Positions 1 to 32,000 of a DNA stretch of 32,000 nucleotides are shown piece after piece. Origin of the DNA: Candidatus Saccharimonadota bacterium (GTDB taxonomy: Bacteria; Patescibacteriota; Gracilibacteria; Absconditabacterales; Absconditicoccaceae); the NCBI GenBank assembly GCA_965231145.1, contig OZ246420.1, forward strand, positions 780,001 to 812,000, in the 5' to 3' direction. A model generated the notes under the pieces. It saw only the letters and a program-made list of their open reading frames with translations. It had not been told where the DNA came from and did no database searches. The number at the start of each line of letters is the position of its first letter. Within the stretch, counting starts at the first letter, position 1. The translations under genes were made by a program, and so were the position numbers.

Positions 1-312
1 CTTGTTGCAGGACTAAACAATGATGTTCTTTCAGCAGAAGAATATGAACAAGCAAGGAACATTGCTATCAGTTATCATATTCCATTTTCGATGGATAATA
101 AAGCAAATGAACACATCCGAGGACAGAAAAAAGTAGTCAGCAAAATCTTTCTTCATAAAATATATCACAAAGACATTATTGCTGCGCTAATGGCAATCTC
201 TTCCCATATAGTGTTTAATGGATGAACTTATCCTCACATGGATCAGTTACCTGCAGGATTGAATGAAAAAGATTCATATGATGTGTGGCGAGGAAAGCTT
301 ATAAACGCATAA
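1..312 (+). CDS. hypothetical protein, C-terminal fragment (start lies upstream of window)
   Basis: Frame 1 is open from the window edge to TAA 310-312. One in-frame TGA (223-225) is read as Gly (..VFNGGTYPH..). No family recognised. Confidence 0.5.
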
Positions 313-357
313 ATAATGTAGTTTTAAGATTTGTATTTTTAGTTTTACGTCGATAAA

Positions 358-2106
358 ATGTTCGTACGAAAATATCTGAAGCCATATTGGAAACTTCTTG
401 CTTTAGTATTGGCTTTAGCCACTATTAACCAAGTATTTTCACTGTTAGATCCTCAAGTAAATCGCTGGTTGCTTGATAATTTTATCCTTAAATATAAGGA
501 ACTCACACAACATGAGTTTGTGAGAGGAATAATGATAGGACTAGGATGACTTATTGGAGTTGCTATGGTTAGCAGAATAGCAAAAAACTTCCAGGATTAT
601 TTTGTCAATGTCATGACGCAAAAGATCGGGATGCAGATCTATCAGGAAACTATTCGCCATGCATTTTCACTTCCTTACTCTGTATTTGAAGATCAGTCAT
701 CAGGACAGCTATTGCAGAAGCTTCTTAAAGCACGTACTGACATAGAGAACTTTATTAAAAATCTCATTAATATTGTATTTGTGACGTTCGTGGTGATGGT
801 CTTTGTCTTGATCTATTCGTATAGTGTTCATTGGGTTATAGGAGCAATTTATACCGCTCTCGTACCTTTAATGGCGTTTACATCTACAGCGCTTTCAAAA
901 CGTATCAAGAAAGCACAGTCAAGCATCGTGAAAGAGTCTGCTTTGTTGGCGGGAACGACAACGGAAGCTATTCGCAATGTATCACTCATCAAGCTCCTAG
1001 GGCTCGAGAAGCAAGAGATGAATAGATTGGAAACTGCAAATACTGGTATACTGGGACTTGAATTGAAAAAGATCAAGATCGTAAGAACGATAGAGTTCCT
1101 CCAAGGAACACTTATCAATGCTATTCGTGTCGGAGTGATGGGAACGATGTTCCGGCTCATCTTTAAAGAGCAGATGACCTATGGTGAGTTCTTAGCCTTA
1201 CTATTCTACAGTTTCTGGATTATCAATGGTATGACGCAGTTTGGTGAGGTTATCAAGACCTACCAGGAAGCAAAAGCAAGTATGGAAACTCTTGATGATA
1301 TCATGCATATGGCGCCAGCGCCAGTACCTGAAAATCCTGAAGCACTCCCTGTCATCAGTTCTATGGCATTTGATCATGTAAGCTTTGGATACAGCGCGGA
1401 AAAAGAAGTACTTCACGATATAGACTGGAACGTACAAGCAGGGAAAACAGTTGCATTTGTTGGTCCATCTGGATCAGGTAAATCAACTATCATCAAGCTT
1501 CTTTGCTGACTCTATCCTGCAACCGCCTGAACAGTACGTATTAATGATGTACATATTAATACATTGGACGCTCACGTATTTGCACAACATCTTGGTATAG
1601 TCACACAGGATACTCAACTCTTCAACGGAACTATCAGAGACAACCTTCTCTTTGTCGCCCCAGATGCGACAGATGAAGATTGTATGAATGTACTGAGATG
1701 AGCTCGTGTTGAAGATATTATCACAAGCAATAAAGAGGGCTTGAATACAAGGATCGGCGAAGGATGACTCAAGCTTTCCGGAGGCCAAAGACAACGTCTC
1801 GCAATTGCCAGAGCGCTCCTACGTAATCCTGATGTATTAATATTTGATGAGGCAACAAGTTCGCTTGATAGTCTGATAGAAGCAGAAATTACTGAGACTA
1901 TAAAAGAGGTATCTCATCATAAGAAAGGACTTATCACCGTTCTTATCGCTCATCGTCTTTCGACAGTAATGCATGCAGATGTAATCTACGTCATGGAAAA
2001 AGGAAAAATTATCGAACAGGGAGGTCATGACGAACTCCTTGGAAACAAAGGTCTCTACTGGGCTCTCTGGAGACAACAGATTGGAGAAGGTGAAGGAGAT
2101 GAATAA
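358..2106 (+). CDS. ABC transporter, fused permease/ATP-binding protein (MsbA / multidrug-exporter type)
   Basis: ATG 358 to TAA 2104-2106 is one frame-1 reading frame joined across TGA at 547, 1507, 1528, 1699 and 1765. It has an N-terminal TM domain, Walker A GPSGSGKST, signature LSGGQRQR, Walker B LIFDEATS and H-loop IAHRL. TGA 1765 sits on the Gly of GEGG-LKLSGGQ. Confidence 0.9.
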
Positions 2107-2120
2107 GAATATTTCATATA

Positions 2121-2152
2121 AAAAAACCGCGGGCAAACCCGGCGGTTTTTTG
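2121..2152. terminator. GC-rich hairpin flanked by an A-tract and a T-tract (bidirectional rho-independent terminator)
   Basis: aaaaaACCGCGGGcaaaCCCGGCGGTtttttt lies between the convergent ABC exporter and the 2168-2485 gene. Confidence 0.75.
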
Positions 2153-2167
2153 TATGAGGCATATTTT

Positions 2168-2485
2168 TTAGGTTCTAATAGGTTTGTAGCCGATCATTAT
2201 ATCATATGTTTTTGCAAGTAACCAAAGCAATAAACATATGGAACCAATTATAATGAGAGCACACCAGGCGCAGATCTGGAGACAAACATCCCTCATAAAG
2301 AACATTAGCAGCAACACACTCAATTGAACAAACCACGTCTTTTTGATGCGTTTCCATAAATCTATCATAGCATAGAAAGGATAGATGATGACACCAACGA
2401 CAAACGTCCCTATCAATAGAATTATTTGTGGCAACACAATAAAGATACCGATAAGTAGAACGAAACAGAAGATAGATATGATCAT
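2168..2485 (-). CDS. small integral membrane protein, hypothetical
   Basis: Intact 105-aa ORF ending in TAA. It is very hydrophobic, with about 3 predicted TM segments. No family recognised. Confidence 0.55.
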   Translation of the reverse strand: MIISIFCFVLLIGIFIVLPQIILLIGTFVVGVIIYPFYAMIDLWKRIKKTWFVQLSVLLLMFFMRDVCLQICAWCALIIIGSICLLLWLLAKTYDIMIGYKPIRT

Positions 2486-2560
2486 AATATTTTTTGTTTT
2501 ATGTGCCCATTCTAATGGAACTCATTGGCAAGACAATACTTTCTTATAGAGCCAATTAGG

Positions 2561-2899
2561 TTAGTTTCCTCCCACATTTTCATACACCTCAAAAATCTTA
2601 TCTCTTTTCACAAAGACTACGTCGAGCCTGATATTTTCTTTTGTTTGATAGTCGCGCATGTAGTGCGCTATTGTCTTATGCACAAAGTAAAGCTTCTTTT
2701 CCGTTACATATCAAAAAAGATCGTCCATACCATCGACGACTTTGACTTCAATAAATACGGTAGTATTTTCATTTTCCATGATAATATCTATCTCTCCTCC
2801 CTGGATAGTATAGTTACTCAGGAGATGCGTGTAGCCTTTCGTACGATAGTATTCAACGACTATTTCTTCTCCTTCGGAGCCTTTTTTACGTTTGTTCAT
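2561..2899 (-). CDS. yraN: YraN-family (UPF0102) endonuclease-like protein
   Basis: The ORF 2711-2899 (MNKRKKGSEGEEIVVEYYRTKGYTHLLSNYTIQGGEIDIIM..FIEVKV) continues through TGA 2711-2713 to TAA 2561-2563. The GxxGE..A..Y...GY.IL..N.....GEIDII.......FVEVK pattern is typical of UPF0102. Confidence 0.75.
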
Positions 2900-2906
2900 T
2901 TCTTCA

Positions 2907-2965
2907 CTTAAAACTTAAATCTCAAACCTTAAAACAGTTTTTAGTTTTCAGATTTGAGTTTTAAG
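2907..2965. repeat. AT-rich imperfect hairpin with 7-nt periodic arms (locus A, truB-yraN spacer)
   Basis: The left arm is CTTAAAA CTTAAAT CTCAAAC CT and the right arm is AGTTTTC AGATTTG AGTTTTA AG. The arms are complementary at 20/23 positions. Confidence 0.7.
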
Positions 2966-2969
2966 ATAA

Positions 2970-3635
2970 TTAGTTAATAGTCCAATAGCCAGTCTCATTC
3001 TTGCTGAAAGTGATAAGATTATCAACTTCTGTCATTTTCCATGGACCGATACTGGTTCTACGAAGTTCGCGAATGACACCTCCCGTACCGAGCTGCTCAC
3101 CAAGCCAATGTGCGATAGAACGAATAAATGTCCCAGATCCTACGTCAAATGACACTTTGACCAATGGCCACGCATAGGAGATGATCTCATAATGATATAT
3201 ATCCATTTCACAATCTACCTTGATTTCTTTACCCGCACGTGCTGACTTATAGAGTCTTTTTCCTGCTACTTTTTTTGCACTGAACGAAGGAATAGGCAGC
3301 ACATATGATGGCACAAGTTTATCCAAATATTGTTTCAATAACACTCCCGTAACATGAGTATGATCGCCTTTAAATTGCTCAATTTGAGCATGATAATCAA
3401 TATCCCGTGTATCCGTCTTCACTGAAAGATCAATGACCGCTTCATATGATTTACCAAGACCTTGATACTCCTCTGCTTTTTTTGTATCTTCATCAGATAC
3501 AAGCACCATAAGACCAGTAGCAAGCGGATCGAGAGTTCCACAGTGTCCTACTTTTTTGTAACCAAAATGTTTTTTTACTTTATGTACGACATCGAAGCTT
3601 GTGATGCCGGTCGGTTTATCTGCAAATATGATCAT
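2970..3635 (-). CDS. truB: tRNA pseudouridine(55) synthase TruB
   Basis: Intact 221-aa ORF with no TGA. It carries the KPxGxTS and GHCGTLDPLATGLMVL catalytic-Asp motif. Confidence 0.9.
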   Translation of the reverse strand: MIIFADKPTGITSFDVVHKVKKHFGYKKVGHCGTLDPLATGLMVLVSDEDTKKAEEYQGLGKSYEAVIDLSVKTDTRDIDYHAQIEQFKGDHTHVTGVLLKQYLDKLVPSYVLPIPSFSAKKVAGKRLYKSARAGKEIKVDCEMDIYHYEIISYAWPLVKVSFDVGSGTFIRSIAHWLGEQLGTGGVIRELRRTSIGPWKMTEVDNLITFSKNETGYWTIN

Positions 3636-3654
3636 CGTTATCCTTTTTCCTTAG

Positions 3655-4146
3655 CTAAAATGTACATACTACTTCCTGAAGCTTACATGTGGCAGCGGCC
3701 ACCGAATAACATGCATGAAAATTTGTATTTTCCGTCGAGGTAATCTGCAACGAAGCGCCGCTATGTACCGTACAACCTACCGCATATGGGATTAATGTGA
3801 TATGAAAGCCTGATGTAGTTACTAGCGCACGGTCTATGAGAATTTCGCGAGAAAAAGGAGCGACAAGCTCCCCGGAACCGTACGTTGCTTGCAGGCTGGT
3901 TCCTGACAAAACGCCAAGCGAGAGATATCAGTATTTCACCCATCATGAAGAAAGATGAACGGAATTAGTCGTCGAAGCCTCTTGTAATGTATTTTGTATT
4001 GATGATGCAAAACGCTCTTTTGTATTTGCAAAACGTATCTTATCAGAAAATCAGCTTCCAAGATTAGTAACCATCGCAAGCACGATTCCTATGATCACAA
4101 TAGTAATCACTATCTCTATCAATGTAAATCATTTATTACGTTTCAT
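3655..4146 (-). CDS. type IV pilin / pseudopilin with prepilin-type N-terminal cleavage-methylation signal
   Basis: ATG at 4146 gives MKRNK-G-FTLIEIVITIVIIGIVLAMV. The -1 Gly of the G|FTLIE site is encoded by TGA 4129-4131. The frame stays open through further TGAs to TAG 3655-3657 (492 nt, 163 aa). The C-terminus contains Cys residues. Confidence 0.85.
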
Positions 4147-4154
4147 CGTATATA

Positions 4155-4250
4155 TATTCTAGATTCTAAATTTTGGATTTTGAATAATCTTTTATTAATG
4201 ATTCCTCCTTGTGTAATTTAGAATTTAGAATTCAACATTTCGAATTAATT
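4155..4250. repeat. AT-rich inverted repeat with 7-nt periodic arms (locus E, pilC-pilin spacer)
   Basis: The left side is TTCTAGA TTCTAAA TTTTGGA TTTTGAA and the right side is AATTTAG AATTTAG AATTCAA CATTTCG AATTAAT. The outer ~17-18 nt are complementary (attctagattctaaatt / aatttagaatttagaat). Confidence 0.6.
4156..4184 (-). promoter_or_regulatory. possible sigma70-like promoter for the pilin gene, implying a very short leader
   Basis: On the minus strand: TTCAAA (4184-4179), 17 nt, TAGAAT (4161-4156). The -10 ends 9 nt before ATG 4146. It lies inside the left arm of hairpin E. Confidence 0.35.
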
Positions 4251-4253
4251 ACG

Positions 4254-5348
4254 TTATGTTGTTTGAACTCCACCGAGAATAGTCGTAATAATACCAAATA
4301 CCGAAAATGCAATAAGCACCACTACTCAACCCACAAGCACAATCATGATAGGCTCCACGACTTTAGAAAGATTATTCAGCATCATCTCAAGATCTTCTTC
4401 ATAGACTTCGATCACATTACCAAGGGCTTCCGGAAGCTTTGCTGTATCCTCACCAACCTTTACTAACAATGCTGCGTTTGCTGGAATAATGTGCGTATAT
4501 GACAAAAATACCTCATGCATCGTTTGCCCGCTTCTTACCTGTGCAATCATGGCATCAAGAAACTCCTCATACGAACCGATGCGCACGATATCTTTGAGCA
4601 TCTGAAATGTCGAAATATAACTCATGCCGGCATATTGCATGATTCTCATATATCTGAAAAACTTTATCAGATAATAATATTTCGTCATCTTTCCAATCAA
4701 CGGAAGCTGCAACAACCTATTAAATCACCATCTTTTTCCTGCTTCACTCGAGAACACTACCGATGCTAAAAAACATACGACACCGAGCACGATAAGGATG
4801 ATCGCAACATTATTTTTCATAAAATCTGAAACCGCCATCATGGCGCGCGTTACCGCTGGCATCTCGATGCCGGGAAACTGCTGCGCGATAGAAAAGATTC
4901 CTGGAAGGATATTGATGAAAAGTACAAAAACCGCGATGATTGCTAAGATAAGCAACAATGCAGGATAGGTCATTGCACTAATGTATTTTGCCTGAAGATT
5001 ACGGAGAAAATGATATTCACGAGAAAGCGATGAAAGTACCTTAACGAGATTTCACGATGCTTCTCCCGATCTTACTATATGTACATCGGACGCATCAAAG
5101 TATTCAGGAAGCCTTGAAAGTGCATATGACAACTGGCGTCATTCTTTGAGCATGGTAGCAATATGTCTTCCAATATATCTTTGTGATGGGCTCTCTCCTC
5201 TCTGAGCGATCGTCTCTGCAGCTGCCAACAATGCTACTCATCCCTGAAGGAGATAAGCTAGCTCTCTAAACAAAAATATCTTATCCTTCGTCCCAAATCC
5301 TGCTTTCTCTCTTGTGGCAAGATAGTGACGAATTACTCTTTCAAACAT
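4254..5348 (-). CDS. pilC: type IV pilus / type II secretion platform protein (PilC/GspF family)
   Basis: ATG 5348 to TAA 4254-4256 (1095 nt, 364 aa). It fuses ORFs 4326-4715 and 4725-4973 with the upstream part across five TGAs. It has two GspF-type repeats and TM segments (..SGQTMHEVFLSY..IIPANAALLVKVGEDTAKLPEAL..). Confidence 0.85.
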
Positions 5349-5357
5349 ACAAACAAA

Positions 5358-5416
5358 CTAAAGACTTAAAACATAAAACTAAAAACAAGTTTTGGTATTA
5401 AGTTTTCAGTTTTAAG
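5358..5416. repeat. AT-rich imperfect hairpin with 7-nt periodic arms (locus B, pilO-like/pilC spacer)
   Basis: The left arm is CTAAAGA CTTAAAA CATAAAA CTAAAAA C and the right arm is GTTTTGG TATTA AGTTTTC AGTTTTA AG. The arms pair with a bulge. Confidence 0.6.
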
Positions 5417-5423
5417 ATAATAG

Positions 5424-6125
5424 TTATTTCATCATATAGCCATTCAGCTCAATCGTCACTGCCTGTCTCTCTTGATATTTAACGATATCATAGTTAACAG
5501 AATTAACAGTATAGAGCATAGGGAACTGAGGACTGAGAGTATTTTCTACATTGTATATAAATGCGAGGAGTCAGTTCTTATCAGCAAACTCTATCGTCAT
5601 CATAATTGGTATCCTTATAAGATTTTCTATCGTTTCCATCGTAGAGATATTTCCAAATGAGATACTTGTCACTACGCCGTTGAGCTGATTGGTAGATGAC
5701 TTGAGAAGATATTCGTTAATATTTGCGAGGATCTTCTTCTGGTCAAATGCCATCTTATCTCCTTCATTTTTCTGGAGCTGCAAAAATGCTCTCATCTGGG
5801 GTATCACTGGAACAAGTGTTTCAGGGATAGCGGTACATCCTTTTGTACTTAAGCAAGTGAGCAGTTCAGCTTTCTGCGTATTGATATCTTTAATAGCAAG
5901 AAGATCATTGACGACTTCTTTATACTCACGATCTTTTTGCATCTGCTGCGTCTGAAGCAGATCAACACTACGACTTGTCGCTTCATACTCTGCTGCAGTA
6001 TCCTGCATATATCCTCGGCTTAGTGCCATCACCAGAACAAGCACTATCACATAGAGCTTATATTTAATGGTCAGAACTACTCTCTGAGAGTCTTTTTCCA
6101 GATGATTATTTACTACCTGTTCCAT
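5424..6125 (-). CDS. PilO-like pilus assembly protein (TM anchor + coiled coil + C-terminal globular domain)
   Basis: ORF 5571-6125 continues through TGA 5571-5573 to TAA 5424-5426 (233 aa). The assignment rests on architecture and position between pilN-like and pilC, not on a recognised motif. Confidence 0.45.
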
Positions 6126-6654
6126 GGAGAGATATATCAGCAGTTAAAGTAAATGCAAAAACTTCACCATTTTTCTTATAGTCTTGGATCGCGACGTTCC
6201 TAATAAAGTCTAATTGTACAAACTGATCTATCACTCCATCCTTTGCATAAATATATGAAAGATTTGGTACTGTTCCTCTCAGACTTATCCCATCATAGTC
6301 GATCTTAAAATCAGAAAACTGTACGTTTCCTCCTCCAAGACTTTGAAGTGTTGTGAAGATCTGGATCACACGAGAGATACGATCGAGCCATGAACCAGCA
6401 TTTTGCGAGGCAACCAGTTTCTTACCTGCAAGATAGGTCATATAATCACTTGTATCATGAGCCTTCTGGATCTCTGCATTTTTTCCTGCTATATCTTCCT
6501 GCAGATTTTTCTGCTCTCCTACCATCACCTGGTTCATCGCAGCGTTGTAGCCCCAATATCCCACATACAGAATAAATACGAGCAGCACAAAAACATATAC
6601 TCTTTTCCACGGCAGACGCATTTTTTTTGCATCCGACATTATACTATTGGTCAT
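6106..6654 (-). CDS. PilN-like fimbrial assembly protein
   Basis: Intact 182-aa ORF. Its N-terminus KKMRLPWKR followed by a TM helix resembles the INLLPWR motif of PilN. A coiled coil follows. It overlaps the next gene by 20 nt. Confidence 0.5.
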   Translation of the reverse strand: MTNSIMSDAKKMRLPWKRVYVFVLLVFILYVGYWGYNAAMNQVMVGEQKNLQEDIAGKNAEIQKAHDTSDYMTYLAGKKLVASQNAGSWLDRISRVIQIFTTLQSLGGGNVQFSDFKIDYDGISLRGTVPNLSYIYAKDGVIDQFVQLDFIRNVAIQDYKKNGEVFAFTLTADISLHGTGSK

Positions 6655-6756
6655 AGAAAACGCTTATATCTAAAAATAAGTTATCACCCTTTTGGTATAG
6701 CGTTTTATCAGATGATTGCAAATAGAAAGCTCTTTACAAAACTCTTTTTATAAAAA

Positions 6757-6794
6757 GAAAAAACTCTCCTGGGGAGAGTTTCTGCCTTCGGCAG
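6757..6794 (-). terminator. tandem hairpin terminator downstream of yebC
   Basis: The minus strand reads CTGCCgaaGGCAG then AAACTCTCCccaGGAGAGTTTtttcttttt. One stem carries a UUCG-type loop, and a U-tract follows. Confidence 0.7.
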
Positions 6795-6809
6795 ATTATT
6801 TGATATGAA

Positions 6810-7562
6810 TTATGCAACGTTATGATAAATGCTATCGACATCTTCGTCTTCTTCGAGGGCATTGTAGAGTTCTTCAAAGGATTTCATGTCTTCGTCTGAA
6901 AGTGTGATTTCATTTTGTGGCAGATAGTGAATATCTGCATCTGCAAGACTATATCATAATTCCTCTATCCCCTTCTTCGTATTTACAAATGCTTCGTACG
7001 AAGTTATCACGCGACACTGCCCGGCTTCTTCCTGAAAGTCTTCGATATCAAGATTCATCAGATCCTCTTCTAATTGGTCTTTATCATAGGGAATAATCGT
7101 CTTTATCTCATTACCTTTTACGGTTTCTGTTTTAAGTTTTCCGTTAATGATGATCACCCCCTTTTGCGAAAATTGCCATGCGACTGCTCCTGGCTCTGCC
7201 CATGTACCACCCATTTTTCCTAAGATAGCGCGAACATTTGATGCGGTTCTATTGGTGTTTGAAGCGATACATTTAATATAAAGCGCAGATCCCGCAGGGC
7301 CATACCCTTCATACATAACTTCCTGAAGTTCCTGGCCTTCTACCTTTCCTGCTCCTTTCTTGAGCGCCTTATCTATGACTTCTTTTGGCAGACTATGGTA
7401 TCTTGCTTTTTGCAAAATAAGATCGAGTGCTGGGTTCATATGAGGATCGTCTCCTCACTTTCTGGCAGCCATCTCGATGAGCTTACCGATCCTTGAATAC
7501 GTTTTCGACTTTGCTGCATCACCTGCTGCCTTCTTTCCTGCAATACTATGTCGTCTTCACAT
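6810..7562 (-). CDS. yebC: YebC/PmpR-family DNA-binding transcriptional regulator
   Basis: ATG 7562 to TAA 6810-6812 (250 aa). The sequence MGRRHSIAGKKAAGDAAKSKTYSRIGKLIEMAARKGGDDPHMNPALDLILQKAR matches the family N-terminus. TGAs occur at 7557, 7455 (the Gly of GGDP) and 6954. Confidence 0.9.
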
Positions 7563-7591
7563 ATTTTACATACACATATTTCATAAAATGG

Positions 7592-7656
7592 CAGTTAGAT
7601 GTTAGAGTTTAGATGTTAGTAAAACTTGCCAAAATCTAAAATCTATAATCTAATTG
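7592..7656. repeat. hairpin with 7-nt periodic arms (locus D, rnpB-yebC spacer)
   Basis: The left arm is CAGTTAGATGTTAGAGTTTAGATGTTAG and the right arm is CCAAAATCTAAAATCTATAATCTAATTG. About 22/28 positions are complementary. The unit is TTAGAxx / xxTCTAA. Confidence 0.7.
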
Positions 7657-7680
7657 CTGTAAGAATATTAGTTAATAAGT

Positions 7681-8019
7681 GCTCTACCATAAGCCCGATT
7701 CTGTATTACGATGATATTTATCTTTGATAGCCTATAGCTACCTTTGTGCACGCCCCCGACAGCTGTCGGGGGACGCTTGCAACAAGCAGGGTTTACCACT
7801 CGAATGACAAAGTTGTCAGACTAAGAAGGAGTATCCCGACAGCTGTCGGGAACCTCCACGTTGCATCTTTCCTCAGCACGAGGCTAAGTAGTTTTCGTTT
7901 CTGTGGCACTTTCCTTTGCTCCGTATTCCGGACGTTCCATCAGCTGTTAGCTGCTGCCTTGTGTCTGTTGTCGAGACTTTCCTCCCCCGACAAAGTCGGG
8001 GGCATCACCATGGTAGAAC
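7681..8019 (-). ncRNA. rnpB: RNase P RNA (bacterial)
   Basis: This is a GC-rich island in AT-rich DNA. The minus strand contains CR-I GGGGGAGGAAAGUCUCG, GGAAAGUGCCACAGAAACGAAAAC, GGUAAACCC and CR-V ACAGAAUCGGGCUUAUGG. The 5' GUUCUACCAU pairs with the 3' AUGGUAGAGC to form P1. ORF 7746-8030 is an artefact inside it. Confidence 0.88.
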
Positions 8020-8056
8020 GCCGTAAATAGTATGAAAAACGGCCGACATTTTCAAG

Positions 8057-8084
8057 TTGAAAGCAGGAGTTGAATATATATAAT
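8057..8084 (+). promoter_or_regulatory. putative sigma70-like promoter upstream of secG
   Basis: TTGAAA (8057-8062), 16 nt, TATAAT (8079-8084). Confidence 0.45.
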
Positions 8085-8101
8085 GAAAGTCCTTTTTATA
8101 T

Positions 8102-8341
8102 ATGATACGAATCGATATGAAAACAGTGTTAATCGCGCTTATGTTCCTTGCTGGTATAATTTTTGTAATTTCAGTTATGCTGATGAGCCCGAAAGGAGGA
8201 CTCGGACTTGGTATTGGAGGTGTGAGCAGCAGCAATGAGTACGGAAGCAAGAAGTCTATCGAGTCAACGTTGAAAAAAGTTGCACTCGTCACTGGTATCA
8301 TTTTCGCCGCTATTGTATTGTACCTGCCTTACGCCAACTAA
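8102..8341 (+). CDS. secG: preprotein translocase subunit SecG
   Basis: The 79-aa ORF has two TM helices flanking a Gly-rich loop (SPKGGLGLGIGGVSSSNEYG). The true start may be the second ATG at 8117. Confidence 0.8.
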   Translation: MIRIDMKTVLIALMFLAGIIFVISVMLMSPKGGLGLGIGGVSSSNEYGSKKSIESTLKKVALVTGIIFAAIVLYLPYAN

Positions 8342-8378
8342 TGGCATTGGCATGGAGTTTATCCGCTTCCTGTAAAAG

Positions 8379-10310
8379 ATGTTACATATACGTCAGAAAT
8401 TAGTGAAATACGTTTTGGTATTTCTTTTTTTCGTCTGGCTCCTCGGATTAGGCTACCTGTACTATCAGTACGTTATTGCCTCTTCGGAAACAGTAGCTAC
8501 AAAAGGTGGAACCCTCGTAGAAGGTGTTACTACCAATGTTTCATACCTCCCGTATGTTAGAAATACTGATGCAGATTTGTTCTATCAGGGCTTACTCTAC
8601 AAAGCATGTATGACTTATTTCAGTCGTGGTTATCAGATTATTTATGATAACGATATCTGTAAGGTTATTACTCAGGATAATAAAACCTTCCTTGTATCAC
8701 TCAATACAACTGGCTCGTGGTCTGACAGCACTCCAATTACCATAGACGATGTACTTTTCACCTATCAGGATATCATTAAGGATAACTTCCGAGATATTCC
8801 AAATCTCAGAAATTACGATAAGATTGATGTGGAAAAAATTTCTGACAACTCGCTGAGAGTGACATTTCCTGGAGCATCAGTAGATAACTTCAATTTCTTT
8901 ACTAACTATATACTTCCTAAACATAAACTGAAAGGCGTAGGTTTGAACTACTATCTCAATGAGTTCAAAGAGCAGCCGGTAACGAGCAGCTGTGGTGCAC
9001 TGAGAAGCTGATCAGCAGATGAAACCAGTCTTGTGTTTGATGTGAGCGCATGTGAAAAAGCGTGGATCAAATACTATCAGGTAAAGAAAGTAGATTCTAT
9101 CGAAGGAATTACCTCATCAAATCTCGTGGATATTTCAGTAAGTCCGCACTCACTCGAATGATACAAAGATAATAAGCTCATCCAAAATAAGTATATTGGT
9201 CTCTTCTTCAATATGCAAAGAGGCAGACTGAGCATCTATGGAAGAAAGAACTTTATTGCTCTCGTCAATCATCATCTCTTTAAAGATGATAACAACCCAG
9301 GAATTATTAAAGAAAATTTCCTCTTTGATTCATTTCCAAAGACAGTCACCGATAAAACAGCTATTATGTCAGCAGTAACTACCCTGAGCAATACAGGACT
9401 CATACTCAGTTCATGAGCTGCTCCTGAGGCAATTCCAGAAACAGTGACCCTAGACAATGCAGGCGAGAAAAGAGAGTTTACTCTGGGAGCTATTGAAAAA
9501 GAATTTATGCTCAATATCAAAACATCGAAACCTTATAATTCCCTTTCAATTATTGCAAACGATCAGCTACAAGACCAAGCAGATAGTTCGACAAATAGCA
9601 TTTCGCTTTCTCTTGTTCCTGGTTTCAATCTCTTTGATGGTATCAATACCTATGTTATCCACGGCATGGGAAAAGAGAGCGATGAACTTGTTGCTACTAT
9701 CGTTATCTACTATAAAGCGCCATATGTTCTATCAAAGAGCGCTGCTATCAAAGTTATCTACTATGCAGGAGATCCTTTTATGGTCGACCTTATTAACAAG
9801 ATCAGAACTTTTCTCGGTTGGGAAAACATAGCAGGATACTTCGACTTCGAAGGCATGAGTTCCCCAGAAGACTTTGAAGGAAAGCTTGCTTCTAAGGATT
9901 ATGATATTACGGTGAGAGGTATTGATCTTTGACTCAAAAAAGATATTTCTAACTTATTACTCACGGACAATCCTATCATCAACCCATCACTCTATATCAA
10001 TGCAAATCTCGCATCACAAATAAATCAGTTCTTTGCAACAAGCAACGTAGGAAGCCAAAACAATATCAAGAGAGAGATTGATAGACTCTATCTCAACGAT
10101 CTTCCATTTGCCCTCCTTGGAAAGACTTATTCACTCCTCCACTCTAAGCCATACATCTTTATTGATCCGGCTACTGTCTTTTACGAATCAGACTACAGAA
10201 GGAAAATCCTGCACAATGTGGTCATCGCAAGCAGACCTATTATCAAGAAGGCTACGGTAGTTGATATCAGAGCATTCTTCCAGTTTGTTCGCAACAAGAT
10301 AACCAACTAA
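8379..10310 (+). CDS. ABC-transporter substrate-binding protein, family 5 (peptide/nickel type)-like, N-terminally membrane anchored
   Basis: A frame-3 reading frame runs from 8379 to TAA 10308-10310 (643 aa). It fuses ORFs 8379-9011, 9213-9416 and 9444-9932 with the 3' part across TGAs. It has an N-terminal TM helix, then KGGTLVEG......TFLVSLNTTGSWSDSTPITIDDVLFTYQ, typical of SBP family 5. Confidence 0.6.
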
Positions 10311-10323
10311 TAGACATAGATTC

Positions 10324-10360
10324 TAGATAGAGATAGAGGCTGTACCTATGTCTCTGTCTA
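10324..10360 (+). repeat. hairpin with 7-nt periodic arms (locus I, SBP-gatB spacer), likely a terminator/insulator
   Basis: TAGATAGAGATAGAGG ctgta CCTATGTCTCTGTCTA pairs at 13/16 Watson-Crick positions plus two U.G pairs on the + strand RNA. TAG occurs at 10311, 10317, 10324, 10328 and 10334, closing all three frames. Confidence 0.65.
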
Positions 10361-10408
10361 GCATCTATATCTTGAAATAGGTGTTTTATTGTTTCCTCTT
10401 TTATAAGA

Positions 10409-11842
10409 ATGTACGAATACGTCATCGGTCTCGAGGTGCATATCAAGCTGAAAACTGCGACAAAAATCTTCTGTAAATGTGCTAATGAACAGAATTTTAC
10501 GGAACTTGCAGTGAACACACATATTTGTCCTGTATGCACATGACAGCCATGAGCACTTCCGCTTCTCTCTCAGGAAGTTGTACAAAAAGCAATTTCACTT
10601 GGTACGCTACTAAATTGTACGATCAATACTCGCTCTGGATTTGAAAGAAAATCATATTTTTATCCAGATCTTCCGATGGGCTACCAGATCACACAGCTCA
10701 CGCGTCCACTCAATGTTGACGGAAAGATACATTTCTTTATGTCAGACATTTCGACGGAAAAAACTATCAGAATCCAACAAGCACATATAGAGTGTGATGC
10801 AGGAAAAACCATCCATGAAAACGGATATGGCATCATTGATTTTAACCGCGCATGAACTCCCCTCGTTGAGATTGTTACTTATCCTGATTTTTCGTCTGAC
10901 GACGAAGTTGCAGAATTTCTCAAAGAACTGCAACGTAGTTTATGGTACAATGATATTTCTGATGCAGATCTGGAGAAATGACAAATGCGCTGTGACGTTA
11001 ATATCTCTGTGAGAAAACAATGAGAGACAAAGCTTGGAACAAAAGTAGAGATAAAAAACATGAACTCATTTAGCGCGATCAAGAGAGCAATCTCCCATGA
11101 GTTTGAAAGACATAGCGCGCTTCTGAGCGAAGGAAAAACTATCGAACAGGAAACAAGAGGATGGGACGATATCAAAAAGATTTCATACCCTATGAGATCG
11201 AAAGCAGACGCGCTCGATTATCGTTATTTTCCAGAGCCAGATCTTCCAACACTGCATATAGATGAAGCCCTTATCTATGAAGCAAAAGCAAATCTTGTTG
11301 GTTCAACTTATGAGAAGATGAAACGCTACAAAGATGAGTACGGATTTAACAAGGAATATATCAATGGACTAATCGGTTATAAAGATATCAATACTCTCTT
11401 CGAACAATTGGTTGCACAATGATTTGATCCGAAGCTCGTTGCTAAGTATATTGTAGGCTTTGTCCTCAAATCTATCAATGAGTCAAATCTCGACATCCAG
11501 TCTACAGGATTTGATAACAAAGAGTTTGAGAGCTTCCTAATACATATTGCGGAAAAAAAGCTTTCTGAGCACCATGCAAAGACAGTAATCAATATATGGC
11601 TGAAAGATGGAGGCACAATTGAAAACATTATTAGTACCCATGGCTTTGACCAAATAGAAGAATTCGATGTGAATGCGCTTGCAGAAGAGATTGTAAAAAA
11701 CAATCCTGCCGCAGTAGATGAATACAAGAAAGGCAAGCTCAATGCAGTTGGCTTTCTCGTCGGCCAGGCTATGAAAGCCTCAGGAGGTAAAGCCGCTCCC
11801 CAAGAGATGAAAACAGCAATTGAAAATATATTGAATGGTTAA
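10409..11842 (+). CDS. gatB: Asp-tRNA(Asn)/Glu-tRNA(Gln) amidotransferase subunit B
   Basis: ATG 10409 to TAA 11840-11842 (477 aa). Motifs include [26 protein letters not shown] (both Gly are TGA, at 10541 and 10550), [24 protein letters not shown] and [18 protein letters not shown]. There are six in-frame TGAs. Confidence 0.93.
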
Positions 11843-11849
11843 ATGTTCC

Positions 11850-11886
11850 ATATTGTAGGGACAGGACCTGCCTGCAGTAGGCAGGT
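11850..11886 (+). repeat. REP-like element: ATATTGTAGGGAC followed by a short GC hairpin (R1)
   Basis: GTAG lies at 11855-11858. The stem is ACCTGCC (11866-72) / GGCAGGT (11880-86). The element starts 7 nt after the gatB stop. Confidence 0.6.
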
Positions 11887-11916
11887 TAATACTGTTCTTC
11901 CCGTATATAATGTACA

Positions 11917-11945
11917 AGAAAACCACCCGTCTGGGTGGTTTTCTT
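11917..11945. terminator. bidirectional rho-independent terminator between convergent genes
   Basis: agAAAACCACCCgtctGGGTGGTTTTct. It is followed by a second small hairpin, GACGCgaaaGCGTC (11949-11962). Confidence 0.8.
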
Positions 11946-11986
11946 GTAGACGCGAAAGCGTCCGATGAAATATGAATGAGATTTTT

Positions 11987-13654
11987 TTAGAGCAATGTTG
12001 TTGAAATATTTGTGTCGATGATGATGAATGGATTGTATTTAAATCTGTCGTTAGGAATATTACATGCTACGCCATCCACACCAACTCCGCTGAGCTCACA
12101 CTCCCACGTAAAGACATTGTTGAAGTTGATACAGTTTTTTGTCGAACAGTAATTAGTGCTTATAGAGGTTCCAAAGGTTGTATATGTGTTATTGAAGAGA
12201 TTTTGGATTTGCGACTTTCTTTCATTAGTTGGCTCAAGACCTGTGTTAAGCGAGGCAAATCTTCCATGAACAAATACCTTATGCCCAATAGGGTCACCAT
12301 TAAATCCGAAGATCAATCCATTTACAAAGATATTTCCTCTGAGATATGCAGCCTTAGTACATGTGGTCTGGCTCATGCATGAAGGAGTACCATCACCAAG
12401 GTTTCCGTTTTTATCAAAGTACACATCTGGTGTTGTATCCTGCATAATAATATTCCCTCTATCTACAAATAGGTTGAGGGTGATATCTGTAGCCTGTGGC
12501 ATAGTTCATTGAAGGATAACATTTTTACCATAGACCACAATTGTTTTTCCAAGGTAGGTAGCGGTATTAGCAAGATCAATAACTACAGGATCCGCATCGC
12601 TGAACTCTGTTGAACTTGTCCCAATACATACCGTACTAGAAGAAGCTGCTCCACCTCCACCAGCAGCTCCAAGCCACGAGCTTTCATCATAGACTTGCTT
12701 TCATCTACAGAGTGTTGATGTGTTTCTCTTGAGCTGATTGATATTATTTGAGATGTTCATCTTATCTGAAACGATAATCGATGATCATTTATTTGGATTA
12801 CCAAGGATAGATCTTCTATCGTCTTCGTTCAGTCCTCATTTAGAAAGAAGTACATTTCCAAGGACAGCAATACGCCAAAGCGTATCAAGCCCAGCACTCA
12901 ATGAGCCGGAAAGAGTATAGTCTCCTATATCCGTATGAGCTACGAGTATGGTATTTGAACCACTTGCAAACGAGAAGATACGATCAATATGATCTCATGA
13001 ATTAAGACTATTGACGATGGATTCGTGAGCATTGACATCAAGCACACCACCGATAAATCCAAGTCCTGCGATATTATCATAGAAATATCCCAATGGCGTC
13101 TGATTATTGAAATATTGAACGCTACTTACCAATGGCCCTCCTGAAATAAGTTCATTATTACTTACCGTATATCTTCTTCCCATACTCAGAGAAAACTCTT
13201 TTCCTCTCCATGTATATTTGATCTGTCCATAGATACTATAGAGTTCTAGGTTTCCTGAGCTTGAAGGATTTGCACACGAAGTATACAAAGCCCCAGTCAT
13301 ATCCAGTTCATCATATGAAGCATCAATAGCAGAAAGTCCATCGAGAGTTTGCTGGTCCAATGGCCACAGCCTATTACCCCATGCATTGCTATAGTAAAGC
13401 CCTCTCAGTTTTTTTGTACAGTATCTTGTATCTCCATCAAGTGTTACCACTACGCTAGGAAGCACTTGTACAGTTGGAAGCCAAAAAAATGAACCAGCAT
13501 AGTCATTTCATGGAGTGAAAAAATGTGCATCAGCAAACTTGTCTTTTATAGGATCGCCAGCTCCAAACGCAGGAAACGAAAAATCAAGTGCTGAAGCAGC
13601 TCATACGACCATACTTATAGCCACAAGAGCACACCCAAGAATTTTCTTATACAT
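11987..13654 (-). CDS. large secreted protein of unknown function (signal peptide, Cys-containing, Asn/Gly-rich)
   Basis: ATG 13654 to TAA 11987-11989 (555 aa). It fuses ORFs 12995-13465 and 11987-12502 with the linking parts across TGAs. The N-terminus MYKKILGCALVAISMVVGAASA|LDF looks like a signal peptide. Confidence 0.7.
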
Positions 13655-13732
13655 GTATCATTTTGTATCAGAAGGTAAATATAGTTCTTCTTATAGTCAA
13701 AGTATCTTCTTTAATCAATACCAGCTCTCATA

Positions 13733-14398
13733 TTATTCCAATCCTAAATATTTCAAAATCTCTCTTATTACATCATCGTTACTTCATTGTGAATTGTGAT
13801 CTTCTTCGACAGACAAGTCTGTGCTTTGTGAATGAGTAAATATGTTCTCCAGATATCCCTGTACAATAAGTCTTTGAGATTGGCTTTGGTCAATCCCTTT
13901 TGCCATCATATAAAAAAGTTTGTTTTCATCAAGACGATCTATCTTTGCACTATGGCTTGCACTGACATCCGATGAACGAACATCGAGCATGGGTAATGTT
14001 TTGATCTTTATCTTTTTTCCCAGTATCACATTGTCTTCTAACAGATGTCCTGACGTCTTTACCACATCAGGAGCAATAGTTACTCCTCCATCTACCTGAC
14101 ACTCTCCTTTCTCTCATAGGAGTGACAATAAATACACATTCGCCGAGCTATGATCTGCCTGCAAATGAGCTTGTACATTCGCCGTTGTCTTTTCCCCATT
14201 TTTTGAAAGAAATATACATGAGATGTCCGCCTTACTCTGTTTTCATGTCGTCACAATATCTATAGCCACATCAGCACGACGAGCAATGAGCACGTAGCGA
14301 AAATTCGCATTTCCAGTAAGCAGAAATTTCTTTGCTACCGTAGCATCTTGTATTTCCTCTATGATGATTTTTTCTCCTGAAATTTCTATTTCCTGCAT
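13733..14398 (-). CDS. sufD: SufB/SufD-family Fe-S cluster assembly protein (short, SufD-like)
   Basis: ATG 14398 to TAA 13733-13735 (221 aa) across TGAs including 13784. The sequence DVRSSDVSASHSAKIDRLDENKLFYMMAKGIDQSQSQRLIVQGYL matches the SufBD C-terminal core. Confidence 0.7.
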
Positions 14399-14431
14399 GT
14401 TTGCATCTTATTTTGAATTATAAATGAGCAA

Positions 14432-14504
14432 CTAAAATCTAAAGACCAAAACCTAAAAACTTTTTATTAGAAACATTTTTAGTCTTATGTTTTCAGTTTT
14501 AAGG
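14432..14504. repeat. AT-rich inverted heptad arrays (locus C, spacer upstream of sufD-like)
   Basis: The left side is CTAAAAT CTAAAGA CCAAAAC CTAAAAA C and the right side is ATTTTTAG TCTTATG TTTTCAG TTTTAAG. Complementarity is only about 20/29. Confidence 0.5.
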
Positions 14505-14507
14505 TTA

Positions 14508-14915
14508 TTAGTCAATGCGTGTAAATCTGGATATTAATTGTTCATTTTTTAATACATTGCCAACAAAGTCAGCTGTTGATCTCACGATAACCGAAACATG
14601 AGGTGGGAAACCTTCAATAGTATACAATGGCTTATAGATAATAACTTCTTCATTTTCGGTAAATGTATCTACCTGCATAATACCAACATCTTTTGTCTTA
14701 TACTCTACTCATTGGTATTGTAATGCTTTTCACATATTTTCTCTGGCACTCATGACGATTAGTCATGACAATCATAGTAACGGCTCGCATACAATAACTT
14801 CACTCATATCTTCAGGCTGAGAGCCAATAAAATGAGCTTTATTGACAATCTCATAGGTATGATCTGCTCACCCAACGGATTTATAGTGCCTGTATTTTTC
14901 TCCGACATTCACCAT
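14508..14915 (-). CDS. hypothetical protein with a DUF1653-like N-terminus
   Basis: ATG 14915 to TAA 14508-14510 (135 aa) with five in-frame TGAs. It is absent from the standard-code ORF track. GEKYRHYKS....YEIV..A resembles the DUF1653 YRHYKG motif, recalled from memory only. Confidence 0.55.
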
Positions 14916-15051
14916 TAAGTACGCCGACAAAGGCTAAATGTTGCCTTTTTACGACTTTTTGACTGTTTTACAATGAAAAAACATGTCACATTTTACAGGA
15001 GAATCCGTATATAAGATACACAAGAACTATTTTATCACTTTACTCATAGTT

Positions 15052-15999
15052 ATGAAAAAACTTATCGCAATAGCGTCAATGGCTATACTTGGCGTTGCAT
15101 CTGTTAGCTCAACACTTGCTGCATCACCTGAACCTATTTCTTCTGTAGATCTTATCACATGGTGACATGCCAATGGTATCACAAAATTTGATACATGGGC
15201 TGCGTTCAATGCTACAGCTCCCGTCACAAGAGAGCAAGCAGCAAAGATGATCACAACATGGATAGGCTTACATCACGAGCTTAACTGGGGTATGTCATCA
15301 GAAACATGTACATTTAACGATACAGGAAGCATAGACTCGACACTTGTATACAGTGCAGACTCAGCATGTGCATACGGACTTTTCAAGGGATACAAAGGAT
15401 CTTTTCTTCCAAAGAACTATATTACGAAAGAAGATGTGACAACTCTTATCACAAGAGCCGCTGGGAAACTTCCGACATATACTCATCATACTAACAACAT
15501 CCCTCATATTGCAGGATGGCATCTTACAAGAGGAGAACTCCTCAATGCACTCTATCATATCAACGCGATCGTAGAATGACAGATTGCAATTGAGAAAGAT
15601 GCGATGTTATCAGCAGCAGAAGCTAACATGAACAAAGCAAAACAGCTCTGGGACAGCAAAAATATCAACCACTACATGGTCAAACAACAGCATAGTTGTT
15701 TCTGCACACCAAACAGCACTCATCCTGTACAGTTTGAAGTGAAGAATGATGCAGTAGTGACAGGATCACTTGAGGATATATCTGAAACAGACAAGATCCC
15801 TGCAAGCCAGCTTACGATAGATCCTATGACAGTAGAAAAGGCATTTGTTTTCATCCAGGATGCTATAGACAGAAAAGCGGATAACATCACCGTAGAATAT
15901 GATGCAAAGCTTGGAAATCCTACGAAAATAAATATTGATTACAGCACAATGATGGCTGATGAAGAAGCTTACTACACGTATAGCGTGACTGAGCTTTAG
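15052..15999 (+). CDS. secreted protein with two SLH-like repeats and a Cys-containing C-terminal domain
   Basis: ATG 15052 (MKKLIAIASMAILGVASVSSTLAASPEP) to TAG 15997-15999 (315 aa). It fuses three frame-1 ORFs across TGA 15163 and 15577. The SLH-like segments are ..GITKFDTWAAFNATAPVTREQAAKMI.. and ..YGLFKGYKGSFLPKNYITKEDVTTLITRA.. Confidence 0.7.
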
Positions 16000-16025
16000 T
16001 ACTCATAGGCACGACCTCACAATAA

Positions 16026-16053
16026 GAAAAAAGAGCCTTTCGGCTCTTTTTTT
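16026..16053. terminator. bidirectional rho-independent terminator
   Basis: aaaaaAAGAGCCtttcGGCTCTTttttt lies between convergent genes. Confidence 0.85.
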
Positions 16054-16057
16054 AGTA

Positions 16058-16465
16058 TTATTGTACTTCTATTTCTAAAGGTAGTTGCAATGCGTCGGCT
16101 AACTCTTTACTATATTGCATAAACAAGCTTCTATGACACAAATGTTTTTCTTCCGTACCTTCCATACATAATACAGTAATATTTTCATGGAGCGCTCTTT
16201 GGATGAGGGCTATGACCTTTTCTCTTTGTGTCGTGATATATGTGACATACTCAGATGCTAATTGTTCAAATGGGATTTCCTTTCTTCTATATGCTCCTAT
16301 GACTTTGGGAGGCACAGCAAACTCCTTCATATGTTCATCATACAAATCAGCAGTCAACCTTGGATCTGGTGTCACTCCATCATTTAATGTATGACGAGAC
16401 ATGATGGAAATTCTTGTCCCATCGCTTTCTTCTTTTGGAGCTAATATGGATTTACTTTTGAGCAT
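16058..16465 (-). CDS. DUF488-family protein
   Basis: Intact 135-aa ORF with no TGA. Its length and pattern (..GTRISIMSRHTL........DEHMKEFAVP...) resemble DUF488/YeaO-like proteins. The assignment is from memory only. Confidence 0.55.
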   Translation of the reverse strand: MLKSKSILAPKEESDGTRISIMSRHTLNDGVTPDPRLTADLYDEHMKEFAVPPKVIGAYRRKEIPFEQLASEYVTYITTQREKVIALIQRALHENITVLCMEGTEEKHLCHRSLFMQYSKELADALQLPLEIEVQ

Positions 16466-16494
16466 CCTACGACCAATGGACTAAATGATAATTT

Positions 16495-16522
16495 ATTATA
16501 TAGTTCAAAGATGCTTTTACAA
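16495..16522 (-). promoter_or_regulatory. putative promoter for the DUF488 gene
   Basis: On the minus strand: TTGTAA (16522-16517), 16 nt, TATAAT (16500-16495). Confidence 0.4.
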
Positions 16523-16560
16523 TAAAAAACTCATTAGTATCCAATGCAAATACTATAAAA

Positions 16561-16589
16561 GACGCATTAATAATGCGTCCCTACAATAT
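16561..16589 (-). repeat. REP-like element: ATATTGTAGGGAC + hairpin GACGCATTA-T-TAATGCGTC (R2)
   Basis: The + strand reads GACGCATTAaTAATGCGTC CCTAC AATAT. On the minus strand the same 13-mer as R1 (ATATTGTAGGGAC) starts 7 nt after the stop of the 16597-16977 gene. Confidence 0.65.
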
Positions 16590-16596
16590 TGCATAT

Positions 16597-16977
16597 TTAT
16601 ATTCTCACCGTCGTCCAACTCACTCTTTTCTGGTCGATTGCATTTTTTATCATGGTTTCATTTTTATTTAACTGGCTAGTGCCAGTCTTTATCTCGATAA
16701 AGGCGATTTCGCGGACCTGACCTTCACTCAATCCGTCAAAAGCAATGTAGTCTACTCCTTTGCCCAAAAATACCAGATCTTTGTAATTATAGGGAAAGTT
16801 TGGGAGCAAAGGAGCGATCTTCTCGCTGACATAGCCTAAAGTAACAGCGCGAGACTTAGCAACAGCATCTTTACGATGTCATCTCGTCGCCTGCCAAAAT
16901 ACCAATTTTGCCATAAGATATCCTATGATCACACCAACGATAATTCCTATGATAATATAGCCCATATTTGTTGACAT
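16597..16977 (-). CDS. membrane-anchored endonuclease-like protein (archaeal Holliday-junction-resolvase-related, COG4741-like)
   Basis: ATG 16977 to TAA 16597-16599 (126 aa) with one TGA. It has an N-terminal TM helix (MGYIIIGIIVGVIIGYLMA), then ..VDYIAFDGLSEGQVREIAFIEIKTGTSQL.. Confidence 0.5.
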
Positions 16978-17121
16978 ATTGCTTGAAATGAGTCGTTAAA
17001 TACTTACATATAATGGTATGCATTACTTTTTCAACCTACGATTGGCTACATCCTCCAGCAACTAATTTCTGTGGATATTAGATTTTTGTGGTTCAATTTT
17101 TAACTCGTATACTCATACAGC

Positions 17122-18393
17122 ATGTTAGACCCTAGATATATCAGAGAAAATCTCGATCTTATAAAACAAGTATGTAAGGATAAAAATAGCAAACCAGACC
17201 TCGATGGATTTGCAGCATTATACGATGAAGTAAAAGCTCTTCAGCAGCAAGAACAAGAATTAAACACACAGAAAAATGCTGCAGCAAAAGAGCAAAATGC
17301 TGAACTTGGAAAGCAGATCAAAGAAAAGATGCAGGCACTTGCAGAGATTCTTCCTGCAAAGCAAAAAGCACTCAATGAAATTCTCTGGAAGATACCAAAC
17401 ACCTACTCTGCTGATACTCCGCTCGGTGCAGATGACAGCGAAAATCAGGTGCTTCGCACCTGGGGAACGCCGAAGAAGTTCCCATTTGCGGTGAAAGACC
17501 ACGTTGAGCTTGGAACAGCACTCGATATATTAGATTTTGAAAGTGCGTGAAAAATATCAGGAAGTAGATTTGTCTTTTTGAAAAACAATCTCGTAAAACT
17601 CCAGTTTGCGCTTATTCAGCGGGTTATGGATACACTGACAAATCAGGAGGTTATCGATGAGATCATCAAGAAAAATAATCTGAAAGTAAAAAATACGCCG
17701 TTCAGCCTCGTGTTACCGCCATTTTTCATGAAAATGGAAGTCATGGATAAGATGGGAAGACTCAATCCAAAAGATGAGAGATACTGCTATGAAGAAGATG
17801 GAATTGTATTAAATGGTTCTGCAGAACATGTGCTCTGACCATTACAGATGGATAATATGATTGCTGAAGCAGAGCTTCCGATAAGATATCTTGGCTACTC
17901 TACTGCATTTAGAAGAGAGGCTGGAAGTTATGGTAAAGATACGAAAGGTATGATAAGAATGCATCAGTTTGATAAACTGGAAATGGAAAGTTTTTGCTTA
18001 CCGGAAGATGGACAAGCAGAACAGGATTTCATGATCGCCATCCAGGAGTATATGATGCAGCAGTTAGAGATACCATATCATGTGTTGATCTGCTGTACAG
18101 GAGACATGGGAGATTGTGATTATCGTCATATCGATATTGAAGCATGGATTCCAAGTCAGGAGAAATATCGCGAGACACACAGCGGTGACTATATGACAGA
18201 CTATCAGGCAAGAAGAATGAACATTAGATATAAGAAAGCTGACGGAGAAAAAGGCTATGTGCACATGAATGATGCAACTGCTTTTGCGTTGAGTAGAACA
18301 CTCGTAGCAATCCTCGAAAACAATCAGCAGGAAGATGGTTCTATCACTGTACCAAAGGTGTTACAAAAGTGGGTTGGAAGCGACAAGCTTTAA
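17122..18393 (+). CDS. serS: seryl-tRNA synthetase
   Basis: Three frame-1 ORFs are joined across TGA 17548 and 17836 (423 aa). It has an N-terminal coiled-coil arm and class II motifs (..FRREAGSYGKDTKGMIRMHQFDKLE.., ..NDATAFALSRTLVAILENNQ..). Confidence 0.93.
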
Positions 18394-18412
18394 ATTATAA
18401 AACATCTTAATA

Positions 18413-19090
18413 ATGACTTACTGCCAAGTATACATATATTGGGGATGTTCTTTTTTCGATAGTAATCTTTTTCAAACTATAGTAACAATTATAGTTTGAT
18501 TAATTGCGGGTTTAATTACATATAAAATTTATAAAAATCAAATCAAAGACAATAAAGAATCGTATGCTCAGCTGCTATATCTATACATCCAAAATATAGA
18601 AAACATTGCGAATACTATCAAAAGAATTGTTCCTTTAGGAATTCCATCATTAGTTGAATTAGATCAAATTAATATAGAATATGATGATATAGAATTTAAT
18701 AAAATAAAATCACAATTTATAAAAGACCTATCTTATCAAGAAATGACAACGTTAGAGAATTTTTTTGATAAATTCAAAACTATGCAACAACGAGTGATGA
18801 GATATAAAGATATTTCTCGGAAATGGCAGGAAGAAAGAGCTTATGAATTACAGAAAAAATTAATAGAACTAGCCGACAGACACTTAAACAATGATTCCAC
18901 ACAAACCCTAGAAGCTCGTATATTAAGTTATCAAACAGAAAAAACCGCGATTACTGACTTGATACATAATGAGAATTATTGGTACTATTCGATGCATATT
19001 GGTCGCGATCTTTTAAATGCTGCAAACCAGATGCCACCCATTATTAATACTCCATTGGGAGAAAAAATTAAAAAAATTGCAAAAATTTAA
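18413..19090 (+). CDS. hypothetical membrane-anchored protein (very AT-rich gene)
   Basis: The frame of ORF 18743-19090 is open back to ATG 18413 when TGA 18497-18499 is read as Gly inside a TM helix (LFQTIVTIIVGLIAGLITY). 225 aa, no family recognised. The start is uncertain. Confidence 0.5.
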
Positions 19091-19095
19091 TTATA

Positions 19096-19803
19096 ATGGA
19101 TACCATGCAGCAGCACATTACTTTTAAGGCGTGAAATGAGACATTGGCAGCGCTCATCTATAAGCAACATGAGGAAGATATTCCTACTGCCCTTTTTCTG
19201 CATGGTGCAAGTACGGCGATGAAAGATAGGATCAAGTATTTTGCTGAGGAGTTTGTCGAAAGAGATATGCCCCTTATGGCGATAGATTTTTCGGGACATG
19301 GTGAAAGCACAGGAAAACTCAATGAATCGAGCCTCCAGAAAAGAATCCATGAAGCGCATGCAGCCATGGAATTTTTGGATCCGGAGAAAAAGCTGACGAT
19401 TATTGGATCGAGCATGGGAGGACATATTGCCCTGGAGATGTTGAAGACGTGAAGAGTGGAAACACTTATCCTCTTTTGTCCTGCGGTCTATTCGGATGAA
19501 TCTATTCCTCTACAGTTTGATAGCTGATTTACTGAAGCCATCAGAAAAGAAAACAGCTGGGAAAGTTCATCACTTTTTGATGAGTTACAAAAATTCACCG
19601 GAAGACTCTTTATCATCATCTGAGACCAAGATAGCGTCATACCTCATGGAGTTCTTACGAAGCTTGTAGCTTCAGCGACTAAAGCCAAGCAAAAAGAACT
19701 TATCTTCGTGCCATGAGCATCGCACGCTATCCATAGTTATTTGGAAAGCCATCCGGAAGATTTTGCTCGCGTCAGAGAAAAAATATTTGCGCATATAGAT
19801 TAG
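19096..19803 (+). CDS. alpha/beta-fold hydrolase
   Basis: ATG 19096 to TAG 19801-19803 (235 aa) with several in-frame TGAs. It has the LFLHGAS oxyanion region, the nucleophile elbow GSSMGG and a C-terminal ..ASHAIH.. His. Confidence 0.7.
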
Positions 19804-19842
19804 TGTCATCATACACACATACTTTTATATTTACCTATCACC

Positions 19843-20037
19843 ATGCAAAAACTCAATTTCGAACAAGCATATCTTCGCCTCAAAGAGATTCATGAGATGT
19901 TAGAGACAAATGAACTTATGGATATTGAGAAAATCATTGCTCTCCAGAAGGAAGCGAAAGAGCTCTATGAACAATTGGATCATATGCTCAAAAAAGCAGA
20001 AATGATTGACGATGAAGAAAAGAAGGTAAAAAAATAG
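19843..20037 (+). CDS. xseB: exodeoxyribonuclease VII small subunit
   Basis: The 64-aa ORF has the pattern FEQAYLRLKEIHEMLE...L.....ALQKEAKELYEQLDHMLKKAE, typical of XseB. Confidence 0.7.
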   Translation: MQKLNFEQAYLRLKEIHEMLETNELMDIEKIIALQKEAKELYEQLDHMLKKAEMIDDEEKKVKK

Positions 20038-20039
20038 AG

Positions 20040-20059
20040 AGACGTCCCGCGGGACGTCT
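20040..20059. repeat. perfect 20-nt GC-rich palindrome (REP-like, R3), probable xseB terminator
   Basis: AGACGTCCCG|CGGGACGTCT lies immediately after the xseB TAG. A decayed half-copy (..GGCATGTCTC aatttacaaa) sits at about 20081-20105. Confidence 0.6.
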
Positions 20060-20124
20060 GAAGGTAAATTCATAAGAAATGGCGTCGCGGCATGTCTCAA
20101 TTTACAAAAATAAAAAACAAAAAA

Positions 20125-20709
20125 ATGATCAAACCAAGCAAATTTCGCGGCAAATATCGCATTGCGTCAGCGAGATTACAATGATACGATTATACAGCCG
20201 ATGGCACATATTTCATCACCATATGTGTCAGATGAACCGACGTTTTTCGTCCCCATTATTTTGGCAAAATTGTTGATGGAACGATGATGTTAAACGAATT
20301 GGGCAAAATAGCAGAAGACGAATTATTGCAAACGGAAGCCAAAAGACCATATGTTTCCATTCCATCGTATATGATTATGCCCGATCATGTGCATTTTATT
20401 TTGAATATCACATCAATGAACCCGGTAGAGACGCACCGTGGTGCGTCTCCCCAATGCGATAATGATAAATATGAAACGTTTTTCATAAATGAGAAGTGCC
20501 GCGGCACTTCTCTACAAATGCGTCCGGGTTCATTGTGATCCATCATTAATCATTTTAAATGATCGGTTTCGCGTTATGCACGTAAACACAATATCCCTTT
20601 CAAACGACAGCCAAATTATTATGAACATATAATCATGGATGATAAAACCCTGTTTAGAATTATGGAATATATTGAAAATAATCCACGCAATCGAAAAAAC
20701 GATTTGTAA
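20125..20709 (+). CDS. IS200/IS605-type Y1 HUH transposase-like protein (REP-associated tyrosine transposase, RAYT-like)
   Basis: ATG 20125 to TAA 20707-20709 (194 aa) with four in-frame TGAs. It has YRIASARLQGYDYTADGTYFITICV, the HUH motif MPDHVHFIL and the C-terminal NYYEHII catalytic-Tyr region. Confidence 0.8.
20425..20449 (+). repeat. REP-like GTAG + 10-bp hairpin inside the RAYT-like ORF (R4)
   Basis: GTAGAGACGCACC gt GGTGCGTCTC, translated as VETHRGAS. Confidence 0.7.
20491..20515 (-). repeat. REP-like GTAG + 22-nt perfect palindrome inside the RAYT-like ORF, in inverted orientation (R5)
   Basis: The + strand reads GAGAAGTGCCG|CGGCACTTCTC TAC. The minus strand reads GTAGAGAAGTGCCGCGGCACTTCTC. 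It is translated as EKCRGTSLQ. Confidence 0.7.
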
Positions 20710-20739
20710 TATGATGCTATTAATTGGTAATTGATTTCA

Positions 20740-21999
20740 ATGCATAAAATAAAACATCTCCAAAATCACGCATTCCGATGGATTATCATTGCGCTTGTTA
20801 GCGTCATGTTTTGCGTACTGTTAGGCGGCTATCGGAGAAACGTCCAAGCGACAAATGAAAGACTCACTCAGCGAACATGACCCATGAAAGAGCTCACCAA
20901 TTCACTCCTCACCCACTCCGGCAGCAGCGACAATCTGCTGCGCAGCAGTATTGCTTCCTACGAAAGCATGATCTCATGACTTGATATGACTCCAGTGGTG
21001 AGTAATGGTCTACATCAGTACGTAAGTAATCTCTATACTGTCGCAGGAGCATTTGAAGCTGCAAAAGCTGCTCTTCCTCAGACTAATGACTGGGAATATT
21101 TGTTTAACAGAGGTACAATTTCTCTTCTCGAGACAGTAACCTACATGTCCTGAGATATAATAAAGCTTTACTCTGGAAGACAAACCATCGCGGACGCAGT
21201 CCGCTATCTCTCGGGCGCCGTACTCAGCACGAGCGATGAGAAAAATATGTACATGAGCAAACACAATGTCAGTGTCGCCCTTGCAGCACAGATAGGAGTA
21301 GAAGTAAAGATCTGTACTGAGAATTATCGTTTCTTTGCCGATACGCGATGAGATATAGAAGACATATTGAGTGCGCTCCAAGAAAGTTACCAAGACCAGC
21401 TTACTCTGCTAAGTACTGAACAAAGTAATCAATGTATACGTGAATATAGAGCTCAGCTTTCAGGCTATGTGGCAACACTACCAGAGAAAATAGCACTGAG
21501 CATGACCATGAACATATGAGCTACAGAGAAGAAAAACAAGTACATGCTAGAGCCACTCCAATGTCCCATGAATATCAATATGTATGATGAGATTGTGTCG
21601 CTTCGTAGCTATCACGATGAATTACAAGTAGCAGCGGAAAAAGACGCAGTCGTGAGAACAATGATTATCAGTGGAAATATGATCGATCTCGTAGCGCTTT
21701 GTGAAAGTAGTAGCAGCGGAGAAAACAATCAAAGTAGTGTTGGAGATCTACTCTCTGCACTTACGGGTAGCCAGGAATTGCTTGAAGAAGGCGAGAACAT
21801 CGATACTACAAGTATGACAGGTTCATATGAGTTGCTCCCTGAAGATACACAGGAACTCGTCAACGACATCTATCAGAAAAATATCCAGTACATACAAACG
21901 ATGCAACAGACGCAGCAGGATAATAACTATCGTCCATTAAAACGTTTGCAGGAGCTCTTCAAAGAGTTCTACTGAGATACTCAACAATTTCTCAAGTAA
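20740..21999 (+). CDS. hypothetical membrane-anchored protein with a Gln/acidic-rich C-terminus
   Basis: ATG 20740 to TAA 21997-21999 (419 aa). Frame 1 is joined across several TGAs to ORF 21544-21975. It has an N-terminal TM helix (FRWIIIALVSVMFCVLLGGY). ORF 21010-21393 (-) is a shadow ORF. Confidence 0.6.
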
Positions 22000-22018
22000 C
22001 TTAGTGACACTTAGCACA

Positions 22019-22056
22019 TAGCAACTAGCAGATAGCATGCTAATTGCTAACTGCTA
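22019..22056. repeat. hairpin with 7-nt periodic arms (locus H, spacer upstream of lgt)
   Basis: TAGCAAC TAGCAGA TAGCA | TGCTAAT TGCTAAC TGCTA is centred on GCATGC, with about 15/19 positions complementary. The heptad arrays extend over 22001-22085. TAG at 22002, 22012, 22019, 22026 and 22033 covers all three frames. Confidence 0.65.
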
Positions 22057-22101
22057 CAATCTATCTGCTCCTTACTAACTTTAGCATTTTAGAAATTTTG
22101 C

Positions 22102-22920
22102 ATGATCGCATTTACGCTAGGCCCTATCAAAGTCTACTGGTATGGTCTGTTCTATTTGTTCACATTTGTGTTAGGATATGCATTTCTCATGCGAGTGGGC
22201 AAAAAAAGGATATACGCCTCATTTGACCGCACACAACGTCTTCTGACAGAGTGAGTAGATGATATCGTACTTGCTACAGTTATCGGAATTCTTGTCTGAG
22301 GAAGACTAGGTGAAGTACTCCTGTACAATCGGTCGTACTATAGCCAACATCTCGGCGAGATCCTTTCTGTACGACAAGGCGGTATGTCTTTCATCGGAGG
22401 AATTATTGGAGTACTTATTGCCATCCTCGTCATCGACAGACTTTTCAAACTGAGCAGAAAAGAATTGTTTATTATTTTCGATCTCCTACTCGTCGTAGTT
22501 CCTGTAGGAATCATCCTTGGGCGCTTTGGAAACTTTCTTAACCAGGAACTCTACGGTATCCTTGCACCAACATGGCTTCCCACATGGCTTACGCACGTCT
22601 ATCCAAAAATTGATACTCTTCCAAGAGTAAATACAAATCTACTCGCACTCATGTTCGAATGAGGTTTAATATTCATCGTTTCAATCTCCTCTTTTCTGAA
22701 ACAATATATTACAAAAAAGATCACTCCGTGATCGATTACACTATCATTCATTTTCCTCTACTCCGTTATCAGATTTTTATTAGAGTATCTGAGGCAAGAC
22801 AGTCAGTCAGAGTTCCTCTGACCCTTCTCCACTACCCAGTGGTTTATGATCTTCTTTTGCCTCTTTGGCATTGCACTATGGAGATACGTAATACGCAAAA
22901 AGAAGCGTGCAATACGATAA
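22102..22920 (+). CDS. lgt: prolipoprotein diacylglyceryl transferase
   Basis: ATG 22102 to TAA 22918-22920 (272 aa) in frame 1 across TGAs. Motifs include YGLFYLFTFVLGY, VGGRLGEVL, RQGGMSFIGG and GRFGNFLNQELYG. Confidence 0.88.
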
Positions 22921-22993
22921 AATAGCTATTGTATTAGAGAAAAAAACGACTAATATTTCCTCAGTCTTTAATATTATTAAAAATCGATAAGAA

Positions 22994-23230
22994 ATGACCT
23001 ATAATTCCGGAATGTATGAACAATTTAATCCCTACAGCACGAATACTACTCCTTCATATGTTAGAACAGGATTGTCTCAGGATCCTTATATTTTGCTTTT
23101 AGACATTAGTGATCCCATCTCTTCACCAGACAACCAAACTTGAGGAGTTATAATCACAACTTCAGCTGCCATTGCAACTAATCTCTCAGATGAAGCGAAA
23201 ATGGTGAATGACTTGATAAATGCTGCTTAG
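22994..23230 (+). CDS. small hypothetical protein
   Basis: ATG 22994 to TAG 23228-23230 (78 aa) with one TGA. It is not in the standard-code track. Its 3' end overlaps the sufC stop by 4 nt (convergent). The only support is an open frame. Confidence 0.3.
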
Positions 23231-23973
23231 TTCCCAAATCCGTTTTCCTTAATCATATGTGCAATTGATAAGTCACCCTCCTGGGTGATTTTTCAATTTT
23301 CAAGGACATAGACGTGGTCCACTGGGATATAATCAAGTACTGAAAAATAATGAGTAATGATGATGAAAGTATTATCTTTATTGTTTATTTCTTGCATCAG
23401 AGATGCGACGCTGCGAAAAGCATCCACATCAAGTCCGCTATCCACTTCATCAAGAAAAATATACTTTGGCTGCAGAAGGCGTAACTGAAGGATCTCGATC
23501 TTTCTTCTTTCTCCCCCACTAAAGCCGACATTGAGGTCACGCCGGAGAAATTCACGATCAATCTTTAATTCACCAATAAGCGGTTCTACTATCTTCTTAA
23601 ATGCGAGAAAAGTAACTTGCTCCCCCACTTTTGACGAGTAAATAGTACGCAAAAACTCAAAAAGCTTTACTCCTTTTACCTCCGGGATAGTCTGAAACGC
23701 AAGGAAAATTCATAGCTTTGCTCTCTCGTGGGGACCCATACTTAATAGGTTATACTTCTCCTCGCTTCCTCATTTCCTCGTTTCCTCAATATGAATAGAT
23801 CAATTCGTAATTAAATATTTCGGATGTCCCATCACCGTCAGCGCAAGTGACGACTTTCCTGAGCCATTTTTCCCCAGTAAGCAGTAATTTTTACCAAGTT
23901 CAAAACTCATACTAATCCCTTTGAGTATCTCTTTTTCCTCTACCGTCACGTGGAGGTTTTCTATATGTAGCAT
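23227..23973 (-). CDS. sufC: Fe-S cluster assembly ATPase SufC
   Basis: ATG 23973 to TAA 23227-23229 (248 aa). Motifs include LHIENLHV, Walker A GKNGSGKSSL, ERAKLGIFLAFQ (Gly is TGA), FSGGERRK and Walker B IFLDEVDSGLD. Confidence 0.88.
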
Positions 23974-24077
23974 ATTATTTTCTCACGACTAAAACTGTAG
24001 AAATAATAGGTAAAAAGTCGCTAAAAACAAGTGCTACGACTTCTTGATTATCTTATTTTTTTCATTACAGTTTGCGG

Positions 24078-24419
24078 ATGCTAAAAACTACAGTTATGAA
24101 ACAAAAGATACTATTATTTTGCAAAAACATGTTATTGTTCTTATGGCCTCAAAGCACTATAATGACGGGAACGATATCCAACCATCCTACAGATGGCATG
24201 ATAAGTAACAGCTCTCAGGAGCCAGAGCTCATCATCCTTGATAGCGTTGGATATAAAATTATTGATGTTGAATTCGCAGATGAGCAACAACATCGCATAC
24301 TAGAAGTAGGTTTCTCACTCAGAGCAACATGGTATAAGCTTAGGAAGGGCGCCCAAGTTACAGTAAAAAAGATCAACAGAGGATTTACTGTTGAATATTA
24401 CTTTGATAGCCTTGCCTAA
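24078..24419 (+). CDS. hypothetical small protein (possible signal/anchor)
   Basis: The ORF ends at TAA 24417-24419. The first ATG is at 24078 and an alternative is at 24096 (MKQKILLF..). No family recognised. Confidence 0.45.
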   Translation: MLKTTVMKQKILLFCKNMLLFLWPQSTIMTGTISNHPTDGMISNSSQEPELIILDSVGYKIIDVEFADEQQHRILEVGFSLRATWYKLRKGAQVTVKKINRGFTVEYYFDSLA

Positions 24420-24451
24420 TAATGGATGAAGATTGTATTCAATAATCTAGC

Positions 24452-24480
24452 AATGCGCCTCTATATTGGCGCATTTTTTT
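24452..24480 (+). terminator. rho-independent terminator
   Basis: AATGCGCC tctatatt GGCGCATT ttttt. It abuts the stop codon of the convergent OLD-like gene. Confidence 0.75.
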
Positions 24481-26407
24481 ATGAAAATATATGCCCAAAA
24501 ATAGTTTCTATTTCTTCTCTCTTTGAAGCGAACTTCGGATCATGGATCCACGCTGAGAAGGTACGATGATAGAACTCTATAGTTTCTTCCATCCCTTTTT
24601 CTTCAAGTCACATATATGTTTCGATGTCTCCTTGCTTCAAAAGAAATATATCTTCTTCATAGAGATCATCGATAAAGGTAATAATATCCTCCCATTGCCC
24701 AGGATTTTTTGCTTGAATGAGCTGAATAAGCGTCGGATATCTTTTTGTCTTGGGAATTCATTCTATGCTCTTCCTATAGACACTCATATCTATCTTCACA
24801 CCAGTATCTTGGATATTATCCCAGTCTCAAATAAAGTAACTTTGTAAACCAAATTTATCAAGAAATTTTTTTCGTCTTTTAAATGATCCCTTACCATTGA
24901 TATTCACTATTTCGTAATTCGTAATCTTTTTTGCCCGTTCCGGAAAGTGTTCGATAAGATATGAAAGATAATAACCAAAAAAGAGTTCGTCGATCTCGCC
25001 TTCCACCATGATGATTTTATTCACAAAGAAGATCTTTGCTGTATTGGTGAAACGAAGTATCTGAACAAGGTTTGCTTCCTGTTCATGATATCCATGAAGC
25101 GGTGCAACCACATGAGTTTGATGATTCTTCTGAAAAAATCTATGCACGTACTGTATATTATTCTCATTGATCAGAAGAGATGAGTGAGTTGCAACAACAC
25201 ATTGAAGCTGAAGTTCCTTTCCTACTGTTTCTAAAAGCGATAAGAGTTTCTTCTGAAGCTGTGGATGAAGATGGAGTTCTGGTTCATCAACGACGATAAG
25301 TCCATTTTGCAAATCAAATCCATACATAGCAGTCACTAGAAAGATAATTGCTTTATCTCCTGATGACACATCGTCAAACTCATAACGATGTCCAGCATCG
25401 TCTTCAAGAAAGAATGTATATCTCGTCGTATCGTGTTCTTTTCTATAGAGTTTAAAGTAAAATCCTATATAACTATGAAGAATTTTATTGATAGAAACAT
25501 ATTCAGGAACATTTTGTAGTACCATGTTACATGGTTTATCTGCATCCGGACAAAGCGTATGATATGCTTTTGCAAGTTTTTTCTTCAGCATTTCAAAACC
25601 CAATGGCATATTTGCATGAGAGAAAAAGTCTTTATCTTCTTCAACCGTCTGAAGCACATCACTTCCATGGCGGAAATGTAAATCATAATGACTATCAAGA
25701 TGTCCTAGATGTCTGAAACATCCTATAATAGCAAATGTATTATTGAGATGGCGGACCCTTTCTGATGGATCTTTGATGATGAATGTATTAAAAATTGTAA
25801 TAAGATGCTGAATCGCTTCAAAGTGTTTCATATATGCAAAGAAAAGCTGTCCAATAGGATCTTCATCAAGACATCTCGTTGAAACCACGCCTGTCTTCGT
25901 ATGAATGTCACAGTGTAAATGAAGACTATCACGTTTCATGATCTCATCCACCGAAAGTGATCCATCGAAACGAACAAGTAACTGTGAATATGTTCAGAGC
26001 ATCTCATTAATCTCCTGTGCATGTTTTACGATAAACACAGCATTTTCGCGATCGAGCGAAGAAAGATAGAGTCCAATATGGATACTACTTGGTTTATCAG
26101 CAGTATCATTGTGAGGATTGAGTGCGATAACGGGATGAGGAAGAGCAACAATAGATTTATCATAACTCGCAGTCTCTTGATTTGCTATATACTGATCATG
26201 AAGAGCATAACGATCAAGCATCCCCACGCGAAACATATAATTAACAATGGTGAGAAAATTACTCTTACCAGAGCCATTTGGGCCAATAAGGATATTTGTG
26301 TGTGCATCTATTACTTCGATAGGAAATATAATTCATGTGTTTTTCCCCAGATCCTTCACATAAGGGAAACTTAAAAGATTTGAGATTTTTATCGTATGTA
26401 TCTTCAT
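24479..26407 (-). CDS. ABC-type ATPase fused to a TOPRIM nuclease domain (OLD-family / PARIS AriA-AriB-like), candidate anti-phage defence protein
   Basis: ATG 26407 is preceded by GGAGAG 5 nt upstream, and the frame runs to TAA 24479-24481 (642 aa). It fuses four standard-code fragments across TGA 26333, 25994, 24827, 24758 and 24608. Motifs are Walker A GPNGSGKSN, Walker B LIVVDEPELHLHP, H-loop VATHSS, TOPRIM Glu IIMVEGEIDELFF and DxD FIGDWDN. Confidence 0.75.
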
Positions 26408-26443
26408 ATCACTCTCCTCTAGAGGATAAAAAATATTTCGCTC

Positions 26444-26471
26444 ATCATACCGAAACCATATCGAAATGCAA
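26444..26471 (-). promoter_or_regulatory. putative promoter of the OLD-like gene
   Basis: On the minus strand: TTGCAT (26471-26466), 16 nt, TATGAT (26449-26444). It lies downstream of the histone-like gene terminator. Confidence 0.4.
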
Positions 26472-26484
26472 AATACATCTATAC

Positions 26485-26523
26485 AAAAAATGAGCAACAA
26501 TCCGAAGATCATCACTCATTTTT
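26485..26523 (-). terminator. strand-specific rho-independent terminator of the histone-like gene
   Basis: The minus RNA reads AAUGAGUGAUGAUC uucg GAUUGUUGCUCAUU uuuuug. It forms a 14-bp stem in which four pairs are G.U, and on the + strand those positions are C-A mismatches. Confidence 0.7.
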
Positions 26524-26540
26524 ATGTGTACTAAGAAAAA

Positions 26541-26678
26541 TTATTTCTTCTTAGCAACTTTCTTTGCAGCTTTCTTAGCAGCTTTTTTAGGAGCAGCCTT
26601 CTTAGCAGCTTTCTTTACAGCTTTCTTAGCAGCTTTTTTAGGAGCAGCCTTCTTAGCAGCTTTTTTCTTTGCAACCAT
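26541..26678 (-). CDS. histone H1-like lysine/alanine-rich DNA-binding protein
   Basis: MVAKKKAAKKAAPKKAAKKAVKKAAKKAAPKKAAKKAAKKVAKKK (45 aa), starting at ATG 26678. The longer 78-aa ORF start was rejected. Confidence 0.7.
   Translation of the reverse strand: MVAKKKAAKKAAPKKAAKKAVKKAAKKAAPKKAAKKAAKKVAKKK
26567..26668. repeat. 51-nt direct tandem duplication inside the histone-like gene
   Basis: Copies at 26567-26617 and 26618-26668 are identical over their first 46 nt. One unit encodes 17 aa. Confidence 0.8.
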
Positions 26679-26786
26679 CGGTTGAAACGAAATTAAGATA
26701 TAAATATTCAGTGCGTTGATGAATATTTCATCATCAGATATGATAGATAGAAATAATCTCAAAAATTGCAAGAGCAATTTTATTTT

Positions 26787-27524
26787 TTAGAAAATATTTT
26801 TCATCATTCGTCATGAAATTATTGCCGCAGTTTCTGTTCTTAAAATATTTTCTCACAAAGAAATTTTTTCTACACCCATCTCATCAAACATTTTTTCTTC
26901 GTCCGCATGTCGTCAGCCCTCAGGTCATACCAGCATAATCACACCATTTCCATTTTGAATTTTGAATTCTAAATGTTGAATTATTTCTCAGTGTTGGTGT
27001 GCGATGAAGATTTTTTTTCATTCACACATAGAAAGAATATTTTTTGAAAATGTCATGTCAATTTTATTTCGTCATCGTGATTGTTCAACTGCTTCGAGTG
27101 AAATTTTTTTTAAACGTTCCATTTTCGTTTCAGAAATTTCTTTCACGACAGAATGTTTTGCAGGAAAAAATATCAGATGATCTATTCCAATCTCTGTACA
27201 CTTCTGCACGATAAGTTCAAGCTTCTCAAATTTATTGGGCATAGCCACTGCTAGGTATATAGCGCTATTTTCTATCTCTCTTTCTTCACTTGTCAAAACA
27301 GCAGCCGTAATAGAATGTTTTGTTATTTCCAAAATAGCACAGATCACTCTTATAGGATGAGATGGTGTTGAGTTTTCAGCTTTGAGTTTTGAGTTGGGTC
27401 GCTGAAAAGCGACCTGATCTCCTTTTTTTGCACGAAGCACTTTTGAAAGTTGCGAAACAACTCTCTCTTCATGGATAATGATTGTATTTCCTTCCTGAGT
27501 ATATGGTGTAACAAAAAGCTGCAT
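26787..27524 (-). CDS. rsmE: 16S rRNA (uracil1498-N3)-methyltransferase RsmE
   Basis: ORF 27072-27524 continues through TGA 27072 and further TGAs to TAA 26787-26789 (245 aa). C-terminal motifs are IMLVGPEGGRHADEE and SLGENILRTETAAII. Confidence 0.85.
26951..26984. repeat. single heptad-repeat arm embedded in the rsmE coding sequence (F)
   Basis: CATTTTG AATTTTG AATTCTA AATGTTG AATT. Its reverse complement matches the right arm of locus E (4228-4250) at about 20/23 positions. It encodes ..EIIQHLEFKIQNG.. Confidence 0.55.
27371..27393. repeat. single heptad-repeat arm embedded in the rsmE coding sequence (G)
   Basis: AGTTTTCAGCTTTGAGTTTTGAG is identical at 21/23 positions to the right arm of locus A (2943-2965, AGTTTTCAGATTTGAGTTTTAAG). 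It encodes ..NSKLKAENS.. Confidence 0.65.
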
Positions 27525-27550
27525 GAGTGTTAAATAGATATAAATACTTA

Positions 27551-28096
27551 TTACACTACCTGATCATAGATATCTGGATGCGTATTTTTCAATTTGTGTA
27601 AACGTTGCTGCCATCATTTCTTCACTTTCATCCGAGCTTTCGCTTTCTCGATAAGATCGCTCTTTTGCAGTTTTTTGATAAATGCTGGTTGCTCTTCATA
27701 GGTATATAGTTTGAGCTTTCCTAGGCTCTCATATCTCTTTAGCGCCTTATAGATATCTTTTATATAACGTTGTTTAACAATTGCTACTGGCTTTTCAGTT
27801 ACCAGTTCTTCACTTCGCGTCGTCATTCATTCCTTAAAAGAAGTAGCTGAAAGTGTATAGAGGTATCATGCTTGATTTTTATAGTAATGCTCAATGGCTC
27901 ATGGCCACCTTTCTACAACAATAAACTGTCACTTATATCTTTGTCGCAAAAAATCGAGATCACTTGCCTTTGGGATAAATGAAATAGCAACTTCCGGATG
28001 AAGGACCGCATAGACATATTTTTTACCATGCGTAGAAACCTTAGGAACCAGCTTCCTCAATTCTCCTGTAAGAGAACCATGGTACACATATTTCAT
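27551..28096 (-). CDS. hypothetical protein (181 aa)
   Basis: ATG 28096 to TAA 27551-27553. It fuses ORF 27614-27826 with upstream and downstream parts across five TGAs. The N-terminus is MKYVYHGSLTGELRKLVP...HGKKYVYAV. The C-terminal half is Lys-rich and helical. Confidence 0.6.
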
Positions 28097-28216
28097 GACC
28101 TTATAGCATTATCTCAAATAAAACACCTACACGCACATTATGGAAGAAGTGAAGGATAATACAGATCCATATGTTATTAGTCTTATAATAAATAGAGAGT
28201 GTATTTATAGATGAGT

Positions 28217-29383
28217 TTACTTTTTCAACACGAACGTTCCCACAAAATGCGCCCCTTTGCTCATATCGCGTCACTCTGGCATCCAGTCATATCTTTTGTT
28301 CGGCTGATGTACGACTTCTCTTTCACCGTTATCATACAAAACAAGCTGCATATCTAAGTATTGTGCATTATTTCTTACTTTACTACCACCGTGGCCATGT
28401 CAGCTCAATTCACTATCTGGAGAAGCTGTAGTATAGCCATCTTCATAAAAGTTTTCATAGGAATCTGCCGTACGTTTAACTCATGGCCCATAATCTCCAA
28501 TAGCGAAATGTAACAATATCTCTCCCGTTGTTACCTCCTGCTCTGGCACAATGGTTATATATCATACTCATCCTCCATGAGAATGAACATTTTTCAAAAT
28601 CTCATTATATATTCACATAAGCGGCGCGGCTATATCTTTATTTTCAATATATCATGAAATAATGGGATCTTCAGAAAGATATTTTACTCGTTTATAGGTA
28701 AGTTCTCACCATGCTTCAGCATCTTTTACCTCAAAGCCATAATCAAAGTCTCTCTTCACTATAAAATTTTCTTTTAACGGCAACAGCATGCTTCCTACGA
28801 AATGAACCCCTTGAGACATATCTATTTCTTGTGGTTCCCACTTATACTCGTTCAATGCGTTATGCAATAGAAATGGTTGACCATTATTATACATCATAAG
28901 ATGCATTTCTAATCACTCAGCAAGTCCCTGAATAATTCCTCATCCAATCCCATAGGTTCCTTCTATACGATCTCTCTCAAATCTTTCTTTTCAATCTTCT
29001 CACCCCAAAAAATTTTTCTCTAAAGAAAATCCTCTTTCCATAGGCATCCCTTTACCAAAATCTCCTTCTACAATATGCAATATATCTTTCCCTGTAAGTG
29101 GCTCTCTTTCTCGTTCAAATGATATATAACCTCTTCCACCTCAGTGAAATCTGATATTTTTCAATATCTCTACCACAAAACTTACCAACATTACGTAAGA
29201 CACCTCCATATCATAACTTTCATGTATCTTTTTGCACTCTATCTTAATCACCTCTCTTATCTGTTTATAAACATCTTCCTCATTTTTTTCTTTTTGCAAA
29301 AAATCTACCTCTATGTGAAATGGCTCTATAGGAAGTTTTTTCCCATTGTCTTCGTTTTCGAATCTGGGTTTATTGATCATCAA
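28217..29383 (-). CDS. hypothetical protein with an internal tandem duplication, Gly-rich (388 aa)
   Basis: ATG 29383 to TAA 28217-28219 (1167 nt). It fuses ORFs 29141-29383 and 28706-28906 with unlisted parts across 13 in-frame TGAs. Two modules share EILKN(I/V)..HGGG.GYI...E..TG.ILH...GD(F/Y)G.G ... (Y)(N/D)NG ... DMS.G.HFVG. Confidence 0.65.
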
Positions 29384-29440
29384 AAAAACGTATAATCTAA
29401 ATTTCAGAGATTATACGCTATATACATATAGAGTCAATAC

Positions 29441-30184
29441 TTAAAACAGTTCGTCCTCCTTCTCTTCAGACGCATTATCATGCGTCCCTGCATCTTGCGA
29501 TACAGGCTCAACTCTTCGGTCAATAGGAGTGAGACCTTGCTTCTCAAGGTACTCATTTGCTTTGCTGAAATGCTGACAACCGAAGAAACCAGAATGCACC
29601 GAAAAAGGCGATGGATGCGGAGCTTCCAGCACTAAGTGTTTTGATGTATCGATGAGCACCTTCTTCCCTCTGGCAAAATTTCCCCAGAGCATAAAGACAA
29701 CATGCTCCTTTTCTTGGCTTATGTGTCTAATGACTGCGTCAGTAAATTGTTGCCAGCCAAGTTGCTGATGAGATGCTGGTGTGTTTGCACGCACTGTCAG
29801 GATTGCATTGAGCAGCAACACTCACTGCTCTGCCCGATAGGTCAGATCACCGCTTGTGGGAATAGAAATTCATAGATCCTCATGGATCTCTTTATACATA
29901 TTTTTCAGCGATGGCGGTGGCGTTACTCACTTCGGTACGCTAAATGATAAACCCATCGCCTGACCAGGTCCGTGATACGGATCCTGTCAGAGAATCACGA
30001 CTTTCACGCGATCGAAGGGCGTGGTATTGAGAGCGTTGAAAATAAGCGGTGCGGGAGGGAAAATAGTATATTGTTTTTTTTCTTCAAGAAGTTTATTTTT
30101 GATCTCACCAAAATAAGCTTGGGAAAACTCCCCTTCCAGCACTTTTTTCCACGATGCTTCTATCTGCACGTCACTCATGACCAT
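29441..30184 (-). CDS. ung: uracil-DNA glycosylase (family 1)
   Basis: ORFs 29987-30184 and 29441-29821 are joined across TGAs (247 aa). Motifs include [22 protein letters not shown] (the Gly of GQDPYH is TGA 29987-29989), HPSPFS and GFFGCQHFSKAN. It has an acidic C-terminal tail. Confidence 0.92.
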
Positions 30185-30192
30185 AAATTAGG

Positions 30193-30819
30193 TTATAAAT
30201 TGATTACTTTGAGAATGCGATCAAAAACCTCCTCTACAGTTCACTTTGCATCGATGTTGATCCGCTTATTTCCCCGGATAGCAAGCTTTGATGATCTCCT
30301 ATATCACTCTGTCACTTTTTCAAAAAATTCTACTCCCATCTGTTCAAATTTATCACCATCAGCATCAAACGTTCTATCGAGTGCATGTTTCACCTCCGAA
30401 TCAAGGTATACTACCTTATCGGGCAACAGATCGCTGATAGCTGCATGGTTAATTGCGAGGACTTTATCAAGTCCAAGACCTCTTGCCCGCCCCTGATACG
30501 CCAATGATGAGACAAATGATCTGTCAGCTATTACTATGCCTCCGGCGTCGACCGTTGGTTTAATGAGCGTCTTCAACAGCTGCGCGCGAGCTGCAGCATA
30601 CAGATACGCTTCACAGATAGGATCCATAAGCTCATCAAATTGTGTTGCCTGTGCAAGTTTTCTAATTGCTTCTGCGATACCAGTTGATCCTGGTTCACGC
30701 ACATGGATGATCTTTTTCTCAGGATATTTCTGCAGCAAATACTCATACAGCCTTGCTGACTGCGTCGATTTTCCTGAACCAACTATTCATTCAAACACAA
30801 TGTACATAGACGAACTCAT
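30193..30819 (-). CDS. tmk: thymidylate kinase
   Basis: ATG 30819 (or 30807) to TAA 30193-30195 (208 aa). The P-loop is YIVFEGIVGSGKSTQ, with the Gly of FEG encoded by TGA 30787-30789. It also has DRSFVSSLAYQG. Confidence 0.9.
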
Positions 30820-30843
30820 AGTCAATGAATAAAGAATAGCGCC

Positions 30844-31437
30844 TTATTGTTTTTCTGTTTCATACTTCATCCTTTTCTGGAGATAGCATCTACCACAAAC
30901 TGACTGATAGGTAATACGAACATCGCTACCATCGATCTGCACCTGTTCGCCGCTAAAGACTGGGATGCTATCAATGCTTCTTATATTACAAATAGCTTTT
31001 TTGCCACACTCACAGATGGTTTTCATTTCTTCAAGCTCATGCGCAATTTCTAGAAGTCTTGTACTTCCCGGAAAACCTTCCATTTGAAAATCAGTGCGCA
31101 GCCCATAGCAGATGACTGGTATGTTATCTATCGACGCTAAGCGAAAAAGCTGGTCAACTTGTTTCTTTGTGCAAAACTGCGCTTCATCCACAAGTATGCA
31201 ATAGACGAGTGGCTGCTGCGAAACCACTTCTACGAGGTCATCCTCTTCCGAAAATACGACATCCACTTTTCTTTGGATACCAAGTCTTGAAACGAGCATA
31301 TCTTCTCCTTTCGTATCTTTACCTGGTTTCATCACTAAGACCCTCATATTTCTTTCTTCATAATTGTGGGCTACCTGCAAAAGAGCCGTCGATTTTCCAG
31401 CATTCATCGCACTATAACGGAAATACAGCTTCGCCAT
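30844..31437 (-). CDS. tdk: thymidine kinase
   Basis: Intact 197-aa ORF with no TGA. It has the P-loop MNAGKST, VDEAQF and the zinc ribbon CECG...CGRC. Confidence 0.93.
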   Translation of the reverse strand: MAKLYFRYSAMNAGKSTALLQVAHNYEERNMRVLVMKPGKDTKGEDMLVSRLGIQRKVDVVFSEEDDLVEVVSQQPLVYCILVDEAQFCTKKQVDQLFRLASIDNIPVICYGLRTDFQMEGFPGSTRLLEIAHELEEMKTICECGKKAICNIRSIDSIPVFSGEQVQIDGSDVRITYQSVCGRCYLQKRMKYETEKQ

Positions 31438-31566
31438 TTCTTCTTAACTCCTAAGACGGTAAAAGGATATTACAGCCAGCTTAGAGATCCTGGCTTTTAT
31501 TTCAATTGGAGCTTTATAAAACTATTTCCTACACTTTTTGGCTTATTTCTAAGGCAATTCAAAATA

Positions 31567-31594
31567 TTGACTTCACATGGCGTTCTGTTATAAT
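31567..31594 (+). promoter_or_regulatory. putative sigma70-like promoter with extended -10
   Basis: TTGACT (31567-72), 16 nt, TGtTATAAT (31586-94). It lies 30 nt upstream of ATG 31625. Confidence 0.55.
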
Positions 31595-31624
31595 ACTCAT
31601 TCACATTAAAATATATATCTATTT

Positions 31625-32000
31625 ATGAAATCGTTATTTATCATTGCCATCGTTCTTTGTATCACAGGACTCAGTTACACTCCTGCCCACGCACAAATAC
31701 GCTGCAAAGACAAAGGGAAAAAATTAGTCGTCTTTATTCACAAAGACGGTACATCTGACACCCTGTGTCTGCTTGCAAGCGACATCATTACGGACACAAT
31801 AAAGTATTCCCAACGCGAAATAAATATGGGAGAAAACGCATACAACTATAACCCGAGATTCATAAATATGATTCTCGACAGTTCAGATAACGACAACCAT
31901 ATTATCGTATTTTCTAAATACGCTTATGCAAAACAAGACCATAGATCGACGCCTTTCGATATAAGCATGGAACAACAGTCGTTAGCTCATAACACCTGGG
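31625..32000 (+). CDS. secreted hypothetical protein, N-terminal fragment (continues past window end)
   Basis: ATG 31625 begins MKSLFIIAIVLCITGLSYTPAHA|QIRC.., a signal peptide. The frame is open to the window edge. Confidence 0.6.
   Translation, partial: MKSLFIIAIVLCITGLSYTPAHAQIRCKDKGKKLVVFIHKDGTSDTLCLLASDIITDTIKYSQREINMGENAYNYNPRFINMILDSSDNDNHIIVFSKYAYAKQDHRSTPFDISMEQQSLAHNTW

Follow-up and report, generated by a model that had tools for sequence, protein, structure and literature searches.

UGA as a glycine codon and CGA/CGG as probable tryptophan codons in an Absconditabacterales genome segment

UGA encodes tryptophan in the users of translation table 4, which include Mycoplasma/Spiroplasma and several insect endosymbionts. 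Translation table 25, the Candidate Division SR1 and Gracilibacteria code, reportedly goes back to Campbell et al. 2013 and Rinke et al. 2013. For the Absconditabacteria, a Codetta inference assigned UGA to glycine and both CGA and CGG to tryptophan (Shulgina & Eddy 2021, eLife, PMC8629427), and the same code was restated for the Absconditabacterales (PMC13092985); for the sister group, proteomic data confirmed the reading of UGA as glycine (Hanke et al. 2014, PMC4032931). CGG is also read as tryptophan in Anaerococcus and in an RFN20 Bacilli clade (PMC8629427, PMC13092985), the latter named Onthovivens (PMC13092985). The stretch of DNA analyzed here, 32,000 nt in full and called the window below, very probably belongs to the chromosome of an SR1-type member of the Absconditabacterales (Candidate Phyla Radiation), in which UGA specifies glycine, CGA and CGG specify tryptophan, and only UAA and UAG stop translation. 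The recoding of UGA to glycine is real, well supported, and already known.

We built non-overlapping gene models over the whole window with TAA and TAG as the sole stops. The 30 genes modelled comprise 8,921 codons and 26,853 nt, with 84% of the window coding and a low GC content of 38%. In-frame TGA codons number 112 in 26 of the 30 genes (12.6 per 1000 codons in the modelled genes), the TGA-free genes being TruB, g06, DUF488, and Tdk, and their density is highest in g27. The genes end in TAA (27) or TAG (3) and none needs TGA as a stop, as the initial annotation had claimed, in part because the models were built with those two stops. The C-terminus of GatB is fixed by homologues, since the alignment with solved GatB extends through its final residues, and that of RsmE is supported by residues downstream of the last TGA that are conserved in relatives. 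Some gene starts may be set too far 5', which would leave a few of the TGAs counted, such as the one at residue 13 of g14, ahead of the true start. One long TGA-spanning ORF at 7738-8301 (minus strand) overlaps the RNase P RNA gene and was rejected as spurious. Genes and motif-borne TGAs are collected in Table 1; all TGA coordinates given in the initial annotation are exact.

Table 1. Genes of the window and TGA codons within recognizable motifs (X marks the TGA-encoded residue)
Feature	Position	Strand	Length (aa)	TGA	CGA/CGG	Families and remarks
ABC exporter	358..2106	+	582	5 (547, 1507, 1528, 1699, 1765)	2 (367, 1153)	ABC_membrane + ABC_tran (Pfam)
NERD/UPF0102 (YraN-like) endonuclease gene	2561..2899	-	112	1 (2711-2713)		gene call and Pfam families on identical Logan contig L084; translation
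TruB	2970..3635	-	221	0	1 CGG (3405-3407)	Pfam; exact protein present in public collection
Prepilin-type protein	3655..4146	-	163	4		N_methyl motif, residues 1-26
PilC/T2SSF platform protein	4254..5348	-	364	5		Pfam T2SSF, two stretches
YebC/TACO1 family protein	6810..7562	-	250	3 (7557, 7455, 6954)	1 CGA	Pfam
Solute-binding-protein-like gene	8379..10310	+	643	4	1 CGA	SBP_bac_5 (Pfam)
GatB	10409..11842	+	477	6 (10541, 10550, 10853, 10979, 11021, 11420)	0	
Lineage-specific secreted protein	11987..13654	-	555	7		no match in family search
SufB/D-like protein	13733..14398	-	221	3		Pfam SUFBD_core
Seryl-tRNA synthetase (SerRS)	17122..18393	+	423	2 (17548, 17836)	1 CGG (17620)	Pfam
Lgt	22102..22920	+	272	5	4 (22192, 22330, 22372, 22915)	
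SufC	23227..23973	-	248	4	1 CGG	
OLD-family ATPase + TOPRIM protein	24479..26512	-	677	5	4	Pfam AAA_21, AAA_15, OLD-like_TOPRIM; syntenic in relative L087
RsmE 16S rRNA methyltransferase	26787..27524	-	245	7	5 CGA	start revised to MQLFV
Two-repeat protein (g27), unknown	28217..29380	-	387	13	2 CGA	no match in family search
Uracil-DNA glycosylase (Ung)	29441..30184	-	247	4 (29987, 29927, 29870, 29822)	CGG (29834-29836), CGA (29516-29518)	
Thymidylate kinase (Tmk)	30193..30819	-	208	3 (30787, 30304, 30241)	3 CGG	Pfam
Thymidine kinase (Tdk)	30844..31437	-	197	0		Pfam TK
ABC exporter GEGXLKLSGGQ	1765-1767	+				
Prepilin K-X-FTLIE, -1 residue of cleavage site	4129-4131	-				
YebC KXGDDP	7455-7457	-				
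GatB CPVCTXQPXALP	10541-10543 and 10550-10552	+				
GatB NRAX	10853-10855	+				
GatB EKX	10979-10981	+				
SufC ERAKLXIFLAFQ	23710-23712	-				
Ung ILXQDPYH	29987-29989	-				
Tmk FEXIVGSGKS	30787-30789	-				

Under the standard code, UGA is a stop and the in-frame TGAs would reflect pseudogenes, sequencing or assembly errors, selenocysteine, or programmed read-through. The table 11 ORF list yields many ORFs of 100-388 aa, and such fragments were used in one public gene call of identical DNA (L085). Against this, no frameshifts exist among the 26 TGA-bearing genes, three sequencing runs gave an identical assembly of the window DNA, and the TGAs break neither the domain matches nor those to full-length family models. 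The Pfam GatB_N match spans model positions 2-276 of 277 and crosses five TGAs, and the ABC_tran, T2SSF, LGT, UDG, Thymidylate_kin, YebC, SUFBD, and RsmE domains are likewise uninterrupted. The TGA density is far above what is expected for selenocysteine or occasional programmed read-through, and the TGA positions are glycine-specific. Homologue alignments already contradict the standard code, which we consider exceedingly improbable, and UGA is a sense codon, as had been proposed. The initial annotation had also warned that standard-code annotation of this DNA would be wrong, which is what the fragmented calls on L085 illustrate; its estimate of 2-5 pieces per gene (TGA count plus one) holds for 14 genes, but the number is 6-8 in 11 others and 14 in g27.

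The identity of the residue was read from standard-code homologues. The six TGA columns of GatB carry glycine in 80, 80, 80, 80, 77-78, and 50 of 80 bacterial sequences, and the four of Ung in 108, 101, 95, and 105 of 111 homologues, most of them from Bacteroidota; this check, which the initial annotation had suggested, gave glycine-rich columns and none rich in tryptophan. A small likelihood tally over all GatB and Ung codons assigned TGA to glycine by 56.6 nats over the runner-up, tryptophan, with all well-sampled codons standard. NCBIfam scores rise by 24 bits in GatB (NF004012, 542.7 against 518.5), 16 in Ung (NF003589, 332.0 against 316.2 with CGA/CGG as arginine), 16 in RsmE (TIGR00046, 114.6 against 98.5, likewise), and 14 in Lgt when glycine replaces tryptophan at TGA. 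In orthologues from relatives, the window TGAs pair with GGN 33 times, with TGA 20 times, and never with TGG (Fisher p = 4e-56). The table 4 code of the Mycoplasma type, with UGA as tryptophan, shares the sense reading of UGA; it would raise tryptophan to 2.0% of residues, a high but not impossible value, and one public pipeline did place tryptophan at seven of seven TGAs in the Logan-derived protein of a relative (P0001). The homologue columns, the cost of 14-24 bits per gene, the orthologue pairs, and the likelihood tally all already contradict it, leaving table 4 scarcely credible, and glycine is the reading that we retain, in agreement with the initial annotation.

Alignments of nine proteins with solved structures point the same way: glycine is the majority residue at about 22 of the 36 TGA sites that could be aligned, and none lies opposite tryptophan. 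X391 and X470 of the ABC exporter face glycine in all four P-glycoprotein half-transporters, whereas X384 faces arginine there; among 22 further bacterial ABC ATPases, 17 have glycine at this position. The YebC site 7455 is glycine in 4/4 and 6954 in 3/4 homologues; three SufC sites are glycine in all three solved SufC-type proteins, with the fourth in an insertion. The TGAs in the GPEGG and SLG motifs of RsmE and, compared with S. aureus Tmk, in the FEG P-loop and IEGY of Tmk also correspond to glycine, as do three of the five Lgt sites relative to E. coli Lgt. Approximately one third of the alignable TGA sites fall on variable, non-glycine columns, such as both SerRS sites (A/V/V and T/T/T in three structures), the arginine of LxRFYD in the ABC exporter, and E and Q in Lgt. 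This is expected for any codon, and glycine at every TGA is therefore not demonstrable site by site.

CGA (25) and CGG (14) are both rare in the modelled genes, at 28 and 16 per 10,000 codons, and the evidence on them comes from about 20 alignable sites. In Ung, the CGG117 column is tryptophan in 107 and the CGA223 column in 110 of 111 homologues. The CGA91 column of Lgt holds tryptophan in 67 and arginine in 16 of 93 distant representatives, and two arginine control columns hold R in 89/90 and 95/95; both CGA31 and CGA91 lie opposite tryptophan in E. coli Lgt. One GatB site is CGA in relatives L082 and L083, TGG in the window and L081, and tryptophan in 71 of 80 standard-code homologues. The structures place phenylalanine opposite SerRS CGG167 (3/3) and RsmE CGA205 (3/4), and tyrosine opposite Tmk CGG111; SerRS CGG167 and SufC CGG144 are TGG in L087, and four of the five RsmE CGA sites are TGG or CGA in relatives. 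Overall, 25 aligned window CGA/CGG codons pair with TGG 11 times, with CGA/CGG 12 times, and never with AGA/AGG/CGT/CGC, while window codons of the latter set pair with TGG once and with the same four arginine codons 119 times (Fisher p = 4e-15). With tryptophan in place of arginine, and glycine at TGA, Ung gains 13 bits (345.2) and RsmE 3 (117.5), and Lgt gains 6 with NF000775. Tryptophan content rises from 0.75% with TGG alone to 1.19%, and CGA/CGG make up 39 of 106 tryptophan codons (37%), a share that points to a rebound already quite advanced. AGA dominates the remaining arginine codons (168/307).

Plain table 25, in which UGA is glycine and CGA/CGG remain arginine, accommodates all the evidence on UGA and was the code named by the initial annotation. 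NCBI translates relatives in this manner, P0003 and P0090 matching the table-11 reading at every non-TGA codon. Moreover, the Lgt model TIGR00544 is indifferent to arginine or tryptophan (155.0 vs 154.8 bits), and RsmE CGA152, which is AAA/ATA in relatives, can be aligned to the conserved arginine of the EQ(S/C)GR motif. The Ung and Lgt columns and the lack of any arginine-codon partner in relatives already contradict it, and we judge it very unlikely: the rejection of table 4 in favor of UGA as glycine stands, but CGA/CGG act as tryptophan, so a table-25 annotation would place arginine for tryptophan at 39 window codons.

The window might instead derive from a recoded phage or another mobile element, since some phages have alternative stop-codon meanings, and Ung, Tmk, Tdk, the OLD-family nuclease, and an IS200-like/REP-associated transposase homologue of the window also occur in phages. 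We hold this origin to be highly implausible, because the window carries the housekeeping genes for GatB, SerRS, TruB, RsmE, Lgt, SufBC, SecG, YebC, and RNase P RNA, a contig of 1,107,293 bp is on record with its exact proteins, and the arrangement of its genes recurs on a 936-kb contig from a relative. The closest named homologues come from Candidatus Absconditabacteria/Absconditabacterales, SR1, and some Gracilibacteria and bear out the earlier lineage call.

Neither the window nor the 2.7 kb recovered past its left end contains a tRNA or release-factor gene, so the decoding machinery is drawn from the lineage literature. A tRNA that combines the anticodon UCA with glycine identity elements would decode UGA, and release factor 2 would have been lost. 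CGA and CGG would be read by tRNA(UCG) and tRNA(CCG) with tryptophan identity elements; CGU/CGC would be served by tRNA-Arg(GCG), with most arginine on AGA/AGG. Ambiguous or mixed decoding would also be compatible with the sequence alone.

Compared with the Absconditabacteria code (PMC8629427), all three reassignments are also found in the window, together with AGA-dominant arginine, rare CGA/CGG, and low GC. The window shares with table 25 the UGA-to-glycine assignment, UAA/UAG as the only stops, and the lineage, but CGA/CGG are arginine in table 25 and behave as tryptophan here. Table 4 likewise has UGA as a sense codon in small, AT-rich, host-dependent bacteria; however, UGA is glycine in the window and the additional tryptophan codons are CGA/CGG. 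In Anaerococcus and the RFN20 clade, an arginine CGN codon was similarly taken over by tryptophan in low-GC genomes, but these keep CGA as arginine and UGA as a stop, whereas CGA, CGG, and UGA are all changed in the window.

The window has a GC content of 38% over its 32 kb; its longest ORF under table 11 is 388 aa, and long ORFs tile the window when the stops are restricted to TAA and TAG. With this stop set, we modelled 30 non-overlapping genes, which comprise 8,921 codons and 84% of the window. A Pfam match with E ≤ 0.001 is present in 19 of these genes, and the Pfam-matched products are an ABC exporter, a NERD/UPF0102 nuclease, TruB, a prepilin, PilC/T2SSF, YebC, an SBP_bac_5 protein, GatB, SufBD, DUF1653, a DUF6174/SLH protein, DUF488, a Holliday-resolvase-like nuclease, SerRS, an alpha/beta hydrolase, an IS200-like/REP-associated tyrosine transposase homolog, Lgt, SufC, an OLD-family ATPase-TOPRIM protein, RsmE, Ung, Tmk, and Tdk; the scores of DUF1653, SBP_bac_5, and the IS200-like Y1_Tnp lie barely above or below Pfam's own cut-off. 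Alongside this gene content, a derivation of the window from a phage is contradicted. The relaxed stop set also yields false ORFs, such as the rejected one that overlaps the RNase P RNA (table). SecG, whose gene adjoins that of the RNase P RNA, fell below our ORF cut-off of 120 aa. A first RsmE model, with an upstream start and an overlap with the gene model g26, was dropped in favor of the MQLFV start common to the relatives.

The gene models contain 112 in-frame TGA codons, located in 26 of the 30 genes at a density of 12.6 per 1000 codons. They end in 27 TAA and 3 TAG, which is partly a consequence of how the models were built; the C-termini of GatB and RsmE, in accord with those of their homologs, support stops at TAA and TAG only. 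The Pfam and NCBIfam models align uninterrupted across the TGAs (GatB_N from model position 2 to 276 of 277 over five TGAs, and gatB TIGR00133 from 4 to 481 of 481), indicating that TGA is read through. In addition, contigs L084-L086, from three sequencing runs, were assembled identically to the window at 100% identity, so the TGAs are not assembly errors. The initial annotation had proposed UGA as a sense codon throughout, which these data bear out, and every coordinate that it listed is exact. Its statement that the standard code breaks most genes into two to five pieces holds for 14 genes, but 11 genes fall into six to eight pieces and one into 14. With this many TGAs spanned by family models, two further explanations are contradicted, namely that the TGAs are stops overcome by read-through or decoded as selenocysteine, and that the genes are pseudogenes.

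Four independent lines of evidence, from solved structures, homolog panels, profile scores, and the DNA of relatives, lead to glycine as the meaning of TGA and confirm this assignment of the initial annotation. The structures aligned were those of GatB, Ung, Tmk, YebC, SufC, Lgt, the ABC exporter, RsmE, and SerRS, all from standard-code organisms. Approximately 36 TGA sites are alignable to them; about 22, including all of the motifs named initially, are Gly in most or all chains, and none is Trp. The non-Gly sites are variable positions (A/V and T in SerRS, E and Q in Lgt). One TGA of the ABC exporter lies opposite the Arg of the ABCB-type LxRFYD motif; in 22 other bacterial ABC ATPases, this column has Gly 17 times.

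The GatB panel consists of 80 genes from a GTDB genome scan, from Cyanobacteria, Firmicutes, Actinobacteria, Verrucomicrobia, and others. Because tblastn penalizes TGA-broken matches, the scan returned standard-code bacteria only; although of no use for the lineage call, its 80 loci served as independent homologs with a standard code. A search of the GTDB representative genomes for a 37-mer of GatB gave no exact match. At the six TGA columns of GatB, the residue is Gly in 80, 80, 80, 80, 77-78, and 50 of the 80 homologs, and the four Ung TGA columns are Gly in 108, 101, 95, and 105 of 111 homologs, mostly from Bacteroidota. In a per-codon likelihood tally over GatB and Ung, Gly at TGA stands 56.6 nats above Trp, and each well-sampled codon has its standard meaning. 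Table 4, in which UGA encodes Trp, is contradicted by the same alignments: no TGA lies opposite Trp in the structures or in the 80 standard-code GatB, and the few Trp entries in the Ung TGA columns are ascribed to recoded relatives whose TGA had been translated as Trp. Moreover, the profile scores are 14-24 bits lower with Trp than with Gly at TGA, at 518.5 versus 542.7 bits for GatB (NF004012), 316.2 versus 332.0 for Ung (NF003589), 140.9 versus 155.0 for Lgt (TIGR00544), and 98.5 versus 114.6 for RsmE (TIGR00046).

The relatives were compared as DNA at the GatB loci L081-L083, at L087, a 21-kb syntenic locus of GCA_030429145.1 with orthologs 45-82% identical (eight of nine at 57-82%), and at L088, the locus of a further relative. 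In these orthologs, the partner of the 62 aligned window TGAs is GGN in 33 cases, TGA in 20, and TGG in none; in the opposite direction, 37 window GGN codons face TGA in the relatives (Fisher p = 4e-56 versus non-Gly codons). TGA provides 112 of the 604 glycine codons in the window (18.5%), and the Gly content, 5.5% from GGN alone, reaches 6.8% with TGA, compared with 7.3% in the 80 GatB homologs.

A second recoding, absent from the initial annotation, concerns CGA and CGG, whose reassignment from Arg to Trp in Absconditabacteria was predicted by Shulgina and Eddy in 2021 (PMC8629427). The window holds 25 CGA and 14 CGG, together with 67 TGG, 168 AGA, 71 CGT, 45 CGC, and 23 AGG. Ung CGG117 (GDLTY-x-AEQG) and CGA223 (PID-x) fall in columns that are Trp in 107 and 110 of 111 homologs, respectively, and human UNG has Trp at both positions. 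CGA31 and CGA91 of Lgt are opposite Trp in E. coli Lgt. In a distant Lgt panel (150 representatives at 50% clustering, with an exact TGA-free fragment as the query), the CGA91 column has 67 Trp and 16 Arg, and the Arg control columns AGA68 and CGC141 are Arg in 89 of 90 and 95 of 95. Within the recoded clade, the Lgt columns with window TGG or CGA are mixtures of Trp and Arg (R 84 and W 33 at TGG13 of the WYG motif; W 58 and R 54 at CGA91), while those with AGA, AGG, or CGC are Arg in 115-120 of 120 with no Trp. The Arg entries of the clade are the relatives' CGA and CGG under standard translation. In GatB, one column has CGA in L082 and L083 and TGG in the window and L081, and is Trp in 71 of the 80 standard-code homologs; a second has CGA in L082 and TGG in L081, and is Trp in 76 of the 80.

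Pairing with orthologous codons separates CGA and CGG from the other Arg codons (Fisher p = 4e-15). The 25 aligned window CGA/CGG codons are partnered by TGG in 11 cases, CGA/CGG in 12, and AGA/AGG/CGT/CGC in none; the corresponding counts are 15, 10, and 1 for 31 aligned window TGG codons, and 1, 0, and 119 for 151 aligned window AGA/AGG/CGT/CGC codons. An orthologous codon is available for 18 CGA/CGG sites of the window, and 17 of them have TGG, CGA, or CGG as their only partners; the remaining one, at residue 152 of RsmE, is variable, and the relatives show AAA or ATA there. SufC CGG144 is TGG in L087, as is SerRS CGG167, which is Phe in three solved SerRS. A residual Arg meaning of CGA at RsmE 150 and 152 was considered and rejected, since residue 150 is TGG in L088 and residue 152 is variable. 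On sequence evidence, a mixed or ambiguous decoding is conceivable. Reading CGA and CGG as Trp adds 13 bits to the score of Ung, 3 to RsmE, and 6 to one Lgt model, leaves the other Lgt model unchanged, and raises the Trp content from 0.75% to 1.19%, with CGA/CGG making up 39 of the 106 tryptophan codons in the window (37%). From these data, we conclude that Trp is the meaning of both CGA and CGG in the window. Plain table 25, which the initial annotation had adopted and which leaves the other 63 codons standard, is contradicted by their position on Trp columns and their synonymy with TGG.

Among named organisms, GatB has its best matches in Candidatus Absconditabacteria/Absconditabacterales (51-55% identity), in SR1, and in one Gracilibacteria (50%), and the matches of Lgt include Absconditabacterales, Absconditicoccaceae, and SR1. 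The closest named GatB and Lgt homologs span 42-55% identity, and closer relatives show 70-81%. No 16S or ribosomal-protein markers are present in the window. [quoted passage not shown] The exact TGA-free proteins TruB, g06 (a window gene model), and DUF488 are on record on a 1,107,293-bp NCBI contig, so the genome is already public. Exact protein look-ups returned no record for Tdk, or for GatB, Ung, Tmk, YebC, SufC, and SerRS in either Gly or Trp translation.

The codon meanings are established as far as comparative sequence allows. By analogy with the literature on the lineage, UGA would be read by a tRNA(UCA) with the Gly identity elements G1:C72, C2:G71, G3:C70, and U73, RF2 (prfB) would have been lost, and RF1 would terminate at UAA and UAG. 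Likewise, tRNA(UCG) and tRNA(CCG) with Trp identity (G73, no A20) would decode CGA and CGG, and tRNA-Arg(GCG) would read CGU and CGC. ARAGORN found no tRNA genes in the window, the extra 2.7 kb of L084, or L081-L086, and nothing beyond tRNA-Leu(GAG) in L087 and L088; the window likewise contains no release-factor gene. The Gly meaning of UGA was confirmed by proteomics in the BD1-5 sister group (PMC4032931), and no proteomic confirmation of the Trp meaning of CGA/CGG was found in the literature searched.

Positions of individual features in the window
Feature	Position (nt)	Strand	Description
Type IV pilus-like cluster	3655-6654	-	Prepilin with G↓FTLIE site; PilC/T2SSF platform protein; two small proteins with a membrane anchor and no family match
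Class A RNase P RNA	7675-8021	-	Full-length model match, 109 bits
Rejected ORF	7738-8301	-	187 aa, TGA-spanning; spurious
SecG	8102-8341	+	79 aa; PF03840 in the public gene call of the identical contig L085
Transposase homolog	20092-20709	+	IS200-like/REP-associated tyrosine type; Pfam Y1_Tnp 23.2 bits; NCBIfam REP_Tyr_transpos 43.1 bits (cut-off 80)
OLD-family ATPase + TOPRIM protein	24479-26512	-	677 aa
g26 and g27	27551-29380	-	Two family-less genes between Ung and RsmE
Ung	29441-30184	-	
Tmk	30193-30819	-	Between Tdk and Ung

Several single loci differ from or resemble those of relatives. Tdk, Ung, and RsmE are directly adjacent in L087, whereas in the window Tmk is inserted between Tdk and Ung, and g26 and g27 lie between Ung and RsmE; g27 has 13 TGAs among its 387 codons and an apparent structure of two internal repeats (HxGGxGY ... 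MSxGxHFVG twice). Outside its own clade, Ung is nearest to Bacteroidota (Saprospiraceae, Chitinophagaceae, and Phaeodactylibacter) at 62-68% identity, whereas GatB is only 36-43% identical to any standard-code bacterium, far below this value. Ung may be an old horizontal transfer, since recoded with four TGA and two CGA/CGG. The OLD-TOPRIM protein has an architecture as in Gabija GajA and other defence nucleases; its gene has no adjoining helicase partner and occupies the same place between SufC and RsmE in L087, so it looks like a stable chromosomal gene instead of a mobile defence island. The pilus-like cluster fits the rich pilus repertoire of Vampirococcus and other CPR epibionts (PMC8080830). 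The transposase homolog, which scores below the curated cut-offs, contains four TGA and two CGA and is thus adapted to the host code.

Public gene calls of the same DNA and of relatives disagree on the code. In L085 (identical to window 1-10535), the gene call is fragmented as under the standard code, with a YebC of 161 aa and an ABC exporter of 314 aa, whereas in L084 (identical to window 1-13635) it runs through the TGAs. P0001, the Logan-derived GatB of L083, has Trp at all 7 TGAs, but the NCBI proteins have Gly. In the NCBI GatB proteins P0003 and P0090, all codons other than TGA are translated as in the standard code; P0090 (L082) carries four CGA as Arg, two of them at the columns with Trp in 71 and 76 of the 80 standard-code GatB. 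Gene calling and annotation of the contig hinge on the choice of code: under table 11, 26 of the 30 genes are broken up; under table 4, which at least one public pipeline applied to a relative, Trp is placed at about 110 glycine positions; and under table 25, Arg is still placed at 39 Trp positions, including the near-invariant Trp of Ung homologs and the conserved Trp of Lgt.

UGA has been known as Gly in SR1 and Gracilibacteria since 2013, so the phenomenon itself is already known, and its extension to CGA/CGG as Trp was proposed in 2021 (PMC8629427) and restated in 2026 (PMC13092985). The contribution of our analysis is a correction, namely that table 25 is insufficient, and a caveat on public annotation, and it opens no new question; the codon substitutions between syntenic relatives add independent, non-profile evidence on a CGA/CGG reassignment that has so far been a computational prediction. 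It is conceivable, though in our judgment unlikely, that the genome represents an unusually advanced stage of the takeover of CGA/CGG by Trp in a deep, poorly sampled branch. This reading, with which the codon counts of the window are compatible, draws on the 37% share of CGA/CGG among Trp codons, on a GatB only 55% identical to the nearest named relative, and on a CGG use roughly double the upper limit published for most Absconditabacteria, a frequency counted over all codons of 32 kb, too little for genome-wide usage, against published figures over Pfam-aligned codons. If so, a comparison with GCA_030429145.1 could record codon by codon how a captured sense codon spreads, and would show table-25 annotation of these MAGs replacing invariant Trp with Arg. 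Compared with the known codes, that of the window corresponds to the Absconditabacterales code, with UGA as Gly and CGA/CGG as Trp, instead of plain table 25.

Follow-up and report, generated by a model that had tools for sequence, protein, structure and literature searches.

Palindromic heptanucleotide arrays at gene junctions of a code 25 Absconditabacterales genome look like spreading repeat DNA

Introduction

Seven intergenic spacers in a 32 000 nt stretch of an Absconditabacterales genome (the window) contain imperfect inverted repeats whose arms are themselves runs of heptamers, and the question that they raise is whether such structures are signals placed between genes or repeat DNA that has accumulated there. 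An initial annotation described them as a lineage-specific intercistronic element found only between co-directional genes, possibly a terminator, an RNA processing site or a three-frame stop pad, and proposed comparison with shuffled sequence, folding of the transcribed strand and a search of Rfam. Among the long simple repeats of bacteria, heptanucleotides are the commonest class, and slippage is the proposed cause (PMC4679880, PMC4692102); intergenic heptanucleotide arrays, inverted pairs included, have been described in cyanobacteria, Xanthomonas, Beggiatoaceae and Haemophilus (PMC4692102, PMC4679880, PMC12721329). Gracilibacteria rank second of all phyla by inverted-repeat density (bioRxiv 10.1101/2024.09.29.615628).

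Results

The elements and their periodicity

Searches of Pfam and Rfam confirmed the gene names given previously, and in-frame TGA codons in most genes confirmed genetic code 25; TGA specifies glycine in the bacterial group that carries such arrays. The legible part of the element-bearing genome amounts to ~40 kb (the window plus flanking sequence), and the family sizes are therefore extrapolated. The arrays in the window are as follows.

319..347, plus strand: T-rich half array of F1 type, unpaired (TAGTTTT AAGATTT GTATTTT TAGTTTT), found by reading the sequence, in a 45 nt spacer upstream of an ABC transporter start (358); weak, since it lies under the thresholds of Tandem Repeats Finder (TRF) and the self-match scan
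2907..2965, minus strand: element A of family F1, in the spacer from truB (stop 2970) to yraN (start 2899), with (CTNAAAA)n and (TTTTNAG)n on either side of a loop; arms 2907-2935 and 2937-2965, 86% complementary, MFE -18.6
4153..4250, minus strand: element E of family F2, in the spacer from pilC (stop 4254) to the pilin gene (start 4146), its arms being (AATTCNA)n and (TNGAATT)n; arms 4156-4172 and 4215-4231, 94% complementary, loop 42 nt
5355..5425, minus strand: element B of family F1, in the spacer from the pilO-like gene (stop 5424) to pilC (start 5348); arms 5356-5386 and 5395-5425, 74% complementary
7591..7657, minus strand: element D of family F3, in the spacer from rnpB (3' end 7675) to yebC (start 7562), its arms being (TTAGATN)n and (NATCTAA)n; arms 7591-7622 and 7626-7657, 78% complementary
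10312..10372, plus strand: element I, a TAGA/TCTA-rich hairpin that begins at the stop codon (10308-10310) of the substrate-binding-protein gene, before gatB (10409); arms 10312-10339 and 10345-10372, 82% complementary, MFE -33.8
14432..14506, minus strand: element C of family F1, in the spacer from the DUF1653 gene (stop 14508) to the sufD-like gene (start 14398); TRF and RNAfold stem
22002..22078, plus strand: element H, in the spacer from a hypothetical gene (stop 21997-21999) to lgt (start 22102), its arms being (TAGCANN)n and (NNTGCTA)n; arms 22013-22037 and 22045-22069, 76% complementary
26943..26982, minus strand: F2-type half array within rsmE, TRF period 7
27364..27399, minus strand: F1-type A-rich half array within the rsmE CDS, TRF period 7, 80% matches

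The inverted repeats were borne out at all seven sites, with arms of 25-32 nt that are 74-94% complementary and alternative pairings displaced by 7 nt. The 7 nt periodicity ascribed to every arm was recovered by TRF in A (2906-2962), E (4215-4232), B (5355-5386), D (7594-7619 and 7631-7653), C (14432-14458 and 14476-14513) and H (22012-22056), but not in I, which is TAGA-rich, only loosely 7-periodic and without a period-7 call. Repeat units are degenerate (73-87% identity within arrays), and the usual core of the arms is YTAR (CTAA, TTAG, TTAA or CTAG). A self-match scan of the window, compared with shuffled sequence, found an excess at period 7, with 11 segments against 0.42 in block shuffles; the other periods from 3 to 14 gave 0-3 segments each, the harmonic at 14 excepted.

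When the transcribed strand was folded with RNAfold, the hairpins reached -15 to -34 kcal/mol, with z-scores ranging from -4.5 (I), -4.1 (A), -3.5 (B) and -3.1 (D) to -2.7 (H), -1.7 (E) and -1.4 (C). The complementary strand folds equally well, and there is thus no sign of RNA-specific selection. No Rfam family matched the elements, even at E<=1, in line with the failure of the initial annotation to recognize these sequences; its view that they form no described repeat family holds for the sequences and for this clade, but not for the class, given the intergenic heptanucleotide arrays known elsewhere.

Families and further copies

The heptamer had been thought to differ from locus to locus, which fails for A, B and C, a single family by their common 5' end, CTTAAAACT[GC]AAA. 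Within the ~40 kb, family F1 comprises these three and two more copies, the CTTAAAACT end being common to all five, F2 comprises E and one copy, F3 comprises D and one copy, and H has one further copy; I is single in the available sequence. Similarity extends over long stretches: TTATCTTAAAACTGAAAAC in element B is also present in C and A, A is 88% identical over 42 nt to a copy at about 34241-34281, and H is 93% identical over 27 nt to one at about 36207-36233. The stop-proximal arm of E matches 32229-32260 at 94% identity over 32 nt and an array inside rsmE at about 81%, while D and a second copy 2.6 kb to the left of the window match at 94% over 34 nt and 92% over 24 nt and have the non-periodic ends GCAGTTAGAT...ATCTAATTGC in common. 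None of the families had a match at E<0.01 in 665 kb of sequence from relatives, and a search of the copies for signatures of mobility (transposase, target-site duplication or other) found none. Two independent Logan assemblies stop exactly at one copy, and a third stops inside E. The arrays are identical across three metagenome assemblies from one study, and ongoing slippage is therefore not seen.

Gene context, terminators and frame closure

The restriction to co-directional junctions is refuted by the two arrays inside the rsmE CDS, and by a divergent-spacer copy and a convergent-spacer half copy in the flanks of the same genome. Array 27364..27399, which is 95% identical to element A over 20 nt, encodes NSKLKAENST without an in-frame stop and lies within a 13-residue RsmE insertion that an alignment shows to be missing from the seven closest homologues (P0002-P0010); more distant homologues have just 4-5 residues at this site. 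Array 26943..26982 encodes IIQHLEFKIQN in a variable loop before the GPEGG motif and aligns with the stop-proximal arm of E, the TAA triplets of which read CAA or AAA here. In seven other genomes this loop likewise contains in-frame arrays of period 7; in one of them (L026) the sole frame-closing heptamer reads CAA. Inverted pairs occur in this loop in two relatives; the present genome has only half copies, of one arm.

The ordinary terminators of this genome are GC stems followed by a T-tract, and they are not confined to convergent gene ends as had been proposed, since one follows yebC at a co-directional junction (6759-6795); a second co-directional candidate, at about 26470-26520, was identified by eye only. 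A terminator scan flagged none of the heptamer hairpins, the stems of which are almost without G-C pairs. Their 5' arms begin 0-8 nt past the upstream stop, within the footprint of a terminating ribosome. In F1, H and I the A-rich or purine-rich arm comes first and is followed by the U-rich or pyrimidine-rich arm, an order that is the opposite in F3.

The TAG positions quoted previously for H and I (in I, 10311, 10317, 10324, 10328 and 10334) are exact, and closure of all three frames within about 20 nt holds at these two elements (22 and 20 nt respectively); with one F1 copy, they shut all frames 19-22 nt past the stop. It does not extend to A, B, C and E, which need 55-88 nt and thus close no faster than is typical of the genome (median 58-73 nt; the mean in relatives is 64 nt), so that a three-frame stop pad fails as a general property. 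Heptamers bearing TAA or TAG are nevertheless enriched in the clade, with a both-strand stop triplet in 56% of period-7 spacer arrays versus 19-25% expected. No such excess was found in clade spacer arrays of period 5, 8 or 11, and at period 10 (n = 13) stop triplets are somewhat above the random value. An array of TTTTTCA in L014 is an example without stop triplets.

Orthologous junctions and code 25 relatives

At orthologous junctions the spacers of related genomes are short or absent. The truB-yraN spacer is 70 nt here, whereas L001 has 11 nt and L002 has 32 nt at this junction, and the pilO-pilC spacer is 75 nt versus about 28 nt in relatives. The DUF1653-sufD spacer is 109 nt, whereas the genes abut in L001 and L002 (TAATG and TAGATG), which indicates a gain here of about 100 nt. 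Element D was sought in the rnpB-yebC spacer of L001-L003 and is absent. Since the orthologous junctions are short or overlapping in two related genomes, the elements are, on this comparison of sequences, recent insertions at gene junctions and even in a protein gene; not being conserved at these junctions, they are unlike a needed signal.

The same architecture, built from other heptamers, is common among distant code 25 Gracilibacteria/Absconditabacterales, represented by 665 kb sampled entirely around rsmE, with crude gene calls and some near-duplicate loci. Period-7 arrays in spacers are 3-5 times commoner than those of other periods (71 versus 12-28 in the non-coding 11% of the sequence), and 19 of the 71 have a strong inverted partner, as do none of period 5, 8, 10 or 11. 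YTAR occurs in 55% of period-7 spacer arrays versus 17-22% expected. Among arrays ending within 15 nt of a start codon 20/24 are T-rich on the sense strand, and 12/13 stop-adjacent arrays are A-rich. Arrays are found in 14% of divergent, 13% of co-directional and 6% of convergent spacers, and at the start of about 4% of genes. The preference of hairpin-type arrays for co-directional spacers, overstated as exclusive, is itself upheld (7/7 in relatives at the threshold used). The Shine-Dalgarno signal, at 4.8%, is at background (a control window gave 5.2%), and the T-rich part of the leaders spans -24 to -12.

Discussion

We give about an even chance to the reading that the hairpins are dispersed palindromic heptamer-array repeats of the STRR, REP or RPE kind, tolerated by looping out of the mRNA, and we judge it evenly balanced whether they constitute a few species-specific families of AT-rich palindromes, about 60-100 bp long, with degenerate tandem heptanucleotide arms. 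Arrays of this kind may have originated and grown by 7 nt replication slippage, with intrastrand template switching maintaining the complementarity of the two arms; copies would have spread to new sites and persisted only at those where they are nearly harmless. A palindrome that separates co-transcribed genes is predicted to form a 25-32 bp AU-rich mRNA hairpin, and would be tolerated there because looping out of the insert returns the following start codon to the vicinity of the terminating ribosome. The rule of A-rich arrays after stops and T-rich arrays before starts could be the filter of a lineage that initiates without Shine-Dalgarno pairing. The long stems are plausible RNase III or 3'-end-protecting structures, which would be a consequence of the elements and not the reason for their existence.

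The cyanobacterial STRR and the Xanthomonas GGGAATC repeats are likewise tandem 7 nt units in 3-5 or more copies, mostly intergenic and strongly over-represented relative to other unit lengths, and inverted pairs capable of stem-loop formation have been reported in Xanthomonas (PMC4692102; Mrazek 2007 via PMC4679880). They differ from the present elements in that the host here belongs to the code 25 Gracilibacteria/Absconditabacterales, the units are AT-rich with YTAR and not G-rich, the palindromic layout is the rule, and there are several unit families with copies that have common non-periodic ends. The direct TAACTGA repeats found in marine Beggiatoaceae, in Bacteroidetes and in some cyanobacteria are also stop-containing heptamers, repeated 2-6 times and for the most part a few nt upstream of start codons without a Shine-Dalgarno sequence, with occasional in-frame copies inside genes in a stop-free orientation (PMC4679880). 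They are, however, one fixed heptamer in arrays that are nearly always direct (one inverted case in 170), whereas the heptamers of the present genome are numerous and often form inverted pairs that also adjoin the upstream stop. In the hmw1A/hmw2A genes of Haemophilus influenzae the (ATCTTTC)n array similarly forms one arm of a long transcript hairpin in the 5'-UTR, which serves RNase III as a substrate and influences expression (PMC12721329). That is a single phase-variable locus in which perfect repeats pair with a non-repeat G-rich arm; the present elements occupy many loci, have degenerate units, are periodic in both arms and show no length variation among three samples.

The window also holds a REP-type family (GACGC..GCGTC hairpins) and one Y1-transposase gene; with a separate family of that type present, the heptamer hairpins are a distinct class. 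REP/BIME elements, which are mobilized by RAYT transposases, are short, abundant intergenic palindromes close behind operon stop codons that fold in mRNA and influence stability and upstream translation, protecting 3' ends in enterobacteria. REPs are 20-40 nt long, GC-rich, with a GTAG head, and lack internal periodicity, unlike the elements described here. Ogata et al., in 2000, reportedly described RPE as dispersed Rickettsia palindromes that lie in spacers and in frame within genes. The likeness is that of a reduced-genome bacterium with in-frame copies at tolerant protein sites, although RPEs are 100-150 bp without a 7 nt substructure, and only half copies lie in the present rsmE, with inverted pairs in the same loop of two relatives.

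A functional role other than a stop pad is conceivable in two forms. Unlikely, though the stronger of them, is that the elements act as signals for translation where a lineage makes no use of Shine-Dalgarno pairing, the T-rich array being a leader bound by the ribosome (e.g. by protein S1) or another RNA-binding protein, the A-rich array past the upstream stop an anti-leader, and downstream translation requiring a ribosome that finishes the upstream gene and melts the stem. Background levels of SD-like motifs, T-rich leaders, the strand bias at starts and stops, the scarcity of arrays in convergent spacers, the occurrence of paired arrays in relatives only in co-directional spacers and 5' arms inside the ribosome footprint all agree with this, as do the precedents of TAACTGA and the Nostoc heptamers at start codons (PMC4679880; bioRxiv 10.1101/2022.06.06.494920). 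Yet orthologous genes of L001 and L002 do without arrays, few genes have one at their start, copies also lie in a convergent spacer and inside a CDS, F3 has its arms reversed, and the heptamers vary by genome, so that beyond YTAR no common motif for binding stands out. We are more doubtful still that they are selected RNA structures of polycistronic transcripts (partial terminators or attenuators, RNase III processing sites or 3'-end stabilizers) that set different levels for neighbouring cistrons. Stems that are nearly free of G-C pairs and escape a terminator scan, a transcribed strand that folds no better than its complement, positions that differ between species and a copy in a divergent spacer, where no transcript needs terminating, argue against this, and GC-stem terminators already serve the genome, co-directional junctions included; set against these points are the long arms, their energies and significant z-scores, the intercistronic position, in one case directly 3' of rnpB, the arm order of F1, H and I, which resembles a bidirectional terminator, and the precedent of the RNase III-cut hmw hairpin (PMC12721329).

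The remaining two readings have little probability. Expansion of heptamers purely by slippage in place is improbable, even though heptanucleotides are the favoured unit of long simple repeats in bacterial genomes (PMC4679880, PMC4692102), arrays track the local base composition before starts, and I has no second copy in the available sequence: distant sites share non-periodic ends and long near-identical stretches (D, E, H and F1), one family occurs both in spacers and in rsmE, and assemblies break at the elements. Least probable is the three-frame stop pad of a two-stop-codon genome, for which quick closure at H, I and one F1 copy, stop triplets on both strands in 56% of period-7 units and CDS copies that have lost exactly the in-frame stops can be cited. 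Closure at A, B, C and E is slow, many arrays precede starts in divergent spacers, where there is no upstream frame to stop, stop-free arrays exist, the tight junctions of relatives require no pad, and a pad accounts for neither the palindrome nor a period of 7 as opposed to 4, 5 or 8.

In summary, the lineage-restricted intercistronic repeat architecture is real, and the occurrence of similar arrays across the code 25 group, with family copies both at junctions and in a gene, argues for spreading repeat DNA. The excess of YTAR and the strict strand rule exceed the needs of a neutral element and could reflect a selected role, and the co-directional bias of the hairpin-type arrays fits function as well as it fits a tolerance filter; taken together, the arrays look like spreading repeat DNA, and not like a purpose-built stop signal.

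Period-7 hairpins in the window

The intergenic hairpins with heptamer-periodic arms that the initial annotation picked out are a real feature of this genome, and one that reaches well past the window; Tandem Repeats Finder, a self-match scan, an inverted-repeat search and folding agree on them. Their extents are as follows.

Heptamer hairpins and the junctions at which they lie
A, 2907-2965, minus strand, truB-yraN
E, 4153-4250, minus strand, pilC-pilin
B, 5355-5425, minus strand, pilO-pilC
D, 7591-7657, minus strand, rnpB-yebC
I, 10312-10372, plus strand, SBP-gatB
C, 14432-14506, minus strand, DUF1653-sufD
H, 22002-22078, plus strand, hypothetical gene-lgt

A blind run of Tandem Repeats Finder picked up period-7 arrays at every site but I, usually one per arm and with 2.6-4.6 copies, and added two previously unlisted ones, at 26952-26982 and 27368-27395, both inside rsmE. 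The self-match scan, which required at least 15 of 21 positions to be equal at lag p, returned 11 period-7 segments against a mean of 0.42 in block shuffles and 0-3 at other lags, the harmonic 14 excepted; nine of the 11 fall in the non-coding 10% of the window. Each of the seven sites has an imperfect inverted repeat whose arms, 25-32 nt long, are 74-94% complementary, and there are several alternative pairings shifted by 7 nt, as expected of periodic arms. When the spacers were folded on the transcribed strand and compared with dinucleotide shuffles, z was -4.5 for I, -4.1 for A, -3.5 for B, -3.1 for D, -2.7 for H, -1.7 for E and -1.4 for C; sense and antisense folding, compared as a sign of G-U-based RNA selection, showed no consistent bias. 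Element I is an inverted repeat as described but is not strictly 7-periodic, being TAGA-rich with irregular spacing (6, 7, 4, 6) and drawing no call from Tandem Repeats Finder. The E loop (4187-4214) carries AAGGAGGAAT on the transcribed strand, among the very few Shine-Dalgarno (SD)-like strings in the window; it lies about 70 nt from the pilin start and is followed by no start codon.

TGA is a sense codon here: with TAA and TAG as the sole stops the window gives about 38 long genes, most with in-frame TGA, which supports code 25 and the two-stop-codon genome proposed earlier. The gene names assigned at that stage also hold, with Pfam matches to UPF0102/YraN, the pilin N-methylation motif, T2SSF (PilC), SufBD, DUF1653 and LGT, and protein searches return relatives that carry the labels Absconditabacterales, SR1 or Gracilibacteria. 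The RNase P RNA at 7675-8021 (minus strand) is the sole Rfam match at gathering score in the window; no covariance-model match overlaps any element, even at E<=1, and ARAGORN found no tRNA or tmRNA in the window. Logan assemblies, 100% identical in the overlap, extend the window by 2.7 kb on its left and 5.5 kb on its right, giving about 40 kb of readable sequence. A Logan contig terminates inside a gene at 26541-26678 (minus strand) that is itself a 12/27/51-nt tandem repeat and encodes a 45-residue, basic, Lys/Ala-rich protein (MVAKKKAAKKAAPKKAAKK...); this has no Pfam match and may be a histone-H1-like DNA-binding protein.

Families and copies within the genome

It had been thought that the heptamer differs from locus to locus. 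A, B and C, by contrast, have a common outer end, (T)TATCTTAAAACT[GC]AAA, and a common unit, CTNAAAA/TTTTNAG, and every family except I has further copies in the approximately 40 kb. The family of A, B and C (F1) has two more copies, and its copies have CTTAAAACT at the outer end; D has a second copy that is 94% identical over 34 nt and has the same non-periodic ends, GCAGTTAGAT...ATCTAATTGC; the stop-proximal arm of E recurs at 32229-32260 (94% over 32 nt), and H has a second copy at approximately 36207-36233 (93% over 27 nt). The units in this genome are CTNAAAA, AATTCNA, TTAGATN and TAGCANN. Two independent short-read assemblies stop exactly at the second copy of D, 2707 nt left of the window, and a third stops inside E, at window position 4179; short-read assemblers behave in this way at repeats, and the elements thus fragment short-read assemblies of this genome. 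Assemblies ERR4405439-41, all from one study, show 100% identity throughout A, E, B and D, a match that extends to I in two of the three, with no copy-number variation seen among the three samples. With regard to a phase-variable, hmw-type locus, the degeneracy of the units disfavours slippage.

Related genomes point to recent insertion. Three of them (loci L001-L003) have kept gene order, with YebC 67-83% identical, and their orthologous spacers are short.

Orthologous spacers in this genome and in L001 and L002
truB-yraN: 70 nt here; 11 nt in L001; 32 nt in L002
pilO-pilC: 75 nt here; about 28 nt in L001; about 27 nt in L002
DUF1653-sufD: 109 nt here; overlap (TAATG) in L001; adjacent (TAGATG) in L002

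Without its palindrome the truB-yraN spacer is 11 nt long, the same as in L001, and D is missing from the rnpB-yebC spacers of all three. These relatives have only 1-3 weak period-7 arrays per 20 kb. From these comparisons the elements are probably recent insertions. When each element was searched by blastn-short in 665 kb of related genomes, no family matched at E<0.01. L001, the closest relative, has a pair of neighbouring 13-nt tandem arrays (one of 2.5 copies, the other of 5.6, with 90-96% matches) at 2375-2479, in the spacer beside the g20 homologue; their 13-nt grain differs from that of the 7-nt arrays of the window genome.

Placement at gene junctions

The hairpins had been reported only between co-directional genes, a rule that the further copies break. 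One F1 copy, at approximately 34224-34281, lies in a divergent spacer, 10 and 32 nt from two start codons; the half copy of E at 32229-32260 is between convergent genes, beside two ordinary terminators and 13 nt past the stop of RNase J; and the two extra window arrays sit within rsmE. Classical terminators do occur at convergent ends, as proposed, but are not confined there, since a GC-stem and T-tract terminator also follows yebC at a co-directional junction. The terminator scan flagged 16026-16053, 6759-6783 and 24452-24475; those at approximately 2121-2152 and 11917-11945 were missed by the scan and fold strongly. A further terminator, seen by eye after the small Lys/Ala-rich gene, is outside the folding survey and draws no flag from the scan. 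The elements themselves are not intrinsic (Rho-independent) terminators, none of the seven being flagged and their stems being almost all A-T. A promoter role was also rejected, as a sigma-70 scan was no richer than in shuffles and found no site characteristic of them; a DNA-uptake sequence, suggested by the nearby type IV pilus genes, was rejected in that the families have no common 10-12-mer.

Rapid closure of all three frames, the basis for the proposed translational stop pad, is seen only within 22 nt at H, 20 nt at I and 19 nt at one F1 copy; the TAG coordinates reported at H and I are exact. Closure takes 55-88 nt at A, B, C and E, compared with medians of 58 nt over all genes of this genome, 73 nt over genes without an element and 64 nt in relatives. 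The stop pad accounts for a minority of elements and explains neither the palindrome nor the period, and the mechanism first suggested is largely unsupported.

Copies inside rsmE

The array at 27364-27399 is 95% identical to element A over 20 nt and encodes NSKLKAENST. It falls within an insertion of 13 residues that is missing from the seven nearest of the aligned RsmE homologues (P0002-P0010); the protein has 245 residues here and 232-239 in those seven, and more distant homologues keep 4-5 residues at this point. Its units are CTCAAAA, CTCAAAG, CTGAAAA and CTCAACA, variants that would create TAA being absent. The second array, at 26943-26982, is approximately 81% identical to the stop-proximal arm of E, with TTCTAAATTCTAAAT of E represented by TTCAAAATTCAAAAT, and sits in a variable loop ahead of the GPEGG motif. 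In seven other genomes this loop has in-frame period-7 arrays with other units, two of which (L042 and L080) are inverted pairs.

In-frame period-7 arrays in the RsmE loop of related loci
L012, 887-927
L015, 7294-7331
L019, 1239-1271
L026, 481-537
L042, 1266-1333
L080, 342-416
L083, 4544-4578

The one heptamer in the L026 loop that would close the frame has CAA, not TAA, and in L015 the unit family AACYTGN is found both in the loop and in a spacer. With arrays of differing units in at least eight genomes, this surface loop of RsmE, a 16S rRNA methyltransferase, may be an insertion hot spot, or just part of the gene sampled at every locus. A GGTCGC..GCGACC hairpin in rsmE was rejected as a repeat insertion: it encodes the conserved GDxxxxQ segment and is probably native.

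Period-7 arrays in code-25 relatives

Scanning metagenomes with the RsmE alignment yielded 80 loci totalling 665 kb (RsmE 29-41% identical), all anchored on this one gene, a few of them near-duplicates, and annotated with our own, crude code-25 gene calls. Their non-coding 11% contains 71 period-7 arrays, compared with 12-28 for periods 4-6 and 8-12, and 19 of the 71 have a strong inverted partner within 110 nt, where periods 5, 8, 10 and 11 have none. Hairpins of other units are found in L008 (GCTAAGT/ACTTAGC), in L036 and L028 (AATTAAG/CTTAATT, up to 12 units) and in L016/L017. In 56% of period-7 arrays the consensus unit has a TAA or TAG on each strand (19-25% expected), and in 55% it has the tetranucleotide YTAR (17-22% expected), an excess not seen for periods 5, 8 and 11; period 10 (n=13) is somewhat over the random value.

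The arrays also obey a strand rule: of the 24 whose end falls within 15 nt of a start codon, 20 have a T-rich sense strand, and 12 of the 13 that begin within 15 nt past a stop are A-rich, against a background after stops of A 0.39 and T 0.35. Across the 621 start codons of all loci, leaders favour T at -24 to -12 and A at -11 to -3, and SD-like motifs ahead of starts are at background (4.8% versus 5.2%); judged by these leaders, the clade appears to initiate translation without SD pairing. The proposed preference for co-directional over convergent junctions is borne out in part, arrays being rarer in convergent (6%) than in co-directional (13%) spacers, but divergent spacers have them as often (14%). 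At threshold, paired-type arrays number seven in co-directional spacers and none elsewhere; a hairpin at L036 8272-8363 is in a convergent spacer.

Just downstream of rsmE in several distant genomes, a conserved motif of approximately 20 nt, TTATTATGAACTATTGTAAT, lies between two heptamer arrays (L008 10720-10775, L010 11507-11566 and 14274-14338, L026 698-744) and precedes a gene starting M(I/L)KSLIKKI; by its composition (TTGTAA, 17 nt, TATAAT-like) it may be a promoter.

Comparison with known repeats

The elements were first taken not to belong to any described repeat family, and they do match no Rfam family, but the class, intergenic heptanucleotide arrays that are sometimes inverted pairs, is known. 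Their 7-nt head-to-tail units and the mainly non-coding period-7 excess, in the window and the clade, are those of heptanucleotide or STRR-type repeats; STRRs in the strict sense are units such as CCCCAGT in heterocystous cyanobacteria, whereas these are other units in a code-25 bacterium. RAYT-associated REPs have a GTAG head and a short, GC-rich, imperfect palindrome, and the heptamer hairpins are 59-77 nt long with 21-36% G+C and no such head. As in MITEs, copies have terminal inverted repeats in common (the ends of F1 and of the D family), although this is trivially true of any palindrome; a search for F1 target-site duplications found TA or TAA-like bases alone, uninformative in AT-rich DNA, and the 40 kb yielded no transposase to match. 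The RsmE copies give them the trait of the Rickettsia palindromic elements (RPEs), dispersed palindromes also found in frame in protein genes, a likeness of placement. The elements are thus outside strict STRRs, REPs, intrinsic terminators and every Rfam family, and by analogy their behaviour resembles that of REPs and RPEs. We found no account of such arrays in SR1, Absconditabacteria or Gracilibacteria in the literature, our coverage of which was incomplete.

A separate GC-rich family, GACGC..GCGTC, has four matches in the window (0.04 expected) and fits REPs better than the heptamer hairpins do; GC-rich hairpins lie at 11949-11962, 16561-16579, 20040-20059, 20430-20447 and 29469-29486. Several copies have a GTAG head by eye, two lie inside a co-occurring gene at 20125-20709 (plus strand) that matches the IS200-like Y1 transposase family, and one is in the 3' part of a uracil-DNA glycosylase gene. 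These hairpins and the Y1 transposase look like a REP/RAYT pair.

Origin and significance

Taken together, the multi-copy families with common ends, the rapid turnover between species, the copies in every type of spacer, the stop-purged copies in a tolerant protein loop and the equal stability of the two strands are typical of repeat DNA, which originates and spreads as DNA, rather than of a conserved signal. Heptanucleotide repeats are known to be in excess in bacteria, and polymerase slippage has been put forward as the cause (PMC4679880, PMC4692102); the 7-nt unit is in keeping with this. The many palindromes likewise agree with a published ranking that places Gracilibacteria second of all phyla by density of inverted repeats (bioRxiv 10.1101/2024.09.29.615628). 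Copies would then spread to new sites, template switching would keep the arms complementary, and the palindrome would be tolerated between formerly coupled genes as an mRNA hairpin that, starting 0-8 nt after the stop, loops the insert out.

A functional reading is kept alive beside this one, in which the arrays couple cistrons as leader and anti-leader without SD pairing, or act through RNase III or in a terminator-like way. Neutrality would not require a strand rule or a YTAR excess as strong as those seen, and the Haemophilus hmw heptamer hairpin, which is cut by RNase III (PMC12721329), is a direct precedent for RNase III action. We advance as a rather unlikely possibility that YTAR-centred heptanucleotide palindromes, a hitherto undescribed kind of genome-shaping repeat, are clade-wide in code-25 Gracilibacteria/Absconditabacterales, invade junctions and tolerant protein loops (the RsmE loop in many lineages) and have been co-opted as an intercistronic grammar of SD-less translation, in which an A-rich anti-leader follows the stop, a U-rich leader precedes the start and a hairpin couples the two cistrons.

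The clade-wide reach, the in-frame copies and the strand rule are what make these elements notable, and at a practical level they inflate or split gene calls made under code 11. If this reading of the elements is right, these ultra-small, uncultured, stop-reassigned bacteria would not be simply streamlined, their spacers and even protein loops being actively remodelled by repeats of a fixed 7-nt grain, and the very high inverted-repeat density of Gracilibacteria would have a concrete sequence basis. The strand rule (A-rich past a stop, T-rich ahead of a start, with pairs confined to junctions of co-transcribed genes) would likewise provide a testable handle on how operons are translated without SD pairing.

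What the first reader, a model, noticed from the sequence alone, without database searches (positions are those of the whole stretch)
20125..20709. RAYT-like HUH transposase carrying two inverted GTAG-hairpin (REP-like) elements inside its own ORF
The 194-aa protein has the HUH motif (HVH) and the C-terminal Tyr region of IS200/IS605-type Y1 transposases and REP-associated tyrosine transposases.

Between these motifs the DNA contains GTAGAGACGCACCgtGGTGCGTCTC (20425-20449, + orientation). Forty-one nt later it contains GAGAAGTGCCGCGGCACTTCTCTAC (20491-20515), which reads as GTAG + palindrome on the minus strand. GTAG followed by a GC-rich palindrome is the defining shape of REP elements recognised by RAYTs.

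Here the two are translated as ..VETHRGASPQ.. and ..EKCRGTSLQ.. without breaking the frame. A third palindrome (20040-20059) and a decayed half-copy (about 20081-20105) lie just upstream of the gene.

Either the enzyme's cognate sites have invaded a permissive loop of its own gene, or the gene carries cis-acting structures for self-regulation or self-mobilisation.
Basis: partly seen in the sequence, partly recalled or inferred. Interest (0 to 1): 0.62.

Follow-up and report, generated by a model that had tools for sequence, protein, structure and literature searches.

The report
RAYT transposase gene carrying its hairpins
This is an intact REP-associated tyrosine transposase gene in a recoded SR1/Absconditabacteria genome, with two copies of its own kind of DNA hairpin read in frame inside a floppy surface loop; that layout was published in 2018 as the hallmark of this transposase subclass, so it is a real but ordinary example.

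Summary
Window 20125-20709 is a 194-codon ORF, but it is open only if TGA is read as glycine (four in-frame TGA). It encodes a Y1/HUH transposase whose best match in sequence and in fold is E. coli TnpAREP (4ER8).

Between the HUH strand and helix alphaC lie two perfect GC-rich palindromes with outward-facing GTAG feet (20425-20449 and 20491-20515). They are translated in frame. Minimal homologues lack this segment, and the AlphaFold model gives it pLDDT below 50.

A second paralogue in the same genome carries an inverted pair of the genome's main REP type at the same position. In relatives, 16 of 21 RAYT genes hold hairpins in this linker.

This is in print. Quentin et al. 2018 (PMC6006769) describe in-frame REP insertions between HuH and Y as the unique feature of TnpAREP subclass 2.4, which equals RAYT group 4. 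This scan has also reported the same thing on other DNA (e1-1382538, e1-2841526, e1-3620255, e1-4547740).

What is added here:
- It is an example in an Absconditabacteria genome.
- The whole 702-nt cassette is missing at the same site in two same-genus genomes.
- Both CGA codons of the gene sit at conserved Trp positions, which fits the published CGA-to-Trp reassignment.

Verdict: a new member of a known kind, of low interest.

The parts
20040..20059 (.). Upstream REP-like perfect palindrome AGACGTCCCGCGGGACGTCT (AGAC class). It lies two bases after the stop codon of the xseB-like gene and forms the left edge of the 702-nt cassette.
   Evidence: (hairpin in the -14.9 kcal/mol fold, z -4.0). 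The cassette is absent from the same site in same-genus genomes.
20081..20105 (.). Degenerate remnant of the same palindrome type (GGCGTCGCGGCATGTCTC).
   Evidence: The pairing is only weak and imperfect, and the similarity was judged by eye.
20125..20709 (+). rayT/tnpAREP-like gene of 194 codons. Four TGA=Gly codons lie at 20182, 20233, 20536 and 20560. Two CGA codons (20605-20607 and 20692-20694) lie at conserved Trp positions.
   Evidence: Pfam Y1_Tnp scores 30.6 bits against a cut-off of 23. The only PDB sequence hit is 4ER8, E 7.6e-9. The top fold hit is also 4ER8, rmsd 2.5 A.
20386..20394 (+). HUH motif, H88-V89-H90, within PDHVH.
   Evidence: H88 and H90 are invariant in alignment A1.
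20413..20526 (+). Hypervariable linker insertion (aa 97-134) between the HUH strand and helix alphaC.
   Evidence: The segment is absent from minimal homologues such as P0084, P0121, P0070 and P0105. pLDDT is below 50 for aa 102-111 and 116-129.
20425..20449 (+). REP 1: a GTAG foot plus a 10-bp stem (GAGACGCACC / GGTGCGTCTC) with loop GT. It is read as VETHRGASP.
   Evidence: It shares its 8 outer stem pairs with the copy at genome 127013. Its foot and stem base match the class-wide double-foot REP GTAGAGACG..CGTCTCTAC.
20470..20487 (.). Small AT-rich 7-bp hairpin, TATGAAACGTTTTTCATA, in the spacer between the two REPs.
   Evidence: Its significance was not tested.
20491..20515 (-). REP 2 in inverted orientation: a 22-nt perfect palindrome GAGAAGTGCCGCGGCACTTCTC followed by TAC. 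On the minus strand this is GTAG plus the palindrome. It is read as EKCRGTSLQ.
   Evidence: It differs from the copies at genome 458953 and 1000599 by one compensated base pair.
20668..20685 (+). Y motif Y182-IENNP, holding the catalytic Tyr and N186. These align with Y115 and N119 of E. coli TnpAREP.
   Evidence: The motif definition is from PMC6006769, Table 1.

Best explanation
The gene is an intact member of the TnpAREP/RAYT subclass 2.4 (RAYT group 4). It is a single-domain HUH/Tyr enzyme that binds and cuts single-stranded DNA hairpins carrying a GTAG foot.

It sits in a small REPtron-like cassette of 702 nt, with REP-type palindromes upstream of the gene. The cassette lies between xseB and the next gene.

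The surface loop between the HUH strand and helix alphaC tolerates almost any peptide. In this subclass, REP hairpins of the enzyme's own type accumulate in that loop as in-frame insertions. Here the loop holds an inverted REP pair with the feet facing outwards.

What is shown:
- the fold and the catalytic motifs;
- that the segment is an insertion, and that the model gives it low confidence (taken here as disordered);
- the hairpins and their relatives elsewhere in the genome;
- recurrence of the arrangement in a paralogue and in relatives.

What is inferred:
- that the hairpins were put there by the RAYT itself acting near its own gene on single-stranded DNA at replication;
- that only insertions keeping the frame in this loop survive selection;
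- that the encoded peptides have no function of their own.
For: Protein family:
- Pfam Y1_Tnp scores above its cut-off.
- The only PDB sequence hit and the top fold hit are both 4ER8 TnpAREP.
- 153 homologues were found, several of them named RayT by their sources.

Subclass 2.4 features compared with the gene:
- Length is 194 aa, equal to the subclass median.
- The HuH motif is present.
- YIENNP fits the YIxNNP motif.
- WQ is present if CGA=Trp.
- There is no C-terminal tail.
- There is a variable beta3-alphaC insertion.

Hairpins:
- They are real and beyond chance.
- Six AGAC-class copies exist in the genome.
- The paralogue at genome 991536-992114 has an inverted pair of the roughly 21-copy GGAC REP class in the same linker.
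- In relatives, 16 of 21 RAYT ORFs have perfect hairpins of 8 bp or more in the linker: 7.3 per kb against 0.53 per kb in the rest of the ORF.
- The double-foot REP GTAGAGACG..CGTCTCTAC occurs in 7 of 8 RAYT-positive and 0 of 8 RAYT-negative genomes from other families of the class.

In print: Quentin et al. 2018 state that REPs are inserted in frame within subclass 2.4 tnpAREP genes, generally between HuH and Y.
Against: - No biochemical activity has been shown for any subclass 2.4 enzyme in what I read, and none is shown here.
- The gene's own hairpin class has only about 6 copies, 3 of them at this locus. A 'family' dispersed by this enzyme is therefore thin.
- There is no REP downstream of the gene, so the REPtron layout is one-sided.
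- The HUH motif begins with D rather than the N of the subclass signature.
- The NCBIfam RAYT model scores 43 bits, below its cut-off of 80.
- The two internal REPs are only about 72% alike. Each lacks one foot of a double-foot REP, so their history (inverted dimer or two decayed double-foot units) is open.
Confidence: 0.85

Rival explanations
1. The internal hairpins are kept because they act in cis. They might be binding sites through which the RAYT represses or cleaves its own gene or transcript, as autoregulation. Or they might be mRNA structures that throttle translation of a potentially harmful nuclease.
For: - Both internal palindromes are perfect (10 and 11 bp), while the remnant upstream of the gene has decayed.
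- REP 2 differs from its relatives elsewhere in the genome by a compensated pair.
- The arrangement recurs in a paralogue and in most relatives.
- Di Nocera et al. suggest that REP hairpins could down-regulate RAYT expression.
Against: - Several homologues have no linker insert at all and keep every catalytic motif, so the hairpins are not needed by the family.
- The number, type and position of hairpins within the linker vary freely between close relatives.
- Perfect stems and compensated changes are equally expected from recent insertion of active REP copies.
Confidence: 0.08
2. The palindromes were not inserted as REP units. They arose locally in a slippery linker by template switching or tandem-repeat expansion, and only resemble REPs.
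For: The linkers of near-identical homologues differ by tandem copies of short units. P0026, P0029 and P0030 have 1, 2 and 4 copies of a 16-aa unit, and P0078 and P0085 differ in the same way. Quentin et al. also note short repeats in this region.
Against: - The same foot and stem occur outside the gene. Genome 127013 shares 8 stem pairs with REP 1, and 458953 and 1000599 match REP 2 except for one compensated pair.
- GTAG is specifically enriched next to hairpins genome-wide.
- The paralogue's internal hairpins belong to the dispersed GGAC REP family of about 21 copies.
Confidence: 0.05
3. The gene is a decaying relic that is no longer functional, and the hairpins are debris in a dying ORF.
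For: - The gene is absent from two same-genus genomes.
- It sits on a long branch in the tree.
- Its hairpin class is low in copy number.
Against: - The 194-codon frame is intact.
- H88, H90, Y182 and N186 are all kept.
- TGA lies at conserved Gly positions and CGA at conserved Trp positions, so the gene is written in the host's code.
- The core of the model is confident, with pLDDT above 90 over most of it.
Confidence: 0.04

Closest known systems
TnpAREP (TnpAY1) subclass 2.4 of Quentin, Siguier, Chandler and Fichant 2018 (BMC Genomics 19:475, PMC6006769), equal to RAYT group 4 of Bertels et al. 2017 (PMC5581495)
   Same: - Length 194 aa, the subclass median.
- HuH motif, YIxNNP Y motif, and WQ if CGA=Trp.
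- No C-terminal tail domain.
- Variable insertion between beta3 and alphaC.
- REPs with GT[AG]G feet inserted in frame between HuH and Y.
- Low copy number per genome (2 copies at 38% identity here; 1.5 copies at 40% in the paper).
- Low-copy associated repeats (Bertels et al. report about 14 occurrences of flanking 16-mers for group 4).
   Different: - The host is an Absconditabacteria genome. The paper lists Cyanobacteria, Bacteroidetes and 'various phyla'.
- The gene is written with TGA=Gly and CGA at Trp positions.
- The HUH motif starts with D, not N.
- The insert is an inverted pair of single-foot REPs rather than one double-foot REP.
- REP-like palindromes flank the gene on the upstream side only.
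E. coli TnpAREP (YafM), PDB 4ER8, subclass 2.2
   Same: - Same fold: top Foldseek hit, rmsd 2.5 A over 171 columns.
- The HUH motif, the catalytic Tyr and the Asn four residues later all align.
- The known substrate is a GTAG-footed REP hairpin in ssDNA.
   Different: - Only 15% identity.
- E. coli TnpAREP has no beta3-alphaC insertion and no REP inside its gene.
- It has a C-terminal extension.
- Its REP family has hundreds of extragenic copies.
REPIN-RAYT systems of Pseudomonas (Bertels and Rainey 2011, PMC3116915, as cited in PMC6006769)
   Same: - Each RAYT paralogue goes with its own hairpin class.
- REPs occur as inverted doublets.
   Different: - The Pseudomonas RAYTs belong to another subclass (2.5, group 3).
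- Their REPINs are extragenic and number in the hundreds.
- Here the inverted doublet lies inside the transposase ORF, and its two arms are only about 72% alike.
Intragenic REPs and Rickettsia palindromic elements (Di Nocera et al. 2013, PMC3733652; Ogata et al. 2000 as cited there)
   Same: - Short palindromic repeats are read in frame inside functional genes, in tolerant parts of the protein.
- The same genome also has REP copies inside other long ORFs.
   Different: Here the host gene is the presumed mobilising enzyme itself, and the site is a fixed hot spot shared by a whole subclass.

Membership tests
TnpAREP subclass 2.4 / RAYT group 4 | HuH motif (subclass signature NH[IFV]H) | tested here: met
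   The gene has PDHVH, and H88 and H90 are invariant in A1. The residue before the first His is D, not N. Many of the closest homologues also have DH[VI]H, so the HuH motif is met but the subclass-specific N is not.
TnpAREP subclass 2.4 / RAYT group 4 | Y motif YIxNNP, with the catalytic Tyr and an Asn four residues later | tested here: met
   The gene has Y182-I-E-N-N186-P. Y182, I183 and N186 are invariant in A1. They align with Y115 and N119 of 4ER8. The motif is taken from Table 1 of PMC6006769.
TnpAREP subclass 2.4 / RAYT group 4 | Conserved WQ motif | tested here: met
   Table 25 reads RQ here, but the codon is CGA. At this position, 10 of 12 copies from code-25 family genomes have CGA, one has CGG and one has TGG. 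All 9 copies from other families have TGG. CGA/CGG-to-Trp is the published prediction for Absconditabacteria. With CGA=W the Pfam score rises from 25.3 to 30.6 bits and the NCBIfam RAYT score from 37 to 43.4 bits. The feature is met on condition that this reassignment holds.
TnpAREP subclass 2.4 / RAYT group 4 | Insertion between beta3 (HuH strand) and alphaC, variable in length and sequence | tested here: met
   aa 97-134 are absent from minimal homologues, and the region varies from 0 to more than 80 aa across A1 and the hit list. The model puts it between strand 88-95 and helix 137-154, with pLDDT below 50.
TnpAREP subclass 2.4 / RAYT group 4 | REP sequences inserted in frame within the tnpAREP gene, between HuH and Y | tested here: met
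   Two GTAG-footed perfect palindromes at 20425-20449 and 20491-20515 are read in frame.
TnpAREP subclass 2.4 / RAYT group 4 | No conserved C-terminal tail domain; full length about 194 aa | tested here: met
   The protein is 194 aa and ends 7 residues after NNP.
TnpAREP subclass 2.4 / RAYT group 4 | REPs flanking the gene (REPtron arrangement) | tested here: inconclusive
   One perfect palindrome and one decayed palindrome of the same class lie upstream (20040-20059 and about 20081-20105). No palindrome lies in the 30 nt between the stop codon and the next gene.
TnpAREP subclass 2.4 / RAYT group 4 | 8-aa insertion at the end of alphaB | not tested
   I had no subclass profile or reference alignment to place this feature.
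TnpAREP / RAYT in general | Binding, cleavage and rejoining of ssDNA REP hairpins at the GTAG foot | not testable with these tools
   This needs purified protein and oligonucleotide assays.
TnpAREP / RAYT in general | TnpAREP fold | tested here: met
   The AlphaFold model has mean pLDDT 81 and pTM 0.75. The top PDB match is 4ER8, E 6e-8, rmsd 2.5 A, ranking ahead of the IS200/IS605 TnpA structures.
NCBIfam NF047646 REP_Tyr_transpos (equivalog) | Score at or above the curated cut-off of 80 bits | tested here: not met
   The score is 37 bits under table 25 and 43.4 bits with CGA=W. It is the best-scoring NCBIfam family but falls below the cut-off.
IS200/IS605 transposase TnpA (subclass 1.1) | Score above the IS200 model cut-off; several near-identical copies per genome, as in an insertion sequence | tested here: not met
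   NF033573 scores 19.8 bits against a cut-off of 55. The genome has only two copies, at 38% identity.
Classical REP / REPIN families | GTAG foot directly next to a GC-rich palindrome | tested here: met
Classical REP / REPIN families | High copy number (over 100 per genome), mostly extragenic | tested here: not met
   The AGAC class has about 6 copies and the GGAC class about 21 copies in 1.1 Mb. Several copies lie inside long ORFs.

The most novel reading that the evidence does not exclude
The inverted REP pair inside the linker is not passive cargo but a working part of the system. One possibility is that the RAYT gene serves as the protected master copy, or 'safe harbour', from which its REP family is reseeded. 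Another is that RAYT cleavage at the two outward-facing GTAG feet gives programmed variation or self-limitation of its own gene. Either would explain why a whole subclass keeps hairpins at this one spot.
Probability: 0.08. Interest if true: 0.55.

Novelty: new member of a known kind. Interest (0 to 1): 0.2.

Why it matters
It matters little in itself. The trait is the published hallmark of RAYT subclass 2.4, and this scan has met it several times.

Its modest value has three parts.
- It places the subclass and its in-gene REPs in the ultra-small, host-dependent Absconditabacteria. The gene there is fully written in the host's unusual code, so it is a long-term resident and not a recent import.
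- The gene gives clean single-gene support for the predicted CGA-to-Trp reassignment. Annotators using table 25 will otherwise misread the WQ motif as broken.
- The empty site in same-genus genomes shows that the whole small cassette is gained or lost as a unit.

Tried and rejected
- I looked for close orthologues to test whether the ORF and hairpins are intact in related strains. The only near-identical protein (P0002) is the same gene read with TGA=W. Its metagenome contig is 100% identical to the window over 6,618 nt, so there is no strain variation to compare.
- The two same-genus genomes lack the gene altogether.
I therefore could not look for reads with or without the insert, or for transcripts.
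- I considered recent horizontal transfer from other families of the class, because the best protein matches (40-44% identity) come from them and REP 1 has their double-foot stem base. The tree places the gene with its own family's RAYTs (96/99 support), and the gene uses TGA=Gly and CGA, so I rejected recent transfer.
- The Rfam scan of 19500-21200 found nothing meaningful.
- The promoter and terminator scan gave only consensus-level matches. The 20040-20059 hairpin scores as terminator-like only on the minus strand.
- I rejected an IS200/IS605 insertion sequence: the score is below the model cut-off and there are no near-identical copies.

Full report
**1. What is in the sequence**

The stretch 20125-20709 is broken by four TGA codons under the standard bacterial code. 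Read with table 25 (TGA=Gly) it is one 194-codon ORF. The whole window behaves the same way. Long ORFs appear only when TGA is sense. The genome is a 1.107-Mb single contig with 39% G+C. Earlier notes of this scan call it SR1/Absconditabacteria.

The four TGA codons fall where homologues have Gly, for example LQ-G-YDY and GSL-G-SII.

- GTAG + AGACGCACC-gt-GGTGCGTCT + C lies at 20425-20449.
- The 22-nt perfect palindrome GAGAAGTGCCGCGGCACTTCTC + TAC lies at 20491-20515.
- They are 41 nt apart, and both are in frame (V101ETHRGASPQ and E123KCRGTSLQ).
- The feet face outwards, so the two form an inverted pair.
- A further 20-nt palindrome of the same type lies at 20040-20059, two bases after the stop codon of the xseB-like gene.
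- A decayed relative follows at about 20081-20105.

**2. Is it more than chance?**

As single-stranded DNA the 114-nt linker folds at -22.8 kcal/mol. Shuffles average -10.8 +/- 2.4, which gives z = -4.95, and 0 of 200 shuffles fold as well.

Across the genome there are 18 sites where GTAG is followed directly by a perfect stem of 8 bp or more. Ten Markov-simulated genomes gave 0-3 such sites. Nine other tetramers used as the 'foot' gave 1-6.

**3. The protein**

- Pfam Y1_Tnp scores above its cut-off.
- The best NCBIfam family is REP-associated tyrosine transposase, although it scores below that model's cut-off.
- A profile of 37 homologues finds one PDB sequence only, E. coli TnpAREP 4ER8.
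- The AlphaFold model has mean pLDDT 81 and pTM 0.75. Its top structural match is 4ER8, at rmsd 2.5 A over 171 columns, ahead of the IS200/IS605 TnpA structures.
- H88, H90, Y182 and N186 are invariant in the alignment.
- Y182 and N186 align with the catalytic Y115 and the metal ligand N119 of 4ER8 (the roles of these residues are from PMC6006769). The catalytic Tyr therefore lies in YIENNP, not in the NYYEH stretch.

**4. The hairpin segment is an insertion in a disordered loop**

In alignment A1 the region between HxHxxx and SLGSII..FK ranges from nothing (P0084, P0121, P0070, P0105, P0114, P0119) to more than 80 residues. In this protein it is aa 97-134.

The model places it between strand 88-95 and helix 137-154. 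pLDDT is below 50 for aa 102-111 and 116-129, which are the two hairpin-encoded peptides. The core is mostly above 90.

**5. The same thing elsewhere**

*The paralogue.* The genome has a second paralogue at 38% identity, at genome 991536-992114 on the minus strand. Its linker carries an inverted pair of GGACGC...GCGTCC hairpins at the same position, and a third copy forms its C-terminal end.

*The two hairpin classes.* The GGAC class is the genome's main REP family. It has about 21 copies, most with TTGTAG feet, some inside other long ORFs. The class found in the gene under study (AGAC/AGAA stems) has about 6 copies:
- three at this locus;
- 127013, which shares the same 8 outer stem pairs as REP 1;
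- 458953 and 1000599, which are identical to REP 2 except for one compensated pair.

Each paralogue therefore goes with its own hairpin class.

*Relatives.* In 40 related genomes, 15 have RAYT homologues. Of 21 distinct RAYT ORFs in the fetched loci, 16 have perfect hairpins of 8 bp or more in the linker. That is 7.3 per kb, against 0.53 per kb in the rest of the ORF.
- Copies from the same family (code 25) tend to show the inverted-pair form (L006, L030, L020).
- Copies from other families of the class show a single 'double-foot' REP, GTAGAGACG...CGTCTCTAC, read as VET...SLQ.
- That double-foot REP is dispersed (2-14 copies) in 7 of the 8 RAYT-positive genomes from other families. It is found in none of the 8 RAYT-negative ones.

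**6. It is in print**

Notes from earlier follow-ups of this scan pointed to Quentin, Siguier, Chandler and Fichant 2018, and I read the paper. [quoted passage not shown] Table 1 of that paper lists the following for subclass 2.4:
- median length 194 aa;
- motifs NH[IFV]H, WQ and YIxNNP;
- a variable beta3:alphaC insertion;
- no tail domain;
- 1.5 copies per genome at 40% identity;

The paper also notes that a double-foot REP could arise from an inverted REP dimer by central deletion. The present gene shows the undeleted dimer form.

Bertels et al. 2017 report only about 14 occurrences of the repeats flanking group 4 RAYTs. That fits the small families seen here.

**7. The WQ motif and the code**

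Table 25 reads RQ where the subclass has WQ, but the codon is CGA. At that position, 10 of 12 copies from code-25 family genomes have CGA, one has CGG and one has TGG. All 9 copies from other families have TGG.

The gene's only other CGA (aa 190) aligns with the conserved Trp of NPxxW.

Shulgina and Eddy 2021 predicted that Absconditabacteria read CGA and CGG as Trp.

This genome has a tRNA(UCG) and one tRNA(CCG) that share A1:U72 and G73 with its tRNA-Trp(CCA). These are the identity features that paper used. With CGA=W the family scores rise.

**8. Context and history**

In two same-genus genomes the xseB-like gene is followed after 21 nt and 40 nt by the orthologue of the downstream gene. 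Here the gap is 702 nt and holds the palindromes and the RAYT gene. The cassette has therefore been gained or lost as a unit, although the direction was not determined.

A tree of the core domain puts the gene with the RAYTs of its own family (96/99 support), on a long branch. Together with its TGA and CGA usage, this argues against recent import.

**9. Mechanism**

Shown: the fold, the catalytic residues, the insertion, the low model confidence over the insert, the hairpins and their relatives, and the recurrence of the arrangement.

Inferred, from what is established for E. coli TnpAREP and IS200/IS605 enzymes (cited):
- the enzyme recognises GTAG-footed hairpins in ssDNA;
- it acts preferentially near its own gene;
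- only frame-preserving insertions in the tolerant loop survive.

A regulatory or 'master copy' role for the in-gene hairpins is not excluded, but nothing here requires it. Homologues without any insert keep all the motifs.

**10. Verdict**

The phenomenon is already described. This is a new member of a known kind, in a new host lineage and genetic code.

Noticed in passing
window 20605-20607 and 20692-20694; loci L006, L009-L012, L020, L022, L024, L025, L030: Both CGA codons of the gene lie at near-invariant Trp positions. Across RAYT copies from code-25 family genomes, the WQ Trp position is CGA in 10 copies, CGG in 1 and TGG in 1. In 9 copies from other families it is always TGG. This fits the published CGA/CGG-to-Trp reassignment of Absconditabacteria (PMC8629427). 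Table 25 therefore mistranslates the motif as RQ.
   Followed up: yes
G000:C1:380013-380085 and 1091292-1091364 (outside the window): tRNA(UCG) and one of three tRNA(CCG) genes share the A1:U72 pair and the G73 discriminator with tRNA-Trp(CCA). They resemble it more than they resemble the Arg tRNAs. The other two tRNA(CCG) genes look different.
   Followed up: partly
G000:C1:991536-992114, minus strand (locus L020): This is a second RAYT paralogue, at 38% identity. It has three GGAC-class REPs in frame: an inverted pair in the linker and one forming the C-terminal end. Their feet are GTGG, GTAC and GTAC rather than the GTAG of most dispersed copies.
   Followed up: partly
window 20038-20739 compared with L033 (G001) and L032 (G002): The site is empty in two same-genus genomes. 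There xseB is followed after 21 nt or 40 nt by the orthologue of the downstream 422-aa gene. Here the gap is 702 nt and holds the palindromes plus the RAYT gene.
   Followed up: yes
G000:C1:458946-458979 and 1000592-1000625 (outside the window): Two 34-nt perfect palindromes, CA[AT]GAAGAGACGTGCCGCGGCACGTCTCTTC[TA]TG, have GAAG/CTTC where a double-foot REP would have GTAG/CTAC. The core differs from REP 2 of the gene by one compensated base pair. The flanks of the two copies are unrelated.
   Followed up: partly
genomes G026, G033-G036, G038, G039: The double-foot REP GTAGAGACG..CGTCTCTAC (2-14 copies) is found in 7 of 8 RAYT-positive genomes and 0 of 8 RAYT-negative genomes from other families of the class. 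It is found in none of 25 genomes of the window's own family.
   Followed up: partly
proteins P0026, P0029, P0030; P0078, P0085; P0005, P0007: Near-identical RAYT homologues differ only in the number of tandem copies of short units in the linker, for example 1, 2 or 4 copies of a 16-aa unit. The linker therefore also grows by local repeat expansion.
   Followed up: no
G000:C1:320063-320136, 507278-507351, 982028-982103, 257546-257656: GGAC-class REPs often occur as same-orientation doublets of two different hairpins about 54 nt apart. Most carry a TTGTAG foot, which links them to the RAYT system.
   Followed up: partly
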